Translations under genes and position numbers: made by a program
Notes under the pieces: generated by a model
Told to the model about the DNA's origin: nothing
Database searches by the model: none
The model's input: the letters and a program-made list of their open reading frames with translations, nothing else
Shown: piece by piece, positions 1-64,000 of the stretch
How positions within the stretch are numbered: position 1 is the stretch's first letter
How the letters are laid out: each line of letters starts with the position of its first letter
IMG/VR virus record: IMGVR_UViG_3300021400_000239
Coordinates: 232-64,231 of that record
Source of the DNA: a virus
Taxonomy: Duplodnaviria > Caudoviricetes
Direction: 5' to 3' (one strand)
DNA: 64,000 nucleotides

Positions 1-1861
1 CTTTAACATCTCCGCTAACAGCGATACGTGCCAGTTGAAGTTTTTTGGAGATTTGTTCTACCTCTTCTTTTTCTGTACCTGCAACTGGTGGAATTTGCGC
101 GCCCTCAAGCACTTGTAAATCAAGAGCCGCTTTGTCGATTTTTATATGAACTTCTTTATTTTCATTGGGAATCTATTGTTTCTCATTAATAAAAATCTAT
201 TCTATTTTATTTTCATGCTCTGTATGCGGATCTGGAATAATTGTTATAGTTTTATTTTCATCAGGAATTAATTCTTCATTATTATAAACAATTTTTTCAA
301 TTTTATTGACCTATGCTTCTGCTTCAATCGCAGTTAATTTTTCGCGTGAAGTATTATCAAATTCATTTATTGCTAAATTAACTGTATTAGCAATATTTTC
401 TACAGTGGTAGGACGAACTTCTTCTCCATTTAAAAGAATATGTTCAATTAAATTTCGCTAAGCATTTTCTTCAATTCCATCTAATTTATCAATTTGGTCT
501 TGAGTTAATGTTAAAAATGATAAATTAATAGATTTTGGTAAATTATCAATCGTGGAAGGTATTATTTCTCTTTCATTAAGAAAAATATGTTCAATTGTGT
601 TTTCTTGTGCATTTTCTTCCATAGCTGCTAGTTTCTATTTATCTTCAGTTGTATAGTCATTAGTGCTTAGTCCCTTACCTTCCTATACGCTAACCTTTTT
701 TTCTAATATTTCTTCTAAGTTAGCAATTTTAGTAATTGCAATATTAGCATCTTCTGCTATATCGGTATTTGTAATACTGCCTTTAACTACATAGCTACCT
801 TCATCGCCCAATAAACGCCATACAGAACCTGTCCATACAAATTCTTTAGCATCAAATAAAATAACATCGCCTGGGGCAGCCATTCGAAAATTATATCCTG
901 AAATTTGCGGATTTACACGGCTATTTTCAGTAATTGTAACATTTGCTTCTCCGATAAAATGCATTGCACCGGTTAAGCCAGCAGTTTGCTAAGAAATATA
1001 AGAAATAACTGCACCTGTAGTAGGAATATTATTTATTTCTTCTGTATTAATAGTTGAAGTAAGGCCAGTTTTCTATAAATGTCCTGATGAGCTACCAACT
1101 AAAATTTCATTAGCATTAACGTTACTAAAACCAGTACCGCCCTATTCTGTAGGTAAAATTCCGGTTGTGATATCACTTGCATCTATCGTGCTACGCTATA
1201 CAGTAATTTTCCCATTTTCCTATGAAACCTAAGTAACAAACTAATGTTCTATTGCAGTATCAGGTACATCGAGTCGACTTACTGCCGTACCAACTGCATC
1301 GGATACATATCCAATTATTGGAGTTTCAATATTACCAATATTAGTATATGCACCATTCGCCCAATTTTCTATATAATTTAATCTATTTAATATTTCGCTA
1401 AAATCAATTTCACTTGTAGTATTTACCCAATTAGTATTAGCTTCATCGTACTACTATAATATATATTTATTAGTATTATTATCATATATTATTCGATAAG
1501 CACTGCTAGCATTGCCTCCACCACTACCGCCACTATACTACTATATATAAGAAGCTAAATTAATAATTTCTTCTGCTTCATATGTCGGTTTAGTAGGGGA
1601 TTTTGCCCAATTATATACATCTGCTGCAATAGCTTGCACCCAAGGAAGCTGATAAAACTGTGATTCGCCGTCGCCAATTTTTATTCCAATCGCTGGCGGC
1701 GTATTTTCAGGAGTCGCATTTGATAAATTATTTATCGTATTATTGCGTGGAAAAGCGCAAATGGCGGCTTCACCTTGCATCAAAATAATTTCACTATTCA
1801 TCCACTAGCTATATGTCCCATACCGTAGCTAAATCTTCGTTTCCAAGACATTCTCCGCCAT
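1..1861 (-). CDS. Tail fibre/virion structural protein (runs off the left edge), TAG read as Gln
   Basis: ATG at 1861 after a GGAGGTG RBS. ORF pieces 1541-1801 and 683-964 are in this frame and end at TAG. N-terminus 'KI*LRYGT..W...GE...KIGDG...LPW' is a common phage fibre N-terminal motif; also 'GKGLSTNDYTTEDK*KL..EENAQEN'. Confidence 0.75.
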
Positions 1862-1875
1862 TGCCCTTCACCTCC

Positions 1876-2595
1876 TTAAGCTGTACCTCCGTATATTACC
1901 AACGTATCTCCCGTTGGCACATACAATTTTGTAGTTGAAACTTTATTCAATGTCATAAATCCATCTGGCTATACTGAAATATAATCATTATCGGTAGATG
2001 ATTTAACGCCGCCCAATCGCGCGTTCGTTGCTACCTCTAATATAAAGGCGCCACCAGTGCCATCACCGGTACTACCAACCATATCCCATTTGCCATTTAT
2101 TACCATATACTCTTCATAATGAGAGCCATCGGTTGAAAGCATCATGTAAAGAGTATTTGGGTCGGCATCTGCCGCATCAGGCAAAGTAGAAACAACCTCA
2201 CGATGTAAATGGCCTGCGGCCGCAATAGCATCATCAACATACTTTTTATTAGGCACATCGGTGTCATTAACTGGCTCCTTGGTTATTATTAACTAAGTAA
2301 TTGCCTGGCCCGCTGCGGCCTCTAGTGTATGAATTTTATTCATAAATTCATCACTAAAAGTATATTGTTTTGTATCGGCATCATACTTAAAGTATGATGC
2401 ATCAAATTTATTTAAATAGGGGAGGTGGGCCCAATCGCGCACCCCGTCACCTATTTTAAGCAATAAATGGTTAGCATCATTCTACTTTGTTTCTAAGCCA
2501 AATTCACCCTCGGCTAAGACAGGATTTCTATCTAACCAGTTAGTGTCGGTATCATGCCTAATCTATAGAGTTACTTTTACTGAATTAGTCGCCAT
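1876..2595 (-). CDS. Tail fibre-like protein with the same N-terminal motif, TAG=Gln
   Basis: MATNSVKVTL*IRHDTDTNWLDRNPVLAEGEFGLET...KIGDGVRDWAHLPY; in frame with ORF 1969-2256; ends TAA at 1876. Confidence 0.75.
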
Positions 2596-3068
2596 TAAGC
2601 CTCACCTCCATTCAAAATCGTCTCAGTAATCAACATAGCGTTGACTGGAATGTATTCTCCATCCCAATAATATAAGATTTTTTTGTCAAGGTCAAAATAT
2701 AACATATCTTGCGCGCCAATTTGAGGAAATTTTTCATATGTGTCAAATACAATTTCTTGTTTATTATTTTCAAGATATGAACCAAAGTATTTGTAAAATT
2801 CTTCGCGGTCGCCTTTGTAGCCACTTTTTCGCGCGAAAGAAAAGAGCCAATCGCCCATCATTGCCAAATACTCCATTTCCCAAGGATAAATAGCGCTTAT
2901 TACATCTGGATTAATAAATGGCGGTGGATCCATTTCTCCACTTGTATTATCATCGCCCCAAGAATACACCATAGCTAATCCTCCGGCGCGAGGACGCTTT
3001 GGCACGAAAGTACCTTCGTATTCTAATAGGAGGTCTCTCGTTCTATGTCTAGTATCTATATATCTCAT
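2595..3068 (-). CDS. Hypothetical virion-associated protein, related to 16422-16919
   Basis: 157-aa ORF; shares 'IYPW(E/D)...WL..A.K.G(Y/F).G..E.F' with 16422-16919. Confidence 0.65.
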   Translation of the reverse strand: MRYIDTRHRTRDLLLEYEGTFVPKRPRAGGLAMVYSWGDDNTSGEMDPPPFINPDVISAIYPWEMEYLAMMGDWLFSFARKSGYKGDREEFYKYFGSYLENNKQEIVFDTYEKFPQIGAQDMLYFDLDKKILYYWDGEYIPVNAMLITETILNGGEA

Positions 3069-3421
3069 GGCGCTAGACTAATTTCGCATATCGGGAGACG
3101 GAATGCGGAATAGTAAGAATTGATAACTGTGCCGCTAACAATGTTCCCTTCTTCATCGCGGCTAGGCTCATGATAAATCCTTACATCCCATTCATACCTA
3201 TCACTTGGCTCAATCGCGGCGGTATCGTCGTGATTGAAGATGAAGGTAATGCTTTCCGATATGACATTCGTTTCCTTTCGTAGTAGTACTTCCCGCTTAA
3301 GTGGATCGTAAATAGAGAAAACCGCGACATCCCCTCTTTCTGACCCCGGAAGTAAGGGTAGCGTGAAAGTACCCGTATCGCCGCGTGGTATAATAAGGCG
3401 CCGCTAGATTACTCTAATCAT
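3065..3421 (-). CDS. Hypothetical structural protein (RGDT-type N-terminus), TAG=Gln
   Basis: MIRVI*RRLIIPRGDTGTFTLP...; ATGA overlap with the next gene; missed by the ORF track because codon 6 is TAG. Confidence 0.65.
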
Positions 3422-3429
3422 ATTATACC

Positions 3430-4248
3430 TTATTCATCATAATGATAATAGCGAGGATTATGTTTTCCATATTCATAATCTTCGTCATCATCATAATTAT
3501 AGTTTGCATAATTACCAGCACCACGGCGACGATACTGATAATCACTATTATTTAATTCGCGGATTTTTTTAGCATATTTGGACTTTAATTTATCTTGCTG
3601 CTGGAGAATGTAGTTCATATCATAGCCACTATTTTCAAGCGCCATAACCTTTTCTTCAGCATGCTCAATTTCTTTTTCAACATGGTCAATTAGATAATCA
3701 AGTTTGCGCGCGGCTTCGCGTTCATTGGCTTGCTCTAGCCGCTGAGCCATGTCTAATAAATATTGTTTAGTATCTTTCTCATAGTCAATCCATTTCTTGA
3801 AGCCATCATGTACTGCGGTGCGCTTAGTATTGGCATCAACTTCATAACGAGTATGAGAATACCAGTTCTGAGGAATTACATTGGTATAGTTCATATTGTT
3901 ATAGGAAAAATTGCTATTATTATTGTTATTATTATTAGACATATTCTTTTGATTATTGTTATTATTATTCATGTTGTTATTCATACCAGTAGTAAAAGCC
4001 ATCATATTAGGAGATACTAACTGGTTATATTCGCGCATATACATATCCTTCGCCTTGCGGTAGGTTAGTAATTCACAAAGCATTTGATACTCATGGCATT
4101 TTTGATAGCCGGGTAAATTAAGAAATCCATAATAGTCTGCTAACTGTTCGTGCATCTCTACGCCTTGTTTCATTCTATTAATTAGCTCGGAGTAGAGTTG
4201 CTGTACTTCTTGATTTGCTTGTGCCATAGTACATTCCCTCCTTAGCAA
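3430..4248 (-). CDS. Helical, possibly ferritin-like protein with an Asn-rich insert
   Basis: E/H-rich helices (GVEMHEQLADYY...CHEYQMLCE; DHVEKEIEHAE) and a poly-Asn tract; likely true start MAQAN at about 4227. Confidence 0.55.
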   Translation of the reverse strand: MLRRECTMAQANQEVQQLYSELINRMKQGVEMHEQLADYYGFLNLPGYQKCHEYQMLCELLTYRKAKDMYMREYNQLVSPNMMAFTTGMNNNMNNNNNNQKNMSNNNNNNNSNFSYNNMNYTNVIPQNWYSHTRYEVDANTKRTAVHDGFKKWIDYEKDTKQYLLDMAQRLEQANEREAARKLDYLIDHVEKEIEHAEEKVMALENSGYDMNYILQQQDKLKSKYAKKIRELNNSDYQYRRRGAGNYANYNYDDDEDYEYGKHNPRYYHYDE

Positions 4249-4655
4249 AGCTTAGAAACTATTACATTATAATGAGCGTCCGTTGCGCCAACTTCGCTTG
4301 GATTAACAATGGTAACGGCGGTTGGAGCAGAGACGCAATTACAAGGACAGTCATTTTGCGCTACTGTTACCAAGCATTTGGTAGAAACGGAACCATATTC
4401 GCCTACTGCGGCGGTATCTTCATTAATAGCGTCAAGGCGAGGAACGCCATTGACGGCAATTTGAACGCCAAAGGTTCCTGCGGCATCAGGGATGCCATAA
4501 GCATCTACTTGGACTAGATATACGCCGCGTTTCATTAAATCAACTGTTGCGGGCGCAGTATGAGTAGCGGAATTACCCTTAAAATAACTTACATTATTAA
4601 GTGGAATAGTTGCGCCAGCGGCAACTGTAAGACCATCGCTATATAATTGTATCAT
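4242..4655 (-). CDS. Beta-rich hypothetical protein (BclA C-terminal/C1q-like appearance)
   Basis: 137-aa ORF, 'GVYLVQVD...QIAVNG' pattern, RBS GGGAGG. Confidence 0.5.
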   Translation of the reverse strand: MIQLYSDGLTVAAGATIPLNNVSYFKGNSATHTAPATVDLMKRGVYLVQVDAYGIPDAAGTFGVQIAVNGVPRLDAINEDTAAVGEYGSVSTKCLVTVAQNDCPCNCVSAPTAVTIVNPSEVGATDAHYNVIVSKLC

Positions 4656-4755
4656 TATTATTCCTCCCGTAAATAAAAAAATTGGGCACTCATAACATGA
4701 GTGCCCGCCCTAAACTATTTAAAAAACAGATACACTCAATGTACTCATGCGTTTT

Positions 4756-5469
4756 TTACATATTCATGCAGTTGCAGTTACCGTTACAAAAAGGACTATT
4801 ACCTGCATTATAGGTCCAACCATTCGGATAACGAACAACTCCATTTAGAGCGTTCTGTAGCTGTAGTTGGTTGATTTGGTTCTGCATATCAGCCATACGA
4901 TTGCCAGTGATAGCATCAATAATCTTCTGTACGCCAGCATTGGTGGTCTGGTTAATAGAAGCGGTATTCATTGCGTTCTCATAACGAGCCTGCGCGATAC
5001 CAGCATTTACGCCATTGAAGCCATCCATTAGTGCCATCTTTGTTGAGCAGCAGCAATCATTCTGATTGGCTAGAAGTGTCATTTGATTAGTGCGCACATC
5101 GCCAATTTGAGCTGTGAGAGCGGCTTGGATATCTTTCTCAACATTGATATTGTCATACTTAGCCTGATTGGTAGCTGCTACAGCCTGAGCTGCGCCAGAG
5201 GTAATGGCTGCCATCAAATCACGGTTCTGAGACTGGAGGTCATTGAAGTTAAAGCCGTTCTGAACGAAGTCTTGGGTAGCATACTGTGGTTGATAGCCTC
5301 CGCGATTGCCGCCAAAGCCGCCGCCCCAGCCGCCATTAAACATAGCAATGATTGCGAAAAGCCAGATTAGACCGCCCCAACCATTTCCATCGCCAAATCC
5401 GCCATTATTATTGCCGCTAAGTAGAGCAACATCAGAAGCAGTTAATCCATTTTCACCCATACTAATCAA
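4756..5469 (-). CDS. Gly/Asn-rich protein with one TM segment, CCC motif and coiled coil
   Basis: 237-aa ORF; GWGGLIWLFAIIAMF segment, DCCC; hairpin GGGCACTCAT/ATGAGTGCCC downstream at about 4684-4706. Confidence 0.7.
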   Translation of the reverse strand: MISMGENGLTASDVALLSGNNNGGFGDGNGWGGLIWLFAIIAMFNGGWGGGFGGNRGGYQPQYATQDFVQNGFNFNDLQSQNRDLMAAITSGAAQAVAATNQAKYDNINVEKDIQAALTAQIGDVRTNQMTLLANQNDCCCSTKMALMDGFNGVNAGIAQARYENAMNTASINQTTNAGVQKIIDAITGNRMADMQNQINQLQLQNALNGVVRYPNGWTYNAGNSPFCNGNCNCMNM

Positions 5470-5608
5470 CCTCTTTATATTTTATTATTTAGGGAAGCGA
5501 CAAGACTTCTCTTATCAATGGAAATGTAAGAGTATTAAAAAATAATTTAGGTAGTTGTTCTCACAAGTGTAAAAAAAATAAGTGCGAATTTTCATTCGCA
5601 CTTTAGAA

Positions 5609-5890
5609 TTAGAAGGTGATTGTTAGGTTAATATCAATATGATTATCGGCGAGATATTCATTGATAGAGGTTACCTTTGCGGAAATGTTTTGTAGGTTGT
5701 AGATTACTTCGTCTTCATGTAGAATTTGAAGAGAAGTGATGGGGTTGAGTCCAAGTTCCTGTAGCCCAGTAACATTATCAGTTAGAACCTGGCAATTACA
5801 AGAACCAGTCATACCATTTTCATCAAAATTGGTATACTTGTTAAAGGAAATAACTTGGCACTGTAAATCGTTAAATTTAATGTAATTCAT
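5609..5890 (-). CDS. Hypothetical protein
   Basis: 93-aa ORF with GGAGG RBS, followed by a hairpin at about 5580-5603. Confidence 0.6.
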   Translation of the reverse strand: MNYIKFNDLQCQVISFNKYTNFDENGMTGSCNCQVLTDNVTGLQELGLNPITSLQILHEDEVIYNLQNISAKVTSINEYLADNHIDINLTITF

Positions 5891-5894
5891 AATA

Positions 5895-6155
5895 TTAGCC
5901 TCCTAATTGACGAATAAGATCGTTTAAATCAATGCCGCGTTCCCGCGCCATTTGTTCTGCTATGGTTTGTAAATTACCTTGCTATACGGCTTTAAGCAAA
6001 GCTGGATTTTGCCCCAAATAACGCATGATATAGTCCTATGGATTGGGGCTTTGCCGCATAGCCTCCATCATGCCGCGTACCTGCTGAATTGAATTACTCA
6101 GCTGTGGCGGCACCTGCGGTGTTCCGTTTCGCATTTGACTTATTAGATTTGGCAT
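5895..6155 (-). CDS. Gln/Met-rich hypothetical protein, TAG=Gln
   Basis: MPNLISQMRNG...SPNP*DYIM...KAV*QGNLQTIAEQMARERGIDL; RBS GGAGG; TAA at 5895. Confidence 0.65.
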
Positions 6156-6486
6156 TTATCCATTCCTCCACTGCGGCAAGACGAGCCGCTAAATCATTAG
6201 TATCTACTGGGGCAGGTTCTTGATGTAATTTAATATCAAATCCCTACACCAAATGATTACCCATGTTATCAGTTCTAATCCACCAAATCACATCTTGGTC
6301 GGCATCTGGCAAGTAAATTTCACTATTTGGCGCCATTGGGAACTGCATGGCGGCATCATGACCGTGAATTGGCGGCGCACTATAAACAGGAAGACGCTAT
6401 TGCTGTTGCGGCATTTGCCAAGACTAGTTTATATATGGAGAGAAATTTGCTCCTCCCATTTGATACTGCGGTTGCTAATTCCACAT
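6094..6486 (-). CDS. Gln/Pro-rich hypothetical protein, TAG=Gln
   Basis: MWN*QPQYQMGG...MAPNSEIYLPDADQDVIWWIRTD; 4 in-frame TAGs in a Q-rich context. Confidence 0.65.
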
Positions 6487-6513
6487 ATTTTGATTTAATA
6501 AGTTGCTCATTTA

Positions 6514-6777
6514 TTAGTCCTCCAAAGTATCTAAAATTTGTAGAACTTCTTTCAATTTAGTCTTTAACGAAGCAAGTTTGGTATTGCCCTGAATTAAGAA
6601 TTTAGACATCATATAGCCGGTTTCGCTATGATATTCTATTTGGCTCCATTTTCCGTTATCATTAAGGACTGTAACTTTCTCGCCCTGTGGAATTTCGGCA
6701 ATAATTGGACTAGTTGTACTCGGGGTCATACGAAACCGAACCGGTAAGTTGTTGTCAGCATATACTGTTGCTTTCAT
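6514..6777 (-). CDS. SH3b (cell-wall binding) domain protein
   Basis: VRFRMTPSTTSPIIAEIPQGEKVTVL...WSQIEY..ETGYMMSKFL; matches the C-terminus of the endolysin at 16941. Confidence 0.8.
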   Translation of the reverse strand: MKATVYADNNLPVRFRMTPSTTSPIIAEIPQGEKVTVLNDNGKWSQIEYHSETGYMMSKFLIQGNTKLASLKTKLKEVLQILDTLED

Positions 6778-7085
6778 TCTTTAACCTCAATTTTAAGTTC
6801 TTTTACCTGCGCTTCAATTGCGGCATCAATAGCTGCTTCGTCAAAGGTTAGATTGAATTTTGATAAGAGTTTCTTGGCATACTCAAGCGCGAATGCCTTT
6901 TTGTCCTTACCCATTTTCGGGCCAAGGATTTGTTCTGCGGCGTAGACTGCGATGTTAACTACCTGTTTTAAAGTTGCTATCTAATCCACGCTCATTTTAG
7001 TACGAAGGAAAGGAATAGCAAATCGCGCGATTACGCCAAAGATAATTAAAATTACACCTATAATAATATAAGTAATGTCTGTCAT
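6774..7085 (-). CDS. Phage holin, LL-H family, with one in-frame TAG
   Basis: N-terminal TM helix then 'AVYAAEQILG..MGKDKK.FA...IDAAIEAQV'; TAG at 6981-6983. Confidence 0.8.
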
Positions 7086-7271
7086 AATTATAACCTCTTT
7101 TTAAGTTATTAAACAATACGGTATAGGTTTATATAAAAACCTGCTTCTTGCCTCAGACATTTTTATATAAACACTATATCGTATTGATTATAGATAAAGA
7201 AGCTCCGCTGGGATATGAACAAGATAAAATAACTTATTGGTGTGGTTATCCGTGAGCTTCTTTACTACGAA

Positions 7272-7541
7272 TTAGTTATCCTCAGGCTCAATAGCAACTG
7301 GATGCTCGTAGCATTGGCTCATAATCATTCTGCCATCAGATAGGAGCAGAGTTGCTGAATGCTGAGGAAGCTTGGAAACTGCGGCAGCGGCGAGTACTTC
7401 ATGGTACTTGGCTTCTGCCTTGAGACGAGCCCATTCAGGGTCATCGTCGTATGCGAAATGGACAATATGACCGTATTCGCCGTTATCGTATTTCTGTATT
7501 TCAAAAATATAATATTGGGTAAATTGTTCCATAGTAGTCAC
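7272..7541 (-). CDS. Hypothetical protein downstream of the fibre gene
   Basis: 89-aa ORF with AGGAG RBS. Confidence 0.6.
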   Translation of the reverse strand: MTTMEQFTQYYIFEIQKYDNGEYGHIVHFAYDDDPEWARLKAEAKYHEVLAAAAVSKLPQHSATLLLSDGRMIMSQCYEHPVAIEPEDN

Positions 7542-7554
7542 TCCTTAATTAATA

Positions 7555-10269
7555 TTACACAGGTTCTATAAAAGTGGGATAAGCACCTTCAGAAGTGCTA
7601 GTATATGTTTCACTATCATCATTAAATAACCTAAAAGTAAAGTATATTGTAGATCCGTCTTCCACCCCAGTTAACTGACCTTTAATTATGTTATTTTTTT
7701 TGATTAAAATATATTTTCCGTCATAATATGCGTCTAATATTGCTTCTGCTTTATGACTTGTAATCGATGTACCATTAGATGAGACAACAAATGTGTCACT
7801 TGCCCCGATCATCGCAATCAACTGCTTTAATTGCGCTGCTGTTACAGTTGTTTGATTAGTTGTACCAAGACCAAGTGTTAAGCTACCTGCGAGCTGCTCA
7901 TTGCCGGACCAGTCAAGGGTGCGACCATTTTTACGAGAGCTTTCTGTTGTACCGATGCCAACAATTTCGGCATAAGTATTGGTGAGGTCTTCGACGTTGT
8001 ATTGGCCGGAGGCATGTTGATATCGACCAGAGGCTATTGAAAAATTTCCTTCTGCATGTGCAGCTTCCCCTTTTGCAATAGTAGACCGACCTTCTGCGTG
8101 AGAATACGTGCCATTTGCATTTGTCCCTAAACCTTCTGCATGTGATCCTTGAGCGCTTGCTTTTGTGGTATAGCCTTCTGCATGGGAGCTGTCTGCACTA
8201 GAGACTGTGCCATAACCCTCTGCATGACTAGTGGCACCTTTTGCAACAGTACTGGCCCCTTCTGAATGAGCGGCTTCACCAACAGTATGCGTACCCCTTC
8301 CTTCGGCGTGAGAATATACACCGTAAGCAAGAGTATTGTTAAATACCTTACAATTTGCGCTATCTAAAGTTCCCAAGGAAGTTGAAACAGTAATAGTTCT
8401 ATTAGTAACATCAATTGCCGTTATTACTGCTTGAACACTATCATCATTTTCTAATGCAATTTTATGTCCAACAAGGTAGTAATCTAGAAAATTGGAACTA
8501 CTACTGGCGGTGTAAGTGGTTCCACTTCCAGTGAATACATATGGGCTTGAGCCCACTGGATAACCACCTTCTGCATGTGTGTATTGACCGTAAGCTATCG
8601 CATACAGGCCTTCAGCGTGGGCATAATTACCACGTGCGTCACTATTGGAACCTTCTGCATGAGAATAATAACCATAAGTTTGTGTTTCGTATCCTTCAGC
8701 ATGAGAAGCACTACCATAAGTTTGTGTTTCGTATCCTTCAGCATGAGAACTAGATCCTTTAGTTTTTGTCTGGACTCCTTCTGCATGTGAGTTTTGTTCA
8801 AACGCTATAGTACGATAACCTTCTGCATGAGAATAATATGCAAGAGTAGTACAATATGTTCCTTCTGCATGAGAAGCGTTACCATATGCAGAAGTATAGT
8901 TGCCCTCTGCATGTGCATATTTGCCACAAGCATTAGTTGATGTCCATATTGTGCAAGATGCAGAATTTAACTCACCTAATGTTGAGCTGACATATACAAT
9001 ATTATTATCTAGATTAATAGAGCTTATAGTAGTAGAAATATTATTGTATTCGATTATTTGACCGACTATCCAGGCATCTAGTGTTGAATTAGCTGTATAT
9101 GTTGTATCAGAACCAGTTAAATTAATTTGTTTTTGCTCATACTTTTGAGATCCACCTTCTGCGTGAGAATAATGACCAATAGTAGATGTATAAGAACCTT
9201 CTGCATGTGAGCACATTCCTACAGTTCGAGTTATATATCCTTCTGCATGAGAATAATTTCCTTGTGTAATGGTTTGTTGTCCTTCAGAATGAGAAGAAGT
9301 ACCATGTGTATTCACACCGGCTCCTTCAGTATGCGAGTAACCTCCATAAGCGCACCCAGCATTGCAAGTTGCTGTTTTAGCTGATAAATCTCCAATTGTT
9401 TTATCAACTGTAATAGTTTTGTTAGTATAGTTAATTGCAGTAATTCTAGCTTGCTTATTAGCATAAGTAATCAATGAATGCAAATAATAAGGTTTAATAG
9501 TATTAGATGTACTTAAAGTATATGTTGTATCAGAACCAGTTAAAGTAACACTTTCTGTGAAGTTGGTGCCTTCTGCATGAGAACTAGTGCCAAAGGCTTC
9601 TATGCTATCTCCTTCTACATGAGAACCTGTTCCAGAAGCAATTGTATTATTACCTTCTGAATGAGAACCTATACCCTTTGCAACAGTATTACAACCTTCA
9701 GCATGAGCGTAATTACCAATCGCTGTATTGCCTCGTATTATTACATTAGCAGATGTTAAAGATCCAATAGATGGTGTCGTTGTTATTGTATTGCCATCAA
9801 TAGCCGATATATAACCTACGCCACTTGTTGACCAAATTGGACTATATAAATATTTCATATCGACTGTAGATGCAGCTGTATATGTACCATTAGAACCACT
9901 AAATTTTATGTTGACACCGGTTGTTCCACCTTCAACATGTGTAGCCATACCATACGCATACGAAGCTACACCTTCAGCGTGAGAGCTTTCTCCTCTAGCT
10001 ATTGCGTAGTCACTTCCTTCGGCAATAGCCTGTTTTCCAACTGCTGAACGATATGTAGTAGTTGATCCAAGCACCGCCGACGCCGTCCCCGTTCCCGCAA
10101 CATACGGCGTACTTACATTTATCGTATTCCAAGTGCCATCTCCTCGCAAATACTTTGTCGAATCATTCGGCACATCCGGGTATCTATTATCTGTTAAATA
10201 ATGTAATGTTGTATTACTGCCATCCTATATGGCAATATGATCATATCTACTTCCTGTGGTTGTAGCCAT
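7555..10269 (-). CDS. Tail fibre/receptor-binding adhesin with 14-aa (S/A/T)HAEG beta-roll repeats (YadA-head-like)
   Basis: Dozens of 'SHAEG' repeats; extends upstream through one TAG to ATG 10269 with an AGGTGG RBS. Confidence 0.85.
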
Positions 10270-10325
10270 AGGTTAACCACCACCTATTCTAAAAATTTTC
10301 ATAATATTTCCATCCTTATATTTTA

Positions 10326-10355
10326 ATTATACCATACTTGTAAATGGTTTGTCAA
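10326..10355 (-). promoter_or_regulatory. sigmaA-type promoter inside the late operon, upstream of the adhesin gene
   Basis: TTGACA-18 nt-TATAAT with TG at the extended -10 position. Confidence 0.6.
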
Positions 10356-10359
10356 ATGT

Positions 10360-12741
10360 TTAAGTCTTGCCCTAAACATAATTTGTACTTGAATTAAATA
10401 CACTAGTTAAATCCATCTATTTGACCCAACTACCATTTACTTTCTTATATACATTAGTATACGCCTACCAACTATTTCCCATCTTTATATAAATCTGCGC
10501 CGCGCTTGTACTAATAGTAACCGCAATAGTATGCGCCGCAGTAATATTTGTCAATGTGTATGTATAATTAACAATTTGATTTCCCGATTTATCCTAGCCC
10601 TATATTCGCTACAATGTTGAAGTTTTATCTATATTATTATCCTTCAACGTAACAGTCGCGGCAGTACTATTTGGAATTATAGTAATACTATAATTATCTC
10701 CCTCTAACTTAACAACCTAGCCATCAGGGAAAATCTTACCACTATTAGTAGAAGAAGTAATGAAGTAATAGCTAACATCACCAAATATAAAAATTAAGCT
10801 GTGTTTCTAATTTACATTTGACAATGTATAAGTGTAGTCTCCGCCCGCGGAGGTCGCTTGAATTGAGGCAACTTTCCACTATAAATTATCGTTATTAGCG
10901 TTAGAAGCATCATCTTTACCATATTTGATATCAATAAAATGCTATCCCATTGGTACGGTATAACTAATAGTTTGCGTACTACTACTATTTGAAGCCATTG
11001 CTAACTCATAATTGTTTGTACTATCCGATGGAGATGAACCATTAGAACCTGCGGTTAAACCATCTGTCGCAACCGATACATCTAATTTGCCAAACAAACC
11101 ATAGTCATAGTTTGCTTCAGCATAGTTAATGTACTGAATGGTAACTATACAGTCACTTTCTAAGTCTAAGTTAAGACGTGCAACAGAAGCAGACTTGTTT
11201 ACACCATTGTTAGTAGATACATAATAACCAGTAGATGAGTTTAAATTAAAGCCATAGCTGGCGCCACTTACTTGCGTGGTAACCGTATAAGTATTATTTG
11301 GTACGCCGCCAACTAACTAACTTGTAATATCAACGCCATTATCTAATGCCAATGTAAGCTACGGGTCAGTTGGACTAATAGTTACGACTTGCGTAGTCCC
11401 TTCCTAAACACGCGTTGTCCCATTATATGGGTCAGTAGTTGCGTTAATACTAGAGATAGTAATTGGATAATAATTATACTGGGGGTCCTCTGTGGGAGGC
11501 ACATATGGTCCTGATTGTTCTACCACAATTGAGTGGTCTAAATCAATATTATTAAGAGTGTAGGTCCAATAGTAAGGATTGCCGCTCGATGGTACATCAT
11601 ATGCTACCGTCCAAGTAATACCAGTGGTAAGACCACCATAGTAGCCAATAGTAAATCCAACGCGAGGATCCTCTTTTAATTCCGCTACCGTCCAAGTGCC
11701 AGGACTAATTGTTCGTGTCTAACTAGAAGTAGAAGTATAAGATATCGCTGTGCCTTTTGCGGTTGTCCCGTTATAAACATTTAGTTCGGCTACTTCATTG
11801 CTATTAGAACTATTCTCTAAATGACCATGCGCCTATACCGTCATTGAAGTAATAGTAGCATTGTCTGGAAGGTCGCTAAAATCAAAGTGATAGTAGATAG
11901 TAGCGGTACTGCCGCTAGAGCTACAATAGTCATTACCACTTTGCGATGAAGGATTATCTACTGTATGCCCTACCGTATCCCGATAACGAGTGCCACTAAC
12001 AGAGCCTGATACTGTATAGGACGCTGGCGCCTAAGATAATGTGCCACCTGTTGGCGTAGTGTGCTATACCAAATTTTCAGTTACATCAATTTCGTTATCT
12101 TTGACTACTATGTCATCTAAGGAAGAAGCATATATAGTAACAGTTGCGCTATTTCCTTCCATAATGTTTTGCGCCAATGGTTCTACTGTCGCTCCATCCG
12201 TTTCTGAAACGGCAGTAACGGTATATTCCATACCCTCTATAGCATAAGTTATACTTAATGTTGCGCCATAGAAATAAAGATAGGCGGCACGAGTTGTGTT
12301 ACTTGTACCACGAGTGCCAGTATATCGTACTTGTATATTGTTAATTTCTGACCTAGTCCAAGTACCTGGTGTTAGAGTATAAGCAGTTGCAGTAGTAGTT
12401 CGCGCGCTAGTAGAACTACCTTTTGCGGTTGAACCGCTATACAATTGGACTACTGCGGTAGAAATATATGAAGTAGAACTTACGCGCACCTTAGCCTAAC
12501 AAGCAACTGATGAAATAGTTGCTTCTGCGGGAATATCTGACACATCAAATGTGTAAGAAATATGAGTTTCTGCGCGAGAGCCTGTATTACAAGTAATATA
12601 GGCATAATTATTAGAATCTGCCCCATCGTAACCGTTTGATATTGGATAACTACTACTAATAGAAGAGTAGGAGGAGTTGGCGCTACTATATCCATTTGGA
12701 TATAATGTTATTGTATCTGAAACATTAATTTGCTAAGCCAT
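10360..12741 (-). CDS. Ser/Thr-rich tail fibre protein (about 793 aa), many TAG=Gln
   Basis: ATG 12741 with GGAGGAG RBS; ORF 12064-12489 is in frame; internal repeats; TAA at 10360. Confidence 0.7.
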
Positions 12742-12757
12742 TTATTCTCCTCCTTTA

Positions 12758-14035
12758 TTATGATTGTAAATATATATCGCCATCTGCTCCAAGACTTGAG
12801 GCGGGCGCAGATGAACCTGTATAGTATGTTTGGAATGTTAAGGTGCCAGTGATTTTAGACCCATTAACATATGCGGTTTTGCCGCTAGCAATATTAGCCG
12901 CAGTAGCATTAGCATCACTAGTGTATGTGCCAGTTACGCCAAATATCTATACGCCCTTCTTAATATTGGCTGCTGTTAAATCGGCATCGCCAGAAATGGT
13001 CTATGTTCCTGTTATATAGGTTCCGGCCGCAATAGTCTGATTACTAGTACCTGGCGTAATAGTCGCTGCTGCCTTTGTAGTAACGGAAGCGGTAAGAGAA
13101 ACAGAACTATTCCCTGCGGTACCTGCGCTAACATATCCTGCAGTAGTAACTCTTGGAGTAACAGAAATTGTCTTCGTCAATGTAATAGTATTCGTGCCGG
13201 TAGATACTGTTGCGCTTGTCCCAGAAATGGAGGTTGGCGATGTTGTAGTACCAGATGGCATCGCATTGATTTGGACTGAACTTAAACCATCATAGCCACT
13301 ATCAGGTGTTATTGTCTACGATGAAGTTGAAGGCGTGATTCCTGTTTTTGCCTATAGTGAAGGACTAGAACCGCTGCCGCTATATGAGCCACTTACTCCA
13401 AAAATCGTGACACCCGATTTTATATTCCCTGCTACAAGATTGCTATCACCTTTAATAGTCTGCGCGCCAGTTAAATAAGTTCCTGCGGCAATACTCTAAT
13501 TAGAAGTAGTAGGCGTAATAGTTGCGGCCGCTTTAGTTGTAATTGAAGCAGTTAAAGACACAGAGCTATTTGTAGCTGTTCCCGCGCTAATATAACCTGC
13601 TGTAGATACATTAGGCGTTACTGAAATAGTTTTGGTTAATGTTAAAGTATTGGTGCCAGTTGATACAGTCGCACTGCTTCCTGATATAGATGTCGGCGCG
13701 GAAACTGCTCCACTTGGCATAGCGTTAATTTGTACCGAACTTAAACCGCCATATCCACTATCAGGACGAATAGTCTATGAAGTCGTAAGGGGCGTAATTC
13801 CAGTTTTACTTTGAAGCACAACTCCTGAACTAGAACCGGTTGGCTATATTGTCATATAGGTGCCGTTATCAACAACATCTGTAGTTTCTGGCAAGTTAGC
13901 GGTAGGGTCAGACCAAGTACCATCGCTTCTTAAAAATGTTGCCGTATCATTTGTCAATGCTGGAATTCGACTATCTTTTATATTATAGGTTGTACCGCTA
14001 TTCAACCTAATTTTCTTAACATCTACACTTGCCAT
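12758..14035 (-). CDS. Tail fibre protein with an internal duplication (425 aa), TAG=Gln
   Basis: ORFs 13844-14035, 13496-13720 and 13001-13261 are one frame joined by TAGs; 'NIKSGVTIFGV', 'GKTAYVNGSKITG' fibre motifs. Confidence 0.8.
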
Positions 14036-14046
14036 TTAATCACTCC

Positions 14047-14238
14047 TTATGATGGAATAATAACGAGCAAATGATCATTATTATCAATAAATTGTACTCC
14101 TTGCGGAAAAGAAGGGGCGGCCCATGTGCCGTCCCCTCTTAAATAGGTGGTAGTTGTAGAGCTTGGAAAAGCGGGTAGGCGATAGTCTCTCATATTATAT
14201 ACATTACTACCAAATTGAATACTAGAAATATCAGCCAT
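14047..14238 (-). CDS. Small protein consisting only of the fibre N-terminal 'YLRGDGTW' module
   Basis: 63 aa, GGAGG RBS; motif shared with the genes starting at 10269 and 14035. Confidence 0.65.
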   Translation of the reverse strand: MADISSIQFGSNVYNMRDYRLPAFPSSTTTTYLRGDGTWAAPSFPQGVQFIDNNDHLLVIIPS

Positions 14239-14254
14239 ATTACCCCTCCTTTAA

Positions 14255-15244
14255 TTAAGAAACAGAAACAGTTCCCTGAGTACCACTAAATGTAGGCTGA
14301 GATACTGTTCCTTCTGGAGTGTAATTGCCAGTAGAAGTGAAAGAGGTGCCGCTAAATGTTGCTTTGAGTTCGGTTCCATCACCTGTAAAGGTTGGCTGAG
14401 ATACAGTACCAGTAGGCGTACCACTAACACTAACATTGCCTTCTGTACCAGTAAATGACAATTTTACTTTAGTACCAGTAAAAGAAGGAGCAGAAGCGCT
14501 ATACGAGGCATCGCCTGTCTTTACAGTAGTGTCTGCACCCTTTGTAGGTAATGTGCCTTGGCTAAAGTTAAATACTAATGTCTCATCTTCTACTGTTGTA
14601 CTTAGTGTAGGTAGCGTTCCCACATTTGTAATTGAATTAACAGTAGTAGTCGCGCCGGCGGTAGCAACACTAATAGTAGGAGCACCAACGGTACCTGCGG
14701 GAGTGTAATTGCCGCTAGTATTATTTGCGGCAGAAATAGTTCCTGCTGGAGTAAATTTACCGCTAGAGGTAGTAGCAGTGCCACTAAAAGTAGGCTTGCT
14801 AACAGTTCCGGAAGGAGTGTAGTTAGCAGTACCAGTGCCAGTAGAGATAGTCACAGAGCCAGTAGGTTTGCCGCTAACACTAACTGATTTTTGTGTTCCA
14901 GTAAATGTTGGCTGTGAAACAGTGCCAGCAGGAGTAAAACTGCCGCTAGCGCTATCCTTCGTAGCCAATGCGCCTAATCCGGTCATATCACCGAATTCAT
15001 GCCACTTAGTGCCATCAAATATAAATTCTTTCTTATTATAAAAAACAGCGTCATTAGCTTTAGGGGTATAATCTGCATTGTTAATTTTAATAGGCGTAGT
15101 AGTCGCCTGGTCAGTCAAAGCTGTAGTAGTTGTACCCTTAATAAGAATGGCGCCAGCCATAGTAGCACGAGCGACTGTGTCTTTTATGTCATACACAGTA
15201 CCATTTGTCGTTTTAATTTTACTAATTTCAGGCATAAAGTTCAC
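14255..15244 (-). CDS. Thr/Gly-rich tail fibre protein with TP.GTVSQPTF.G repeats
   Basis: 329-aa ORF with repeats; probable start MPEISK at about 15235. Confidence 0.75.
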   Translation of the reverse strand: MNFMPEISKIKTTNGTVYDIKDTVARATMAGAILIKGTTTTALTDQATTTPIKINNADYTPKANDAVFYNKKEFIFDGTKWHEFGDMTGLGALATKDSASGSFTPAGTVSQPTFTGTQKSVSVSGKPTGSVTISTGTGTANYTPSGTVSKPTFSGTATTSSGKFTPAGTISAANNTSGNYTPAGTVGAPTISVATAGATTTVNSITNVGTLPTLSTTVEDETLVFNFSQGTLPTKGADTTVKTGDASYSASAPSFTGTKVKLSFTGTEGNVSVSGTPTGTVSQPTFTGDGTELKATFSGTSFTSTGNYTPEGTVSQPTFSGTQGTVSVS

Positions 15245-15248
15245 ATCC

Positions 15249-15788
15249 TTAATTCTAATTTAATACGAGGATGTCATCCTCAATTTCATAATTTAATTTC
15301 TAATTCCAAAATTGCTTTTCTGCGGGAGTAACATGTATTGAAGAGTCGGACATATGCGCGTTTAGTTGCGTTAAAATGGAATTACATACTGCATCTCTTA
15401 CAAATGGTAAATCAATACAATATGCGTTGCCATCTCCTATCTTAATATCTGGGACTACTACTGGTTCCCCAGATACATCATCAATCATTGTATTATGGTC
15501 TAGATAGATAACAATTGCGCCGCGTTCTGGAATGAAATTAATATCATTATTTAATTCTGCCGTTGTCTTACAATAAATATTAATCCCATCTAACTTCGCT
15601 TTATCTACCGCCGCCATAAGCCCATTAGTAGTAGTCGTGACCAATCCCAATGTCCCCACATTTCTGGCTCCATTGGCGCCGTAGAATACCTAACCTTCTA
15701 CGACGCCATTAGGAGTGGCGGTTGTGTCTGTAATATCCATTAACACATCATTGCCATAAACAATCTTGTTCTTATATAAATTTGCCAT
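15249..15788 (-). CDS. Tail-associated protein, TAG=Gln
   Basis: MANLYKNKIVYGNDVLMDI..., 'GLMAAVDKAKLDGI', 'KIGDG', 'SIHVTPAEK'; ends TAG-AAT-TAA. Confidence 0.7.
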
Positions 15789-15801
15789 TGGCCATCACCC
15801 C

Positions 15802-16407
15802 TTACGCGGCGACAGTGCCAATTGTTACAGTTACTCCACCGTATTCATTATCAGTCTCAGAATAGGCAATTGCGGCAACATTAACTTGCGTAATGCTATT
15901 GAAATCACCTAAGTCTGAAGGCACTATTGTCTGTGCTGTTGTATAAGGCGTAACAGTTAATGAAGTTGCCTTAACACCTTCAGAGCCACTCATAGTACCA
16001 GTTACACCTAAAATCGTTACACCTTCGCGAATGTTGCTAGGAAGCAACTTAGCCTGCTCTGTGCTAGCAATGCTTACCCTACCAGAGCCATCATGATAAC
16101 CTTGTGGAATTGTGTAAATTCCATCTAGGGCTGTAATGCTTCCATCAACAGCGCCACGATTAGGCATACTACCAACGATTTTTGCGCCATTCACATAGGC
16201 GGTTTTCGTTGCTAGAATTTCCGCGGCGACCGCAGTGGCATCGGATGTTTTCGCGTCATATTCGCAAGTACCAGTGGTTGCTTCGCCGGAAGGCAAATGG
16301 AACTTAATACCACTAAGTACTGATGCTCTAGTAACATCATCCACTGTTAAGTCAATTAAGGTTTGGCCGCCATATATAACTTTATTTATATACTGATTAG
16401 TCGCCAT
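15802..16407 (-). CDS. Tail fibre-associated protein
   Basis: 'KTAYVNGAKIVG', 'YTIPQGYHDGSG', 'NIREGVTILGV' motifs. Confidence 0.75.
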   Translation of the reverse strand: MATNQYINKVIYGGQTLIDLTVDDVTRASVLSGIKFHLPSGEATTGTCEYDAKTSDATAVAAEILATKTAYVNGAKIVGSMPNRGAVDGSITALDGIYTIPQGYHDGSGRVSIASTEQAKLLPSNIREGVTILGVTGTMSGSEGVKATSLTVTPYTTAQTIVPSDLGDFNSITQVNVAAIAYSETDNEYGGVTVTIGTVAA

Positions 16408-16421
16408 AATTGTTCAACTCC

Positions 16422-16919
16422 TTATCCTATAATTGCCGTATATCCACCGGCACCATTTGAAGTAGTGGCATATGGTATTTTTTCTACCACTACATTCTAT
16501 TCCATTACCTTGTCATTAGTACGAAGAAGCTAATCTACGAACGCAAGCGGCGTTACTGAATAATTTCCAGAATAAAATTCATATGTTTTAATATACTATT
16601 CCGGAATTGCTTCAATAACTATGTCTTCACTTAACACCTTATTTTTAGTTTTTAGTACCTATTCTATACCTTGTAAAGGTACAATATGATAAATACCTTC
16701 GTAATTATCAATTAAATCATGTACATCCTATGGGTCAGTTGCTTCAACAAATGCGCCATATCTTAACTTAAAATCCTCAAAAGTGCCGCTAAAGCCAGTT
16801 TTACAAGCCTAAGTATATAACCAATTTAATACTAATGCGAGGTCGTATTCATCCCAAGGATAAATACGCTTTAAAACTGCATGCTATGGATTAGGAGGTA
16901 ATTGATACTAAACACTCAT
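16422..16919 (-). CDS. Structural hypothetical protein, TAG-rich
   Basis: 165 codons open apart from 8 TAGs; absent from the ORF track. Confidence 0.65.
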
Positions 16920-16940
16920 TCAAATTCCCCCTACTTGTTA

Positions 16941-17705
16941 TTATAAATCTAAAAATTTCGTCATCATATAACCTTGCTTTCCTTTATAGGAAACCTTGGT
17001 CCATTCCTCTTCCTCAACTTGTACTGTCGCGCCCTTATCAACACGAAGAAGGATGGTAGATTTGGTAGAAGGAGCTGAGCGCAACGCAACTTTGACATCA
17101 TTTACGGTTGCGGTTTTGTCATACTTTTCTACTTCCGGGGTACTCGTTGCGCCATAATCAACGCCCTTCAATTCTCCCCATTCGGCCCACTTTTTATTTG
17201 TAATTAGGGTTGTGATTACTCCCACTTGAGTACCAGACGCTTCAATGACTGTACCGTTACCTATATATAAACCGACATGCGACCTGTCAGAACCATTCTT
17301 TAAAACGAATACTGCGGTACCCGGTTTAAGTTCAAGGCCATCTGCGCGGCGGCCGTTAACAAGTTTTCCCTTATTTACGCAGTATTTATTCCACATGGTA
17401 TTACTGCCATGATACATATAGCCGCCGAGTTCTTTAAAAGCCCAGTAAAATAAACCAGAGCAGTCGGTCACATATCTTCCTATCCATCTGCTTCCGTACA
17501 TCGCGGCAGTATAGCTACTATCTTTTTTTGCGTTATCATTGGTTTTCCAAGCACTTCCATATTTATTTTCCATATAATTAACTTTCTATGTTTGTAATGC
17601 CTGTGTCCATTTTGTGTGCCATGTATTTAGAATATAGCCCCACTTGTTATCTAACGCATACTGAAATTTCGCAATTAAATCAGCCGTTTTGATCGTCGTT
17701 GCCAT
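16941..17705 (-). CDS. Endolysin: NlpC/P60 peptidase plus SH3b, one in-frame TAG
   Basis: 'TDCSGL', 'SHVGLYIGNG.VIEA' catalytic motifs; C-terminal SH3b; ATG 17705 after GGAGGGGAGG; TAG at 17586-17588. Confidence 0.85.
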
Positions 17706-18027
17706 CTTCTTCCTCCCCTCCTTCTTCCTACACATGAGAAATCGCCTTTCCAATTAAACTATTAAAACCACCTTTATCAAGCCATTTAAGTACAAATTTG
17801 TCGCTATAAATGTACTTCTCGCCCAAAGAATTAACCATATATGTTGATACATTAACCAACATAATCGTATCTACTCCCGCAATAGTAGATACAAGCGCAT
17901 CCGCCGCAGATGGGACGAATGCGCTTATTATCACAACTGAAAAACGATATAGCGCCCACATCCAACAAATAAATTTACTTAACTATTTGCTGTACTATAA
18001 GGCTGCTGCCGCTACTTTTCCCGCCAT
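17680..18027 (-). CDS. Membrane protein next to the lysin (holin-like?), TAG=Gln
   Basis: Two hydrophobic segments and an acidic C-terminal tail. Confidence 0.55.
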
Positions 18028-18031
18028 TCAA

Positions 18032-18454
18032 TCACTTCCATCTATAATGGGGTTTCTCTTCTCCAAACATCTTCCATCTGAGGAAATCGTCTAATACAAT
18101 ACAAGCTGCTGATAGGAAAAGCCAGATTACGCAGAATGGTAGGCTACATTGGTTCCAAAAAAATGCCATGCGCTGATAGTGCCAGACATTTAATTTTAGA
18201 ATAATATTCAAAATAATGCCGGCAACCGCTTCACTGAATACGGCAACGCCCATACCGATGGTACATTGCTGTAAAAATGGCATGTTCCAATGAATTTTTT
18301 CATTAATATCTCCAATTAAAAATCCTACAATCCCACCTAATAAGAACATAGTCCAATGGGTAATTTGTCCTTTCCATAAACATTCAAGAAAAAAATATAT
18401 CGCGCCAAAAATTACAAATAAGATTAAATCTTTTAATAAAATTTTCAGTTTCAT
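18032..18454 (-). CDS. Multi-pass membrane protein (putative ABC-transporter type IV/CmpB-like family)
   Basis: 'YFFLECLWKG..HWTMFLLGG', 'LNVWHY......NQCSLPF' pattern. Confidence 0.65.
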   Translation of the reverse strand: MKLKILLKDLILFVIFGAIYFFLECLWKGQITHWTMFLLGGIVGFLIGDINEKIHWNMPFLQQCTIGMGVAVFSEAVAGIILNIILKLNVWHYQRMAFFWNQCSLPFCVIWLFLSAACIVLDDFLRWKMFGEEKPHYRWK

Positions 18455-19191
18455 TGCGTAATCACCTTCAAAACTTCAGATTGATATTCATCTGGAATTG
18501 GAGTACCATAGGTTATTGCGGCAATTTCTTCAATGGTTGATAAGGAGTTGATGTAGTTTTTCAAGGCGTTGTAGTAGGTAGTGTGATAAACTTTATGAGC
18601 TGTTGCGGCGGCAACTATTTGATTAATTTCATCTGCAGTATAGAATATACAGGTTTCGCCATCCGCATGATAGGGAATGAGTTCTTGCGTTTGCGCCATT
18701 ACCCCTAAGCTCATTAGGTTAAGTTGGTCTTGTGTATCCATTGAGAAGTGTTTGGTTTCCATACGAAGTTCAACATCAACGCCGGCTTCAATTGTTTTGC
18801 GGCATTGGAGAGACATTTCGGAGATTTTGGAATCTCTAATGTATTCTAGCATAGCATCTGTATCTACTTCTTCAACAGCGGGTATATCAGTGGTAGGTTC
18901 TGGTTCTGGTTCATCATCTTCTATGATTACTGCTTCATTAGCCTATTTAGCATGAAGATAGGCAAAATAATCATCTCTACTGATTTCATTAATTAAAGCA
19001 TTTAAATAATGACGCTTATTGTTAGGAATTGGTGCCATCCAATAATCTCTATACAATAATCCTTCATATTCTACAAACTACCCTAAACTATCAGTAGAGG
19101 AAATTAATTTTCCATAATTTTCAATAAAGAAATTAAAAGAATTTACTACTCCTTTAATTTCTTTTCCTATAACTATTTTATAATATTTCAT
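18451..19191 (-). CDS. DUF4376-like tail fibre assembly protein, TAG=Gln
   Basis: 'HFSMDTQDQLNL', 'PYHADGE.C..YTA'; extended to ATG 19191 through two TAGs. Confidence 0.65.
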
Positions 19192-19210
19192 AGTTTATTT
19201 CCCCCAAAGA

Positions 19211-19234
19211 AAGGGGAGGAAAACTCCTCCCCTA
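19211..19234 (-). terminator. GC-rich hairpin after the giant gene
   Basis: AGGGGAGGA...TCCTCCCCT stem immediately after the TAA at 19237. Confidence 0.5.
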
Positions 19235-19236
19235 TA

Positions 19237-22200
19237 TTAAATCGCGAATTCAGGACAAAGAATACGAGTAGAATTATTACCGGCACTATTATTCTATGGT
19301 AAAATTAATACGCCTGCTTCATTTACCTTATCAAAACGATTGGGATTCATATAAGTCATTGAGCCATCATCGTGATAAGTACGTAATTCCCACATACCAG
19401 CACGTTTCCAACCGCCATTAGTTGTAACAATATCTACATATACTCCTTCATTGATTTCTGCATTCGTATAATACATAAAAGCATTTGAACTATTATTAAA
19501 ACCAGAATTAATATTTATATCTTCTGTATACCAAACATCACCGGACTAAACAGAAATCTATTCATCATGCTGTATTCCTGATTCATCAGTATACTAATAG
19601 GTCCATTCATCGGTTAAAGCGGGATTGGTAGTATTATAGAATATTCTAGTATTAGAAGTAAAAGGCTTCTCAAAAAATCTATAACGCAATGGATTAATAT
19701 TAGTTAAGTTAGCATCAACTAATACATCGCTAGAAACCGTAAGAGCCTAAATATTGCTAGTAGATAGCCAAGGCCAAAAACGTAAACTTTCATCCTATTT
19801 ATATGAAGAAGATACAATACCTCCAACTTCTTGCTCAGAAGCTAAATAAATATAATCTTGAGTATCAACTTCACCATCAATAGCTTCAGTAGTGTATTGA
19901 CTGCTCGCAGCATTTGCATTAAAATATACAGAGGTAATTGTATATTTTCCCATTATAGACCGATATGCAATTGAAAACGCATTATAAATTCTTTCATTAC
20001 ATAATGTACGCAATGAAGATGTACTCCAACCAGTACGGCTTATATCACTTATAGTTGGAACAGATATCTATCGATCTCCAAATCCTTTTGCCGCGGTGAA
20101 TGTTAAGCGTGTGCCGGGCATCATACGTGTACTAGTGCCAGTCTCTGGTTTATCACCTAATCCATTATCATAACCAGTCAACAAGAAATATTCTGTTTCA
20201 TGCGGCCATGCTGCCAATAAACGGCAATTTTTTCTACCTAAATCAGTATCCCAATATTTTGCCCAATATATCATAGCTTTCGCAGGACGACGAGCATTCG
20301 TGGCTTCAATTGCTGTACTATCACCAGAATAATTACCACCAAGAATAAGTGGCGTATCCAAAGAAGCCTAATTATTCCACGTTAGCGTTGCCGCGTATAT
20401 ATCGGTATTAGTATATTGATCCGAAGTAAAACCGGTAGAATAAACATATAATTTATTTAATTCCTCTGGCGCAGAAGAATGCCGTAATACAATTACATTG
20501 CGATTAGACTTACTATATTGTTTAGTATTGGTTTCTCCAGTAAGTGTAATTGTATCTATTGCTGTCGTAGTGGTTGCAGTACCCCAAGTAACATGCACAT
20601 ACATACGTGTATCTCCTGCTTCGCTACCTTTATTTAATGAAATTTTAAATCCTTGAATGGACGAATTTGCATTTTTATAGCATGAAGCAAGTACAAATTC
20701 ACGTCCTGCATTATAACTAGCGGAATCCATTAAAAATTTATAATCAATTGCAAGGGTCCAGTCTGTAGCTAAATTTATTAATGGTGTAATATTATTTTTA
20801 ACTTGTACCCCAGAAGTTTCTCCTGTTAATCGTATTTTTGATGCACCATTAAGTAGGTCGGTTGTAGTAACTCCTTGAGTATAATAAAAATCATTACCCA
20901 TTTTAATTGCAATTGGTTCTGCGCCTTGTAATTTATCATTTAAAATTCTATTTTTTGCTTCTGAACCCAAGTTTGCAATTGCGTATAAATCTGCGGCAGT
21001 TAATTCATTCATATTAATAGATTGAATGCTATTACCGATAGTACTTGTTTCCCAAATTGCATAAATATCTGTATCAGCAACTAATTTTCCTATTGGACGA
21101 TCCCATCCTTTAAAAACTTTATATGTCCCATTAGCTGATAATTTTGCTTTTAAGAAACTATTATTTTCTTCGGGCTATGTACGTAAAGAAATGTCCGTTC
21201 CATATTTAGCATTAATCGTTTGAATTGCTTCTTCGCCAGGCTCAGCAAACCATCGGACTATATAATAACGATCAGTTGTGGTAGGATACTATGCAATAAA
21301 AATTGTATTACCTTGAACATAATCATCCGCTGAAGGATTATTATCTGTTCCTTCTCTCTTCCAACCACTAAAACGACGATATGTTAAATTACCTTCGCCA
21401 TCATCATCATATTCGCCAAAAGTATAAGAATATTGTGCATCCATGGGTTTAGTTGGTATATCAATTCTTGCTTCATTTGTAACAGGATCTAAATCATCAA
21501 TATAAGATGAAGCAGGGTCGATATAGTGTTCTTGATCGGTTCTATAGTCAGTATATAATAACCACTTTTCATTATCTTTTTCAGTTGCTCCAGATACATA
21601 TCCATAATTATAATATTTAATAGAAAATTCTTTAATAATATTATTTCCATTAATTTCAATTGGATTCCCCGCAGAATCTGTATCAGCATAAATAATGAGA
21701 TTTTTATAAATGGATTTAATTTTAGTTAATAAAGATTCTCTTATACGAGTAATTTTAATTTTACCGGAAATTTCTGGATATTGATTACTTCCTTCGGTAT
21801 GTCCACCTTGAGCCGTTAAATAGGTTCCTTTTGCTAAATCGCTTACAATTAATTGCAAGAAACTTTGATCCGAACCTAAATCAATATCTATGCCTACAAT
21901 ACGTAGTCCGCCTGCCTGTAATCCTTCTAACCGTTCTGTAATAATATCCTTAACAGGTACATTAGGAGTATTTTCAACCCAAAGACGAGTAATATTGGCA
22001 TAATGATTATTTTTAGAGTTTTCATAACTAAAATTAGTTAATTTACTTTGATTGATAATTGTGATATCAGTAATATTCTCGCCGTAAGCAATAGTATCAA
22101 GTACACCACCAGAAGGTAGAGAAAGTGTATTTAGGCCACTACCAGTAGCATAAACTTTCTTAATAAATCCATTATTGCTTAGAGATAGAGAAGTTAAATT

Positions 22201-25200
22201 CTTTAAGTTACATACATTGATTTCTTCAAGTAATACACATGCATTTAATCCATCAATATCGGCTGTAGAAGTATTAGAAAATCCTTCTACACTAGAACCA
22301 ATAATTAATTTCTTTAAATTTACGGCGTTACCAATCTTTAACTAATAAGGATGGAAACGTGATAAGTCACCAATATCATTTAATACAGATGCACCATAAA
22401 TTTCAATACCGTCTGTATTGCCCATATCACCAATATTCTTAATATGGCAAGGTACAAATTCTGGAATCCAATTATCATTTACTGGCACCCAAGTATCAGT
22501 AGTGCTATTATACATCTCATATGCACGGCGAGTAACTTTAGAAACATCATTTAAATCTCCGAATTGTACTCCATGATAAAGTTTCTAATTCGCAGTTAAA
22601 GTGATGACTGCATTATCATGATTAACGACGGTACCCGCGCGGAAAGTAATTTTATCTTGTTTAAACTCATTTCCGTCATACTTACTTGCCATTAGCATAG
22701 AACGTTGTTTCATGAAGGTGGCTTTCTAAGCGGTACGAGTACCACGTTGTAAGTACTTATATTTATCAGTACTTTGGGTTGGCGGGTCATTAGTATAATC
22801 AAGAAAACCTTCAGTCCAAGGTTTCTCATACTTTAAAATCATGTCTTGATTAGTTACTGCGGGAGATAGAGAGGCTAAGTTATCAATAATTTGCTGACGA
22901 TAGAATGTTGCGTAATTTAGACCAACTACACGATTGTATAAGGTCTTAGCCATTGCCTTTAATTCATCTTGGAAACAATCTTCTACCTATAGCCACAGAA
23001 TGGAGTCAAAACCTGCAAACTGTAACTTATTATAGAGACTATAATTCCAATCTGCATCATATCTTACCTTTAAATAACCTACGTTTTCTGCTCCAAAACA
23101 AGAGTCAAGGTCATATAATACTGGCGCCCAAATAGCAAAGTTAGAATGGCCTTCTCCTTGCTGCCAGTCAATGCTATTAATAATAGAATCTTTTACGAAT
23201 ACATGAGAAACATTGCCTAGTACCATATTTCCATTTGTATCAAATTGATAATTACCATTTTCATCCATAATAGGCTCTTGTCTTACACGAGTTTCTAAGT
23301 TAGAAGCCAGTGTCCACGGACCAGAGTTAGGATTGTTATTACCTTCAAAATAATATTCATCGCTATTAACAACCTTAATTCTTTCTTCTCCTGCATTATC
23401 AGTCCTCATATGAATATTCTTTACGCGGTTATCGCATAGAGCAGTATATTCCATAAATAGATAATAGATAAGAATATGATTAAAATTAAAGTGATTTCTA
23501 AACTCATTAATGAAGATATTTCTCTTATTATTTCTTATAGTAGTATCAGTTTCATACCAATAGTTTGCGCGATTGCCTAACCAAGAAGAAAGAATCTAGA
23601 AGTGATTATAATTTACATTTAGTTTAGGATTACTGGCGCCGCTATTTTCCTTCTTATATAAGTCTTGTGCATCGGCTAAGTCTCCTTCATCAGGATAAAT
23701 GCATTCTAAGCAACTTGCCGCAGCTGGTTTGCCATCAACAGTTTCAAATAAACCATCATGCTTAAAGAATAGTAAGCTATTCGTGTTATTACGGAAGTCC
23801 CACTTCTGACACATAGTATCATTGCCATCGTCGGTCCAAACTCCAGTAATATCTGTTTCTAAGCCAAATGTCTTGTGATTGCCCTTATCATTATTCAAGC
23901 AACCATCACCTACAAATTCAGGAATTCCATCTTCGCCATTCTTCTAAAATAATAAGCATTTAATACCATAAACGGTATACTATGTTTTCTCTGTCCATCT
24001 ATCAGATAGTTTATCTTCATCTGGATTATATAAAGTATTAGCAATGTTAGCATTGAAAGTATTTGCGTGGTCGGTAGACATATAATCTGCTTTCCAACAT
24101 AAAGTACTTTCTCCAATACCCGCAGAACCACGTAAAGCATATTTAACTTTATCGCTCTTAGTATAAGCTATTACCTTACGAGTTTCTGGATCATCACTAT
24201 CATATACTTCAGTACCTGGCTTACCTTTTGCAAGATATATCTTTAAGTTCTTAACTGGGAATTTCTGAGAAGAAGTACCCTGTACATTATTAGAAGAAGC
24301 ATAGCCATATCCGTTTGGATCAACTAATTTATCTTGTAAATCAAATTCAACTACATAACCCTCTGTAGTTTCTGTAGAAGGCTTTGTTAATAATAAACCA
24401 GATTCAGTTTTTCCTACTATTTCACCATCTTTTACACGGCCTACAACAGAAGGATAACCTTTATATGGTGCCATAGTTGGCACTGTTATACCATTAACTG
24501 TACCTTGGCCTGTTAATAATAGACAAGTATACTTTCTACGCGCTTTCTCATAGTCTACTAGACCTTGTGCATTTAGAATATCATTATCTTCTAAACGTAT
24601 TAATTTATCACGAGTTGCAACAGGAGCAACTTCATAGTTATGTAGAACTTGAGATTCAGTTAAACCGCGATTATATAGTTTAACGCTATACAATTTAATT
24701 AAACAAGAATCACTACCTATGGTAATTGTTGCATTAGTAGAGAAGCTATTACCATCAAGATTACCTGTTGAACTATTGCGATTATATGGACAAGAATTAG
24801 CGAATTCGCCATTTATATATATATTGGTAGATTGGTGATAATTACCGTCGGCAGCTTTATCTATTGCCCAAGGCTCAATAACAAATGTTAAATGAGTACG
24901 TGTGCCTGGATTTAAGTATGCCGCAGCGACATTTTCTTCATTCTTAATAAAGCCAGTCTCATCAATATCAATATTAGAACCGCTATTTAATAGATAACAA
25001 CTTTGTGGGGTAACGCGGAAACCAATATTATTTGAACTCATACAATCAATAATTGTTGCATTTAAGTTGGTAGTAGACAGAACCTCATAATCAATTTCAA
25101 TTGTCCGCCCAATTTGTGTAATATCTTGAACATTTGCATTTTCCTCAAACATAGTGCCATTATAGCTACTACTAAAGATTGGCACATTTATATCTACAGT

Positions 25201-28200
25201 AGCCCCACCACCAATCGTTAAGCATTTTCCATCTACATATCCATCAGTTGACCAGTTAAAGTTATTAAAATCTGTTTCAAAATTAATTGTCTAACCATTT
25301 ACTGCGGTATATGTATAAATATATGTATCTTTATCTGCTTGATTATTAGAACGTCCATAAGCATCATACTTATAGATTAAATTATTTTCTCCTGCTGGCT
25401 CTAGATTATAAGTAGTATTTAAATAAGCTACACTAACTTGCACAGTTTGGCTATTACTTAATTCGCCATGATATGCAGTCAATTTTACATATACAGTAAT
25501 AGGATCTGGCTCTTCATTTCCAGTTTTTATTACTTTTGGATAATTGAAAGTACTATAAGGCGGATCAACAAGTGTATTATTAACAACATTAGTCAGTTCG
25601 TCTATTTGAATAATATTCTTGTTTCCATTTTCCATTGTATATAATTCAATTTCAACTTTATCAGTAGTTTCACTACCAATTGTATTAACAGAATAATTTA
25701 CAATTAATTCATCGCCGTCAATAATAGAAGAATTCTATGCAGCAGCACCAATAAGAGGCTCACGTCTAGTATTATCAACATTATACAAAATATAATAATT
25801 AAGTATATTGGACTGTAAACCTGTATCTGTAATAAAATATATCTAAAAAGTATGCATTCCATTAGATTTCCCTACCATAGGAATAATCTATTGAAGTACT
25901 GTATTATGAGAAGTAGTTGTAATTGGTGTTACTACGTCAGTTCCGTCTACTAAGAAATGAACTGTCTTATTTATACCCTAACCAAAACAACGATAATTAA
26001 ATTGGAAATTACCAGTCTAAACAGCACCATAATTAAATGCTTCAGAGGCAATAGAAATATTTACTTTAGATACTGTATAAGTCTAATAACGCATTTCTTC
26101 CTTTTCTTCATCTTCAGGATGCGCAGAAATAGCTAAACGAAACTGCATTGTTTTATCTACTTCTAAGTATTTGGTAATATCTACTGTAAAATACGTATCG
26201 TTTTGAATTGTATAACGAAGTGCTTCCTACGCGGCTGGAACTTCAATGCGGTCACCCATATTCCAAGTAGTAGCGCCATATACACGATACTATAGTTGGC
26301 CTGTTGCAGTCGCGCCTGATATAAGATTATCTCCGCGCTTCATAACAACTTTTGCACGAATAATTACAGGATCGGTACTATTTGCTGGGATACTACGGAC
26401 TGCATCAGTAGTAGTTTCAATATATACTGTATAGGCTGTATTATTTCCGCCACCACCTATAATAGTGATAGGACTTAATGTTTCTCCATCAGTACGAGTA
26501 AACTATAAAGTCTAAGATATTAGTTTATTAGCATCTTGTGGATCATAATTAGGGGTATATGTAACATCTTTTAGTGCATAAAAACCAGCAAATACATTAT
26601 TTTCTGAATTTTCTACTGTATAACCTACTGGATTACCATAAGTATTAATAGAAATATTTTTGATTAAACCTTCTGGTAACACTTTAATATAATGACCATT
26701 TTCTTCATTATTTTCAGAAGGAATATAACGATAATGAATATATCCATCGGTAGAATTACCAATATAATAATCTACGTTAGCATCTGCGTTTTCAAGTTCT
26801 GGTAATGCAGCTAAAATCTAAGCAGAAGAAGTTCCTTCTCCTGATCCGCCACCGCTAATCAAATGCCAATCATTATTAATCCACTTATAATAAAAATACT
26901 TACCATCGTCATTTGGCCCTACTAAATAATCTTTAGTTTCATCACCGGTTTGTGGCAATATTGTGACAACTTCGGTAGCAGATTTAGGTTCTCTTTCTAA
27001 AGTTGTAACTCGCTCTATAAGTCCGCCTTTGTCATCTTGACCATTCGCGCCAACTGTATGACTAATGGCCGTTGCATTTGCATCCGCAATTGCCTTTGTT
27101 GCGGCCAAACCAGTACTTTCATGTCTAACCTCGTCTTCAAGACTAATTAAACGTTCAGTAAGTCCGCCCGCATCTTCATTTTCTGCTGGATGAGAAATTT
27201 TTGCTTCAATATCTGTAAAGCGAACATTCAAGGTATCGGCAGGTTCGCCTTCTTCTACAGTACGATGTGCTGCGCCAATTTCATTTTCAATATTATCAAT
27301 ACGAGTTTCTGCGCCAATAAGACGTCCGTTTTCATCTTGCCCCATAACAATTTCTTCTGCTAGAGCATGTACGTCGGCAGTCAAATCATCAATCTTAGTA
27401 TTAGTATCTTTAATACTATTAGTAGTTTCGTCTACCATTGCCAATTCGCCAGCAATAGTATTTATGTCATTACGAATTTGAGTTGCGGTAGATTCAATAC
27501 TATCTAATCTATTATCTAGCGTACCATAAATAGGTTCTCCGCTTTCTTCATCAGTACCTACTTGAGGACGAGCATCACTGATTTCAGTTTCAATCACGGT
27601 TAGTCTATTATCAAGAGCTGTATTTGCTGATTTATAGGCAAGATCGGTATTATCAATTAAGTCTTTTAACGCTTTACCTTGGCGAGCATCTAATACTTTA
27701 TCATCAGTCGCTTCCGGAGCAGGCACATAATCAAGAGCATTATAAATATTAGTCTTGTCAATTTTATAAGTATCAGCATGATTTTTAGCATTATTTTCTG
27801 CAGTATTGATTGCAGAAGCTACAGTTTTTTCGCTAGTGTAGGCTCCGCCAATCATATCGCGCAATTCTTTACCTTTATTAGCGCTTAATGGTAAATCTAT
27901 ATCTTCTGAAGTGAAATTATCGCGTACTAATTCTCTTGGAACATAAGTATTTTCAACATTTTTAATAGCAGAATCAATTGCCGAAAAACGTTTTGCTAAA
28001 GTATCTGGTCCTTCTGCGGCATCTAATATCCTATGTGCTGCATCAATTTCTGCCTACAACTTAATTAGCTAGGTTATTCTAGATGATAGAGAAATTCTAT
28101 TGCCTTCAGTATCTGTTCCGGTTGATGATAAAATTGTATCCATAACATTATTTAAATTACTAAGTTGATTATCAATTTGACTCATATGCTAAGATATAGT

Positions 28201-28737
28201 AGTATTAGCTTCACCGGTAATTGGATTTACGCCAACCGTTGCTGCAGATTTTATTTGTTCATCAAGAATATCTACAGTATTACTCATATTTTTTAAAACG
28301 GTAAAAACTGTATTCGTCTCAGTATAAATATCTTTATATGTATTTGTTTCTGCATCATAGATCTAACCTAAAGCTTTGCGTAAATTACTGATAAGACGTT
28401 CATTCTCATTAAAACGACCATCTAAGTTATTATACGCCGGAACATTAGCTGTTGTTGCTTCTGCTATAGCAGCCCAAGCTTTTCTTCCTTTTTCACTATC
28501 ATCGCTAATAGCGCTTATGTGAAGTGCAATACGATTATCAACTTGTTCCTAATTTAATTTAGTACCAAGACTGTTATTTAAAGTAGTAATAGTATTGCCC
28601 TAACCAGTAACAGTGTTATCCAACGATTTCAACGCATTTCTGTTTACTTCAACGCCTTCTTCCAACTTATTCATACGGTCTTCAGTAATCGGCATTGTTG
28701 GCGCCCACAGTGTTTTCTTATAATCGTCTAAAGCCAT
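19237..28737 (-). CDS. Giant (about 3166 aa) virion protein: coiled coil, LamG-like, CotH-kinase-like and LRR regions; TAG=Gln
   Basis: Eleven ORF-track fragments between 19294 and 27864 share one frame with ATG 28737 (GGAGG RBS) and TAA 19237. CotH-like motifs QGTSS...KNLK, WKADY, NNDK, DNRVKN, YDLDSCFG. Not every gap was checked codon by codon. Confidence 0.75.
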
Positions 28738-28854
28738 CTTATTTACCTCCTTTTTCTCAAAATAAAAAATGACGCCTTTTAAAGGCGTCGGACATTTTTC
28801 CTCAAATAAAAGAAGAAAGCGCTACACTGCTGTTTAACTTTTTATTTTCATCAA

Positions 28855-29283
28855 TTAAAAATTATTTAAATACTCAACCGCGTAGCCTTCTTCGGTGGAA
28901 TATACAATTGTGCGTATTCCAAGCTCTTTAATTGCCGCCATACAGGCAGCACAAGGTCTAGCAATTGCGCTATCTCCATTACGGTGTTCGCGCGCAATTA
29001 CCAATACTACCTTTGAAAAGTCTATATCTAAATACTTAATTTTAGTAAGCACACTCGTCTCTGCGTGGCATTTGGAAGGACAGTATGTTTTCAATTTCTT
29101 TGGGTCATAGCGCAAATGCCTATACTTTTCCTGCTGGGTATGCGTCTTATCCATATTACAACCTTTTGCCAGAACAGAACCATGATAGACAGCAACGCAT
29201 CCCAACTTAACCCTACTCGCGCCGCTATACGAAGCATTTTTCGCGCATTCACTAGCAATTTCCAAATAATGCTTGTAATTCAT
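28855..29283 (-). CDS. Zn-dependent cytidine/dCMP deaminase-fold protein
   Basis: CHAE...ARPCAAC zinc motif; start MNYKHYLE. Confidence 0.8.
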   Translation of the reverse strand: MNYKHYLEIASECAKNASYSGASRVKLGCVAVYHGSVLAKGCNMDKTHTQQEKYRHLRYDPKKLKTYCPSKCHAETSVLTKIKYLDIDFSKVVLVIAREHRNGDSAIARPCAACMAAIKELGIRTIVYSTEEGYAVEYLNNF

Positions 29284-29284
29284 A

Positions 29285-29437
29285 TTAAGATTTTTTACCT
29301 TTCCAATAGACTTCTGGCCTACAATGCTGTGGGTCAATATTTATAAAGTATTCTTTACAGTACTGACACCGAAATCTAAAAGAAAAATCATCATCAATCA
29401 TCACTCGTTTACAGTAAGGACAAACTACATGTTTCAT
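29285..29437 (-). CDS. Small zinc-ribbon protein (50 aa)
   Basis: CPYC...CQYC; sigmaA-type promoter at about 29460-29488. Confidence 0.5.
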   Translation of the reverse strand: MKHVVCPYCKRVMIDDDFSFRFRCQYCKEYFINIDPQHCRPEVYWKGKKS

Positions 29438-29484
29438 ATTCTCTCATCCTTTCTATAATATTATACTGGAAATTGCGGCAAAAG

Positions 29485-30102
29485 TCAAGCATTAAGTTCG
29501 GCTAAAATTTCATCTATTATGGACCTTATGTGAGAGAAGATGGCGTGCTTATCACGCACTAGGGTCGTATTAGGATAGTAGAAAGAGAGTATTTCTTTAT
29601 ACGAAATACCCTGCTTTGCGGCTGAAATCGCGCCTTTCTGGCTCATTCCCACACCGTGTCCGTTCTTTTTCTGACTTCCGTTCCACTTATCTTCGAGCGC
29701 AATTAGATATGGTTTGTCGCCGCCCCATACTTCTTTACTAGAATAGGTACGGCCGCCGTTTGCGTCGCAATAGACTGCGCTAATGGGCTTGCCATCGTAT
29801 GTTAATATTAGTCCCATTGTATCTTTGGCGGCTTGGGCGCAAGTAGAGTAGGAGATGCGGTTGGCGCGATATGCCTATGCGGCGCTCGCGCTATCGGAAA
29901 TTACTTTCCCCTTTAATACTCCGCGGGCAACCGCAAAGGTGCGTGCGGCAACGGCCTATGCTTTACATGCCTCTAATGGCGCGTTGCCTATCTCCGAGGC
30001 AATCACGCAAGCCACATAGTTTTCTATATCTACATCTACTACGGTGTCTTTCGCGCAAGAAAAGTATTTCATGTTCTCACTGGTTGTTATCTTCACTTTC
30101 AT
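29485..30102 (-). CDS. SpoIID/LytB-family peptidoglycan lytic enzyme, TAG=Gln
   Basis: 'YVACVIASE...EACKA*AVAARTF', 'SDSASAA*AY', 'GHGVGMSQKGA', 'YKEILSFYYP'. Confidence 0.85.
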
Positions 30103-31841
30103 TCTGCGTGTCCGCCTTTTTATTTAGTCGCGCCTGAACTCCATCAAACAGTTCGGCGCAGCGGCTAACCTGCTTTTCAATGTAAGCAAAGTATTTATCG
30201 GTAAGGTTGAAGAAATAGCGATAGTATTTCTCTTTCGCGCGCTGATAGGCAAGCTCGCGCCCATATTCCTCATTCCATTCATCCTCTGGCGCGCATTTAG
30301 CTTTCGCGCTAATGGAGGAAGGAAAGTAGTATTCATCGTAGGGATACGGAAATGGAAGAGCAATTTGATAGGCAGCCGTATTCTTTTCTATAAAACGCAC
30401 AAAGGTAAAGCGAGTATCTGGAATTACGCATACTACAATGCGCGCGTCCTTATCAACATAAAACTTACAATTTTTCTTACTTACTTCAACTTTCATAATT
30501 ATTCTCCTTTATGTATATTTTCCCATATTTTAAGTCGTTCTTCATCAACATGTATCATGTCTTGTATCATATCTTGCACTACTGGCGCGGACTTAATTTG
30601 CTCGGCATATTCTTTTTTAAGCTGTTCTACTTTTTCGTCGTGCTCAGAGCGCTTACAATTGTCATAATAAGTACCAATTTTTACCTTTTTAATTTCATGA
30701 CAGATACGGCAAACATAATACTCTATAATCTCAATGCGAGAATTATAAGACCCATCGTAACGGTCGTATCTGTCTTCAATAACCCACGGGAAGTCTTGCC
30801 ACAAGTGCCCGAACATTTCGCACGGAGTTTTAATTTTAATAGGCTCCGGCGCGGGCGCTTTCTTTTTCTTAAACAGTCCCATTATCACTCATCCGTCTGA
30901 TTTCTAATTTAATATTAGGCTCAGCAAAAAATTCGTCCATAAAACCGTGTATAAAGATACAGGCATTTTCAATATTCATGTGGGAAGCGATACATTGATG
31001 TTCGTCCCAGATTTCATATAAATTCTCATCCATTACTAAAACAACCCCATATTTCTTTGGCGCTAGGCATACAAGTATGCTCTTGCGTCATCTAGTGTAT
31101 CTAATAATTGAAAACAATCATTCGCGTCCTCATCTTCATCAATGCGAAGCGGCCGCATAAGTTTCCCGTTCTCATACGGATATTCCTTTATAGCCCAATC
31201 TTGCTAACGAAACTTAAATATATGGCGCGCGGAGGCTCGGTCAAAAGAGTCGTATTTATTATATACATCTATAATAAATTTAGTCATCGTCCCACGGGGC
31301 ATCTCCAATAGAAGCACCAGTCCAAGCGCGCCATTCTTTATTATAAGTGTAGATTTTTGCCCAGGCACTGGGGTGATTGGGATTAAAGGTAAGGTGTTCG
31401 CGCAACCATTTAATGCTATATCCTTCAACGCCATCAATATCTTTTACTTGAATATACAAATGTTCGTCTGGATTAGTGCTTTCGTCGGCAAGATAGTTGA
31501 GAAATACATTTTTAGGCAGCAAAGTGCTTTCGTAGGCAAGCTTATCTATAAGTTCTTTAAGTTCTCTAATAATTTCAGACTTAGTCATCGTAATAATTTT
31601 TCCTCTCTTCTGTTACTTCAAGTTCAGTGACGCCTTCGCGCGCGAGTTCCATACCAAGACGCACGGCATCAAGCCACTCATATGCGCTAACGAGGTCGCG
31701 CCCGATAATAGCATCTTCGGGGCATTCATTAAGATTATTTACACGATAATGGATACGTGGGTCTACTGGACTAGTAATGCTCTGAGAATATTCCGTCCAC
31801 TTATCCTCCATTATAGTGCTAATTGTAATAGGTAGTGTCAT
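30077..31841 (-). CDS. Run of short hypothetical genes (30077-30496, 30499-30888, 31033-31287 with TAG=Gln, 31280-31588, 31581-31841)
   Basis: Abutting or overlapping ORFs on one strand with RBSs; no recognised motifs. Confidence 0.55.
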
Positions 31842-32632
31842 TTTTCTTCACCTCTATGATATACAATGTTTTCAATATGCGCGCGGTCCTCATTGAAGCG
31901 GGGAATTTCCACATTAATAAACCATTTGTTGTTAGCGTCCTTTTCAATGGCGGCTCCGCGGCGAAAGGCGGTTGGATAGTCATTCCAATTGATGCCGTGC
32001 TCCGTAAAGAGTTTATTTTGAAGGTCATTACAGGAAAGACCAATTAGTTCCTTTTGCGAAAAATAGGTATGGGCTACTGACTGAATAGAATTGCGTTCGC
32101 AGTCGCGCTGACGCCAAAGGAAGTAGTTATTGACTTCCTCGCGCGGAAGCACAAAGGCGCGCGCATCAAAGGCCGCAATGCGCTTGTCAACATATGCTCT
32201 ATTCATTCCCATGGAGCCGAAATAGAAGCCACCGGGGTCTTCCCCGGGCAGGCCATGAAAGAAGAGACAGGAGAGGTTGCGGTTGAAGAAGAAGGTAGCC
32301 ATTGCGGCGGAAACGCTTACGATTTTCTGAAGGTTCTTACCAAACCAAGCCTGCGTTTCAATGCTGTCATCGTCCGTTAGGAGAAGACTAATTTCGTCAG
32401 ACTGGGTATAGGCGAACTTCGCGCCCATAATATTTTCGCAAAGGTCTTTTGCGGTTGCGCGCATACAGGCGAGAAAGCTTTCATCAAACGGGCGCTTGAA
32501 GTCCTTGGTGAAGCTGTGAAAATGGCAACCATCCAGTTAAAGACGAATGATACAAGGAAGGCGCCTTACTAGATATTTGCGTTCAACATTTTCGTATTCT
32601 TTCATACGGTCTCCTAAACTATCATTCTTCAT
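31838..32632 (-). CDS. thg1: tRNA-His guanylyltransferase (Thg1-like), interrupted by an in-frame TAA at 32537-32539
   Basis: MKNDSLGDRMKEYE...PCIIRL-stop-LDGCHFHSFTK; 'YTQSDEISL', 'FDARAF', 'YFLWRQRDCERNS'. Confidence 0.85.
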
Positions 32633-33599
32633 TTCTTATCACCACCTTTTTATTACTAAATTTATTTTTATTTGTATCTAAACCATATCGTTTTAAACAA
32701 TTAAGAATAGTTGTTCTATCTCGTTGAAAATAATTGGCAATTGTTCCTGGACTACATCCATCTTCATATGCCTAAATAATCTATTTTTCTATTTCTGGTT
32801 CATAGCGCAAAGGCTTTCTTTTATATTCCTATATATTCCACTTATGCTAATAGTCTTCTACCGGACATGGTCCTATATATTCTAAAAACTCTTTTACTTT
32901 AATACGAGGAATATATATTCTATATTTATTATATCCGTGTTCCATTAGTGTGGCTGAAAAATTAGAAAGCTGCGGTAATAGATATTTTTCAATATCTTCT
33001 TTGGTAAAAGAATCAGTACATAATAATATATAACCTGCAATTCTAGAACTCCGAGACAATTCACCGTCTCCTAAATACCATATTAAACATGTTAATGGAG
33101 TTAATATTAAATTCTTTGGCACTATTTTAATATTATTTTTGTACCACATGTTATATAGTTCAGTGAAAGTTGGATTTGTTATAGTTCTAAAGGAATAGTG
33201 AGAATACGATTTATCAGTGCGTTTATCGTATGTTTCTTCATATCTATAGTAAAATCCTGGTGATACATAGTCTTCTAGTTCTGTGCATACAGCACGCACA
33301 TGCTCCTTGCTTTTAGATGAATAAGAAAAATAAGCATTTAATCCATTTTTATGTTTTATAATGCTACCATCGCCGAGTAAAGCGCCATTCATAATTTCCT
33401 ATTGACGCTATGTAAGCTATATCGGTTTATTCGTCATCCAATCCTTATTGGTATGGCTAGGAATATTATACATTTTTAAATTACGCTTAATCGTATCTAC
33501 GCTTACATTAAAATAATCTGCGACTTTTTGCTATGATAAGTTTTCAATTATATACTTTTGATATAATTCTTCTCTTGGTAAATCAATCCTACTAGACAT
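32622..33599 (-). CDS. Free-standing LAGLIDADG homing endonuclease with HTH-like ends, TAG=Gln
   Basis: 'IMNGALLGDGS' and 'LIWYLGDGE' motifs; open from ATG 33599 to TGA 32622 apart from TAGs. Confidence 0.8.
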
Positions 33600-33601
33600 G
33601 T

Positions 33602-33802
33602 TTATTCCCCCATTGCTTTTATAAAGCTATTTGTAATATTTTGTAGGGTTGAAAATACTAAAGCTTCATTTTTATGAGTGATGCCCTTTTCATTTCGTAG
33701 CCATTTAGTTAATGTAGAAGGGCTAACTCCCATTTTTTCGGCAATAAAGGTAATTGACATTCCGTTATCAGCAAAAAACTAAAGCTTTTCTTTTACTGTC
33801 AT
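33602..33802 (-). CDS. Small XRE-type HTH protein, one TAG
   Basis: GMSITFIAEKMGVSPSTLTKWLRNE. Confidence 0.7.
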
Positions 33803-33873
33803 TTTCATCCCTCCAATAATATTGTAATTATAAAAGCAATAGATTTAAGAAAATTCTTCTCAAAAAAATTTTT

Positions 33874-35019
33874 TTACATAAGAAAAATTTCTAAAAAATC
33901 GGGTTCAATTTGTAATTCGCTAGCCAGAATATCCTCTGCCATTGTAATGCTTCCGGCCGCAAAGGCTTCCTGAAGCATATCTTCGGTTTCTTCAATTGCC
34001 TCATAGGCTTCGTTAATGGAGATTCCGTCGCGGCGCGCAATCATAGCAGCAAGTTCATCAAAATTGGTTGGCATCATATCAATTCCTTTCTTTTCTTACA
34101 CATATATTATACATTAAATTTGAAAAAAGTCAAACATTAGTCCCAAAGGGCATAGAAGTTTTTGGCTATCTGCGCGAAAGCCTCTTTCACATTCTCGTGC
34201 CCCTGCGCGTGAAGTTCTTTTGCGCGCGCCCAATACTTCTTATCAAGGTCGGATGGCTCCTGTGTAGTATATACTAGGTTGCCATTCTCGTCCTTAACGG
34301 GCGGCTTCCAATCATCCATTAGATGGCTCATATATTCGTCGTGGTATTCATTATGTGCCTCCTGCCATTCTTCGCTGCCGCTTTCTAGTAGGTCAGCCAT
34401 ATGACGAAGCCATTCTTCCCATTTTTCGGGAGTATCAAAATCATCGTCGCAGGGGTAGGCGCAACCTTTATCTGCGAGATAACGGAACATTGGGATTGTA
34501 GTTTTGAGGAACCAACCATACCAATTCCAGACATCAACATAAGTGTAGCCGTAGCGGGCGCGCCGATAGGTGTCGCGGCAATTGTGCCAAAAATCGTGAA
34601 ACCACTTCCAAGGATGGGTGAGGTAGTAGCGCTTTGAGTAAGGGAAAGTCCATACACTGTTTTTCATTTTAAGTCCTCCTTTATATTAAATATGGCGGTA
34701 TTTCATTCCATTCTGAATTCCATTTTCCTATTCTATCTGGATATTCAAAATCGTCATCAAATAAATAGCGAAATGTATCTTCACGATAGACTTGCGGCCA
34801 TCCAAGTTTGTCTCTTACAACATAATCTCCTTTATTTATTGCTAGTTCGTCCGCGGGAGCGCCACAATAGGAAAATCTTATTCTATTAATATTACTATCT
34901 ATTAAAATATTTTCCTCTCCAAGTCCTAAAAAATCTACAATTTCTTGCGTATTAGTGCCATCATACTGGATTGCCATAGCCTGTAATGGCCTTCTTTGTA
35001 CAAATTTTATCATAAACAT
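33874..35019 (-). CDS. Three hypothetical genes (33874-34077, 34137-34667, 34681-35019)
   Basis: ORFs with RBSs; sigmaA-type promoter at about 34105-34134. Confidence 0.55.
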
Positions 35020-35110
35020 CTCTCCTTTTATATTTTACGCCGCGGCGGCCCCTCGCCAGAGGGGCATCGCCGCATTATTTTGTTTTTATATTGTTATATT
35101 ATATTGTTAT

Positions 35111-35204
35111 GTGTCTATTCAACGGACACTTTTTATTAAAAATTGTGTCTATTCAGCAGACACATTTGTGTCTATTCAACGGACAGTGTCTGTTCAACAG
35201 ACAC
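35111..35204. repeat. Four 19-bp iteron-like quasi-palindromic repeats GTGTCT(A/G)TTCA(A/G)C(A/G)GACA(C/G)
   Basis: Copies start at 35111, 35145, 35168 and 35186, directly after the stop of 35209-35538. Confidence 0.85.
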
Positions 35205-35208
35205 ATTT

Positions 35209-35538
35209 TTATTCTAAAATTTTTTTATAGTTAATACAGATTTCTTTATATGGAACATAGGTTATATATCCTTGGTCGTGTAGCCATTGTCGTGTAGTAA
35301 CATAGGTAGAATGACTTAAAGCACAATACTGACATATTGTTTTTTCAGATGGGGTAAAGCCGCCATTTTGTTTTTGAAAAATTAAATATTGTAGTAATGC
35401 ACGCCGAGAGCCACACTTACCTTCTATTTTTTCATTAATTTTTTGAAACAATTTTGGATATATAATCCAACTTTGTTCTTCTTTATAATTGCTCTTTTCA
35501 CTGTCGCTAACAAGAGCAATAGCAGTGTTTTCTGCCAT
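35209..35538 (-). CDS. Winged-helix protein, replication-initiator-like
   Basis: 'FTPSEKTICQYCALSHSTYVTTRQWLHDQGYI' wHTH pattern; adjacent repeats. Confidence 0.55.
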   Translation of the reverse strand: MAENTAIALVSDSEKSNYKEEQSWIIYPKLFQKINEKIEGKCGSRRALLQYLIFQKQNGGFTPSEKTICQYCALSHSTYVTTRQWLHDQGYITYVPYKEICINYKKILE

Positions 35539-35579
35539 ATGATATCAACTCCGTGTAAATTAGTGTCATAAGTGTAATT

Positions 35580-35747
35580 TTATTTGGCAGTAAGTTCTAC
35601 TACGGCTCGCCGCAACTCGGGTGTTTCTTCAAAATAATATACTATTAAATTAGGATACTTCTTATTTGGTGCCATTTTTACTACCATAAAACCTAAATTT
35701 TCAAGTTTCCGAGTAAGCTTCCGAGAAAATACTGGAAAAAGTGTCAT
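35580..35747 (-). CDS. Small DUF5659-like protein
   Basis: MTLFPVFSRKLTRKLENLGF...PNKKYPNLIVYYFEETPEL (55 aa, below the ORF cut-off). Confidence 0.55.
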   Translation of the reverse strand: MTLFPVFSRKLTRKLENLGFMVVKMAPNKKYPNLIVYYFEETPELRRAVVELTAK

Positions 35748-35752
35748 TTGTT

Positions 35753-35968
35753 TCACTCCCTTACAATTGCTTCAATAGTGTTAAGTAAATGATTTAATCC
35801 GTCTTTAATTGCCATCACTTTGCTACCATTTGGTAGTGATGCGCCAGTAAGATAATTTCTAATACTGGTTGAAGAACAATGGCATTCGCGCGCGAGAACA
35901 TTAATTGGAATACCAAAGTCTGCGATTTTCTTTAATCTCATAACCTCATCCACGCTTCTCACCTCCAA
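35753..35968 (-). CDS. Small XRE-type HTH protein
   Basis: GIPINVLARECHCSSTSIRNYLTG. Confidence 0.65.
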   Translation of the reverse strand: MEVRSVDEVMRLKKIADFGIPINVLARECHCSSTSIRNYLTGASLPNGSKVMAIKDGLNHLLNTIEAIVRE

Positions 35969-36092
35969 TATAATTGTGATATGGTTAGCCTCAAACTATT
36001 ACATTTACTCTTTTCCTTATAAAAAATTTTTTTGAAAAATAATCAAAAGAAAAGACTAGATATCTTTTATCTAGTCTTATTATACATCAAAT

Positions 36093-38513
36093 TTATTCAA
36101 TTGTCAAAGTATAAAGTTTATCATTCCTTGGACCCGCGCACGGATGTAATGACATCTCAAAGGCTACACTACGAGAGACATCAGCAGAACATACTCTTTC
36201 TCCTCGCGCGTCAACAACATATGCTTCATCGCTTTCCATACTAATACTTTCAAGCTCTGGGTGTGCCCACATACTAATATACACATTCTTATCCTGCACC
36301 AGATACTTTGGTGCCTTTAGGACAAACATTGTTGGTTCCTTACTATCAAAATCAATCATCGTAAGGTCAATAACACGAGTACCGCAAAATTCACACTTAA
36401 GCCCATTAACAGGTAAGGGGCCGCCGCAATTAGGGCAATTAGTTCGTTTCATTAGTCTTTCCTCCAATTACGAATTGCGCTTGCGGCGCTATGTCCCATA
36501 TCTTTACATAATAGCATTAGCCACATACAAATAGCAATGGATGATAGACTGCCGCTAATAAGTTTTAAATACAACACAATTTCCTTTAATACTTCTACCA
36601 TACTTACTCCTTATGGTATATCCGCAATAGTTTCCACATAGCAATTATAATAAATATAGCGCTTGCCATTCCAGTCAAACTTCACATAGCCCTGGTCCTG
36701 CTCTATATCAATCTTGCCTTCATACTGTTTCAGGACATTACCATCTGCCGTATAGATAGTAACAATGCGCTCCAAACCATTCTGTAATTCCGCTCGTTCA
36801 TCTGTTCGCGCGCGAATACCACTCGCCGTATTATTATAGTACCAGAACCCAAATACAAATATTAGTATCGCTACTACAATGCCCGCCGCAAGCCATATGC
36901 CGCGCCAACTTTCAAAGCAAAACACATATAGGACAATGCCGCCGCTAATGGCAACTACCGCGAGTACGAAACAAGTAAACCAGCCCTCAATCGTCATCCT
37001 TATGCCTCCCAACCAATCCAATAGTAGGTATCGCCGCAATAGGTAGTCTTCTCTACCGTATAGCCGTCCGCGCGCAAGATACGAATGTTCTTAGGCAGCA
37101 ATGCCTCTGTAATATACAACTCCAACTCGCCCTTCTTCTTTGCCATATTAATCTGTTCCTTAAGGTCCTCGCGCTGCTTATCTTCTTCCTTCATCCAAAG
37201 TCCCCAATACAGTTCATTCAAAATCATAGTTCCTGTTCCGCCTTCCATTCCATATATTTGTCTTGTACCGCTTTCTCCAATACATCCTTATTGGTAAAGC
37301 GCTCACTATACCTCAATACCATATAAACATCATTTGGGTCGCTTGTCGGCGTAATGCGCTCTGGGCGCGCCCAGTCCTCATAATGTACGCCGCTAACTTT
37401 GCCACTCTTGGGCGCGTAATGTAATGTCAAATACTTTTCAAATGGTTTATACTCATCCAACTCATACTCTTCAATGGGATTAACTTCGCAACAGGATGCG
37501 GATGGATATACCTCCATTGCGGCAATAGCCTTCTCCGCGCCCTCTTTCGTGCTAAAAATTCCTCTAATCGTATAGTCCGAATACTCACCTGTCGTCACCA
37601 CATAAACTTTCATAGTTTTCGCGCTCCTTCTCATACTCAATTGCTATTTGTTCCCAATTCGCAAACTCATAGCCGCAAAATTGACAATACCAAAATCGTA
37701 AACTCTTAACACGCATCCGACAATTGGCGCAATACAGCACCCCATTTCTTTCCTTAATTGTCGTAACCATTCCAAAGCTCTCCATATCGTGTCTGATAGG
37801 TAAATTCATTATGACAATTTAAACAAGTACATACTGTTGTTGTAATATTCCCATCGGGATTTATATTAACTCCATTCTTAATAATGGGCGCATAATACAT
37901 AGCAGTTCTCATACTATATTTCTCAGTGTAGTAGCTTTCGCCGCATTTAGGACATCTAACCTCAATCATACTTCTACCAATGGGCACCAATCTGGCTTCG
38001 GGAACTCCGTCCACCATTCTGGTGTCGTTTCCTCCTTCTTATAAAATAATGGCTCCGTAATTTGCTTCATTCCCATCGCATTACAACACCTTAAGCCTAC
38101 GCCCGATAAATTAAGCGTATAAAGGCATGGGCAAAACAGGCAGGATTGCGGCATTTCCCTATTCAACGCAATCATACTTCGTTCTCCTTCAAATTCTTAG
38201 CGGCATTCGCGCAGAACTCCAACAGCATATCACATACTTCCTTGCTGGGGGCCTCTTTCAGCCACCTAGTCCCTATTCCCTCAAACTTAAATTCTTCCTC
38301 TTTTGGATTCCAAATTAAGTGTGCTAGGGAGTAGCAACTCTCAAACGAGTACTCAAGCTGTCCGGTACGCGCATTTCTCACAATAGTTGGAGTCGGGCGC
38401 GTCTCCCACTTTACCACATCATACATGATTTTATTTGGCGGCGGGCTACCCATCCATACGCAATCGCGCACCTGAATGCCATCTACCCTCTTCGTATAAT
38501 TCACCATACTCAA
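36093..38513 (-). CDS. Operon of short hypothetical genes, several with CxxC zinc ribbons (36093-36467, 36611-~36997, 37000-~37227, 37224-~37613, 37585-~37787, 37754-~37968, 37966-38175, 38172-38513)
   Basis: Overlapping stop/start junctions; sigmaA-type promoter at about 38538-38565. Confidence 0.55.
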
Positions 38514-38561
38514 ATCTCCTTTCTTTCTTATACTTATATTATAATATAAATTAGAAAAAAG

Positions 38562-38771
38562 TCAAGCATTAGCAATCTCCCCAATTTGAGCTGCCATTTC
38601 TCTCATTCCCTACTCAATCTACTCGCGCATCTTATCACTAAGCTTTAGTTTGCCGTGCGCGAAGCGGCTAAGGGTCGTATGGGAAGTGCCGCAGTAGATT
38701 GCCAATGTTCTCAATGGAATATTGGGGCCGTCTTCCGCGGTAAGCTCTAATATCTTTTGTTCTAATGTCAT
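38562..38771 (-). CDS. Small XRE-type HTH protein, two TAGs
   Basis: PNIPLRTLAIYCGTSHTTLSRFAHG; GAGGTG RBS. Confidence 0.65.
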
Positions 38772-39386
38772 ATAACCACCTCGGAATTATTGTAGCTACT
38801 ATGCCCTTAAATTTTGGGAAAATAATAAGTACCTCGTGAAACGACAAAAGGAAGGAAGAAAAGAAACGAAATACGACGCCTTTCAGACCAAGCAGCGTCC
38901 GGTGGGAGGGAGGAGGGGTCGGGCGCGTTTCTTAAGTGGGTCATTATATTAGATGGATGTGCCGAAATTTCGGCTTTTGTCAAGTATTTACCAATAAAAT
39001 CTCTTTTTCTTTTATTATAACATAAAAATTGAAAAAAGTCAAATATTTGAGAGAAAATTTTATGACGTTAGCCGCGCCTGCGGCGCGTATAATAAAAATT
39101 TAATCTCCACTCGGCGCTTCGCGCCTCGTTCCGATTAAATTTTTATTATATATATAGGAGAATTACTACTTTTTAAAAGTGGTAAAAAAAATGTAGTATT
39201 TTTTTTACTACCTATATAGGGGGGAGGGGGGTAGTAAAAAATCTACCACTTTTTTTTATTACAAAAAGTTATTAAGAAAATAAAAAGGGGATAAGTTTTG
39301 GGATTACATTTTTACTTATATGTAGCAGAAAAAAATACTTGATTTAAAAATGAAATTCTGTTATAATATAATTAGAGGTGAAGTAA

Positions 39387-40733
39387 ATGACAACAGTTAC
39401 AGACTTAGCAAATCAAAATTAGTTAGTTTTTCGCCGCGGCGTTTATAACATAATAGATTGCGGCACGCGCACCGGGAAAACATATTGGGCGGTTAATCAT
39501 CTGAAAGAGCATACGCGTGATGGTAATTTGCATAGAGTGTTATATTTGGTAGATACTAACTCTTTGAAGGATTAGATTTTAGAATCTTATTCTGATACTT
39601 GCGCGGATGCCGATATTTTTTGGGAAGTCCCATCTATATGGGGCGAGACAGTTAATAAGATCGGAGTTATGTGCTACTAGGGACTAGGCGCGAGACTACT
39701 CAAAGGTGGTATGGAATTCTTAGAGAACATTGACGTTATATGCTGGGATGAATGCGATTCAATTTTTGATTTCGCGGTTTCAGCTTTTAAGACGGCGCGC
39801 ACCCGCGATTATAATAGAAAGGATAAGGAAATTTCAAATGCCGAAATTCTTTCTGTTATACAAACCTATTCAAGCACGAAGGAATATATGCCGCTTATTC
39901 TATTGGGTAAGTGGGAAGAGATTGTAAATGAAGGGCGCATCTTATGCATTGGTTTATCTGCTACGCCAGAGCGCGCGAAAGCTTATTATTCCAGCTTAAC
40001 AAGCGCTAGTAATACTGGTAAATTAGAAGCTGGGTATAGGATTGCGGCAGACATTTACTTTACTAATGTGCTTACGCATATAAAGAAGCTGCGGCCGGAG
40101 CCAGGTAAGGGATATTGGTGTTATTCTCCTTTTATAGAGCCAAATCTAAGCATTTTAAATGCAGCTCGCCAGCAGGGCTTTAACCCTATTGAATTACATT
40201 CAATTAATAATAGCGATAAGCCTATGAATGAAGAGCAGCAGCGTGTGTATGGCGTCATTGTTTCTACCGGTATGGTGCCGCAAGAATACGATTTTGTTAT
40301 AGTAAATAAGGCATTGGCGCGCGGCATTAATATAAAAGATAGGCGCTTTGATAATGTTATCATTGATTCTTATGATGCCGAAGATAGAATATAGGTGCCG
40401 CGGCAAACATTCTAGTATTAGCGCCACTTGAAAACTTTATGCTCTGAAATTCCAGAGGAGTATATGAATCGTTGGCTTACGATACCTGAGTGCCGCCAGC
40501 TTGCCGAGCTTATGGCGGTTCCCAGCTTGGATAAGACAAATAAAAATAATTCTAAGATGATGACTTGGAATAGTTTAAAAGATTGTTTGCCTATGCTAGG
40601 ATATACAGTAGAATAGAAGAAGAGAACTCTTAAAGGTAAGCAGCAATAGATGTGCTACATCACTGGCGAGTGGCACGATGCAGAAATTAAAGACAATGAT
40701 TTCCTTGCGCTTGTAGAAGCAAAAGAGGGGTAA
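39387..40733 (+). CDS. Superfamily 2 (DExD) helicase-like protein, 448 aa, TAG=Gln
   Basis: Walker A CGTRTGKT, Ia LVDTNSLKD*, MCY*, DECD, LSATP, ARGINI; promoter TTGATT..TATAAT at about 39339-39367. Confidence 0.85.
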
Positions 40734-40877
40734 GCTTCCAGCTTACCCCTTTATTTTTATTTCCAGCTTGCCTTATTATATACTATCCCATTTTATTATA
40801 ACATATTTTAGCCAAAATGTCAAGTGTTTGCCGGCGCGCATAAAAGAAAAAGAGAAGGCTTGCGCCTTCTCTTCCAA

Positions 40878-41369
40878 TTACGCCTTAGTATAGTAAGGCT
40901 TCTTGTCTCCCTCACGGGAAGTTACGGTAAGTACGCCCTTCTCTACGAGCCTACGAGCGCTCTGGCCTACCTGCATTACAAGCACATTTGCGGGCAGCTT
41001 GTCTGCGAGTGCGGCACGAATATCAGTTGCCGTGTATTCGGTGAAAGAAGGAAGTCCGGAAATCATGGCATCCAGCTCGTCCCGACGTGCCTGAGCTTCG
41101 GGGGAAGGACCCTTGGGAGCCTTAGGCTTGCTTGCTCTCTCAGCTTCGCGCAGAGCAGCAGCGGTTTCCCAAGCCTTATAATCTGCGACAGCAGCTTCAT
41201 AGTCAAAGGGAACGTGAGTCTTTGTTGCTTCCATAAGCGCCTTGCTTACACTAACCTTGGCGTAGCCGCCATCTTCAAGGGGCACGATAACAAAATTGCT
41301 GCCCTTAGCACGGCCCATAACTGCGCCTTCAACACCCATAATTACCTTGTTCAGTTCGTTAATAGTCAT
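40878..41369 (-). CDS. Protein with a C-terminal winged helix
   Basis: 'YTATDIRAAL...VGQSARRLVEKGVL...KPYYTKA'; own promoter at about 41450-41478 and hairpin terminator at about 40851-40872. Confidence 0.65.
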   Translation of the reverse strand: MTINELNKVIMGVEGAVMGRAKGSNFVIVPLEDGGYAKVSVSKALMEATKTHVPFDYEAAVADYKAWETAAALREAERASKPKAPKGPSPEAQARRDELDAMISGLPSFTEYTATDIRAALADKLPANVLVMQVGQSARRLVEKGVLTVTSREGDKKPYYTKA

Positions 41370-42129
41370 AATTTACTCCTTTTCTGTGGTTCAGTATGCG
41401 GCAGTCCACCCTGCACAATTTTTATTTCTTGTCCTCTTGGAACATCTTTATTATAACAGAAATTCGGGAAAAAGTCAAATATTTAATTCTCAATTTCTAG
41501 CACAGGGAACCATTCATAATAGCGGCCATCTTCGTCATTCGCTTCGGCATAGTAGCAAAATTCTTCTGCCTTTTCCAGCGTATGACATACGCCGTAGAAT
41601 ATGTCTTCGTATCCTTCTTTGCGCCCAACAATCAAATATAACATTTTTCCAGCTCCTTTCCTTTTTACAATTATATTATACCAGAATTTTTGTAAAAGTC
41701 AAATGTTTGACTCTTCCAGCTTACCGGAGCCTCTGTGCGAGGCTCCGACGAAGTTCCAGCTTGCGGAGGATTCCAGCTTTCCAGCTCGCGAGCCGAATGT
41801 CGCAGCTTGCCGGGAGCCAAAAATCGGTGGAGCCGATTTTTTCCAGCTTGGGTAGGAATGGTAGTTTCAGCTTCCAGCTTATTTTCAGCTTTTCCAGCTT
41901 ATTTCTCAGCTTGTAGCTTCTAGATACTAGCTTATCCATAGCTTGCCCTTCCCTTCCTCTTTACATATATATTATACCATAATTTTGATAAAAAGCAAAT
42001 ACTTGTATATCTAATAGTTAGTTATAACTAACTACTTGACAGGGCGGAAATTTAGATGTATAACATCTAAAAATTTGAATTGACATTCTTATTATTTAGT
42101 AGTATACTTACCTTGTTCTCAGGAAGGAG

Positions 42130-42653
42130 ATGACTATAATGAAGCGAATTGCTAAGAAGCGAATTGTACTGTATTGCCCTTGGGAAGATGAAGAAATTAT
42201 TGGCACGGAAGAGTATGATAGTTCCATACCAGACGAAGATATTCTTAATGCTTTACATGAACAGGGGAAGACTATGTGGCTTCCGACTTATCCAGACTAT
42301 GATGAACTTTGGCTTATGCTACCAGACAATGGTATAATGTTGCCACATTATAAATTTGGGGTGGATGAATTCTATGTTCAGATACCGACATTTTGGGATA
42401 GGATAAAAGATGCGCTGTTTGGACGGAAGGAGAGGTAAAAATGTTTAAAATTGGCGATAAAGTGATGATTGATAATGAGGAGCGCTTAGTTGGTTATATT
42501 GTAAGTATAACCATTGACCCGTTGGAAGAATATAGTGTAAAGACAGAAACTGAGTTCAACTTTATTACTTATGTGGTTCGTGTCTTCAAGCCGTTTTATG
42601 TTAATGGATATTCGGACTTCTATCGTATGAGTGATGACTTGACAAGGGTTTAA
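42130..42653 (+). CDS. Inverted unit 1: two hypothetical genes (42130-42438, 42441-42653)
   Basis: Promoter TTGACA (42080)..TATACT, RBSs, hairpin AAGGGCGAAAGCCCTT; flanked by palindromes 42052 and 42677. Confidence 0.7.
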
Positions 42654-42723
42654 GGGCGAAAGCCCTTAAATTATTTTTAGATGTATAACATCTAAAATAA
42701 AATAAGGCGGTTGCCCGCCTATT

Positions 42724-43092
42724 TTAATTATATAACTGACTGATAGCATTGCGCCATGCGATTTCCAACATCTCATATGGGTCTGCCCATTCTACTCGCC
42801 CAGTATAATGATTAAGTTTTGTGATATCAATTGCGTTATATTCTTTTAAGTCCGCTTCATATGCGGCGAGAATATTACGCACATGCTCACGACTTTCTTG
42901 TGCCTTTTTAAGTTCAACATCTTTTACGGGGCCATCTGGTAGCATGTTGGCGCAACCTTCATACTTAATAACCTGGGCGCATTTAGCAATAAGTTCGTTT
43001 CTATGCGCGCTGAGGTCAATGGTCAAACGCCTGTATTCGGTATCCTGAAAACTCCACCAAGTATCTTTTGTCTGTTCTTTCTTAAACAACAT
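42724..43092 (-). CDS. Hypothetical unit gene
   Basis: Own promoter, RBS and terminator between palindromes 42677 and 43169. Confidence 0.65.
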   Translation of the reverse strand: MLFKKEQTKDTWWSFQDTEYRRLTIDLSAHRNELIAKCAQVIKYEGCANMLPDGPVKDVELKKAQESREHVRNILAAYEADLKEYNAIDITKLNHYTGRVEWADPYEMLEIAWRNAISQLYN

Positions 43093-43272
43093 TTATTTTT
43101 CCTTCTTTCTATTGTTCTTGGGAACAATGCTATTATAGCATATTATAGGAAAATTACAAGAAGAAGATTTAGATGTTTTACATCTAAATATTCCTGTTGA
43201 CTTCTTAATTAAATGGAGTATAATATAGCCATGAACTGAAGGAAAACAGTTAAAACCAGAAAGGGAAAGAAA

Positions 43273-43755
43273 ATGACGAAGTATCTGATTATGAGATGTG
43301 AAGAACTGATGGACCAGTATGAGTGCGACGCTAATCGTGAACCGATGTTTCTGGTGGATGATTGGACGAAATGGTATCAGGAAAATCATCCGAATTATCA
43401 GTTTGAAGTGTATAAGTTTGAAGACGATAAAGAATGTACTTTGGAAAAGACTTATGAAGAGTCTATGGATTATGGAATGGCATTATACTTCTGGAATATG
43501 GATGATAGCCATGAAGAAGTAGCGCCGACCGTAATTGCGCATTATAAGGGTTATAATCGCGATAAGAAAGTGCCTAATAAAGTGTGGAACGTTTTTCGAC
43601 AGGGTGCTTACTGGGCAGACGGTGATGAATTTACTGAAAAGGACTTTAAGAATGACTTGAGAAGTTGCGGATATGTTGCTTGGGATGATAAGGAGCATAA
43701 GAAATTTTGGGTATATGGGTATTATGCGGACGGGCGTTATTGCTTGGGGTATTAA
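43273..43755 (+). CDS. Inverted unit 2: hypothetical protein
   Basis: TTGACT (43197)..TATAAT promoter, conserved leader, terminator AAGGAGCAAATGCTCCTT plus T-run. Confidence 0.7.
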   Translation: MTKYLIMRCEELMDQYECDANREPMFLVDDWTKWYQENHPNYQFEVYKFEDDKECTLEKTYEESMDYGMALYFWNMDDSHEEVAPTVIAHYKGYNRDKKVPNKVWNVFRQGAYWADGDEFTEKDFKNDLRSCGYVAWDDKEHKKFWVYGYYADGRYCLGY

Positions 43756-43821
43756 GGAGCAAATGCTCCTTTTTCTTTTTTTTAATTTTAGATGTTTTAC
43801 ATCTAAAATAAAAAGGATGGC

Positions 43822-44937
43822 TTAAAACCATCCATAGAGGAGAGAAAGAAAATAAATATTAAGAACTACGCTTGACAGATGCATCAGAACATCATTGATG
43901 TGCCGATGCTGTGAAAGGTCTTTACATACGCCGAAAAGCGCGATTGCGAGTCCGAACCATGAGACTTGAAGGCCGAAGAGCATAATCAGAACCACATTGA
44001 GAATAGTAATTCCGCACCGAACATCATTCCATTCAAAGCGGTAAGCTGTTTCAATTCCGAACCAATTCTTAATCGTTTCCATTTCCATTCTCCACTTTAT
44101 TCTTATTCTTCAAACATACTAATCTGTTCTCCACCGAAGCGCCTGAGTACGATTTCTCTTACCTGTCTCTGGGCATCTTCGTTCCAACTATAATAGTTTT
44201 CATCATCAAGACCCTTGACATATTCATCAATGGCATCATCCACGACTTGCGTGATAGTTGCTTTTCTTTCTTTCATCAGACGCTCACAACTAGCATAAAT
44301 GTCGTCCATATCAATATTCGCACAATGCCAACTTTCCCATTCAACTTCAATCCAATTCATTTTTCGTTCTCCTTTCATAAGATGGCAACTTTTTCCGTAT
44401 CAGGGAAAGTTGCCGAAACCTGCCCATCTCCTTCCTTGGGATTACGGGAATTCAATGGGAGTCCGTCAGTTCTCACCTTCCTAAGTCCATCCCAGTTCCT
44501 TGGAACAATTACATTATACTACGATTTTGGAAAATGTCAAGTATTTCTTTTTTATCTTTTTCTGTGAGTGTATCATACAATTCCCTTGCCGATGGAGTGA
44601 GATAGTCGTAATGAACTAGGCCCAAAGCGCATAGACAACACAATTCTTTTTCTTCGGAATTAATTGGAAACAATAACATTTTTCAAACCCCACACTTTTC
44701 AATTATTTCTTGCGGTTCAAGGTCTGTGTGCGCGAGCCAACTAAGCGCGCACATGATTGTATCCACATCAGTAATTTTTCCTTCTTGAATACGATAGACA
44801 AGCATACGGTTGACTTCTTCAATTCTTTCGGCTTCTTTTTTAAGACTGTTAGCTTTATCTGTCATTCCCTGAAGAAGCTGAAATGCCAAGGTAGAGCAGT
44901 CGCAGATATCCATAGATTCAAACTTCATTTCACTCAA
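43822..44937 (-). CDS. Unit genes: membrane protein 43822-44088, hypotheticals 44103-44378 and 44683-44937
   Basis: ORFs with RBSs and sigmaA-type promoters at about 44514-44540 and 44958-44986. Confidence 0.6.
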
Positions 44938-45262
44938 CTCCTTTCGTTGATGTGCTTATTATAGCATAAGGGAAAGGAACTGTCAAGAAAATATATTTAG
45001 ATGTTATACATCTAATTATCCGATAAAGGAAAAGCCACCCGTCGATGGCTAAAGGCGCCGAGTGGAACGTTGCGCACCGCCCACTCTACTGGACTTTTCC
45101 TCACTTGTTTATCAGCCAGAAGGGAAAAAGTTTGAAAAGCTGAATCTGTCTGGAAAGGGGCTTTAAGGATAAACCCCTTAGGACCTCTCATGGTTCTTGG
45201 CTATACGGAGCGCTTACGCATCAATTAAGGCGAGTCAGTTTTCGCCACCAAGAAGGGAAGGC

Positions 45263-45589
45263 TTACGCCTTGCGGTAGGTATTCGGCTTGCCCTCAATCT
45301 TGACGATTTCGTCCTGCCAGAGGTGGGTCAGAGCATACTGAACCTTGCCCTTAGTGATGCCCTCAGGAAGGTCATCGGCGATGGCTTCGTAGATTTCGCT
45401 ACAAGTCGCAGGAGAATCGGAGAGGTTGCTGATCAGAAGGTCGTGGAAGGACTCATAAGCTTCAAGGTTTTTCGCCTTGGTATCGGCACCACGGTTGATT
45501 TCTTTGGTCAGTTCATCGAGAACTTCAGTGTTCTCATAACCGATGTTGATAAGAGCAGTACGGATGGTTTCAAGAGTGGACTTCTTCAT
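45263..45589 (-). CDS. Winged-helix protein, paralog of 46037-46360
   Basis: MKKSTL...EL..E..RG...GK..Y.LT..W.DE..KI.GK.NTYR shared between the two. Confidence 0.7.
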   Translation of the reverse strand: MKKSTLETIRTALINIGYENTEVLDELTKEINRGADTKAKNLEAYESFHDLLISNLSDSPATCSEIYEAIADDLPEGITKGKVQYALTHLWQDEIVKIEGKPNTYRKA

Positions 45590-46036
45590 AATTTAATTTC
45601 CTTTCTGGTTTGTTAGGGTTTTCCTTCCCTTGATTTCGTATTCATTATAACATAGGTTTGGAAGTTTGTCAAGAGGTTGCCGAAAATTTTCTCCCTTTTA
45701 TTTTCGGTCATCGGCGAAGAGTCTTGCGTTTCCATGGAGATTTGTTTCCGCTCTCTTGCTCCCTCTGACAGTTATCATTGTACCAGATTTTCGGAAGTTT
45801 GTCAAGCATTTTTTTTAGAGAATTTCTTGAGAGGCTTTCCTCAAGAAATAATAGCGTAGATGGCTAAATCACTATGTACAACTCGTGTATGGTGGGCGCT
45901 CACCACTTAGCCATTTCCTTTCAGGAGGCAACCCTGCCCCTCCTGACAGTTATTATTATACTCAATTCTGAAAAAAAGTCAACAATTTATTTTTAGATGT
46001 ATAACATCTAAAATATTTAATAAGGAAAAAGGGAGA

Positions 46037-46360
46037 TTACTCTCCCTTAATCCGGTAGGTGTTGGTCTTGCCGACAATCTTCTCAACTTCATCTGCCCAG
46101 TAGTTGGTCAGACCGTAGACAATCTTACCACGGGCGAACCCGGTTTCATCTGCGATTTCCTGCGCGGAAACAGGGAGAGAAGCGGACTTCAGAACTTCCA
46201 TGACCGCATCGTGCATCTCTGCGTAAACCTTGCGGTTGGCATCGGCCTTTTCCTTGCCCCGTTCAAGTTCGGCGGTCAGTTCGGAGAGAATGTCCATCAT
46301 GTAATCATCATTCTTTTCGGTGAGGTAGGAGACGAGAGACTGGAGAGTGGACTTCTTCAT
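46037..46360 (-). CDS. Winged-helix protein, paralog of 45263-45589
   Basis: Start MKKSTLQSL at 46360 after the AAACCAGAAAGG leader; 'VSAQEIADETGFARGKI' HTH. Confidence 0.7.
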   Translation of the reverse strand: MKKSTLQSLVSYLTEKNDDYMMDILSELTAELERGKEKADANRKVYAEMHDAVMEVLKSASLPVSAQEIADETGFARGKIVYGLTNYWADEVEKIVGKTNTYRIKGE

Positions 46361-46617
46361 AATAATTACCTTTCTGGTTTGTTGAGGTTTTCCTTCCTCT
46401 GTTGTGAGTTTATTATAGCATAGTTTGTAGTGGCTGTCAAGTACTTTTTTCTGAGGGACGGCGCGCAAGTCGTGGGTGAAGCCGGCACTTGCCACTGTGT
46501 TCCATCGCCTTCCGTCCCTCGGAACAATTGTATTATATGCTAATTTAGGATTTTTGTCAACTACTTATTATTAGATGTATAACATCTAAAAATATTTTAG
46601 AATAAAAAAGTATCTCG

Positions 46618-47604
46618 TCAAGCGAGATACTGAGCAAGTTCGGCGATGGTATTTTCAAGTCGTGTTGTATACTTAGAAGGCTCTTTATTCTGAAGATAGT
46701 TCTGCATTGCGGCAATAACAATTACAATTTCATTCGCATCGGGACGCTTCTTTCTCAGAACGAACTCATCTGTCGTGCCGAGTTCACGGAAGGGGAAGAA
46801 GATAATTCCATTAGAGATTGCCGCCTTTTTAGCAATCTTGCTAAGAATGTATGTTTCAATGATAGCATCATCAAGAGCAGTGTGTGCTTCATCAAAATCA
46901 TACTTGTCGGTCAGATAACGATAAGACGCTTCTGCGCTTGTCTTGAAGAATGTTCCGCTTGCGGTGAGCATATCATTCTGAAGGCACTGCTTCTTGTAGG
47001 TAGCATTGTTCAGAAGATGCTTTGCGGCAAGTCCCCAAAGGTCAAACAGAGGGAAGACTTCACCATGGAAACGGAAGATATCTGCTTCAAAATCTTTATC
47101 GGGGTCTTTCTGATAGCGTTCATTTGCGATTTTAGCACACAGATAACGCTGAGACTGTTCCCATTCAAAATAATCAGGGCTATACAGTTTATTGATATAG
47201 AGGTCAGTGAAGGGAATTGCTTTCTTAAAGTCGAACATACTATTGTATGCTCCGACCGCATCAACCGTGCGGAAATCTTCCATCATAATTTCAACAACTT
47301 CGCGCCAAGGCTTGATAACGGTCTTCTTTTCTTCAAGCATCTTCAAATAGATTGGGCGCTTTTCCGCATAATATGCGGTATTGAATACGGCAGGGACAGA
47401 GAAAGTTTCGGCGATAAGAAACTGTTTCTTATCCAGGAGTTCACCCTTGCGATTTGTGATAGTCCATCCAATATCATAGATGAGCGGACGGGCGATAGCA
47501 ATCTTCTTTTTCTTTTCCGGGTCATGGTTGGCGACTTCATCGGCGAACGGGAGGGTAGCGGACTCACAGTCAAGGGTAGCATAACGATTTTCTCTACGGG
47601 CCAT
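46618..47604 (-). CDS. DEDDh 3'-5' exonuclease-family protein
   Basis: LDCES, YDIGW, AYNSMFD, FDLWG, EAHTALDD motifs. Confidence 0.85.
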   Translation of the reverse strand: MARRENRYATLDCESATLPFADEVANHDPEKKKKIAIARPLIYDIGWTITNRKGELLDKKQFLIAETFSVPAVFNTAYYAEKRPIYLKMLEEKKTVIKPWREVVEIMMEDFRTVDAVGAYNSMFDFKKAIPFTDLYINKLYSPDYFEWEQSQRYLCAKIANERYQKDPDKDFEADIFRFHGEVFPLFDLWGLAAKHLLNNATYKKQCLQNDMLTASGTFFKTSAEASYRYLTDKYDFDEAHTALDDAIIETYILSKIAKKAAISNGIIFFPFRELGTTDEFVLRKKRPDANEIVIVIAAMQNYLQNKEPSKYTTRLENTIAELAQYLA

Positions 47605-48156
47605 ATCTAATCAATTCCTTTCTGGTTTTTAAGTGTTGCCTTCACTTTATGGGTAGATTATACCATCGGTTATGGTTGCTGTCAAGCGGCATTATTAGAT
47701 GTAAAACATCTAAAATAGAAAAATGGGGCAAAGCCCCATTCTTTATTCATCTTCCACTTCGGTAATGCCTTCAACTTCACAATAGCGCGTGAACATATCA
47801 CGGGCGAATTCTTCAATAGCATCAAGGTCAATTTCTTCTCCGAGTTCAACTGCGCTCTGGATTGCGGAAAAAGCAACAATACTCATCATGTGGTCTGCGG
47901 TGTTCATACTAATAGTCATAATAAAGTCCTTTCTGGTTTGAAGTGTTTTCCTTCACTATATCTTAGTCATCAAGCATGTTTTCAACTTTTTGAACAGCGA
48001 GAATTGCTTCATCAATCAAATGCTCACGTTCATCTGTTAATTCGCATTCGTCATCAATGGCTCTGCTAATATGGTTAAGAAAATTATAAACATTTGTAAA
48101 CTGATCAAGTTCATCTTTTGTATAAATCAATATTTTTTTCATATTTATATCCTTTC

Positions 48157-48555
48157 TTACTCCGAGACTTCATTGGGAAGAGGCTGATTCTCTGCCTCTT
48201 CCTTTTCCTTGGCGCGTCTTGCCTTATCCTTGGCAATCTTTTCTGCCTTGGCCTTGGCCTTTTCTGCCTTGGCATCCTGCTTTGCCTGATAGGCATTGAT
48301 TTCACTCTGCATGAGTTCTTCGGCAGTCATGTCCTCACGCTCTTCGGCAACGATAGCCCCAATGCGAACATAACGCTTGTGGCCATTCAAGTCGGTCATA
48401 ATGATACCAAACTGACGGTCATTGACCTTGTCAAAACGAGAAACCTTGTCTGCTGCTGCGTTGGAATCATCAGCATCAAACCAATTGGAGAAAACGAACT
48501 GGAACGCATTCAGACGCAGAGTAGAATCAACAACAGTCTTAGAAATCTGAGCCAT
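48157..48555 (-). CDS. Hypothetical protein with a Lys/Ala-rich tail (resembles the 49897/52832 family)
   Basis: 'DLNGHKRYVRI' vs 'DAEGNERFVVF'; KAEKIAKDKARRAKEKE tail. Confidence 0.6.
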   Translation of the reverse strand: MAQISKTVVDSTLRLNAFQFVFSNWFDADDSNAAADKVSRFDKVNDRQFGIIMTDLNGHKRYVRIGAIVAEEREDMTAEELMQSEINAYQAKQDAKAEKAKAKAEKIAKDKARRAKEKEEAENQPLPNEVSE

Positions 48556-48724
48556 AATTTTTTCCTTTCTGGTTTGGGTTGTTTTCCTTCAACTTTCAAT
48601 GATATTATAATTCATTTTAGGAAAATGTCAAGCATTAACTTTTAGATGTTTAACATCTAAAATATAAGTTGACATTTCTTTTGAAATGGTATATACTATC
48701 GGTGTTGAAAGGAAGGTGCCAATT

Positions 48725-49225
48725 ATGAGAAATAGCTATGAAATCCGTGCTGAAAAGTTCATCCATCAGATTTTTGATTATATTGTGAATTGTATTAATG
48801 AAGAACAGTTTGAGGAAGCTGTTGCTTGGTTTAATTTTACCCATCATCGTAATGTGCGTTTTGCTCATGGTCTTACTCGTGTATGCTTTATCACTTCTGA
48901 CTATGTTGTGAAGTACGATTTTGGAACTTATCGTGATGCCCGTGAGTTTGGCACTTGTAATGATGAAGTCCGTATGTATGCTATTGCCGAAAGGGACGGC
49001 TTCGCGCATCTGCTTGCTAAGCCTACAATGGTTGAGTATATGGGACATTCATTCTGTATTATGCCCCGTATTTATGGGATTGGTAAGTATGATGAAGATG
49101 TGGGTTGGTTTCTTGAAGGCGCAGAATATGATTGGGTTAATGAACATATTTATGATTGCCATAATCAGAATTATGGTTGGAAAAATCATCATCCTGTTAT
49201 CTTTGACTACGCCTGTTGCTCGTAA
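48725..49225 (+). CDS. Inverted unit 3: minimal protein-kinase-like (PKL/APH) fold protein
   Basis: G.TR...DYVVK, E..MY, DCHNQNYG, VIFDY motifs; promoter TTGACA at 48669. Confidence 0.65.
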   Translation: MRNSYEIRAEKFIHQIFDYIVNCINEEQFEEAVAWFNFTHHRNVRFAHGLTRVCFITSDYVVKYDFGTYRDAREFGTCNDEVRMYAIAERDGFAHLLAKPTMVEYMGHSFCIMPRIYGIGKYDEDVGWFLEGAEYDWVNEHIYDCHNQNYGWKNHHPVIFDYACCS

Positions 49226-49288
49226 GAGCAACCTTTTATTATTAGATGTATAACATCTAAAATAGAAAGGTAATGGGAATAAATCCCA

Positions 49289-49785
49289 TTATCTCATATC
49301 AACAACCATGAAGTCATCATTTTCCCAAATCTGACCGTAGTTCTTATCTACAAAATCAAACTTTTCTTCTTTTGCTTCGGTAAGCAAGGCCGCCATGCGG
49401 TTCTGGAGTTCTTCCTTCTTTGCTTTGCGGGCGCAAATAGCGCGAAGTTCGGCGATGATATCACGAAGTTCCTGTGTGGTCATGATGTCGGTATCAATAA
49501 TAACTTTTCCAATTCTCATTTTTATACTTCCTTTCATTAATCAATGGGGCGGTTCAATTCTACTTCTTCAATGTAATAAACGCAAGGTGCTATATAATCA
49601 TTACCTAATGTCTCGTATTCATAGCCATCAAAAGTAAATTCAAACTTTTTCATTTCCTCTTCGGTGTAATCCTCTGCTACACGCTCAAGAATTGCTTTCT
49701 GTGCTTCGGCGAGAGAAGAATAAACTCCGTCGCCCCAATGCTCATAAGGTTCAATAATGAATTCTTTTACTGTAAATACCGTCAT
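49289..49785 (-). CDS. Two unit genes (49289-49519, paralog of 54671-54925; 49537-49785)
   Basis: 'IDTDIMTTQELRDIIAELRAICARK' vs 'FDTDDLSIEELDQIITGLRKIRARK'. Confidence 0.6.
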
Positions 49786-49896
49786 CTCTCACATCTCCTT
49801 TCGACATGATGAATTATAGCATAAGATGAAAAAGAAGTCAAAGCAATTATTTAGATGTTAAACATCTAAATAATATTTCGGGATTAAATCCCGAAA

Positions 49897-50187
49897 TTAT
49901 TTTTCTTTCTTTTTCTTTGCCATCTTTTCTTCAAATTCTTCCTTATACAGTTCTGCGTTGGCATATCCATCATAAGGAATATATCCACCTTCGCCATTAC
50001 GAGTACCGCGAGGAGTAGAAACTTTAATAACGATCCATTTCTCGTTTCCTTCTGCGTCTACGCAAGGAATAGCAAGTTCATTAGCACTTACGGGAAGTAC
50101 ATCAGTGTCATACTGCTTGGACAGAAGTTCCTGAATAGAATTGAGATATTCAGAGCGCAGAAGAGCTTCAAGCTGAGTTTTATTCAT
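49897..50187 (-). CDS. Hypothetical protein, paralog of 52832-53197
   Basis: Shared 'NELA.PCVDAEGNE....KVS.PRGTRNG.G..PYD.YA.AE.Y'. Confidence 0.75.
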   Translation of the reverse strand: MNKTQLEALLRSEYLNSIQELLSKQYDTDVLPVSANELAIPCVDAEGNEKWIVIKVSTPRGTRNGEGGYIPYDGYANAELYKEEFEEKMAKKKKEK

Positions 50188-50480
50188 TTACTTTCATCCT
50201 TTCATTAATCGTTAAGGAACATGTAAGAAAATATAAGAAGCATAAAGCCAACTATCACAAGGAGAAGAAACGCAGGAATAAATACTCCCCAGATAAGTCC
50301 CCAAAGCATCAGAATTCCGGCAAGGGCATCTGCTATGTTCATACCGCCATCTCCTTCCTTTTGACAAATATATTATAACATAATTTTGAAAAAAGTCAAT
50401 TATTAAATTAGATGTTTAACATCTAAAAATTCTATTGCTTTTTTCTTGGAAAGTGATATAATACGCATGAGGTGATAAAT

Positions 50481-50954
50481 ATGAAGCGGTTGACAGTGAT
50501 TAGGCGGTTCGTTTCAGAAGTGGCATGTGAGAAAGTCGGATTGACAGATGATGTTGAATACTGTGCTATGGCGACATTTTCGGGAAGAAAGCACTATAAA
50601 AAGCCGACTATCGGAGTGCCAAAAGATAATTTGATTTGTGAATTACAAGATGAAACCACTAAGATTTTTCGTAGAAATTTTACAAGTAGATATTCTGGCG
50701 CAAAAGGCTTTGCCAATATCACTTTGGTGCTATTACATGAAGTTGGGCATTTGAAAACAAGCGAAGAGTTCTGGGGAAATGAAGAAGCAGAAATGCTTGA
50801 CATGATGATGCGAAGCGCAGTAGAGACACAAGAAGAGTATATGAAAATTCCGTCTGAATATGGCGCAACCGAGTGGGCTATTGGGTGGCTACAAGATGCG
50901 AACAATCGTTCACTCGCAAAACAGTTTGAACGGCAGTTCTTCAATGCGGAGTAA
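50481..50954 (+). CDS. Inverted unit 4: HEXXH zinc-metallopeptidase-like protein
   Basis: LLHEVGH...SEYGATEWA; promoter, GAGGTG RBS, hairpin AATGCGGA/TCCGCATT. Confidence 0.65.
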   Translation: MKRLTVIRRFVSEVACEKVGLTDDVEYCAMATFSGRKHYKKPTIGVPKDNLICELQDETTKIFRRNFTSRYSGAKGFANITLVLLHEVGHLKTSEEFWGNEEAEMLDMMMRSAVETQEEYMKIPSEYGATEWAIGWLQDANNRSLAKQFERQFFNAE

Positions 50955-51027
50955 ATCCGCATTCTTTTACTTTTAGATGTTTTACATCTAAAATTAAATA
51001 AAAGAAAAAAAGGGGATATATCCCCTT

Positions 51028-51792
51028 TTATTCTTCTTCAACTCCAGTGAAGTTGATAACATCTTTGCGAGTAATCTTTTTCAGATACGTGCCCTTAAAC
51101 ACAACTTCTTTATCAAACTTAATCGTGAAGGGCTTGGGCGCGACCCGTTCCAAAATGCGCTTTACTTCATAATCAGTATTCCACTTTGCGCCGAGAGTAT
51201 CAATACAATAAATCAGAATAGCGGTTTCAATGTCTACATCATACAGACCCATATGCGCTTCTTCAAAAGTATCATCTTCGGCAATATACCTATAAACAAC
51301 TTCTGCGCTTCCTTTGTAGTTGCCTGTATCAGTAAAGTAATTATTAATCTCGCAATAGTGCTGATATTGTGGAGTATTTGTAATGTATTGCGAAGCATAG
51401 CCCCAAATATCATGGATAGCGATAGTATCAAAAGGATTAATACACTTGAACCAGTCGCAATTAAAGGAGATAACTTTGTCATCAAAATTGGAGTTGTAGG
51501 CATACGCATCAGTGATACCATACTTCTGAATATCACGGTGAATCTCACGCATTACATAGCCCCACTTGTCCATCGTGGCCTTGTGCTGGCGCATAAGCTG
51601 AACATACTGAGGACGCTTCTGGGCATAGTATGCTGATTCAAACAGCGGAAGGTTGTGCCAAATCTGCTCAATGACAAAGTGCTTGCGCTCAACCGTCATG
51701 TGCTGACAGGTGTCATACACGCAGTATCCGATATCATAGCAAAAGGGCTTGTCCAGACCAGTAGTTTCCGTGTCCATAATCATTACATTCAT
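51028..51792 (-). CDS. DEDDh 3'-5' exonuclease-family protein, paralog of 46618-47604
   Basis: MDTETTG, YDIGY, AYNSNFD, HDIWG, EAHMGLYD. Confidence 0.85.
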   Translation of the reverse strand: MNVMIMDTETTGLDKPFCYDIGYCVYDTCQHMTVERKHFVIEQIWHNLPLFESAYYAQKRPQYVQLMRQHKATMDKWGYVMREIHRDIQKYGITDAYAYNSNFDDKVISFNCDWFKCINPFDTIAIHDIWGYASQYITNTPQYQHYCEINNYFTDTGNYKGSAEVVYRYIAEDDTFEEAHMGLYDVDIETAILIYCIDTLGAKWNTDYEVKRILERVAPKPFTIKFDKEVVFKGTYLKKITRKDVINFTGVEEE

Positions 51793-51928
51793 ATAAGTAC
51801 CTTTCTGGTTTGATTTGTGGTATCCTTCCACTTCATTGTGTTCCGAGGAACAAGTGTATTATAGCATGTTCTGGGAAAAATACAAGAAGAATATTTAGAT
51901 GTTATACATCTAAGAAATAAAAATGGAA

Positions 51929-52378
51929 TTACTCCGCATGGAGTAATTCCGCCAGAACTGACAGAATGTCAGAAGGTTCATATGCTTCGCCAGTCCAGTC
52001 GTTTCTGATTTCTTCATTATCATCAAACAGAATGTCATTTTCTGTTTTCAGGAAACTTTGCTTTGGCGTGCCATAGTCTACAATTTCCATGATATCAAAT
52101 GAAACTGAAGCCAGATGCTGATGAAGCCAGTCCATTTTTGCGCTTGCTACTGCTTCATTGTATTCAGCGTTTCCATCCTTAGAAGTCCAGCTGATGATAC
52201 CGATGCCGTAGCCATGACTTTGGAGCTTATTCAGATACCGAGCAAGCAGACTCATGTTCAGCATAACGGCCGCTTCTTCGTAGGGCGTGGGGTCAAAAGC
52301 ACGCAGACGGGGAAGCCAATTCTCTACCGAATACAGGTCGGCGATTGTTCCATCCATATCAAACCAAATCATTCTCAT
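51929..52378 (-). CDS. HAD-family phosphatase (5'(3')-deoxyribonucleotidase-like)
   Basis: FDMDGT motif I, IIS, K, LFDD motif IV. Confidence 0.8.
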   Translation of the reverse strand: MRMIWFDMDGTIADLYSVENWLPRLRAFDPTPYEEAAVMLNMSLLARYLNKLQSHGYGIGIISWTSKDGNAEYNEAVASAKMDWLHQHLASVSFDIMEIVDYGTPKQSFLKTENDILFDDNEEIRNDWTGEAYEPSDILSVLAELLHAE

Positions 52379-52506
52379 TTTCTTTCTCTCTCTTTCTGTT
52401 CCCTTGGAACGAGTATATAATAGCATAATTTTGGGAAAAGGTCAAGTAATAAAATTTAGATGTTTAACATCTAAAAATCATAATCAAATGCGGCAAGGCC
52501 GCATCT

Positions 52507-52701
52507 TTACCTATCTACAAGAATCTTGATAATTGCCACAATAAGAGCAATCAGCAGAACAACGCTCCATGTAATCCACAACGGCGCGAGAACCCAAATC
52601 CAACTCCAATTGATAACGCCGCAAAGTTTAAGCACGATGAAAGCAATAGTGAGCAGTCCGAAGAAACCAATTCCATTGTTCTTAATTGTCGTGTTTTCCA
52701 T
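52507..52701 (-). CDS. Small two-TM membrane protein
   Basis: GIGFFGLLTIAFIVLKLCGVINWSWIWVLAPLW. Confidence 0.7.
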   Translation of the reverse strand: MENTTIKNNGIGFFGLLTIAFIVLKLCGVINWSWIWVLAPLWITWSVVLLIALIVAIIKILVDR

Positions 52702-52831
52702 TTTAATTCCTTTCTGGTTTTATGGAGTATCCTTCTCCTTTCAACACCGATATCATATCATAGTTTTAGGAATTGTGCAAGTATATATTTTAGATGTTAT
52801 ACATCTAAGAATTAAGAAGAAATGAAACCGC

Positions 52832-53197
52832 TTACGCGGTTTCCTTTTCCTTTTCCTTTTCCTTTTCGGCGCGCTTCTGCTTATCGCGCTCAATCTTCTC
52901 CTGCTTCTTCTTTTCGGCGGCGGCCTTCTTTTCCTTCTTCTCCTCTACTTCCAGTGCGTATGCTTCAGCTGCGGCATACGCATCATACGGGTCATAGCCG
53001 TTGCCGTTGCGAGTGCCACGAGGGATAGAAACCTTAAAGACCACAAAGCGCTCATTGCCCTCAGCGTCCACGCAGGGAACGGCCAGCTCGTTGGAGCTTA
53101 CAGCGAGAGCATCAGCATCGCAAGCATTGGACAGGGCATTAGACAGGATAGTAAGATACTGTTCACGCAGAGCATTCTCAAGTTCGGTTTTAGTCAT
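52832..53197 (-). CDS. Hypothetical protein, paralog of 49897-50187
   Basis: Same shared motif as 49897-50187; Lys/Glu tail. Confidence 0.75.
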   Translation of the reverse strand: MTKTELENALREQYLTILSNALSNACDADALAVSSNELAVPCVDAEGNERFVVFKVSIPRGTRNGNGYDPYDAYAAAEAYALEVEEKKEKKAAAEKKKQEKIERDKQKRAEKEKEKEKETA

Positions 53198-53336
53198 AAT
53201 TTTACCTTTCTGGTTTGTGAGGTGTCCTTCCTCTTTACAGTTAGTATTATACTCTGATTCGGGATAAAGTCAAGTATTAGTTTTTAGATGTTTTACATCT
53301 AAAAATTAAAATAAAATAAGTCGGATGCTATCCGAC

Positions 53337-56300
53337 TTATCGTTCCAAAATATCATAAATCTTCAAAATCTGCTCAACAGTAGGAATATCCTTGTCTCTA
53401 CAAGTAATAGTGAAACGGATGGTATCAGAAGAGATACTAGGCTTGAAATCTTCAACGCTACATCCAACGCGATCGACAACGGTATTCATAATATACCGTC
53501 CAATCTGGTTGCGAGGAACATAATAGCTACGAGTAATCATCTTTCAATCCTCCAATTCAAATTTTGATAATTCGTTGGCAATAATTTGATTTGCCCAAAT
53601 TAGTCTTTTATAAAAACTAAAATCATCGGGAGCATCGGCGAGTAATTCTATTAAAGCTTTGTGGAGTTCTGCTTTTTCTTTACGCTGTTCTTGCGTCATT
53701 ATTCCCAATCCTTTCCCTTATACTTCGGTTTCTTAAAACGCTTGTCTGGAATAACTTTAGTCGCGGGATTTACATTGCCCCAAGTTTTACGCTCGCTCTG
53801 GAATACTTCCACCCAAGTTTTGGTTTTCTTGGTCTTTTTCATTTTCAACCGCTCCTTCTTATCAATCAAGTGGCGCTTCAATCCAACTGTATTCGCCCCA
53901 TTCGCCATAGTCAAGAATCCATTCAATGTAATCTTCCCATGCCTGTTCCCGTTCATCTTCCGCATATTCGCGGTCTTCTGTCCAGTAGAGAAAGTCTCGT
54001 TCTTCAGAATAATAATGGTCGTTCATATACTTATGGCACTGCTGACGAATGGGTTCAATAGAGGTATAAACATGGTAGGGTTCACCCTGATAGGACAGAA
54101 CATATACAACTTTACTCATACTCAATTGCTCCTTTCCTTATTGACAAGATAATTATAACATAATTTAAGTAAAAGTCAAATATTTATTTAGATGTATAAC
54201 ATCTAAAAAAATATAAAGTTGGCGCATATGCCAACTTTAACAGTCATCAGTATAGCAGCCTGCATACGGGTCAAATCCCATTTCAATATCGTATTCCGGT
54301 TCTTCATATCCAAAGTGTCCCTTAGCCCATTCAATTTCTTCTTCTGAGAAATCTTCTTTCTCATCACTGGGCGCATCAGCTTGTTCCCATTCTTCCCAGC
54401 TTGTCCATACACTAAGCCAGTCCTCACAGTCCTCGCAAGGGTCATCAACATGGCATACGCAATTCTTGTCGCAGTAGGGGCAATCCCAACCGTTCACGGG
54501 GCAATAGGTGAGTTCACCGTTATAAGTTCCGGCCTTACTATCTCTCATTTTAGTCCCTCCTCTGTTCCTCTTGGAACTGTGATAATGATATCATACTTTG
54601 ATAGAAAAAGCAAGAGAGTATTTTAGATGTACTACATCTAAAATGGAAGAAGCTGGGAAACCCAGCTTGCTTACTGAACCATGATTTCCATCAGCGTACC
54701 GTCGTAGTTTTCCAGCCCATAAACGCCCAGATGCAGCTCGCGTGCTTCCGCCAGCAGCTCGTTGAACTGGTTATTCAGCTCCTGCGCACGATGCTTGCGC
54801 GCACGAATCTTACGCAGACCAGTAATAATCTGGTCAAGCTCTTCAATGGAGAGGTCGTCGGTATCAAAAGACACAACAGCGGACACGGGGTTAACGATTT
54901 CACTCAGTTTCTTTTCGGGTTTCATAATCTTACTTCCTTTCGTGAGGTGATGGTTATATTATACTCAGATTTTAATTTTTGTCAAACATTTATTTTAGAT
55001 GTAATACATCTAAAAATTATACACGGGATATTATCCCGTGGAGTTTTACTTCCAAATTGTTTTTCCGTTCTCAGTAAACAATGACTGATTGCGGTCAACG
55101 CGCTTGCGCAGATAGGGCGGAATTTTCTTTGTTCCATTGTATACAGCTACCAGCTCACGGAAGGTAGTTACATACATTGTAATAACTTTCAGCTTGTCCT
55201 CTGTTTTTACCAGCGTAATACCAGTGTCGGTGATACACAGATACACGCCGTTCTGATACTTTTCGCGCACAACCTGCCCCAAGCCAATATCATTGATGAT
55301 ATGCTGTACTCGGTTCGCTCTCTGTACTTCACAGTGATAAGTCATTGTTGTCATGGTTCATACCTCCTTTTGATGTTGTAAGTATATCATAAAATGGGAA
55401 AATTGTAAAGAGTAATTTTTAGATGTTTTACATCTAAAAACTATAATGAAATAAGCGCCAAGGCGCTTATTTTACATGATTTCATCAAAAGCTGCTTCAA
55501 GCCAATCATCATTTACCATGCTTGCAAAATCGGATACCAGCTTGCGCAGAATAGTTCCAGCCTGCTCTTCATCCATCTTGGTCAAATCCAACCCAGTATG
55601 CTTTTTCAGCTGTCGCATCAGGAGCTTAAGCATATCGCAGTAAGTGTATTCCTTCTCGTCCTCGTCAAAGTAAACAGTCGCATTGAGTTCCATATTTTAG
55701 TCCTTTCTGGTTTGGGAGGTTGTCCGTCCTCTTTACAATTAGTATTATATTCATTTTAGGAAAAAAGTCAAGTAATATTTTTTAGATGTATAACATCTAA
55801 AATTATAATGAAATAAAGGGATTTCTCCCTTTATTTATTAATCCAAATATCCATGGAGTTCTACATATGAAATTCTATTATTAATAGGATTAATAGTGCG
55901 CTGTGCTTTCCGCCCCAGCCTTTCTTCCAGCTTGGCGAGTTCTTCTTCAGCTTCCTTTACGGACACAGTGTTAGCAAGTTCCAGCTTGCAGTCCTCTACG
56001 CATACGTAGATAGTAGCGCAAGAGATAGAAGGCTTGTCTTCGAAATAGGTAATCATTACACTCATATAAGTATTATACTTCATTGCCGTTTCTCCTTTCG
56101 TGTCCCTCTTAGGAACAACTATATTATACTCCAATTTGAAAAAAAGTCAAATGTTATTTTTAGATGTATTACATCTAAAAAATATAAAAGGGGAAAATTC
56201 CCCTTTTATCATTCAATTTCACCAGTATAAATATTATACTTGACATTATCATTATAAATCTTTTTTGCCAACTGGTAAGTCATGCCGCGCTCGCGCATGA

Positions 56301-58794
56301 ACCAACCGATGTGTTTGATGGTTGTCATGCTGTACAGTCCATTGACGATCATCCAGCCTTCCGGGTCAATCTCAATAACGGTAGTGGTGTAGCTTACCAG
56401 TTGAACAGTACCGTCCTCAAATGTCCGAACGTAGGTGCTTGCATACTTGTGACCATTGTTAAGCGATACAGTGTAATTCATGTTTCAATCCTTCTTTCTT
56501 TTATTTCGTTCCCTTTGGAACATCTATAGTATACTGCCATTCGGGAAAAATGTCAACAGTAGTTTTTAGATGTATTACATCTAAAATTAAAACGAAATAA
56601 TAGGTCCCGTTTCGGGACCTATGGAATTATTCATAATACTCAACGATGTCCCAACCGCCGGACCAAATTCCGCCAAAGTGTGCGTTGTCCTCTACCCATG
56701 CCGCCGCGGCACTGATGGTTTTGAACCCATCTTCAATAATGATGTTCCATTCGATGCTTACAATACGATAGCGCTTCTTCATTGTTTTTTACTTCCTTTC
56801 TTTTTGTGTTCCCTTGGAACAACTATATAATACACCATTTTGGGATTTGTGTCAACTTTTATTTTTAGATGTAATACATCTAAAATTAAAATGAAATACA
56901 ACGGGTTATGTGCCCGTTGTTTTTGGTTGTGGGAAAAGCCGCTGACGCAAATTGATTGTATCTTTAAGTTCGTTTAATTTTGAAATTGCGGTTTTATGCG
57001 AAGAATAATCGATATCAATGCGATTATGGATATAGGTTCCTGGAACTAAATAAATTACTAAAGTAGAATTATAATATTCCTTTTTTGAATTGAAATTATC
57101 AACCACTTTGGCGAAAGTTATACTATTTTCGCTAAACATCATTTCTTCAAAGATAATCATAATATATCCCCTTTCGGGACGGCGGATTATTCCGCCGTCA
57201 AATTCGTCTTAGTGTAATAGAGATTGAAATTGCCGTATTCTACGGAACAAGGGTCAGTGATATCATCATAACCATTTTCTTCGGCATCGGTATAGAGTTC
57301 GGTTTCGAGAATGATGTATCCGTTTTCTTTGTGCATCCAGTAATAGTTTTTCATTTTGTAATTCCTTCCTTTCTTGTCCCTTCGGACAAGTGTATTATAC
57401 TACTTTTAGGGAAAAATGCAAGTTTCATTTTTAGATGTTTTACATCTAAAAATGAAAATGAAATTGAAATAAAAATATAAAGGTTGAAATTGTCAACCTT
57501 TATATATTAATATTTAATGTTGATTATCATATCGCATCAGAATTACATTAGAATAATGTGTTAAATATGTTATACCTTCAATGGTAACCTGCACGACATC
57601 TGATTCATCAAAGTCGCGCCAATTGTCAATTTTACCTTCAATCATTTCACCGTTATGCAAGATAATGATTGCTTCGTCAAAGCTTTGCTTAAAGTCAAGA
57701 CCAATTTGACGATTCCCAAGAGAGCAACCTGTCATCATTAGAACAGTGATTAGCAGTAGAGCAATAAGAATAACTTTTTTCATAATGATTACTTCCTTTC
57801 TGTCCTTTGGACAAATATATTATAACATTTTTTAAAAATATTACAATGCCTCTTTTTAGATGTTTTACATCTAAAACTATAAGAAGGGAAACCGGTGTAT
57901 TGCTTAGCAATACACCAATTCCATCGTAGACCATTTGAGAATACTAATCTGTTTATATTCGCGCCCAATACGAAGCGCTTCTTTCTTTGTGCTAACACGG
58001 AAACTATGGTCAATATAATAAATACCTTCACTATACCAGATGCCGCAGCTTCCCTCGTACAGCTTTACAGCTTGCATAGCAGCTTCCGGTGTAGCAGCTT
58101 CCATGCCATAGTCGGCTACCTGGTAGCCGCTCTTATATGACACAATACGTCCGTTCTTCAGTGTAAGCCCATCGTTGTTGCCCAGTTTCCGCATAGTCCG
58201 AATGTTAATCATGGTTTGAACCTCCGTTCCTTTGATGTGTATAGTATACTACACTATGGCAGAAAAAGCAAGAGAGAAAATTAGATGTATTACATCTAAA
58301 AAAAGAGAAGGGGAATTTTCCCCGTCTATCATGCAAGCCAATAACTAATATGTGTATGTCGCGGCAGCAGCTTGCCTTCATAAGTAAGGCGCGTAAGGCG
58401 TTTAGCAGCTCGCCTACGGCTAAAGCCAGCTCGCAGCAGCTTGACGCTAAAAGCATCCTCAAGGCATACACCAGTCCAGACTTCTTCGCCGCGGAGCAGC
58501 GCAGAGACAGCAGCAGAACGTGATACTTTTGTCATTATTATAACCTTCTTTCGTTTTCTTGTTCCTTGGAACATAGATATAATAGCATACTTAAAGCGAA
58601 AAGTCAATATAGATTATTAGATGTCTTACATCTAAAAAATTATACTGCCATTTAGATATGGCAGTATAATTATTATTATACAATTTCAAGTGTATTTATA
58701 TACACTTCTCCCGCTTCCTGCATATTCCATACTGCGATCATCTTATTGACAATAATATAAATATTCTTCTTTACCATTGCATACAATTTCATCA
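53337..58794 (-). CDS. Series of small unit genes (53337-53540, 53862-54125, 54237-54548, 54671-54925, 55046-55354, 55472-55693, 55838-56083, 56209-56481, ~56627-56782, 56906-57160, 57514-57783 lipoprotein-like, 57904-58212, 58329-58535, ~58670-58794)
   Basis: Mostly one gene per palindrome-bounded unit, with sigmaA-type promoter, RBS and hairpin; 57514 has an MMTGC lipobox-like signal. Confidence 0.65.
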
Positions 58795-58992
58795 TTATTA
58801 TTTCCTTCTTTCTGTTAGTTGTGTTCAACAAGAACACCTATATTATACGCTTTTTCTTTAGTATGTCAAGGCAAATTATTAGATGTAGCACATCTAATAT
58901 TTACAGTATATATATTTTTATAATTATTATAATAAATAAAATACTTTATTATGTTTATAAAAATATATGTATATAATTATAACATATATAAA

Positions 58993-59505
58993 AGAAGGGC
59001 TTGCGCCCTTCTCTTATTTTGTCGGATAGCGGAGCTGTCCCGCTCCATACTTTTCATACAGTGTACAGGCTCGTTCAGCTCGCGCCTGTGTCTCTGTAAT
59101 CAATACCGCGCTTGCTTTCAGCCCGTCATGCTTCCATACGACGAACTTTTTCATGGTCATTTCATAAGTGTATTCAAACATTTGCTTTAGCTCCTTTCTT
59201 TATCATAGGGAAGGGCTTGCGCCCTTCCCATTACATCCATGTTGTGTATTCTGTCCAGTCGAAACCATTGGTTCCAAAGCTTACAGCTTTTTCTCTGACC
59301 ATGATACAGAACAGCTTTCCGTTGGGGCTTTCCGCATCATAGTCCCGTCCGCACTGATTCACGAACCAAGCAGGGCTTTCAATAATGCGCTTTACAAGTT
59401 CCGCGCTAACTTCCATCGTGTGTGTGTTCTCGCAATTGTGAATATAATACTTCATTGTTCTTTTCCCCTTTCCTTTTCGTTGGGAAGGGGCTTGCGCCCC
59501 TTCCC
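58993..59505 (-). terminator. Three related GCAA-loop hairpins GAAGGGC-GCAA-GCCCTTC after short genes
   Basis: Copies at about 58994, 59209 and 59482; a similar one at about 40853. Confidence 0.65.
59231..59455 (-). CDS. Hypothetical protein
   Basis: 74-aa ORF with RBS between two GCAA hairpins. Confidence 0.6.
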   Translation of the reverse strand: MKYYIHNCENTHTMEVSAELVKRIIESPAWFVNQCGRDYDAESPNGKLFCIMVREKAVSFGTNGFDWTEYTTWM

Positions 59506-59513
59506 GGTTTGTC

Positions 59514-60062
59514 TTACTTCTGGAAGTATTCTTCCAGTGTCGGCATGTTTTCCAGCACTTCCCACAACCTGTCTTCCATCCTAGGCGTGATGGTCTGGAT
59601 GTTCAGCTGAGCGCCGCCCTTGCTGACTTTCAAGGAACTTTTCAGCCCCTTCTTTCCAATGACTTCCAGCGTTTCAATGAACTGTTCACGAGTGAACACC
59701 CACATCATTGACTGGAAATTGTCCTTGCTCAAGAACTTAGAGAACGGCGCCCAACACACAAGCGCTACACCGGGCAAGACATTTTCAGCTGTACAATCGT
59801 CAGCTGTAAAGCCTTCACCATAGGCAACCGCGCCCGAACCTGTCTTAATCTCGATTGCGCCAATTCCCTTCCGGCTTACATCATTGCTACCGAGCTTGCG
59901 ACAACGGACATCATTCGCCCGAGTGATGCCGCGAACAAGGATATAGTCACGGACGATTACATCCATCAGCTTTCCCGTGCTTCCTGTGCTGTGCTTGCTA
60001 TCCTGCCGGGCAAGCTCTTTTTCATAGTTGGCGAGTTTTTCAAGATACTCAGAACGCTTCAT
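59514..60062 (-). CDS. PD-(D/E)XK nuclease-like protein
   Basis: 'NDVSRKGIGAIEIKTG' D...EIK motif; promoter TTGACA..TATAAT at about 60153-60180. Confidence 0.5.
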   Translation of the reverse strand: MKRSEYLEKLANYEKELARQDSKHSTGSTGKLMDVIVRDYILVRGITRANDVRCRKLGSNDVSRKGIGAIEIKTGSGAVAYGEGFTADDCTAENVLPGVALVCWAPFSKFLSKDNFQSMMWVFTREQFIETLEVIGKKGLKSSLKVSKGGAQLNIQTITPRMEDRLWEVLENMPTLEEYFQK

Positions 60063-60408
60063 GATTGTGTCCCCCTTATAATAGTTATAGTCTTATCTTC
60101 ACCGCATCGGCCTGCTCATATCATCGCCGGCTGCCCGTCTCGGTATGTCTACATTATACTCTTTCTGTTTTAGATGTCAAGCACTTTTTTGATTTTTTTT
60201 GAAGAAAATTTTTATGCGTTTTTTCCTATATCAGACAAATAATAACAATGATACAAATATAACCATTTAAGACGCTGCCTTTTAACACTTCACCGCGCTA
60301 AAGTGCGGATAATTTTATCACTTTTTATTGATAAATATATAACCATTATCCCGGCATAAAATTGTGTTAGTTATCACTAACTCGGGCGGTTAGTTAGTCA
60401 TAACTAAC

Positions 60409-60566
60409 TGTGAATAAAGTTGTGGATAAAGTTATCCACAAGCCTGTGGATAATTCTGTGGAAAAACCTGTGGATAACTTTATCCACAGCCCTGTGGATA
60501 ACCCTGTGGATAACTTTATCCACAACCCGGGGGATATTTTCAGGCTGTGGATAAACCTGTGGATAA
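60409..60566. promoter_or_regulatory. Cluster of 12 DnaA boxes
   Basis: TTATCCACA or its complement at 60421, 60432, 60445, 60469, 60480, 60493, 60505, 60516, 60546, 60558; consensus variants at 60409 and 60457. Confidence 0.92.
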
Positions 60567-60692
60567 CTCGGGGCATGCCCTCCCCAAATTCCACCAACTT
60601 TTTTAAAAATAAACCCATTTTATTAAACTCAAATACTTGACAACCCATTACCCGATATGATACAATTAAAATAAAGGAGGTGTTGCAATCAA

Positions 60693-62000
60693 ATGAAAAA
60701 AGCATATTCATTAGATTATAACATAGAAAGAGACACCGACCGTTTGGAATTGGTAAAAGGTATTCTAGATACCCTACCCAACGACCCTTCGCCGCAAGAT
60801 TTAGAACAAATGGCCACCTACATATTATACGGCAAGGACGAAAACGGACTGTCCTCTTTAAAGCGCGGAGAAGTATATAATAACTCCAAGCGCTACAACA
60901 CATTTAAAACCTCCGACGATTATGTTCTTTCGCTAGATGAAATACTTGAAAACCCCGCTACCGACGAACAAGAATTCCGTAGTGCCTACAAGCGCGACAT
61001 TTACAAGAAATCCGTTCCTACCATATAGCGCCCCAAGTACGATAAAAAAACTGGCGAACTAATTGATATCGGAGACGCCGACATCCCCGGTATGGTAGAA
61101 CTTTGGGAGCGCCTAGACCATCTAGACAAGTGGGTTCAGATGTTATCAGGCAAGTTGCCGCCAGAGGAAGGCTTTCTTATGTTTGAGGATGACTATCGCC
61201 TCTACCGCCTCAAACATAATTTGGTAGATATGAAGAGGACGCAATACTACTTAAAGGATGTATATAAGCCACAATTGCGCTTTTAGGCGCTAGACCACCC
61301 CAAGCCTCAATTCTATGAGTGGGACGGAGAATCCGCCTACTGGATACCCTATGAGGAATGGGAATATCGCGTTACCCACTCCTACACCCATACAATTTCA
61401 ACGCGCCTTGAGGACTATGAAACACGCGGCGAACCCCCGCATCTAGAAGTGCGCTGGATTGTATGCCGCCATAATTTTGACTGGGAAAACTACAAACATA
61501 TTTACGCCCTTATGAATAATTATTTGCCGCTGCGCGAATAGCTTAAGGACAAATTAAATACATATGGGCGCACCCTTATTTGGGACCTTGAGCGCTATGT
61601 GGAAATGACCCCATTGTCCCCAATTCGCCGCGCCATTGTTTATAAAGTAATGGACCAAATGCCGCGCGAACAAATATGCCAAGAGCTATAGGAAGAATTT
61701 GGCTTTACCTACAACGCCTACTATCTTAGCACCCTTATCGCCAACGATATCCCAAAAGAAATTGCGCGAACCGCCGCAAAACATCGTGTCCTATGTGAGA
61801 CTCCGAAATCCGAACTAAAAATATGTAAGGGTTGCGGCCAAGCCTTACCGCGCCATGCCCTATTCTATACAAAAAACGCCGGCCGCAAGGATGGTTTTTA
61901 GTCCTATTGCCGAGATTGCGAGCGCAAGCGCCGCATAAAGAGGGGGGAATAGAATGAGTATGACGGAAGAAAAAAAGACCAAGCGATGCTATAGGTGTAA
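60693..62000 (+). CDS. Phage protein with C-terminal zinc finger, TAG=Gln
   Basis: ORFs 60693-61028 and 61092-61286 join; read through manually to TAA 62000; CKGC...CRDC; promoter TTGACA..TACAAT at about 60637-60666. Confidence 0.75.
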
Positions 62001-62907
62001 GGTAGATAAGCCGCTAGAAGCCTACCAATACACACCATCGCGCTTCTTTCCCGGCCACCGCTCCTACATCTGTACTTCATGCCTTGAGGCAACTACCCCG
62101 CAAGATAATCTTGGCGAAGTTGACCGCGTAATGCGCTGGTTAGACTTGCCGCTGGACCTTAACAAATGGACGCAACTTTACGCACAATACAAAGACCATA
62201 CCTTTACCGCGTACTTCAATCTCCTGTATGATGACCACTATGCGGCATTGACTTGGCAAGAAGAAAACGCGCGATGGGAATTGGCGCGAAAAGAAGGCAC
62301 CATTGATGATGAGATTAAGGCGATTTCAGAAGCGAAAATGAAGCACCTGAAGAAGGTATGGGGCCCAACCTATAAAGCCGATGAACTTCTTTGGCTTGAG
62401 GACTTTTACAATAAAATTGTAGCAACGCAAAATGTTTCCACTCCAATTCTTTAGGAAAAGGCGCGCGACTTTTGTGAGCTTTAGTGGCATATTAAGTAGG
62501 GTCTGCGCGAAGGCATTGATGTTTCTAAGATGATGAAGCAAGCTGACGACATTGTTAAAACCTACCACTTTGAGGCATCCAATGCGAAGTCCGCGGCAGA
62601 CTTTGAATCTGTTGGGGAACTTATGGTTTATTTTGGCAAGAAAGGATGGCATCCAAATTGGCATACTGAGCCGCAAGATTCCATTGACTTTATGATGGAA
62701 AATATTCAAAATTATTTGTAGCGGCTGGTCCGCAATGAAGGCAACTTCGCAGAACAAGTTGAAGATAAGCGCGCGAAGTATAATATGACTGAACGCCTTG
62801 AAGAAATTGAAAATGAAAAGGTTGAGTTTGACGAAACCGCCGACATTGAATATGAAGGCGAGGACAGTCTAGAGAAAGAATTGAATTACAATGGAGATGA
62901 TGATTAA
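61954..62907 (+). CDS. Zn-finger protein upstream of the terminase (small-subunit candidate), TAG=Gln
   Basis: CYRC...CTSC; 61954-62454 and 62530-62721 are in one frame; TAA 62907. Confidence 0.7.
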
Positions 62908-62908
62908 A

Positions 62909-63802
62909 ATGTATTAGACAACTTTAGAGCATTTTGAAAAAAAACTACAATCACAATTTCCAGAAGATAATTTAACAGTAATAGAATTTTCTAAAGCTAA
63001 TTCTCCAGTGGTAATTCGCTGTAATAAATGCGGGCATACCTATTCATATAAACGAGGTACTACGCTTTATGGGTCAAAAAGAAAATATTTTTGTAAGCTA
63101 TGTAATACAGAAAGTGTTAAATGTATGTAGCAAGCCTGCCAAGACCATAATCTTACTATTATAGCGTATGGTGATAAAGTAACAGATTTTTTTACTCTTC
63201 AATGTAATACCTGTGGTTTAATTTTTAAAAGAACTCCGGCAACTTGGCTCAAATGTGATTGTCCTAATTGCGGCATCAATAAAAAAATTATAGACAAACA
63301 AATTTACCAAGACTAGTTAGATAAATAGTTTGGAAAAAATGAAATGGTTATTTTAGATGCTATCCCTAAATCTCACTTGATGACTGTTTAGCATAAATGC
63401 GGATTTATTCGTACTTCCAGTTTTAAGGCAATAATTTAGAGTAAAGCTTGCCCTCTCTGCGATAAAACAGCGAGTCTAGGAGAAAGAAAAATTCTATTAT
63501 TTTTAGAAAAAAATAAAATAGACTATAGTTATTAGAAAGCTATTCCAAATACACGATTACATTTTGACTTCTATTTAGAATAGTATAATATAGCCATAGA
63601 ATTTAATGGCATATAGCATTATTAGCCAATTGACTTTTTTGGCGGTGAAAAACGATTTTAGCAACAACAAAAATATGACCAAGCTAAAATAAAATATTGT
63701 CAAGATAATAATATTAAATTATTAACTATTCATTATAGTGATATTAACAATATTGAGCAAATTCTTGCCGCCGAGCTATAGGGAGGGGAGTAGGATGAGT
63801 GA
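62909..63802 (+). CDS. Zinc-ribbon repeat plus Vsr/DUF559-like PD-(D/E)XK endonuclease (homing-type), very TAG-rich
   Basis: Repeated CxxC; 'SLGERKI', 'FDFYLE*YNIAIEFNGI*HY', 'YDQAKIKYC'; absent from the ORF track. Confidence 0.8.
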
Positions 63803-64000
63803 ATTTCAATAGGAGACCCTAATGCGCGACGGCATCCCAATTGAAAAAGGCGTCATCCTCACTAAAGATTTTTTAGATAGTAATCAAGAATTATTTACTA
63901 AGTATCTTAATTTATGGATACTATATCCTGACCTTTGGCTAGACATGATATAGGACAGAACAGACGCTTAGCACTTTCACTTAATGCCCTTTCAGCGCAT
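63795..64000 (+). CDS. Probable terminase large subunit, N-terminus (partial)
   Basis: 'W.LYPDLWLD......HFHLMPFQR' resembles large-terminase N-termini; ATPase motifs would lie outside the window. Confidence 0.5.

Follow-up and report, generated by a model that had tools for sequence, protein, structure and literature searches.

A lineage-specific 19-bp palindrome at every unit boundary of a phage gene-cassette array, a putative operator-like site and crossover point

Inspection of the window (the whole stretch of DNA analysed, 64,000 nucleotides), a fragment of a TAG-recoded phage, revealed an array of 29 transcription units bounded by 30 perfect copies of a 19-bp palindrome. The palindrome follows the terminator of a unit and lies 8–10 bp from the −35 element of the next unit's sigmaA-like promoter, and in close relatives most of the insertions and deletions that distinguish the arrays have their breakpoints at it. 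We judge the chance to be slightly better than even that the palindrome is a lineage-specific operator-like site for a putative dimeric phage protein, which also serves as a short-homology crossover point.

Results

Sequence and confinement of the palindrome

A pattern scan of the window with TTAGATGTNNNACATCTAA yielded 30 perfect copies of TTAGATGT-N3-ACATCTAA, the first starting at 42052 and the last ending at 58897, and the same pattern had no match in 100 dinucleotide-preserving shuffles of the window. The 19 bp comprise 16 invariant bases, in two arms of 8 bp, and a core of 3 nt that varies from copy to copy (ATA and TTT seven times each, TAT, TTA and ATT three times each, AAT twice, and AAA, TAA, ACT, CTT and AGC once each). 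The count and the list of cores given in the first-pass annotation of this DNA were reproduced exactly. Its statement that no full copy occurs elsewhere in the window also held, with no further copy found there even when up to three mismatches were allowed (30 in total, 0.51 expected), and the intervals that it gave as 0.26–1.2 kb measured from 262 bp (58617 to 58879) to 1209 bp (43788 to 44997), start to start. The half-site TTAGATGT has 64 matches in the window, 60 of which are palindrome arms and 4 of which are not. The centres of the two half-sites are 11 bp apart (8-bp arms plus the 3-nt core), approximately one helical turn, as fits an operator for a dimer.

Layout of the array

The array (42052–58897) holds 25 units on the minus strand and 4 on the plus strand, and is itself readable in the standard genetic code. 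Its 30 palindromes, each given with its core and the promoter or junction next to it, are the following.

42052–42070, ATA, array edge; plus-strand promoter 9 bp right, TTGACA-17-TATACT
42677–42695, ATA, between convergent terminators; no promoter
43169–43187, TTT, common to two divergent promoters, 9 bp each
43788–43806, TTT, between convergent terminators; no promoter; kept in relatives with ~75%-identical flanks
44997–45015, TAT, minus-strand promoter 10 bp left, 12/12 consensus
45993–46011, ATA, minus-strand promoter 10 bp left
46571–46589, ATA, minus-strand promoter 10 bp left
47695–47713, AAA, minus-strand promoter 9 bp left
48642–48660, TTA, divergent promoters, 10 bp left and 8 bp right
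49242–49260, ATA, convergent terminators; left junction of a unit absent in a 97%-identical relative
49851–49869, TAA, minus-strand promoter 9 bp left; right junction of the missing unit that starts at the 49242 palindrome
50408–50426, TTA, divergent promoters, 8 bp either side
50973–50991, TTT, between convergent terminators; no promoter
51895–51913, TAT, weaker minus-strand promoter 9 bp left
52456–52474, TTA, minus-strand promoter 10 bp left
52790–52808, TAT, weak minus-strand promoter 10 bp left
53284–53302, TTT, minus-strand promoter 10 bp left
54188–54206, ATA, minus-strand promoter 8 bp left
54623–54641, ACT, weak minus-strand promoter 9 bp left
54995–55013, AAT, minus-strand promoter 9 bp left
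55419–55437, TTT, minus-strand promoter 9 bp left; junction of a unit absent in a relative
55782–55800, ATA, minus-strand promoter 10 bp left; other junction of the unit bounded by the 55419 palindrome
56160–56178, ATT, minus-strand promoter 9 bp left
56566–56584, ATT, minus-strand promoter 9 bp left
56865–56883, AAT, minus-strand promoter 9 bp left
57431–57449, TTT, minus-strand promoter 8 bp left; flanks lengthen the dyad to 16-bp arms
57856–57874, TTT, minus-strand promoter 9 bp left
58281–58299, ATT, weak minus-strand promoter 9 bp left; junction of unit 58300–58616, absent in two close relatives
58617–58635, CTT, minus-strand promoter 9 bp left; junction of unit 58300–58616
58879–58897, AGC, array edge; minus-strand promoter 9 bp left

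A sigmaA-like promoter starts 8–10 bp from the palindrome edge at 26 of the 30 sites and, as three of these sites have one on both sides, there are 29 promoters for the 29 units. Hairpin terminators flank the other side of the palindrome, which is placed about 5 bp beyond their T-runs and is followed by A's, not by a T-run. Placed past the terminators and ahead of the −35, it is outside the predicted transcripts. The unit anatomy described at first (promoter, ORFs and hairpin terminator in each interval) is thus the typical one, with two kinds of exception. All four convergent junctions of the window (42677, 43788, 49242 and 50973) carry a perfect palindrome with no adjoining promoter, and at least five strong promoters, within the array or next to it, lack a palindrome (first hexamer at 44540, 45672, 45805, 46440 and 41702).

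Cargo genes

The units with an assignable product, all on the minus strand, are listed below.

45263–45589, minus strand, winged-helix protein of 108 aa, a candidate DNA binder; three tandem consensus promoters upstream
46037–46360, minus strand, paralogue of the winged-helix protein, 107 aa; two tandem promoters upstream
46618–47604, minus strand, DEDDh-type exonuclease cassette, copy 1
51028–51831, minus strand, DEDDh-type exonuclease cassette, copy 2
51929–52426, minus strand, HAD-type 5'-3' deoxyribonucleotidase-like cassette (phrog_2643, E 7.8e-12)

The exonuclease pair is identified by a match to phrog_20187 and by invariant DEDDh motifs, and the family of the second copy is the only array gene family present in all eight near-complete relatives. 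Pfam searches left 27 of 30 array and flanking proteins without a match, the remaining three being below the cut-off. Of the cargo proposed in the first-pass annotation, the two exonucleases and the HAD phosphatase were retained and the winged-helix assignment holds at fold level only; the kinase-like, HEXXH and membrane ORFs had no match in Pfam or PHROGs and rest on a reading of the sequence.

Relatives and lineage-specific palindromes

The same array was found in 34 other viral contigs, giving 807 perfect palindromes altogether against 57 copies with one mismatch, a conservation tighter than is usual for operators. Palindromes are confined to one array of 7–20 kb per genome, and genomes with only approximately 35–45 genes in common, and with different genetic codes, retain the same 16 bases. 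These phages, which are partly TAG-recoded, have a split DNA polymerase III alpha.

Other palindrome lineages were reached through relatives with the shared exonuclease. Their arrays are built on different palindromes in which both arms are altered together (for example TTAGGTGT, TTAGACGT, TTAGACGA, TTACTGTA, TTATCTGT, GTAGTCTG and TCGTACGT), with at least nine types among related viral contigs; one lineage combines TTAGATGT arms with a 4-nt core. All types keep the terminator–palindrome–promoter layout. Mixed arrays with hybrid sites are also found within single genomes. In one genome (G003) an A/G variant is distributed independently between the two arms of a site (odds ratio 1.0), leaving 19 of 38 sites mismatched, which suggests that the half-sites are read separately.

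Distance and helical phasing of the promoters

Among 852 sites in 38 stretches, 700 adjoining promoters were scored, 545 of them at 9 bp from the palindrome and 660 at 8–10 bp. Promoter-less convergent sites account for 82 of the 852, and a promoter at each end occurs in just one of 814 inter-palindrome intervals. The phasing was analysed on a second sample of sites, separately for each palindrome type. For TTAGATGT-N3 the −35 offset is 8–10 bp in 288 of 306 cases, and 17 of the 18 outliers fall at 17–20, 28–31 or 39–41. The offsets of TTAGATGT-N4 cluster at 7–9, 17–19, 28–30 and 36–39, those of TTAGACGA at 20–22, 30–33 and 42–44, and those of TTACTGTA at 13–14, 23–25 and 33, while all 20 offsets of GTAGTCTG equal 7. 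In every lineage the spacing of palindrome and −35 is thus quantised by about one helical turn, the positioning expected of an operator. The phase itself differs between lineages (7, 9 and 13 bp), which counts against an operator, and phased A-tract spacer modules could account for part of the phasing.

Gain, loss and inversion of units

Close relatives were found to differ by 19 distinct insertions or deletions, and for 14 of these the breakpoints coincide with palindromes. Fifteen events were mapped; in 13 of them the change from one parent's flank to the other's takes place within the palindrome, with a core inherited from either parent. The crossover point varies, being placed in the left arm, in the right arm and, in one event, about 15–18 bp outside the palindrome. 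Of the alignment ends, 38% have a palindrome no more than 10 bp away, compared with 7.5% at random, and assembled contigs of public runs contain joints at palindromes with short sides of 21–28 letters. Although approximately 90% of units keep one orientation, homologous cassettes are found in both; in cluster 6, for example, 10 members are co-oriented and 6 are inverted, which represents evolutionary inversion.

The proposal that units are gained, lost or flipped had been accompanied by what would speak against it, namely a gene order and orientation fixed across relatives or breakpoints independent of the sites. Among the relatives compared, unit order is only loosely conserved, both orientations occur and the junctions of whole-unit insertions and deletions fall at palindromes, and this comparison of genomes supports cassette behaviour of the units.

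Search for recombinases and for a binding protein

The Tyr recombinase domain (PF00589) was found in none of ten records, eight of them at least 93% complete, while all control genomes were positive; the Ser recombinase domain (PF00239) was likewise found in none of these ten, and the Y1 HUH domain of RAYT (PF01797) in none of five genomes searched. Such recombinase and HUH genes, which the first-pass annotation had suggested seeking beside the motif, were not found with it in these records. A T5orf172 (GIY-YIG-like) gene is placed inside the array of one relative (G004), and its family occurs in all four genomes of one comparison. None of its members was recognised in the window, and it is not among the families common to at least seven of the eight near-complete genomes.

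No gene family was found to be both universal among palindrome-bearing genomes and absent from palindrome-less relatives. HTH_3 proteins occur in three of five genomes, and HU and ParB_N domains in none of the five. The winged-helix family is present at 23 of 26 loci with TTAG(A/G)TGT palindromes. Three near-complete genomes with the same palindrome lack it, and the winged-helix array protein is no more than a candidate reader of the palindrome.

Discussion

An operator-like site that doubles as crossover point

We infer that a dimeric DNA-binding protein, most likely encoded by the phage, would read the two 8-bp half-sites one helical turn apart, just past a terminator and always on one helical face with respect to the host-type (sigmaA-like) promoter downstream. 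Once bound, it would act on RNA polymerase at all of the ~29 early promoters at once, and its most likely action would be to switch off the early genes or to insulate adjoining units from each other. The palindrome would at the same time be the point at which general short-homology recombination, and probably not a dedicated enzyme, crosses over, since its 19 bp are the longest identical stretch repeated at every junction; units could be deleted or inserted whole and also inverted, because the palindrome is its own reverse complement, and an inversion would leave a palindrome at both the convergent and the divergent junctions that it creates. An operator alone leaves the perfect copies at promoter-less convergent junctions unexplained, and the strong promoters that have no palindrome also count against an operator.

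The arrangement also brings to mind a dedicated recombination site, where a phage recombinase or nuclease would bind the palindrome and excise, integrate or invert cassettes in the manner of an integron or shufflon, the promoter spacing being an inherited by-product. One site at every unit boundary, promoter-less convergent junctions included, would be expected of it, as would whole-unit junctions at the palindrome, homologous cassettes in both orientations and a conservation as tight as that of enzyme recognition sites, and the T5orf172 gene might supply an enzyme. We nevertheless consider it quite improbable, given the searches negative for Tyr and Ser recombinases in ten records and for Y1 HUH in five, the variable and once external crossover point, and the restricted distribution of T5orf172. 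A symmetric site would moreover produce both orientations, against the strong bias seen, and helical phasing to the −35 is unexpected of a pure recombination site. The integron- or shufflon-like mechanism favoured in the first-pass annotation is disfavoured by the same searches, by the crossover and by the promoter in every unit, and the alternative mentioned there, a site for a putative dimeric phage protein, fits better with arms that change together between lineages and a helically phased −35. It is unlikely that the palindrome is recognised by a novel type of phage protein with two roles, organising early transcription and catalysing or directing the exchange of cassettes; if it were, the array would amount to a phage-borne gene-cassette platform without any known integrase, in which the private sites, of at least nine types, would sort co-infecting phages into compatibility groups for the exchange of host-takeover genes.

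The same low probability as for a dedicated recombination site is given to a host protein (a global regulator or nucleoid protein) whose binding would make palindrome types mirror host species. An activator of early promoters must pre-exist at infection, as a host protein does, the promoters are of host type and the search gave no universal phage-encoded binder. Against this, exact matches in 185,579 species genomes amounted to single chance-level copies and a few short phage-like fragments, no genome otherwise holding several, and gave no sign of a host regulon, with the limit that degenerate host sites would escape an exact-match search; at least nine types among related viral contigs and mixed arrays inside one genome point the same way. 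The perfect dyad with its 3-nt loop, the pairing preserved through both-arm changes, the position just beyond the T-runs and the copies with arms of up to 16 bp could instead mean that the element acts as a folded nucleic acid (a cruciform or hairpin in the DNA, or a hairpin in read-through RNA) and serves as back-up terminator, insulator or substrate of a hairpin enzyme. This is very improbable: if structure alone mattered the copies of one genome need not share their sequence (its terminators do not), the hairpin has little stability (−4.6 kcal/mol as DNA), it precedes A's and lies outside the predicted transcripts, and the independent arms of G003 indicate that arm complementarity is not under selection there, which likewise counts against an integron- or shufflon-like mechanism. 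Least probable of all is a functionless repeat homogenised by concerted evolution (gene conversion), both scar and substrate of the shuffling. Frequent recombination at the palindrome, and mixed arrays whose hybrid sites resemble a variant spreading through the array, are what it would produce, whereas the maintenance of 16 bases between genomes with few shared genes and different codes, the promoter phasing and the strict symmetry of at least nine independent types are not.

An operator-like site doubling as crossover point would show how accessory early genes are packaged in a large and widespread group of uncultured ruminant-gut phages, as standardised self-contained units with one private DNA word between them. 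The palindromes provide exact borders for hundreds of ORFan cassettes, candidate host-takeover or counter-defence genes, and a direct read-out of the units gained, lost or flipped. At least nine orthogonal operator–protein pairs phased to sigmaA-type promoters are predicted, a target for DAP-seq or one-hybrid assays and potential regulatory parts. If the palindrome were instead recombined enzymatically, it would define a new cassette system.

Comparison with known systems

In integron attC/IntI arrays, symmetric sites prone to recombination delimit single-gene units that are gained and lost whole, and whole cassettes are gained and lost at the site here too (14 of 19 insertions or deletions). 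However, an attC site is long, imperfect and of variable sequence, and integron cassettes are promoter-less and expressed from a common promoter, whereas the present site is a short invariant duplex palindrome without a fixed crossover, each of the 29 units has its own promoter and terminator, and PF00589 was not found in the ten records. Neither PF00589 nor PF00239 was found in these records, which speaks against an Rci/Hin-type shufflon. REP elements are dispersed through the extragenic space of the whole genome and are associated with RAYT, in contrast with copies confined to a single array and with PF01797 in none of five genomes. The dimeric p4 protein of phage phi29 binds early promoters on a defined face of the helix, upstream of the −35 element, and can repress strong early promoters, as the putative regulator might, but p4 acts at few promoters compared with ~30 identical sites here.

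Plasmid RK2 also carries many copies of a palindromic operator, OB, on a single replicon, from which KorB, a ParB-family CTPase clamp, controls many promoters at various distances (PMC11790492, PMC13768133, PMC4889941). The ParB_N domain was not found in the five phage genomes searched, and OB sites, as portrayed in the passages cited, do not have the ~30 copies, the one-per-unit placement or the role as recombination junction seen here. The outer bases TTAG...CTAA common to an OB oligonucleotide (PMC11790492) and the palindrome are a resemblance only.

A close likeness is with the PeSL (promoter-early stem-loop) modules of T4-type phages, described in the cited passages as a repeated intergenic combination of a strong host-type early promoter and a stem-loop terminator, concentrated in a hyperplastic region rich in small ORFans (PMC2839356, PMC4122927). 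These modules border insertions, deletions and replacements between close relatives, and recombination among them shuffles genes; a host-type promoter and a stem-loop terminator likewise separate small ORFans here, and differences between relatives are bordered by the modules. The phages are not T4-type, as their split DNA polymerase III alpha and partial TAG recoding indicate. In these accounts PeSLs have no separate invariant element, their similarity residing in the promoter consensus and in variable G/C-rich stems (PMC2839356, PMC4122927), in contrast with the discrete 19-bp palindrome of the present array, which is identical at every junction, lineage-specific, helically phased and present also at promoter-less convergent junctions. 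The idea, known from T4-type phages with Gram-negative hosts, that regulatory modules are recombination joints is thereby extended to a distant group in which some members are TAG-recoded, and what is new relative to PeSLs is the discrete palindromic element.

Anatomy of the palindrome array

A pattern scan of the window recovered the 30 copies of the palindrome described in the first-pass annotation, together with the core counts and spacings listed there, all of which proved correct. The pattern TTAGATGT-N3-ACATCTAA, composed of two 8-bp arms and a 3-nt core, has 30 matches within 42052-58897, where they bound 29 transcription units, and none elsewhere in the window or in shuffled window sequence. 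A tolerance of up to three mismatches added no further copy, so the palindrome set is all-or-none, and a lone half-site has just four further occurrences in the 64 kb.

A closer inspection of the junctions revealed a constant order, in which a G/C-rich hairpin and its T-run are separated by a few A/T bases from the palindrome, which in turn lies 8-10 bp from a TTGACA-16/17-TATAAT promoter, often with an extended -10 TG. Downstream of each promoter a short leader and a strong ribosome-binding site precede the gene. Minus-strand units number 25; the other four are:

42070-42677, plus strand: unit whose upstream palindrome (42052) is the array edge and has a promoter to its right but none to its left
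43187-43788, plus strand: unit with divergent promoters at its upstream palindrome (43169) and a convergent junction downstream (43788)
48660-49242, plus strand: unit with divergent promoters at its upstream palindrome (48642) and a convergent junction downstream (49242)
50426-50973, plus strand: unit with divergent promoters at its upstream palindrome (50408) and a convergent junction downstream (50973)

The palindromes at 43169, 48642 and 50408 are each common to two divergent promoters, placed 8-10 bp off either side. Downstream of all four plus-strand units (42677, 43788, 49242 and 50973) the palindrome lies between convergent terminators, with no promoter. Thus, the element marks every unit boundary and not promoters alone. 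Five near-consensus promoters have no palindrome; four of them (44540, 45672, 45805 and 46440) are internal or tandem and the fifth (41702) is placed just outside the array. Rfam at gathering scores and ARAGORN gave no match in the window.

Genome context and cargo

The window represents nearly the whole of a 64,231-bp viral contig, with an estimated completeness of 36%. Outside the array (window 1-41000 and 60000-64000, and also in the genomes G001-G006) long frames require TAG as a sense codon; in the window bins at 10-30 kb, for instance, frames of 150 aa or longer give a coverage of 0.89-0.98 with this recoding, against 0.30-0.55 without it. The standard code suffices for the array itself. 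A standard-code array within a TAG-recoded phage fits the model, as outlined in bioRxiv 10.1101/2021.08.26.457843, in which recoded phages express their early genes in the code of the host. G008-G010, three near-complete relatives that share the palindrome, are standard-code genomes.

A split DNA polymerase III alpha, type II topoisomerase subunits and an anaerobic ribonucleotide reductase are among the replication functions encoded by one complete relative. Among the array cargo, family matches were obtained for two DEDDh exonucleases and a HAD-type deoxyribonucleotidase, and almost all the other products had none; by megablast the array had no counterpart among 50,697 phage records. A sheep gut metagenome run (X3), from a study other than the possible source, contains about half of the words sampled from window 41500-59500, and its contigs at 92% likeness or more cover all 30 bins of the array. 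The largest standard-code frame of the window lies outside the array, and all its PHROG matches are to families of unknown function (phrog_25468, E 2e-59):

7555-10173, minus strand: frame of 872 aa

Relatives and lineage-specific palindromes

An exact-pattern scan of viral contigs located 114 stretches with the TTAGATGT-type palindrome, which after joining of tiles correspond to arrays of 4-40 copies in 34 other contigs; all relatives are metagenome assemblies. The window and its relatives (38 stretches, 753 kb) contain 807 copies free of mismatches, 57 with one and 29 with two. In near-complete genomes the palindromes are restricted to a single block of about 7-20 kb, and the palindrome-bearing genomes are only distantly related, gene sharing going down to 35-45 genes per pair. 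When 852 sites (A/G variants included) were classified by their flanks, on the basis of consensus scores for promoters and fold energies for terminators, 622 were flanked by one promoter and one terminator, 82 by two terminators and 21 by two promoters. The distance to the palindrome is 9 bp in 545 of the 700 adjacent promoters scored and 8-10 bp in 660. Clean one-direction units make up 655 of the 814 inter-palindrome intervals and promoters at both ends occur in only one, so that nearly every convergent junction has a palindrome.

The universal array exonuclease served as bait for a further 80 loci, and those with an exonuclease at least about 42% identical turned out to be mostly arrays of other palindromes.

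Table. Palindrome types with number of loci and offsets from the palindrome edge to the -35, where scored
TTAGATGT-N3: 8-10 bp in 288/306; 17 of the remaining 18 at 17-20, 28-31 or 39-41 bp
TTAGATGT-N4 (same arms, 4-nt core), 34 copies: 1 locus (L324, contig of 169,338 bp, sister lineage); 7-9, 17-19, 28-30 and 36-39 bp
TTAGGTGT-N3: 9 loci
TTAGACGT-N3: 7 loci
TTAGACGA-N3: 1 locus; 20-22, 30-33 and 42-44 bp
TTACTGTA-N3, 32 copies: 1 locus; 13-14, 23-25 and 33 bp
TTATCTGT-N3: 1 locus
GTAGTCTG-N3: 2 loci; 7 bp in 20/20
TCGTACGT-N3: 1 locus

The terminator-palindrome-promoter layout is the same across all types. Between types both arms always change together, and the copies agree within a genome. 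Two genomes are mixed, G002 with GATGT and GGTGT half-sites and G003 with TTAG and TTGG. In G003 the variants in the left and right arm of a site occur independently of each other (6/13/6/13, odds ratio 1.0), and in G002 the association of arms within a site is no stronger than between neighbouring sites; arm complementarity is therefore not what is selected. The two half-sites would thus be read separately, as expected for a symmetric dimer. The proposal that both half-sites belong to the unit between them, through import from a lineage with another palindrome, was not supported in either of these two genomes (odds ratio 2.5, p about 0.3).

Gain, loss and inversion of units

A comparison of relatives for breakpoints, suggested in the first-pass annotation, uncovered gain, loss and inversion of units with breakpoints at the palindrome. 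Clustering of the array proteins (called by a crude longest-ORF rule, some clusters being opposite-strand shadow frames) showed a loosely conserved order and large presence/absence variation. Orientation is mixed in cluster 6 (10 co-oriented vs 6 inverted), cluster 18 (4 vs 5) and cluster 8 (9 vs 4), as well as in clusters 46, 41, 44, 70, 17 and 29, and each of the four plus-strand units of the window has its family among these mixed clusters.

The units at 49261-49846, 55454-55759 and 58304-58599 are exactly those missing from two contigs with 96-97% identity to the window. Each missing unit leaves one palindrome, with the left flank of the left neighbour and the right flank of the right neighbour. 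In close pairs, 14 of 19 distinct array insertions or deletions break at palindromes, with an overlap of 23-81 bp; the other five, including those at window 44541, 45783-45935 and 53540-53717, do not. Alignment ends (n=314) fall within 10 bp of a palindrome in 38% of cases vs 7.5% for random positions. The parental switch was placed inside the palindrome in 13 of the 15 palindrome-bounded events mapped base by base, the core being derived from either parent, and in one event it is found some 15-18 bp beyond it, at a point of similarity between the flanks. This pattern is characteristic of exchange within the longest shared identity and not at one fixed bond.

The sequencing runs were examined as assembled contigs, from which transcript starts and ends are not readable. 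RNA-library contigs lie on many units, and one of 2.6 kb spans three palindromes and units of both strands, possibly through DNA carry-over. Joints at palindromes in the DNA run X3 have sides of just 21-28 letters, often repeat-derived at that size.

Recombination or protein binding

No recombinase had been recognised in the window, and this also holds beyond it: family searches in six frames, with stop codons read through, found neither Phage_integrase nor Resolvase in its contig and nine relatives (8 of the 10 records at least 93% complete), with all control genomes as expected. Y1 transposase was not found in the five genomes searched. The sole nuclease-type leads are a core gene that is weakly RuvC-like and, in the array of G004, a gene for a T5orf172 protein:

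G004 109091-109705 (L124:9091-9705), minus strand: last cassette, T5orf172 / MUG113 domain protein, GIY-YIG-like, E 3e-7

Members of the T5orf172 family occur in all four genomes of the first comparison but were not seen in the window, and this gene at the array end was rejected as the protein of the site, not being universal. The integron-like or shufflon-like mechanism of the earlier proposal was not supported: the array failed the membership tests for integrons and shufflons, and also those for REP/RAYT elements. Recombination probably proceeds by general or short-homology machinery, such as has been proposed for PeSLs, the promoter-early stem-loop regulatory cassettes of T4-type phages (PMC2839356, PMC4122927).

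Within every palindrome type the spacing to the -35 takes discrete values. For the 17 outliers of the TTAGATGT-N3 type the probability of chance placement is about (11/35)^17, near 3e-9, assuming an even spread over offsets 11-45. The steps of about 10-11 bp hold the site on one helix face relative to the promoter, and in the TTAGACGA lineage the spacers resemble phased A-tracts. If the palindrome were a mere recombination scar, helical phasing would be unexpected; it would be expected if a palindrome-bound protein and RNA polymerase must face each other.

Search for a putative binder

In one genome from each of 185,579 prokaryote species, exact palindrome copies are single hits in unrelated taxa, and the 118 stretches found correspond to about the chance level estimated for 16 fixed bases in 596 Gb. 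The exceptions are a few short contigs with 2-6 copies that encode proteins of these phages; short contigs with such genes (L167, L198, L227, L229, L267 and L204; 1.9-4.4 kb) carry 1-6 palindromes. Some of them were binned in Acutalibacteraceae, Oscillospiraceae and Bacillota MAGs, only a hint at the host group. Since nothing points to a host regulon and related viral contigs show many specificities, a phage-encoded binder is favoured. No palindrome-binding protein was identified among the families, core proteins and array proteins of the genomes profiled, and 30 core small proteins scanned from G004 and G009 showed no DNA-binding domain.

The best candidate, to be taken as a lead only, is an array-encoded winged-helix family. 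With a profile built from TTAGATGT-type members it was detected in 23/26 loci with TTAG(A/G)TGT sites, 0/8 with TTAGACG(T/A) and 4/41 palindrome-less loci. Most arrays have 2-4 copies, and the window genes are preceded by two or three tandem consensus promoters. The structural model (pLDDT 92.6) gave generic fold matches only (best E 0.1). Against this family as the binder stand its absence from the near-complete G008, G009 and G010, which have the same palindrome (the match in G006 is marginal), a recognition helix that differs among paralogues of one palindrome type, and the presence of more distant relatives in palindrome-less loci. Two regions next to the winged-helix gene and the commonest small array family were also inspected:

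45640-45993, minus strand: three tandem consensus promoters (first hexamers at 45982, 45805, 45672) upstream of the winged-helix gene, a similar leader-like start after each; a close relative differs by a 151-bp insertion/deletion, not at a palindrome
45050-45262, minus strand: about 210 nt between the winged-helix stop and its terminator, lacking a notable frame and any match to Rfam or tRNAs; possibly a decayed gene or a non-coding RNA
49897-50187 and 52832-53197, minus strand: the two window paralogues of the commonest small array family, small acidic proteins with a lysine-rich tail

This small family has more than 1,120 homologues in public data, all unnamed and without a Pfam domain, and its model (pLDDT 93.3) has no significant PDB match. 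It was rejected as a partner of the site, being present in 38/39 palindrome loci but also in 13/41 others, with no link.

Proposed mechanism and comparison with known systems

The comparisons reveal a private symmetric word at every boundary of the putative early units, phased to the promoters, with arms that co-vary between lineages, and acting as crossover point when units are gained, lost or inverted. A dimeric phage protein would bind the palindrome and from there influence RNA polymerase at every early promoter. Because the promoters are near-consensus with an extended -10, a coordinated shut-off or insulation would be likelier than activation. The phi29 protein p4 provides a precedent for upstream-bound, phase-dependent repression of strong early promoters. 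The palindromes at convergent junctions would be best explained by inversion or insertion through exchange between two palindromes and, more speculatively, may persist if the bound protein also blocks read-through between head-on units.

A literature search found no description of the motif or of palindrome-fenced arrays, which is not proof of absence; for both half-site strings, the matches listed were unrelated uses only (primers, DNA circuits). At least nine palindrome types with no named binder make the system of considerable interest. It is like the PeSL region in its way of shuffling genes and like a global-operator regulon in the layout of its sites.

Follow-up and report, generated by a model that had tools for sequence, protein, structure and literature searches.

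Introduction

Clusters of sites for the host replication initiator on phage T5 have been in print since the 1980s, as cited in a preprint (bioRxiv 10.1101/866236). According to that preprint, eight DnaA boxes, arranged in pairs 3 bp apart, lie in an untranslated region beside the pre-early genes in 25 T5-like phages, and a role in genome entry was proposed as a hypothesis for these boxes of the injection-stop (iss)/first-step-transfer region (Davison 2020, bioRxiv 10.1101/866236).

The stretch of 64,000 nucleotides analyzed here (hereafter, the window) belongs to a contig that covers part of the genome of an amber-recoded ruminant-gut phage of roughly 170-190 kb, and it contains the following element.

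60409..60566, no strand assigned, DnaA-box array of 12 boxes: 10 perfect copies of TTATCCACA and 2 consensus variants

The present array and the T5-like iss region share a virulent phage as carrier, boxes in a repeat-rich untranslated stretch by small first-expressed genes, and paired boxes 2-4 bp apart within inverted repeats, and neither is thought to be an origin. They differ in that the T5-like boxes form four separated pairs, about half of them non-consensus, that are kept in all 25 phages of an enterobacterium, whereas here 12 contiguous boxes (10 perfect) are found in one sub-lineage only, are known from contigs alone, and belong to a phage whose host is apparently a Firmicute.

The E. 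coli datA locus acts through IHF-dependent ATP hydrolysis. Like the present array, datA and the six DnaA-box clusters (DBCs) of B. subtilis are high-affinity box clusters located off the origin with boxes in mixed orientation, and, as summarized in PMC3245932, they hold DnaA and thereby cut its availability or regulate neighbouring promoters. They are, however, located on the chromosome, for the most part near the origin, and work for the cell's own cycle, whereas the present array is carried by a phage, packs its boxes more densely (12-bp pitch) and would increase in dose as the phage replicates. The cores of E. coli DARS1 and DARS2 consist of three boxes, of which the opposed boxes I and II are 5 bp apart (Sugiyama 2019, PMC6868365). 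The repeated unit of two co-oriented boxes and one opposed box in the present array resembles this three-box core, but its opposed boxes are 2 bp apart, and a DARS locus, as described there, has one core and not a run of them. A literature search on phage DnaA-box clusters, phage DnaA titration and terminal-repeat boxes yielded nothing beyond the T5 preprint and routine Ori-Finder predictions, and no paper testing a phage-borne DnaA sink was found.

The reading favoured here, with a probability of roughly 45%, is that the array may dock or soak up host DnaA at the hub between the early and late genes, without being an origin.

Composition and layout of the array

A motif scan bore out the sequence-only reading, which had counted 10 perfect and 2 variant boxes in 158 bp at a pitch of about 12 bp. 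The boxes start at 60409 (-), 60421 (-), 60432 (+), 60445 (-), 60457 (-), 60469 (-), 60480 (+), 60493 (-), 60505 (-), 60516 (+), 60546 (-) and 60558 (-), with start-to-start steps of 12, 11, 13, 12, 12, 11, 13, 12, 11, 30 and 12 bp. The mixed orientation claimed at the same time also held (9 minus and 3 plus, in the order - - + - - - + - - + - -). The variants are TTATTCACA at 60409 and TTTTCCACA at 60457. The pitch is 11-13 bp and the spacers are 2-4 bp, except for one 21-bp gap (60525-60545) that contains a degenerate box, GGGGGATAT. Three head-on box pairs form palindromes of the type TGTGGATAA-NN-TTATCCACA, in which the opposed boxes are 2 bp apart. The array has hairpin or cruciform potential (single-strand DNA fold, -36.1 kcal/mol; z, -5.75), and its inverted arms 60419-60466 and 60479-60526 are 77% complementary. 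When 59900-60800 was searched against Rfam, no family was found at gathering score, and the matches were to hairpin-like miRNA only, because the boxes are inverted. One further box lies to the left of the array.

60304..60312, minus strand, outlying 1-mismatch box TTATCCGCA, within a small hairpin (60293-60308)

With at most one mismatch to TTATCCACA, 28 sites were counted in the window, 12 of which fall in 60409-60566, and all of the window's perfect copies (10/10) are inside the array. The published consensus TTWTNCACA has 12 matches in the window, and these are exactly the 12 array boxes; in shuffled sequences the mean was 7.95 (sd 2.88), scattered across the 64 kb, so that zero relaxed-consensus boxes outside the array stand against about 8 by shuffling. 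From base composition, 0.77 perfect boxes would be expected per window and 0.0019 per 158 bp, and the Poisson probability of at least 10 perfect boxes in 158 bp is ~2e-34 (about 1e-34). We infer that the array would be a binding site for host DnaA, which is as well supported as sequence alone allows, given the 12 consensus-class boxes, the lack of a DnaA DNA-binding domain in the phage records searched, and the return of clusters in three further lineages of the family and in unrelated phages. The DnaA-box preference of the host is assumed here.

A family-wide depletion of stray DnaA boxes was considered and dropped, since a reversed-pattern control gave about the same counts as those outside the array (outside-array versus control: G000, 0 vs 4; G001, 2 vs 2; G002, 6 vs 8; G022, 11 vs 14; G004, 18 vs 12).

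Promoters and flanking elements of the hub

The array sits in a gene-free and largely untranscribed hub of 630 bp (60063-60692), with the first leftward early promoter on one side and the promoter of the TAG-recoded packaging operon on the other.

59514..60062, minus strand, first leftward early gene, 182 aa, without TAG codon
60153..60180, minus strand, leftward promoter of the first early gene (TTGACA, 16 nt, TATAAT; 12/12 consensus)
60366..60408, no strand assigned, two GTTAG...CTAAC palindromes abutting the array; a family-wide operator-like motif
60567..60586, no strand assigned, G+C-rich element: palindrome GGGGCATGCCCC, then TCCCC
60587..60636, no strand assigned, AT-rich element, conserved in relatives and immediately 5' of the rightward -35
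60637..60666, plus strand, rightward sigma-A-type promoter of the packaging operon (TTGACA, 18 nt, TG-n-TACAAT; 11/12)
60693..62000, plus strand, opening gene of the rightward operon, encoding 435 aa and with 7 in-frame TAG codons

The surroundings are as the sequence-only reading had described them, namely a divergent gap (59514-60062 on the minus strand, 60693-62000 on the plus strand) with a unit array to its left and packaging genes to its right. The unit array consists of 30 copies of the palindrome TAGATGT-NNN-ACATCTA from 42053 to 58896, each with a leftward consensus promoter beside it, and the rightward genes are a packaging/head operon, as judged by a portal match (2e-67) in the collinear relative L002. 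AT-rich DNA, which that reading had placed next to the array, lies on both sides of it: the left tract (60168-60260, 73-87% A+T) ends about 150 bp left of the array, and the right tract (60588-60632, 73-83% A+T) begins 22 bp past the last box and is kept in relatives lacking the boxes, that is, independently of them. The conserved AT-rich element is present in one copy here and in 2-3 direct copies in L003, L004 and L185, and the rightward promoter is kept in L001-L004. C-rich flanks like the G+C-rich element adjoin the arrays in L083, L175, L173, L159, L089, L156 and L183. The GTTAG...CTAAC motif was found upstream of the 435-aa gene in 40/46 loci and downstream of it in 0/46, an eye count gave about 14 copies in L004, and operator-like palindromes are spread throughout the early regions of the family. 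The depth of RNA-library contigs over 60346-60679 was 0 and 1.68, compared with 13.9 and 10.3 for the bin that follows, and contigs of these libraries start at 60684 (X7) and 60682 (X8); these values come from one sample and from assembled contigs instead of raw reads, so that uncovered stretches are a weak hint only.

On mobile DNA, DnaA boxes classically belong to origins (P1 oriR, RK2 oriV, F, pSC101), and the iteron-plasmid origins among them (P1 oriR, RK2 oriV, pSC101) place DnaA boxes beside repeats for an element-encoded protein and AT-rich DNA. The basal unwinding system of oriC, reportedly described by Richardson in 2016, is said to comprise DnaA boxes, DnaA-trios and an AT-rich tract. 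A DnaA-assisted origin at the present locus, at which array-bound host DnaA would open the nearby AT-rich DNA and recruit the host helicase-loading chain, with transcription from the strong flanking promoters aiding the opening, is doubtful; in this case the lineage would start replication with the host initiator, and the early module that bears the array would have carried its own origin. The succession of boxes, G+C-rich element, conserved AT-rich direct repeats and strong promoter counts in favour of such an origin, the array may extrude a long hairpin or cruciform with the fold given above, and in the relative L029 the eight boxes lead into about 140 bp of very AT-rich DNA. As in oriC, consensus boxes are accompanied by a G+C-rich element past the last box and by AT-rich DNA nearby, and, as in iteron-plasmid origins, the boxes adjoin repeated sites and AT-rich DNA. 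In contrast to oriC, however, the scan of 60063-60692 for DnaA-trios found no run of at least 3 of TA[AG] or [CT]TA and no relaxed run of at least 5, dnaA and dnaN are missing, the orientation is mixed, and the short AT tract is conserved independently of the boxes. Unlike iteron-plasmid origins, the locus has palindromes in place of direct iterons, no Rep gene was found, and the carrier is a large phage of virulent type. Head-on pairs and nearly exclusive use of top-affinity boxes also argue against an origin, as do the lack of the array in L003 and in four relatives that are 98-100% complete, the 4-box version of L004, which has no AT-rich tract and stands beside a promoter and palindromes, and the failure to find an initiator or loader gene beside the array. 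Large virulent phages, moreover, usually carry their own initiation system.

Neighbouring genes

For the 182-aa protein, no Pfam or PHROG family was found, and an Atlas search gave only a PD-(D/E)XK nuclease lead (score 0.92). The C-terminal part (residues 262-412) of the 435-aa protein, which ends in a Cys-rich (zinc-ribbon-like) tail, matches phrog_5767, named 'sigma factor' (1.1e-15); searches of this protein gave no Pfam family, no PDB sequence match (best E, 0.29) and no Foldseek PDB fold match at E<=0.001 (best, 0.12; AlphaFold model with mean pLDDT of 69.4). The contig encodes tail, holin, portal and other phage genes, and no cultured phage was matched by 59000-64000 in a megablast search.

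The claim that no dnaA or dnaN lies nearby was upheld for the whole contig, in which neither gene and no dnaA-type domain was found. The DnaA DNA-binding domain (PF08299) was found in 0/5 phage records searched, two of them 100% complete, by a search that matched 10/14 named genomes as a control. Among the genes flanking the array, no initiator, loader, Rep, Par or integrase family was found with Pfam and PHROG, and the label 'plasmid-like', which the sequence-only reading had attached to a possible origin, is therefore without support. With ARAGORN, the window yielded no tRNA, and the amber suppressor is therefore absent from this fragment.

Distribution among relatives and integrity of the assembly

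Among the 58 relatives of the 435-aa gene, box clusters were found in four: L001 and L002 have 12 boxes each, L029 has 8 and the L004 contig has 4, and in every case the cluster stands where the early region begins; these counts refer to a relaxed-consensus scan of the retrieved loci, and whole records were scanned for perfect boxes only (55/58). No cluster was found in 290 shuffled loci. The array is optional and modular within the family.

The 12-box layout of the window is repeated in L001, L002 and L185. In L029, the eight boxes lie 1.26-1.37 kb upstream of the same packaging operon. The L004 contig carries four perfect direct boxes, which abut a palindrome array and the first leftward early promoter and start 5 bp upstream of that promoter's -35. 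The genes left of the L004 boxes are homologous to window genes at 46-52 kb, but those adjoining the arrays of the window and of the L004 contig are not homologous to each other (BLASTP E, 0.54), and there is therefore no shared partner protein. L003, in which the downstream gene is 98% identical, is without the array and without the entire left flank. Homology to array-less relatives starts just past the G+C-rich element; in the window it begins at 60593 for L003 and at 60577 for L004, which places a mosaic boundary at 60577-60593. In the four 98-100% complete relatives (G004, G005, G028 and G036), paired boxes are absent, and the 1-3 perfect boxes present are scattered.

A chimeric contig, which the sequence-only reading had named as a possible objection, is refuted, because the same left junction and array recur in four other assemblies and one run contig, including L001, L002 and L185, where they run on into the rightward gene, and record 6 of the contigs of run X3, which covers 59204-60615. 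The same recurrence speaks against an assembly artefact, and it is highly improbable that the array is one, or that its repeats are recognized by a phage protein, such as the small terminase or a repressor, with their likeness to the DnaA box being a coincidence. A phage protein would fit a gap that also has phage-family operators and borders the packaging operon, but the universal DnaA consensus is matched at 9/9 positions ten times, and the same consensus is arrayed in unrelated phages.

The host is apparently a Firmicute. Six MAG contigs carry the family's gene, four of them in two Acutalibacteraceae MAGs, one in a Nanosyncoccus MAG and one in an Eggerthellaceae MAG, and the binning with Acutalibacteraceae (4/6) is a weak hint.

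DnaA-box clusters on other phages

A scan of IMG/VR indicated that clusters of host-initiator sites recur in many unrelated phages. Paired boxes were present in 121 stretches, 11 of which have 5-8 perfect boxes per 200 bp, and these 11 dense arrays adjoin terminase, portal/scaffold or endolysin genes. Of 80 box hits, 28 are no more than 1 kb from a contig end (11.9 expected). In cultured phages whose ends are defined, boxes were found in the last 100 bp (Arthrobacter phage Tiff81) or about 340-700 bp from the left end (Microbacterium phage SallyK). In L094 and L089 the arrays are upstream of terminase genes, and in L105 box pairs alternate with CGAAC-N4-GTTCG motifs, which we take to be the Firmicute LexA box.

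These positions bear on a reading that the sequence-only account had missed, that of DnaA-box pairs of the T5 injection-stop type. The array would then be close to where the packaged genome physically ends or where a terminal repeat has its boundary, and DnaA, which is largely membrane-associated, would grip the entering DNA and so anchor or pause the genome with the early module exposed first. We consider this unlikely. The anatomy is similar, with small genes under host-type promoters, a repeat-rich gene-free gap with paired boxes and then the remaining genome, and the array borders both the packaging operon and the mosaic boundary at 60577-60593. By our own count, 7/58 family contigs stop 10-117 bp short of the 435-aa gene on its upstream side, and the end-proximal boxes of Tiff81 and SallyK, the excess at IMG/VR contig ends and the arrays upstream of the L094 and L089 terminase genes point the same way. 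The end enrichment would, however, follow just as well from contig breaks at repeats or at strain-mosaic boundaries, most of the family lacks the array, in contrast to the conserved boxes of T5-like phages, and the T5 proposal itself is a hypothesis.

It is very unlikely that DnaA acts here purely as a local transcription factor, by which one or both flanking promoters would track the replication status of the host with no stoichiometric role. The distance of 5 bp between the L004 boxes and the -35 would suit such a factor, the alternation with LexA-like motifs in L105 suggests sensing of the host state, and B. subtilis DnaA controls promoters through box clusters (PMC3245932). On the other side, 12 boxes in 158 bp far exceed the needs of known DnaA-regulated promoters, and the -35 elements are 71 bp (rightward) and 229 bp (leftward) from the array.

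The array as a proposed dock or sink for host DnaA

Of the two options offered by the sequence-only reading, a host-DnaA-dependent origin or a sponge, the sponge, or dock, appears to fit the facts better as far as sequence can tell. The origin option is weakened by the absence of trios, the mixed orientation, the share of top-affinity boxes (10/12) and the relatives without a cluster (L003 and the four that are 98-100% complete). In favour of a dock or sink, all 12 consensus-class boxes of the 64-kb window are packed into 158 bp, 10 of them perfect; no DnaA-domain protein was found in the five phage records searched, and origin-specific features are missing from the array; and the element is optional and modular, yet recurs at the same functional place in the family. 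The low RNA-library cover of the hub, as a weak hint, and the dense arrays beside terminase, portal/scaffold or endolysin genes of other phages point in the same direction. Box number (4, 8 or 12) and layout vary by lineage, as would be expected if the amount of bound DnaA matters.

In the proposed mechanism, once the genome is in the cell, about 12 DnaA molecules would fill the 10 top-affinity and 2 good boxes, which are about one helical turn apart, and from established DnaA biochemistry this filling would be expected irrespective of whether ATP- or ADP-DnaA is bound. The bound DnaA would form a protein-coated block of 160 bp between two divergent host-type promoters. As long as DnaA is in excess, this block may, speculatively, also repress the nearby late promoter or insulate it. 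As phage genome copies rise, 12 sites per copy would approach or exceed the DnaA pool of the cell; with less free DnaA left, the host chromosome would begin no further rounds of replication, and the DnaA regulon of the host would presumably shift.

Several points count against a dock or sink. A multicopy plasmid with a DnaA-box cluster bound DnaA in B. subtilis but did not correct over-initiation (Okumura 2012, PMC3245932), and simple titration may for this reason be weak in Firmicutes. A single genome copy cannot titrate early in infection, and a late block of host initiation would profit a virulent phage little. The AT-rich DNA after the L029 boxes and on both sides of the window array is origin-like, and 54/58 relatives are without an array by the scans made.

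A bolder form of this proposal, in which the array would be a protein-free device for host takeover that doubles as a timer, is quite unlikely. Excess DnaA would at first coat the hub and restrain the host-type promoter of the amber-recoded packaging operon; the 12 sites per genome would later drain DnaA, so that host initiation is turned off and the late promoter released, and late expression would thereby be coupled to phage genome copy number.

Significance

The array is a variant of a kind already documented in T5-like phages. It is an unusually clean case, as 10 of its sites are perfect and the 64-kb window has consensus-class boxes nowhere else. It also comes with natural contrasts: a near-identical relative (L003) lacks it, and the same hub carries 4 boxes in one other lineage and 8 in another. 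A 250-bp fragment is therefore a ready test object, which bears on the capture of a host master regulator by bare DNA, on such arrays as origins and on arrays as marks of genome entry. Since the array is placed at the switch point between standard-code early genes and recoded late genes, it may also bear on the timing of late genes in amber-recoded phages.

Box array and anatomy of the gap

Twelve DnaA boxes were located by pattern search at 60409-60566, ten of them perfect copies of TTATCCACA and two consensus variants. The minus strand carried nine boxes and the plus strand three, with start-to-start spacings of 12, 11, 13, 12, 12, 11, 13, 12, 11, 30, and 12 bp and spacers of 2-4 bp, and each plus-strand box formed a palindrome, TGTGGATAA-NN-TTATCCACA, with the box preceding it. 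These counts and strands matched the sequence-only reading, in which 10 perfect and 2 variant boxes in mixed orientation within 158 bp had been reported.

Features of the gap and its borders, from left to right (window coordinates)
59514-60062, minus: last leftward gene, 182 aa, without PHROG or Pfam family
60180-60153, minus: leftward promoter of the 182-aa gene, 12/12 consensus
60168-60260: AT-rich stretch
60304: one-mismatch DnaA box
60366-60408: two GTTAG...CTAAC palindromes
60409-60566: 12-box array, including variant boxes TTATTCACA at 60409 and TTTTCCACA at 60457
60567-60586: G+C-rich element with a 12-bp palindrome
60587-60636: AT-rich element
60637-60666, plus: rightward promoter, TTGACA-18-TGnTACAAT
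60693, plus: ATG of the 435-aa gene (60693-62000), after a strong ribosome-binding site

All ten perfect copies of the box in the 64-kb window were inside the array, against 0.77 expected per window from base composition (Poisson P ~2e-34 for at least 10 perfect boxes in 158 bp). The published consensus TTWTNCACA matched 12 times in the window, each match being an array box, and shuffled sequences gave 7.95 matches window-wide (sd 2.88). The array is real and highly non-random. Outside it (1-60408 and 60567-64000), no TTWTNCACA box was present versus about 8 predicted by the shuffles; this absence may be due to chance, since counts in four related records were close to those of a reversed-pattern control.

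A chimeric contig at this site had been raised as a possibility and was discarded, because two family relatives (L001 and L002) aligned without a break to 59204-62861 and carried the same 12 boxes, the same 12 boxes were found in a separately assembled relative (L185), and a DNA contig from a sequencing run of another study (X3) covered 59204-60615.

The genes to the right had been called packaging genes, which was borne out by the collinear operon of L002, encoding in order a 435-aa protein, a 317-aa protein, a 630-aa protein, a portal protein (phrog_2739, 2e-67), and a 419-aa protein. Residues 262-412 of the 435-aa protein had as their sole match a PHROG labelled 'sigma factor' (1.1e-15), and Pfam, PDB sequence, and PDB fold searches with this protein gave no match. 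To the left of the gap, the palindrome TAGATGT-NNN-ACATCTA occurred 30 times between 42053 and 58896 (about one per 560 bp; 0.01 expected), every copy just upstream of the -35 element of a leftward consensus promoter; terminator-like hairpins closed many of the units. This cassette-like early module resembles phage host-takeover regions. RNA-library contigs from one sample started at 60684 and 60682, 16-18 nt past the -10 element of the rightward promoter, and summed depth in that sample was 0 and 1.68 over 60346-60679 and 13.9 and 10.3 in the bin that follows; this hints weakly that the array is untranscribed and that the predicted rightward promoter is in use.

Phage type, genetic code, and source

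The record was a single contig of 64,231 bp without terminal repeats, with a CheckV completeness of 36%. When TAG was translated as a sense codon (with Q as placeholder), many short frames were joined into long genes, including a 3196-aa frame (19237-28827) with 36 TAG codons and a 793-aa frame with 19; the three genes to the right of the array contained 7, 4, and 13 TAG codons. TAG serves as a sense codon in the structural, lysis-side, and packaging genes (1-33600, minus; 60693-64000, plus), unlike in 42000-60100; of 23 minus-strand frames picked from 42.7 to 60.1 kb, 18 were free of TAG. Among relatives, the 435-aa gene contained from 0 (L025) to 11 (L029) TAG codons. No tRNA gene was found in the window, so the suppressor must be encoded by the genome portion that is missing here.

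PHROGs searches of the window returned tail, tail-fibre, holin, homing-endonuclease, and nucleotide-metabolism families, and Pfam returned a SpoIID domain. Three notable genes, at 31838-32464, 32622-33599, and 29485-30102, encode a Thg1-like tRNA-His guanylyltransferase (PHROG, 6e-58), a LAGLIDADG homing endonuclease that also has HTH domains (8 TAG codons in its gene), and the SpoIID-domain protein. The 435-aa gene had 58 IMG/VR relatives on contigs of up to 188 kb, five of them rated 98-100% complete (167-188 kb). From the TAG-fused genes, the phage families, and the length of the complete relatives, the element is part of the genome of a large amber-recoded phage.

The public runs containing the phage were animal gut metagenomes of sheep, cattle, and goat, and six MAG contigs carried the family's gene; two Acutalibacteraceae bins accounted for four of these contigs, which hints weakly at a Clostridia-type host. 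A gene for an HNH/DUF723 endonuclease with 13 TAG codons (62891-63802, plus) was part of an insertion (62862-63763) missing from all compared relatives, and the joined form (62861>63764) was found in runs X5, X7, and X8, consistent with a mobile homing endonuclease that has entered directly in front of the presumed terminase gene.

Distribution in the family

Perfect boxes upstream of the 435-aa gene were detected in L001 and L002, and none within 700 bp in the other 56 loci, among them the near relatives L003 (98% identity) and L004 (89%). Homology with the window began just right of the array in both, at 60593 (L003) and 60577 (L004); the promoter and AT-rich element were common to them and everything further left was unrelated. 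The array is therefore part of a swappable early-side module, with a mosaic boundary at the right edge of the array. In seven of the 58 family contigs (L012, L017, L018, L022, L033, L034, and L055) the contig end fell 10-117 bp ahead of the 435-aa gene, and X3 contigs broke at 60593-60615, so that within 60577-60615 contig breaks coincided with the start of homology to the array-less relatives. Either strain mosaicism with an early-late recombination hotspot or a physical genome end may account for these breaks.

Whole records of 55 of the 58 relatives were searched for perfect boxes, and the 10-box array was again confined to L001 and L002. The L004 record contained a run of four perfect boxes at 12-bp pitch, and the others had 0-4 scattered perfect boxes, about as many as the reversed-pattern control. 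The L004 run began 5 bp upstream of the -35 element of the first leftward early promoter of that phage and adjoined a dense run of AGTTAG-N8-CTAACT palindromes at ~20-bp pitch (2900-3270 of its contig, L180); the genes to its left had homologues among the window genes at 46-52 kb (45-64%, tblastx). One further cluster emerged from a relaxed-consensus scan of the 58 loci: eight boxes (- - - - - + + +) in L029 (50% identity), situated 1.26-1.37 kb ahead of the packaging operon and followed by ~140 bp of very AT-rich DNA; shuffled loci gave no such cluster (0/290), and no paired boxes were found under the relaxed pattern in four relatives that were 98-100% complete. At least three lineages of the family thus have DnaA-box clusters, which comprise 4, 8, or 12 boxes in differing layouts and in every case stand where the early region begins. 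Within the limits of these scans (relaxed for the fetched loci, perfect boxes only elsewhere), most family members were without a cluster.

In 40 of 46 family loci the GTTAG-N5-11-CTAAC palindromes stood ahead of the operon, and in none of the 46 did they lie downstream; for this reason they look like family operators. L004 also had a 22-bp palindrome in roughly 14 spaced copies upstream of its packaging operon (4900-5590).

Arrays in other viruses

IMG/VR was scanned for direct pairs of boxes separated by 2-4 bp, and at least 121 stretches were returned. Among the matches listed, the maximum per 200 bp was 2 perfect boxes in 62 stretches, 3 in 34, 4 in 14, 5 in 2, 6 in 4, 7 in 4, and 8 in 1, and none had 10; the present array is the densest perfect one among the viral stretches examined. 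Where flanks were available for these matches, the neighbours were phage genes, such as those for terminase large subunit (L094, L089), portal, minor capsid, and scaffold proteins (L109), and M15 peptidase (L083). The dense arrays of L083, L173, L175, L159, L094, L089, L156, and L183 (Arthrobacter phage Tiff81) combined direct and head-on pairs, frequent TTATGCACA variants, and a flank rich in C or in G, e.g. CCCCTCCCC; several IMG/VR arrays shared the C-rich flank and the direct/head-on mix with the window. In an unrelated viral contig (L105, 2425-2520), DnaA-box pairs alternated three times with CGAAC-N4-GTTCG, which we take to be the Firmicute LexA (Cheo) box; this arrangement suggests that two host replication/damage sensors feed into a phage control region.

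Of the paired-box matches listed with known position, 28 of 80 were less than 1 kb from a contig end (11.9 expected), an excess to which repeats that break assemblies could contribute. Blastn of the array against 50,697 cultured-phage records matched 30 records, and the four loci inspected contained only 2-4 boxes each: Lactococcus phage WRP3 (within a gene-free gap of 1.5 kb), Arthrobacter phage Tiff81 (final 100 bp of the genome), Microbacterium phage SallyK (~340-700 bp inside the left end), and Streptomyces phage Faust.

Such end-proximal boxes, together with the anatomy of the gap and the position of the array beside the packaging operon and a mosaic boundary, speak for a T5-type entry or genome-end signal, a reading beyond origin and sponge that has a published analogue and is nevertheless improbable here. 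The preprint on it describes the T5-like injection-stop region as 8 boxes, with pairs 3 bp apart, in an untranslated stretch beside pre-early genes, and puts forward a membrane-DnaA stop there as a hypothesis only (bioRxiv 10.1101/866236).

Ligand and possible function

The DnaA DNA-binding domain (PF08299) was detected in none of five records (that of the window and four relatives, two of them 100% complete); in the control search, 10 of 14 named genomes were matched. Since no phage-encoded domain was found and the boxes follow the consensus universal among bacteria, by far the most likely ligand is host DnaA.

The sequence-only reading had offered an origin or a DnaA sponge, and it is borne out in part. 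The origin, at which host DnaA would start phage replication, is kept alive by the AT-rich DNA adjoining the arrays of the window and L029 and is on balance unlikely: an oriC-type origin is opposed by the lack of a DnaA-trio-like run anywhere in the gap, by the mixed orientation with head-on pairs, by the top affinity of 10 of the 12 boxes, and by the absence of the array from near-identical and complete relatives, and an iteron-type origin by the neighbouring repeats, which are palindromes resembling family operators. No Rep family was found near the array with PHROGs or Pfam. A DnaA-reactivating sequence (DARS) was rejected because opposed boxes are 2 bp apart in the array, versus 5 bp in such sequences (PMC6868365).

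The sponge was favoured, in the form of a non-origin dock or sink for host DnaA (probability roughly 0.45), because the boxes vary in number (4, 8, 12) and are nearly all perfect, which points to a function that depends on the amount of DnaA bound. DnaA would coat this hub on the entering phage genome, and rising genome copies would then drain it from the host; a local effect on the late promoter is possible as well. Clusters that hold DnaA without opening DNA are known in E. coli (datA) and B. subtilis (PMC3245932), with the T5-like injection-stop region as a putative third case. The main evidence against a sink is that a multicopy cluster plasmid in B. subtilis bound DnaA and left initiation unchanged (PMC3245932).

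This amber-recoded gut phage carries the array at its early/late switch point, and L003 provides a near-identical natural relative without it, in which the whole early-side flank differs too.
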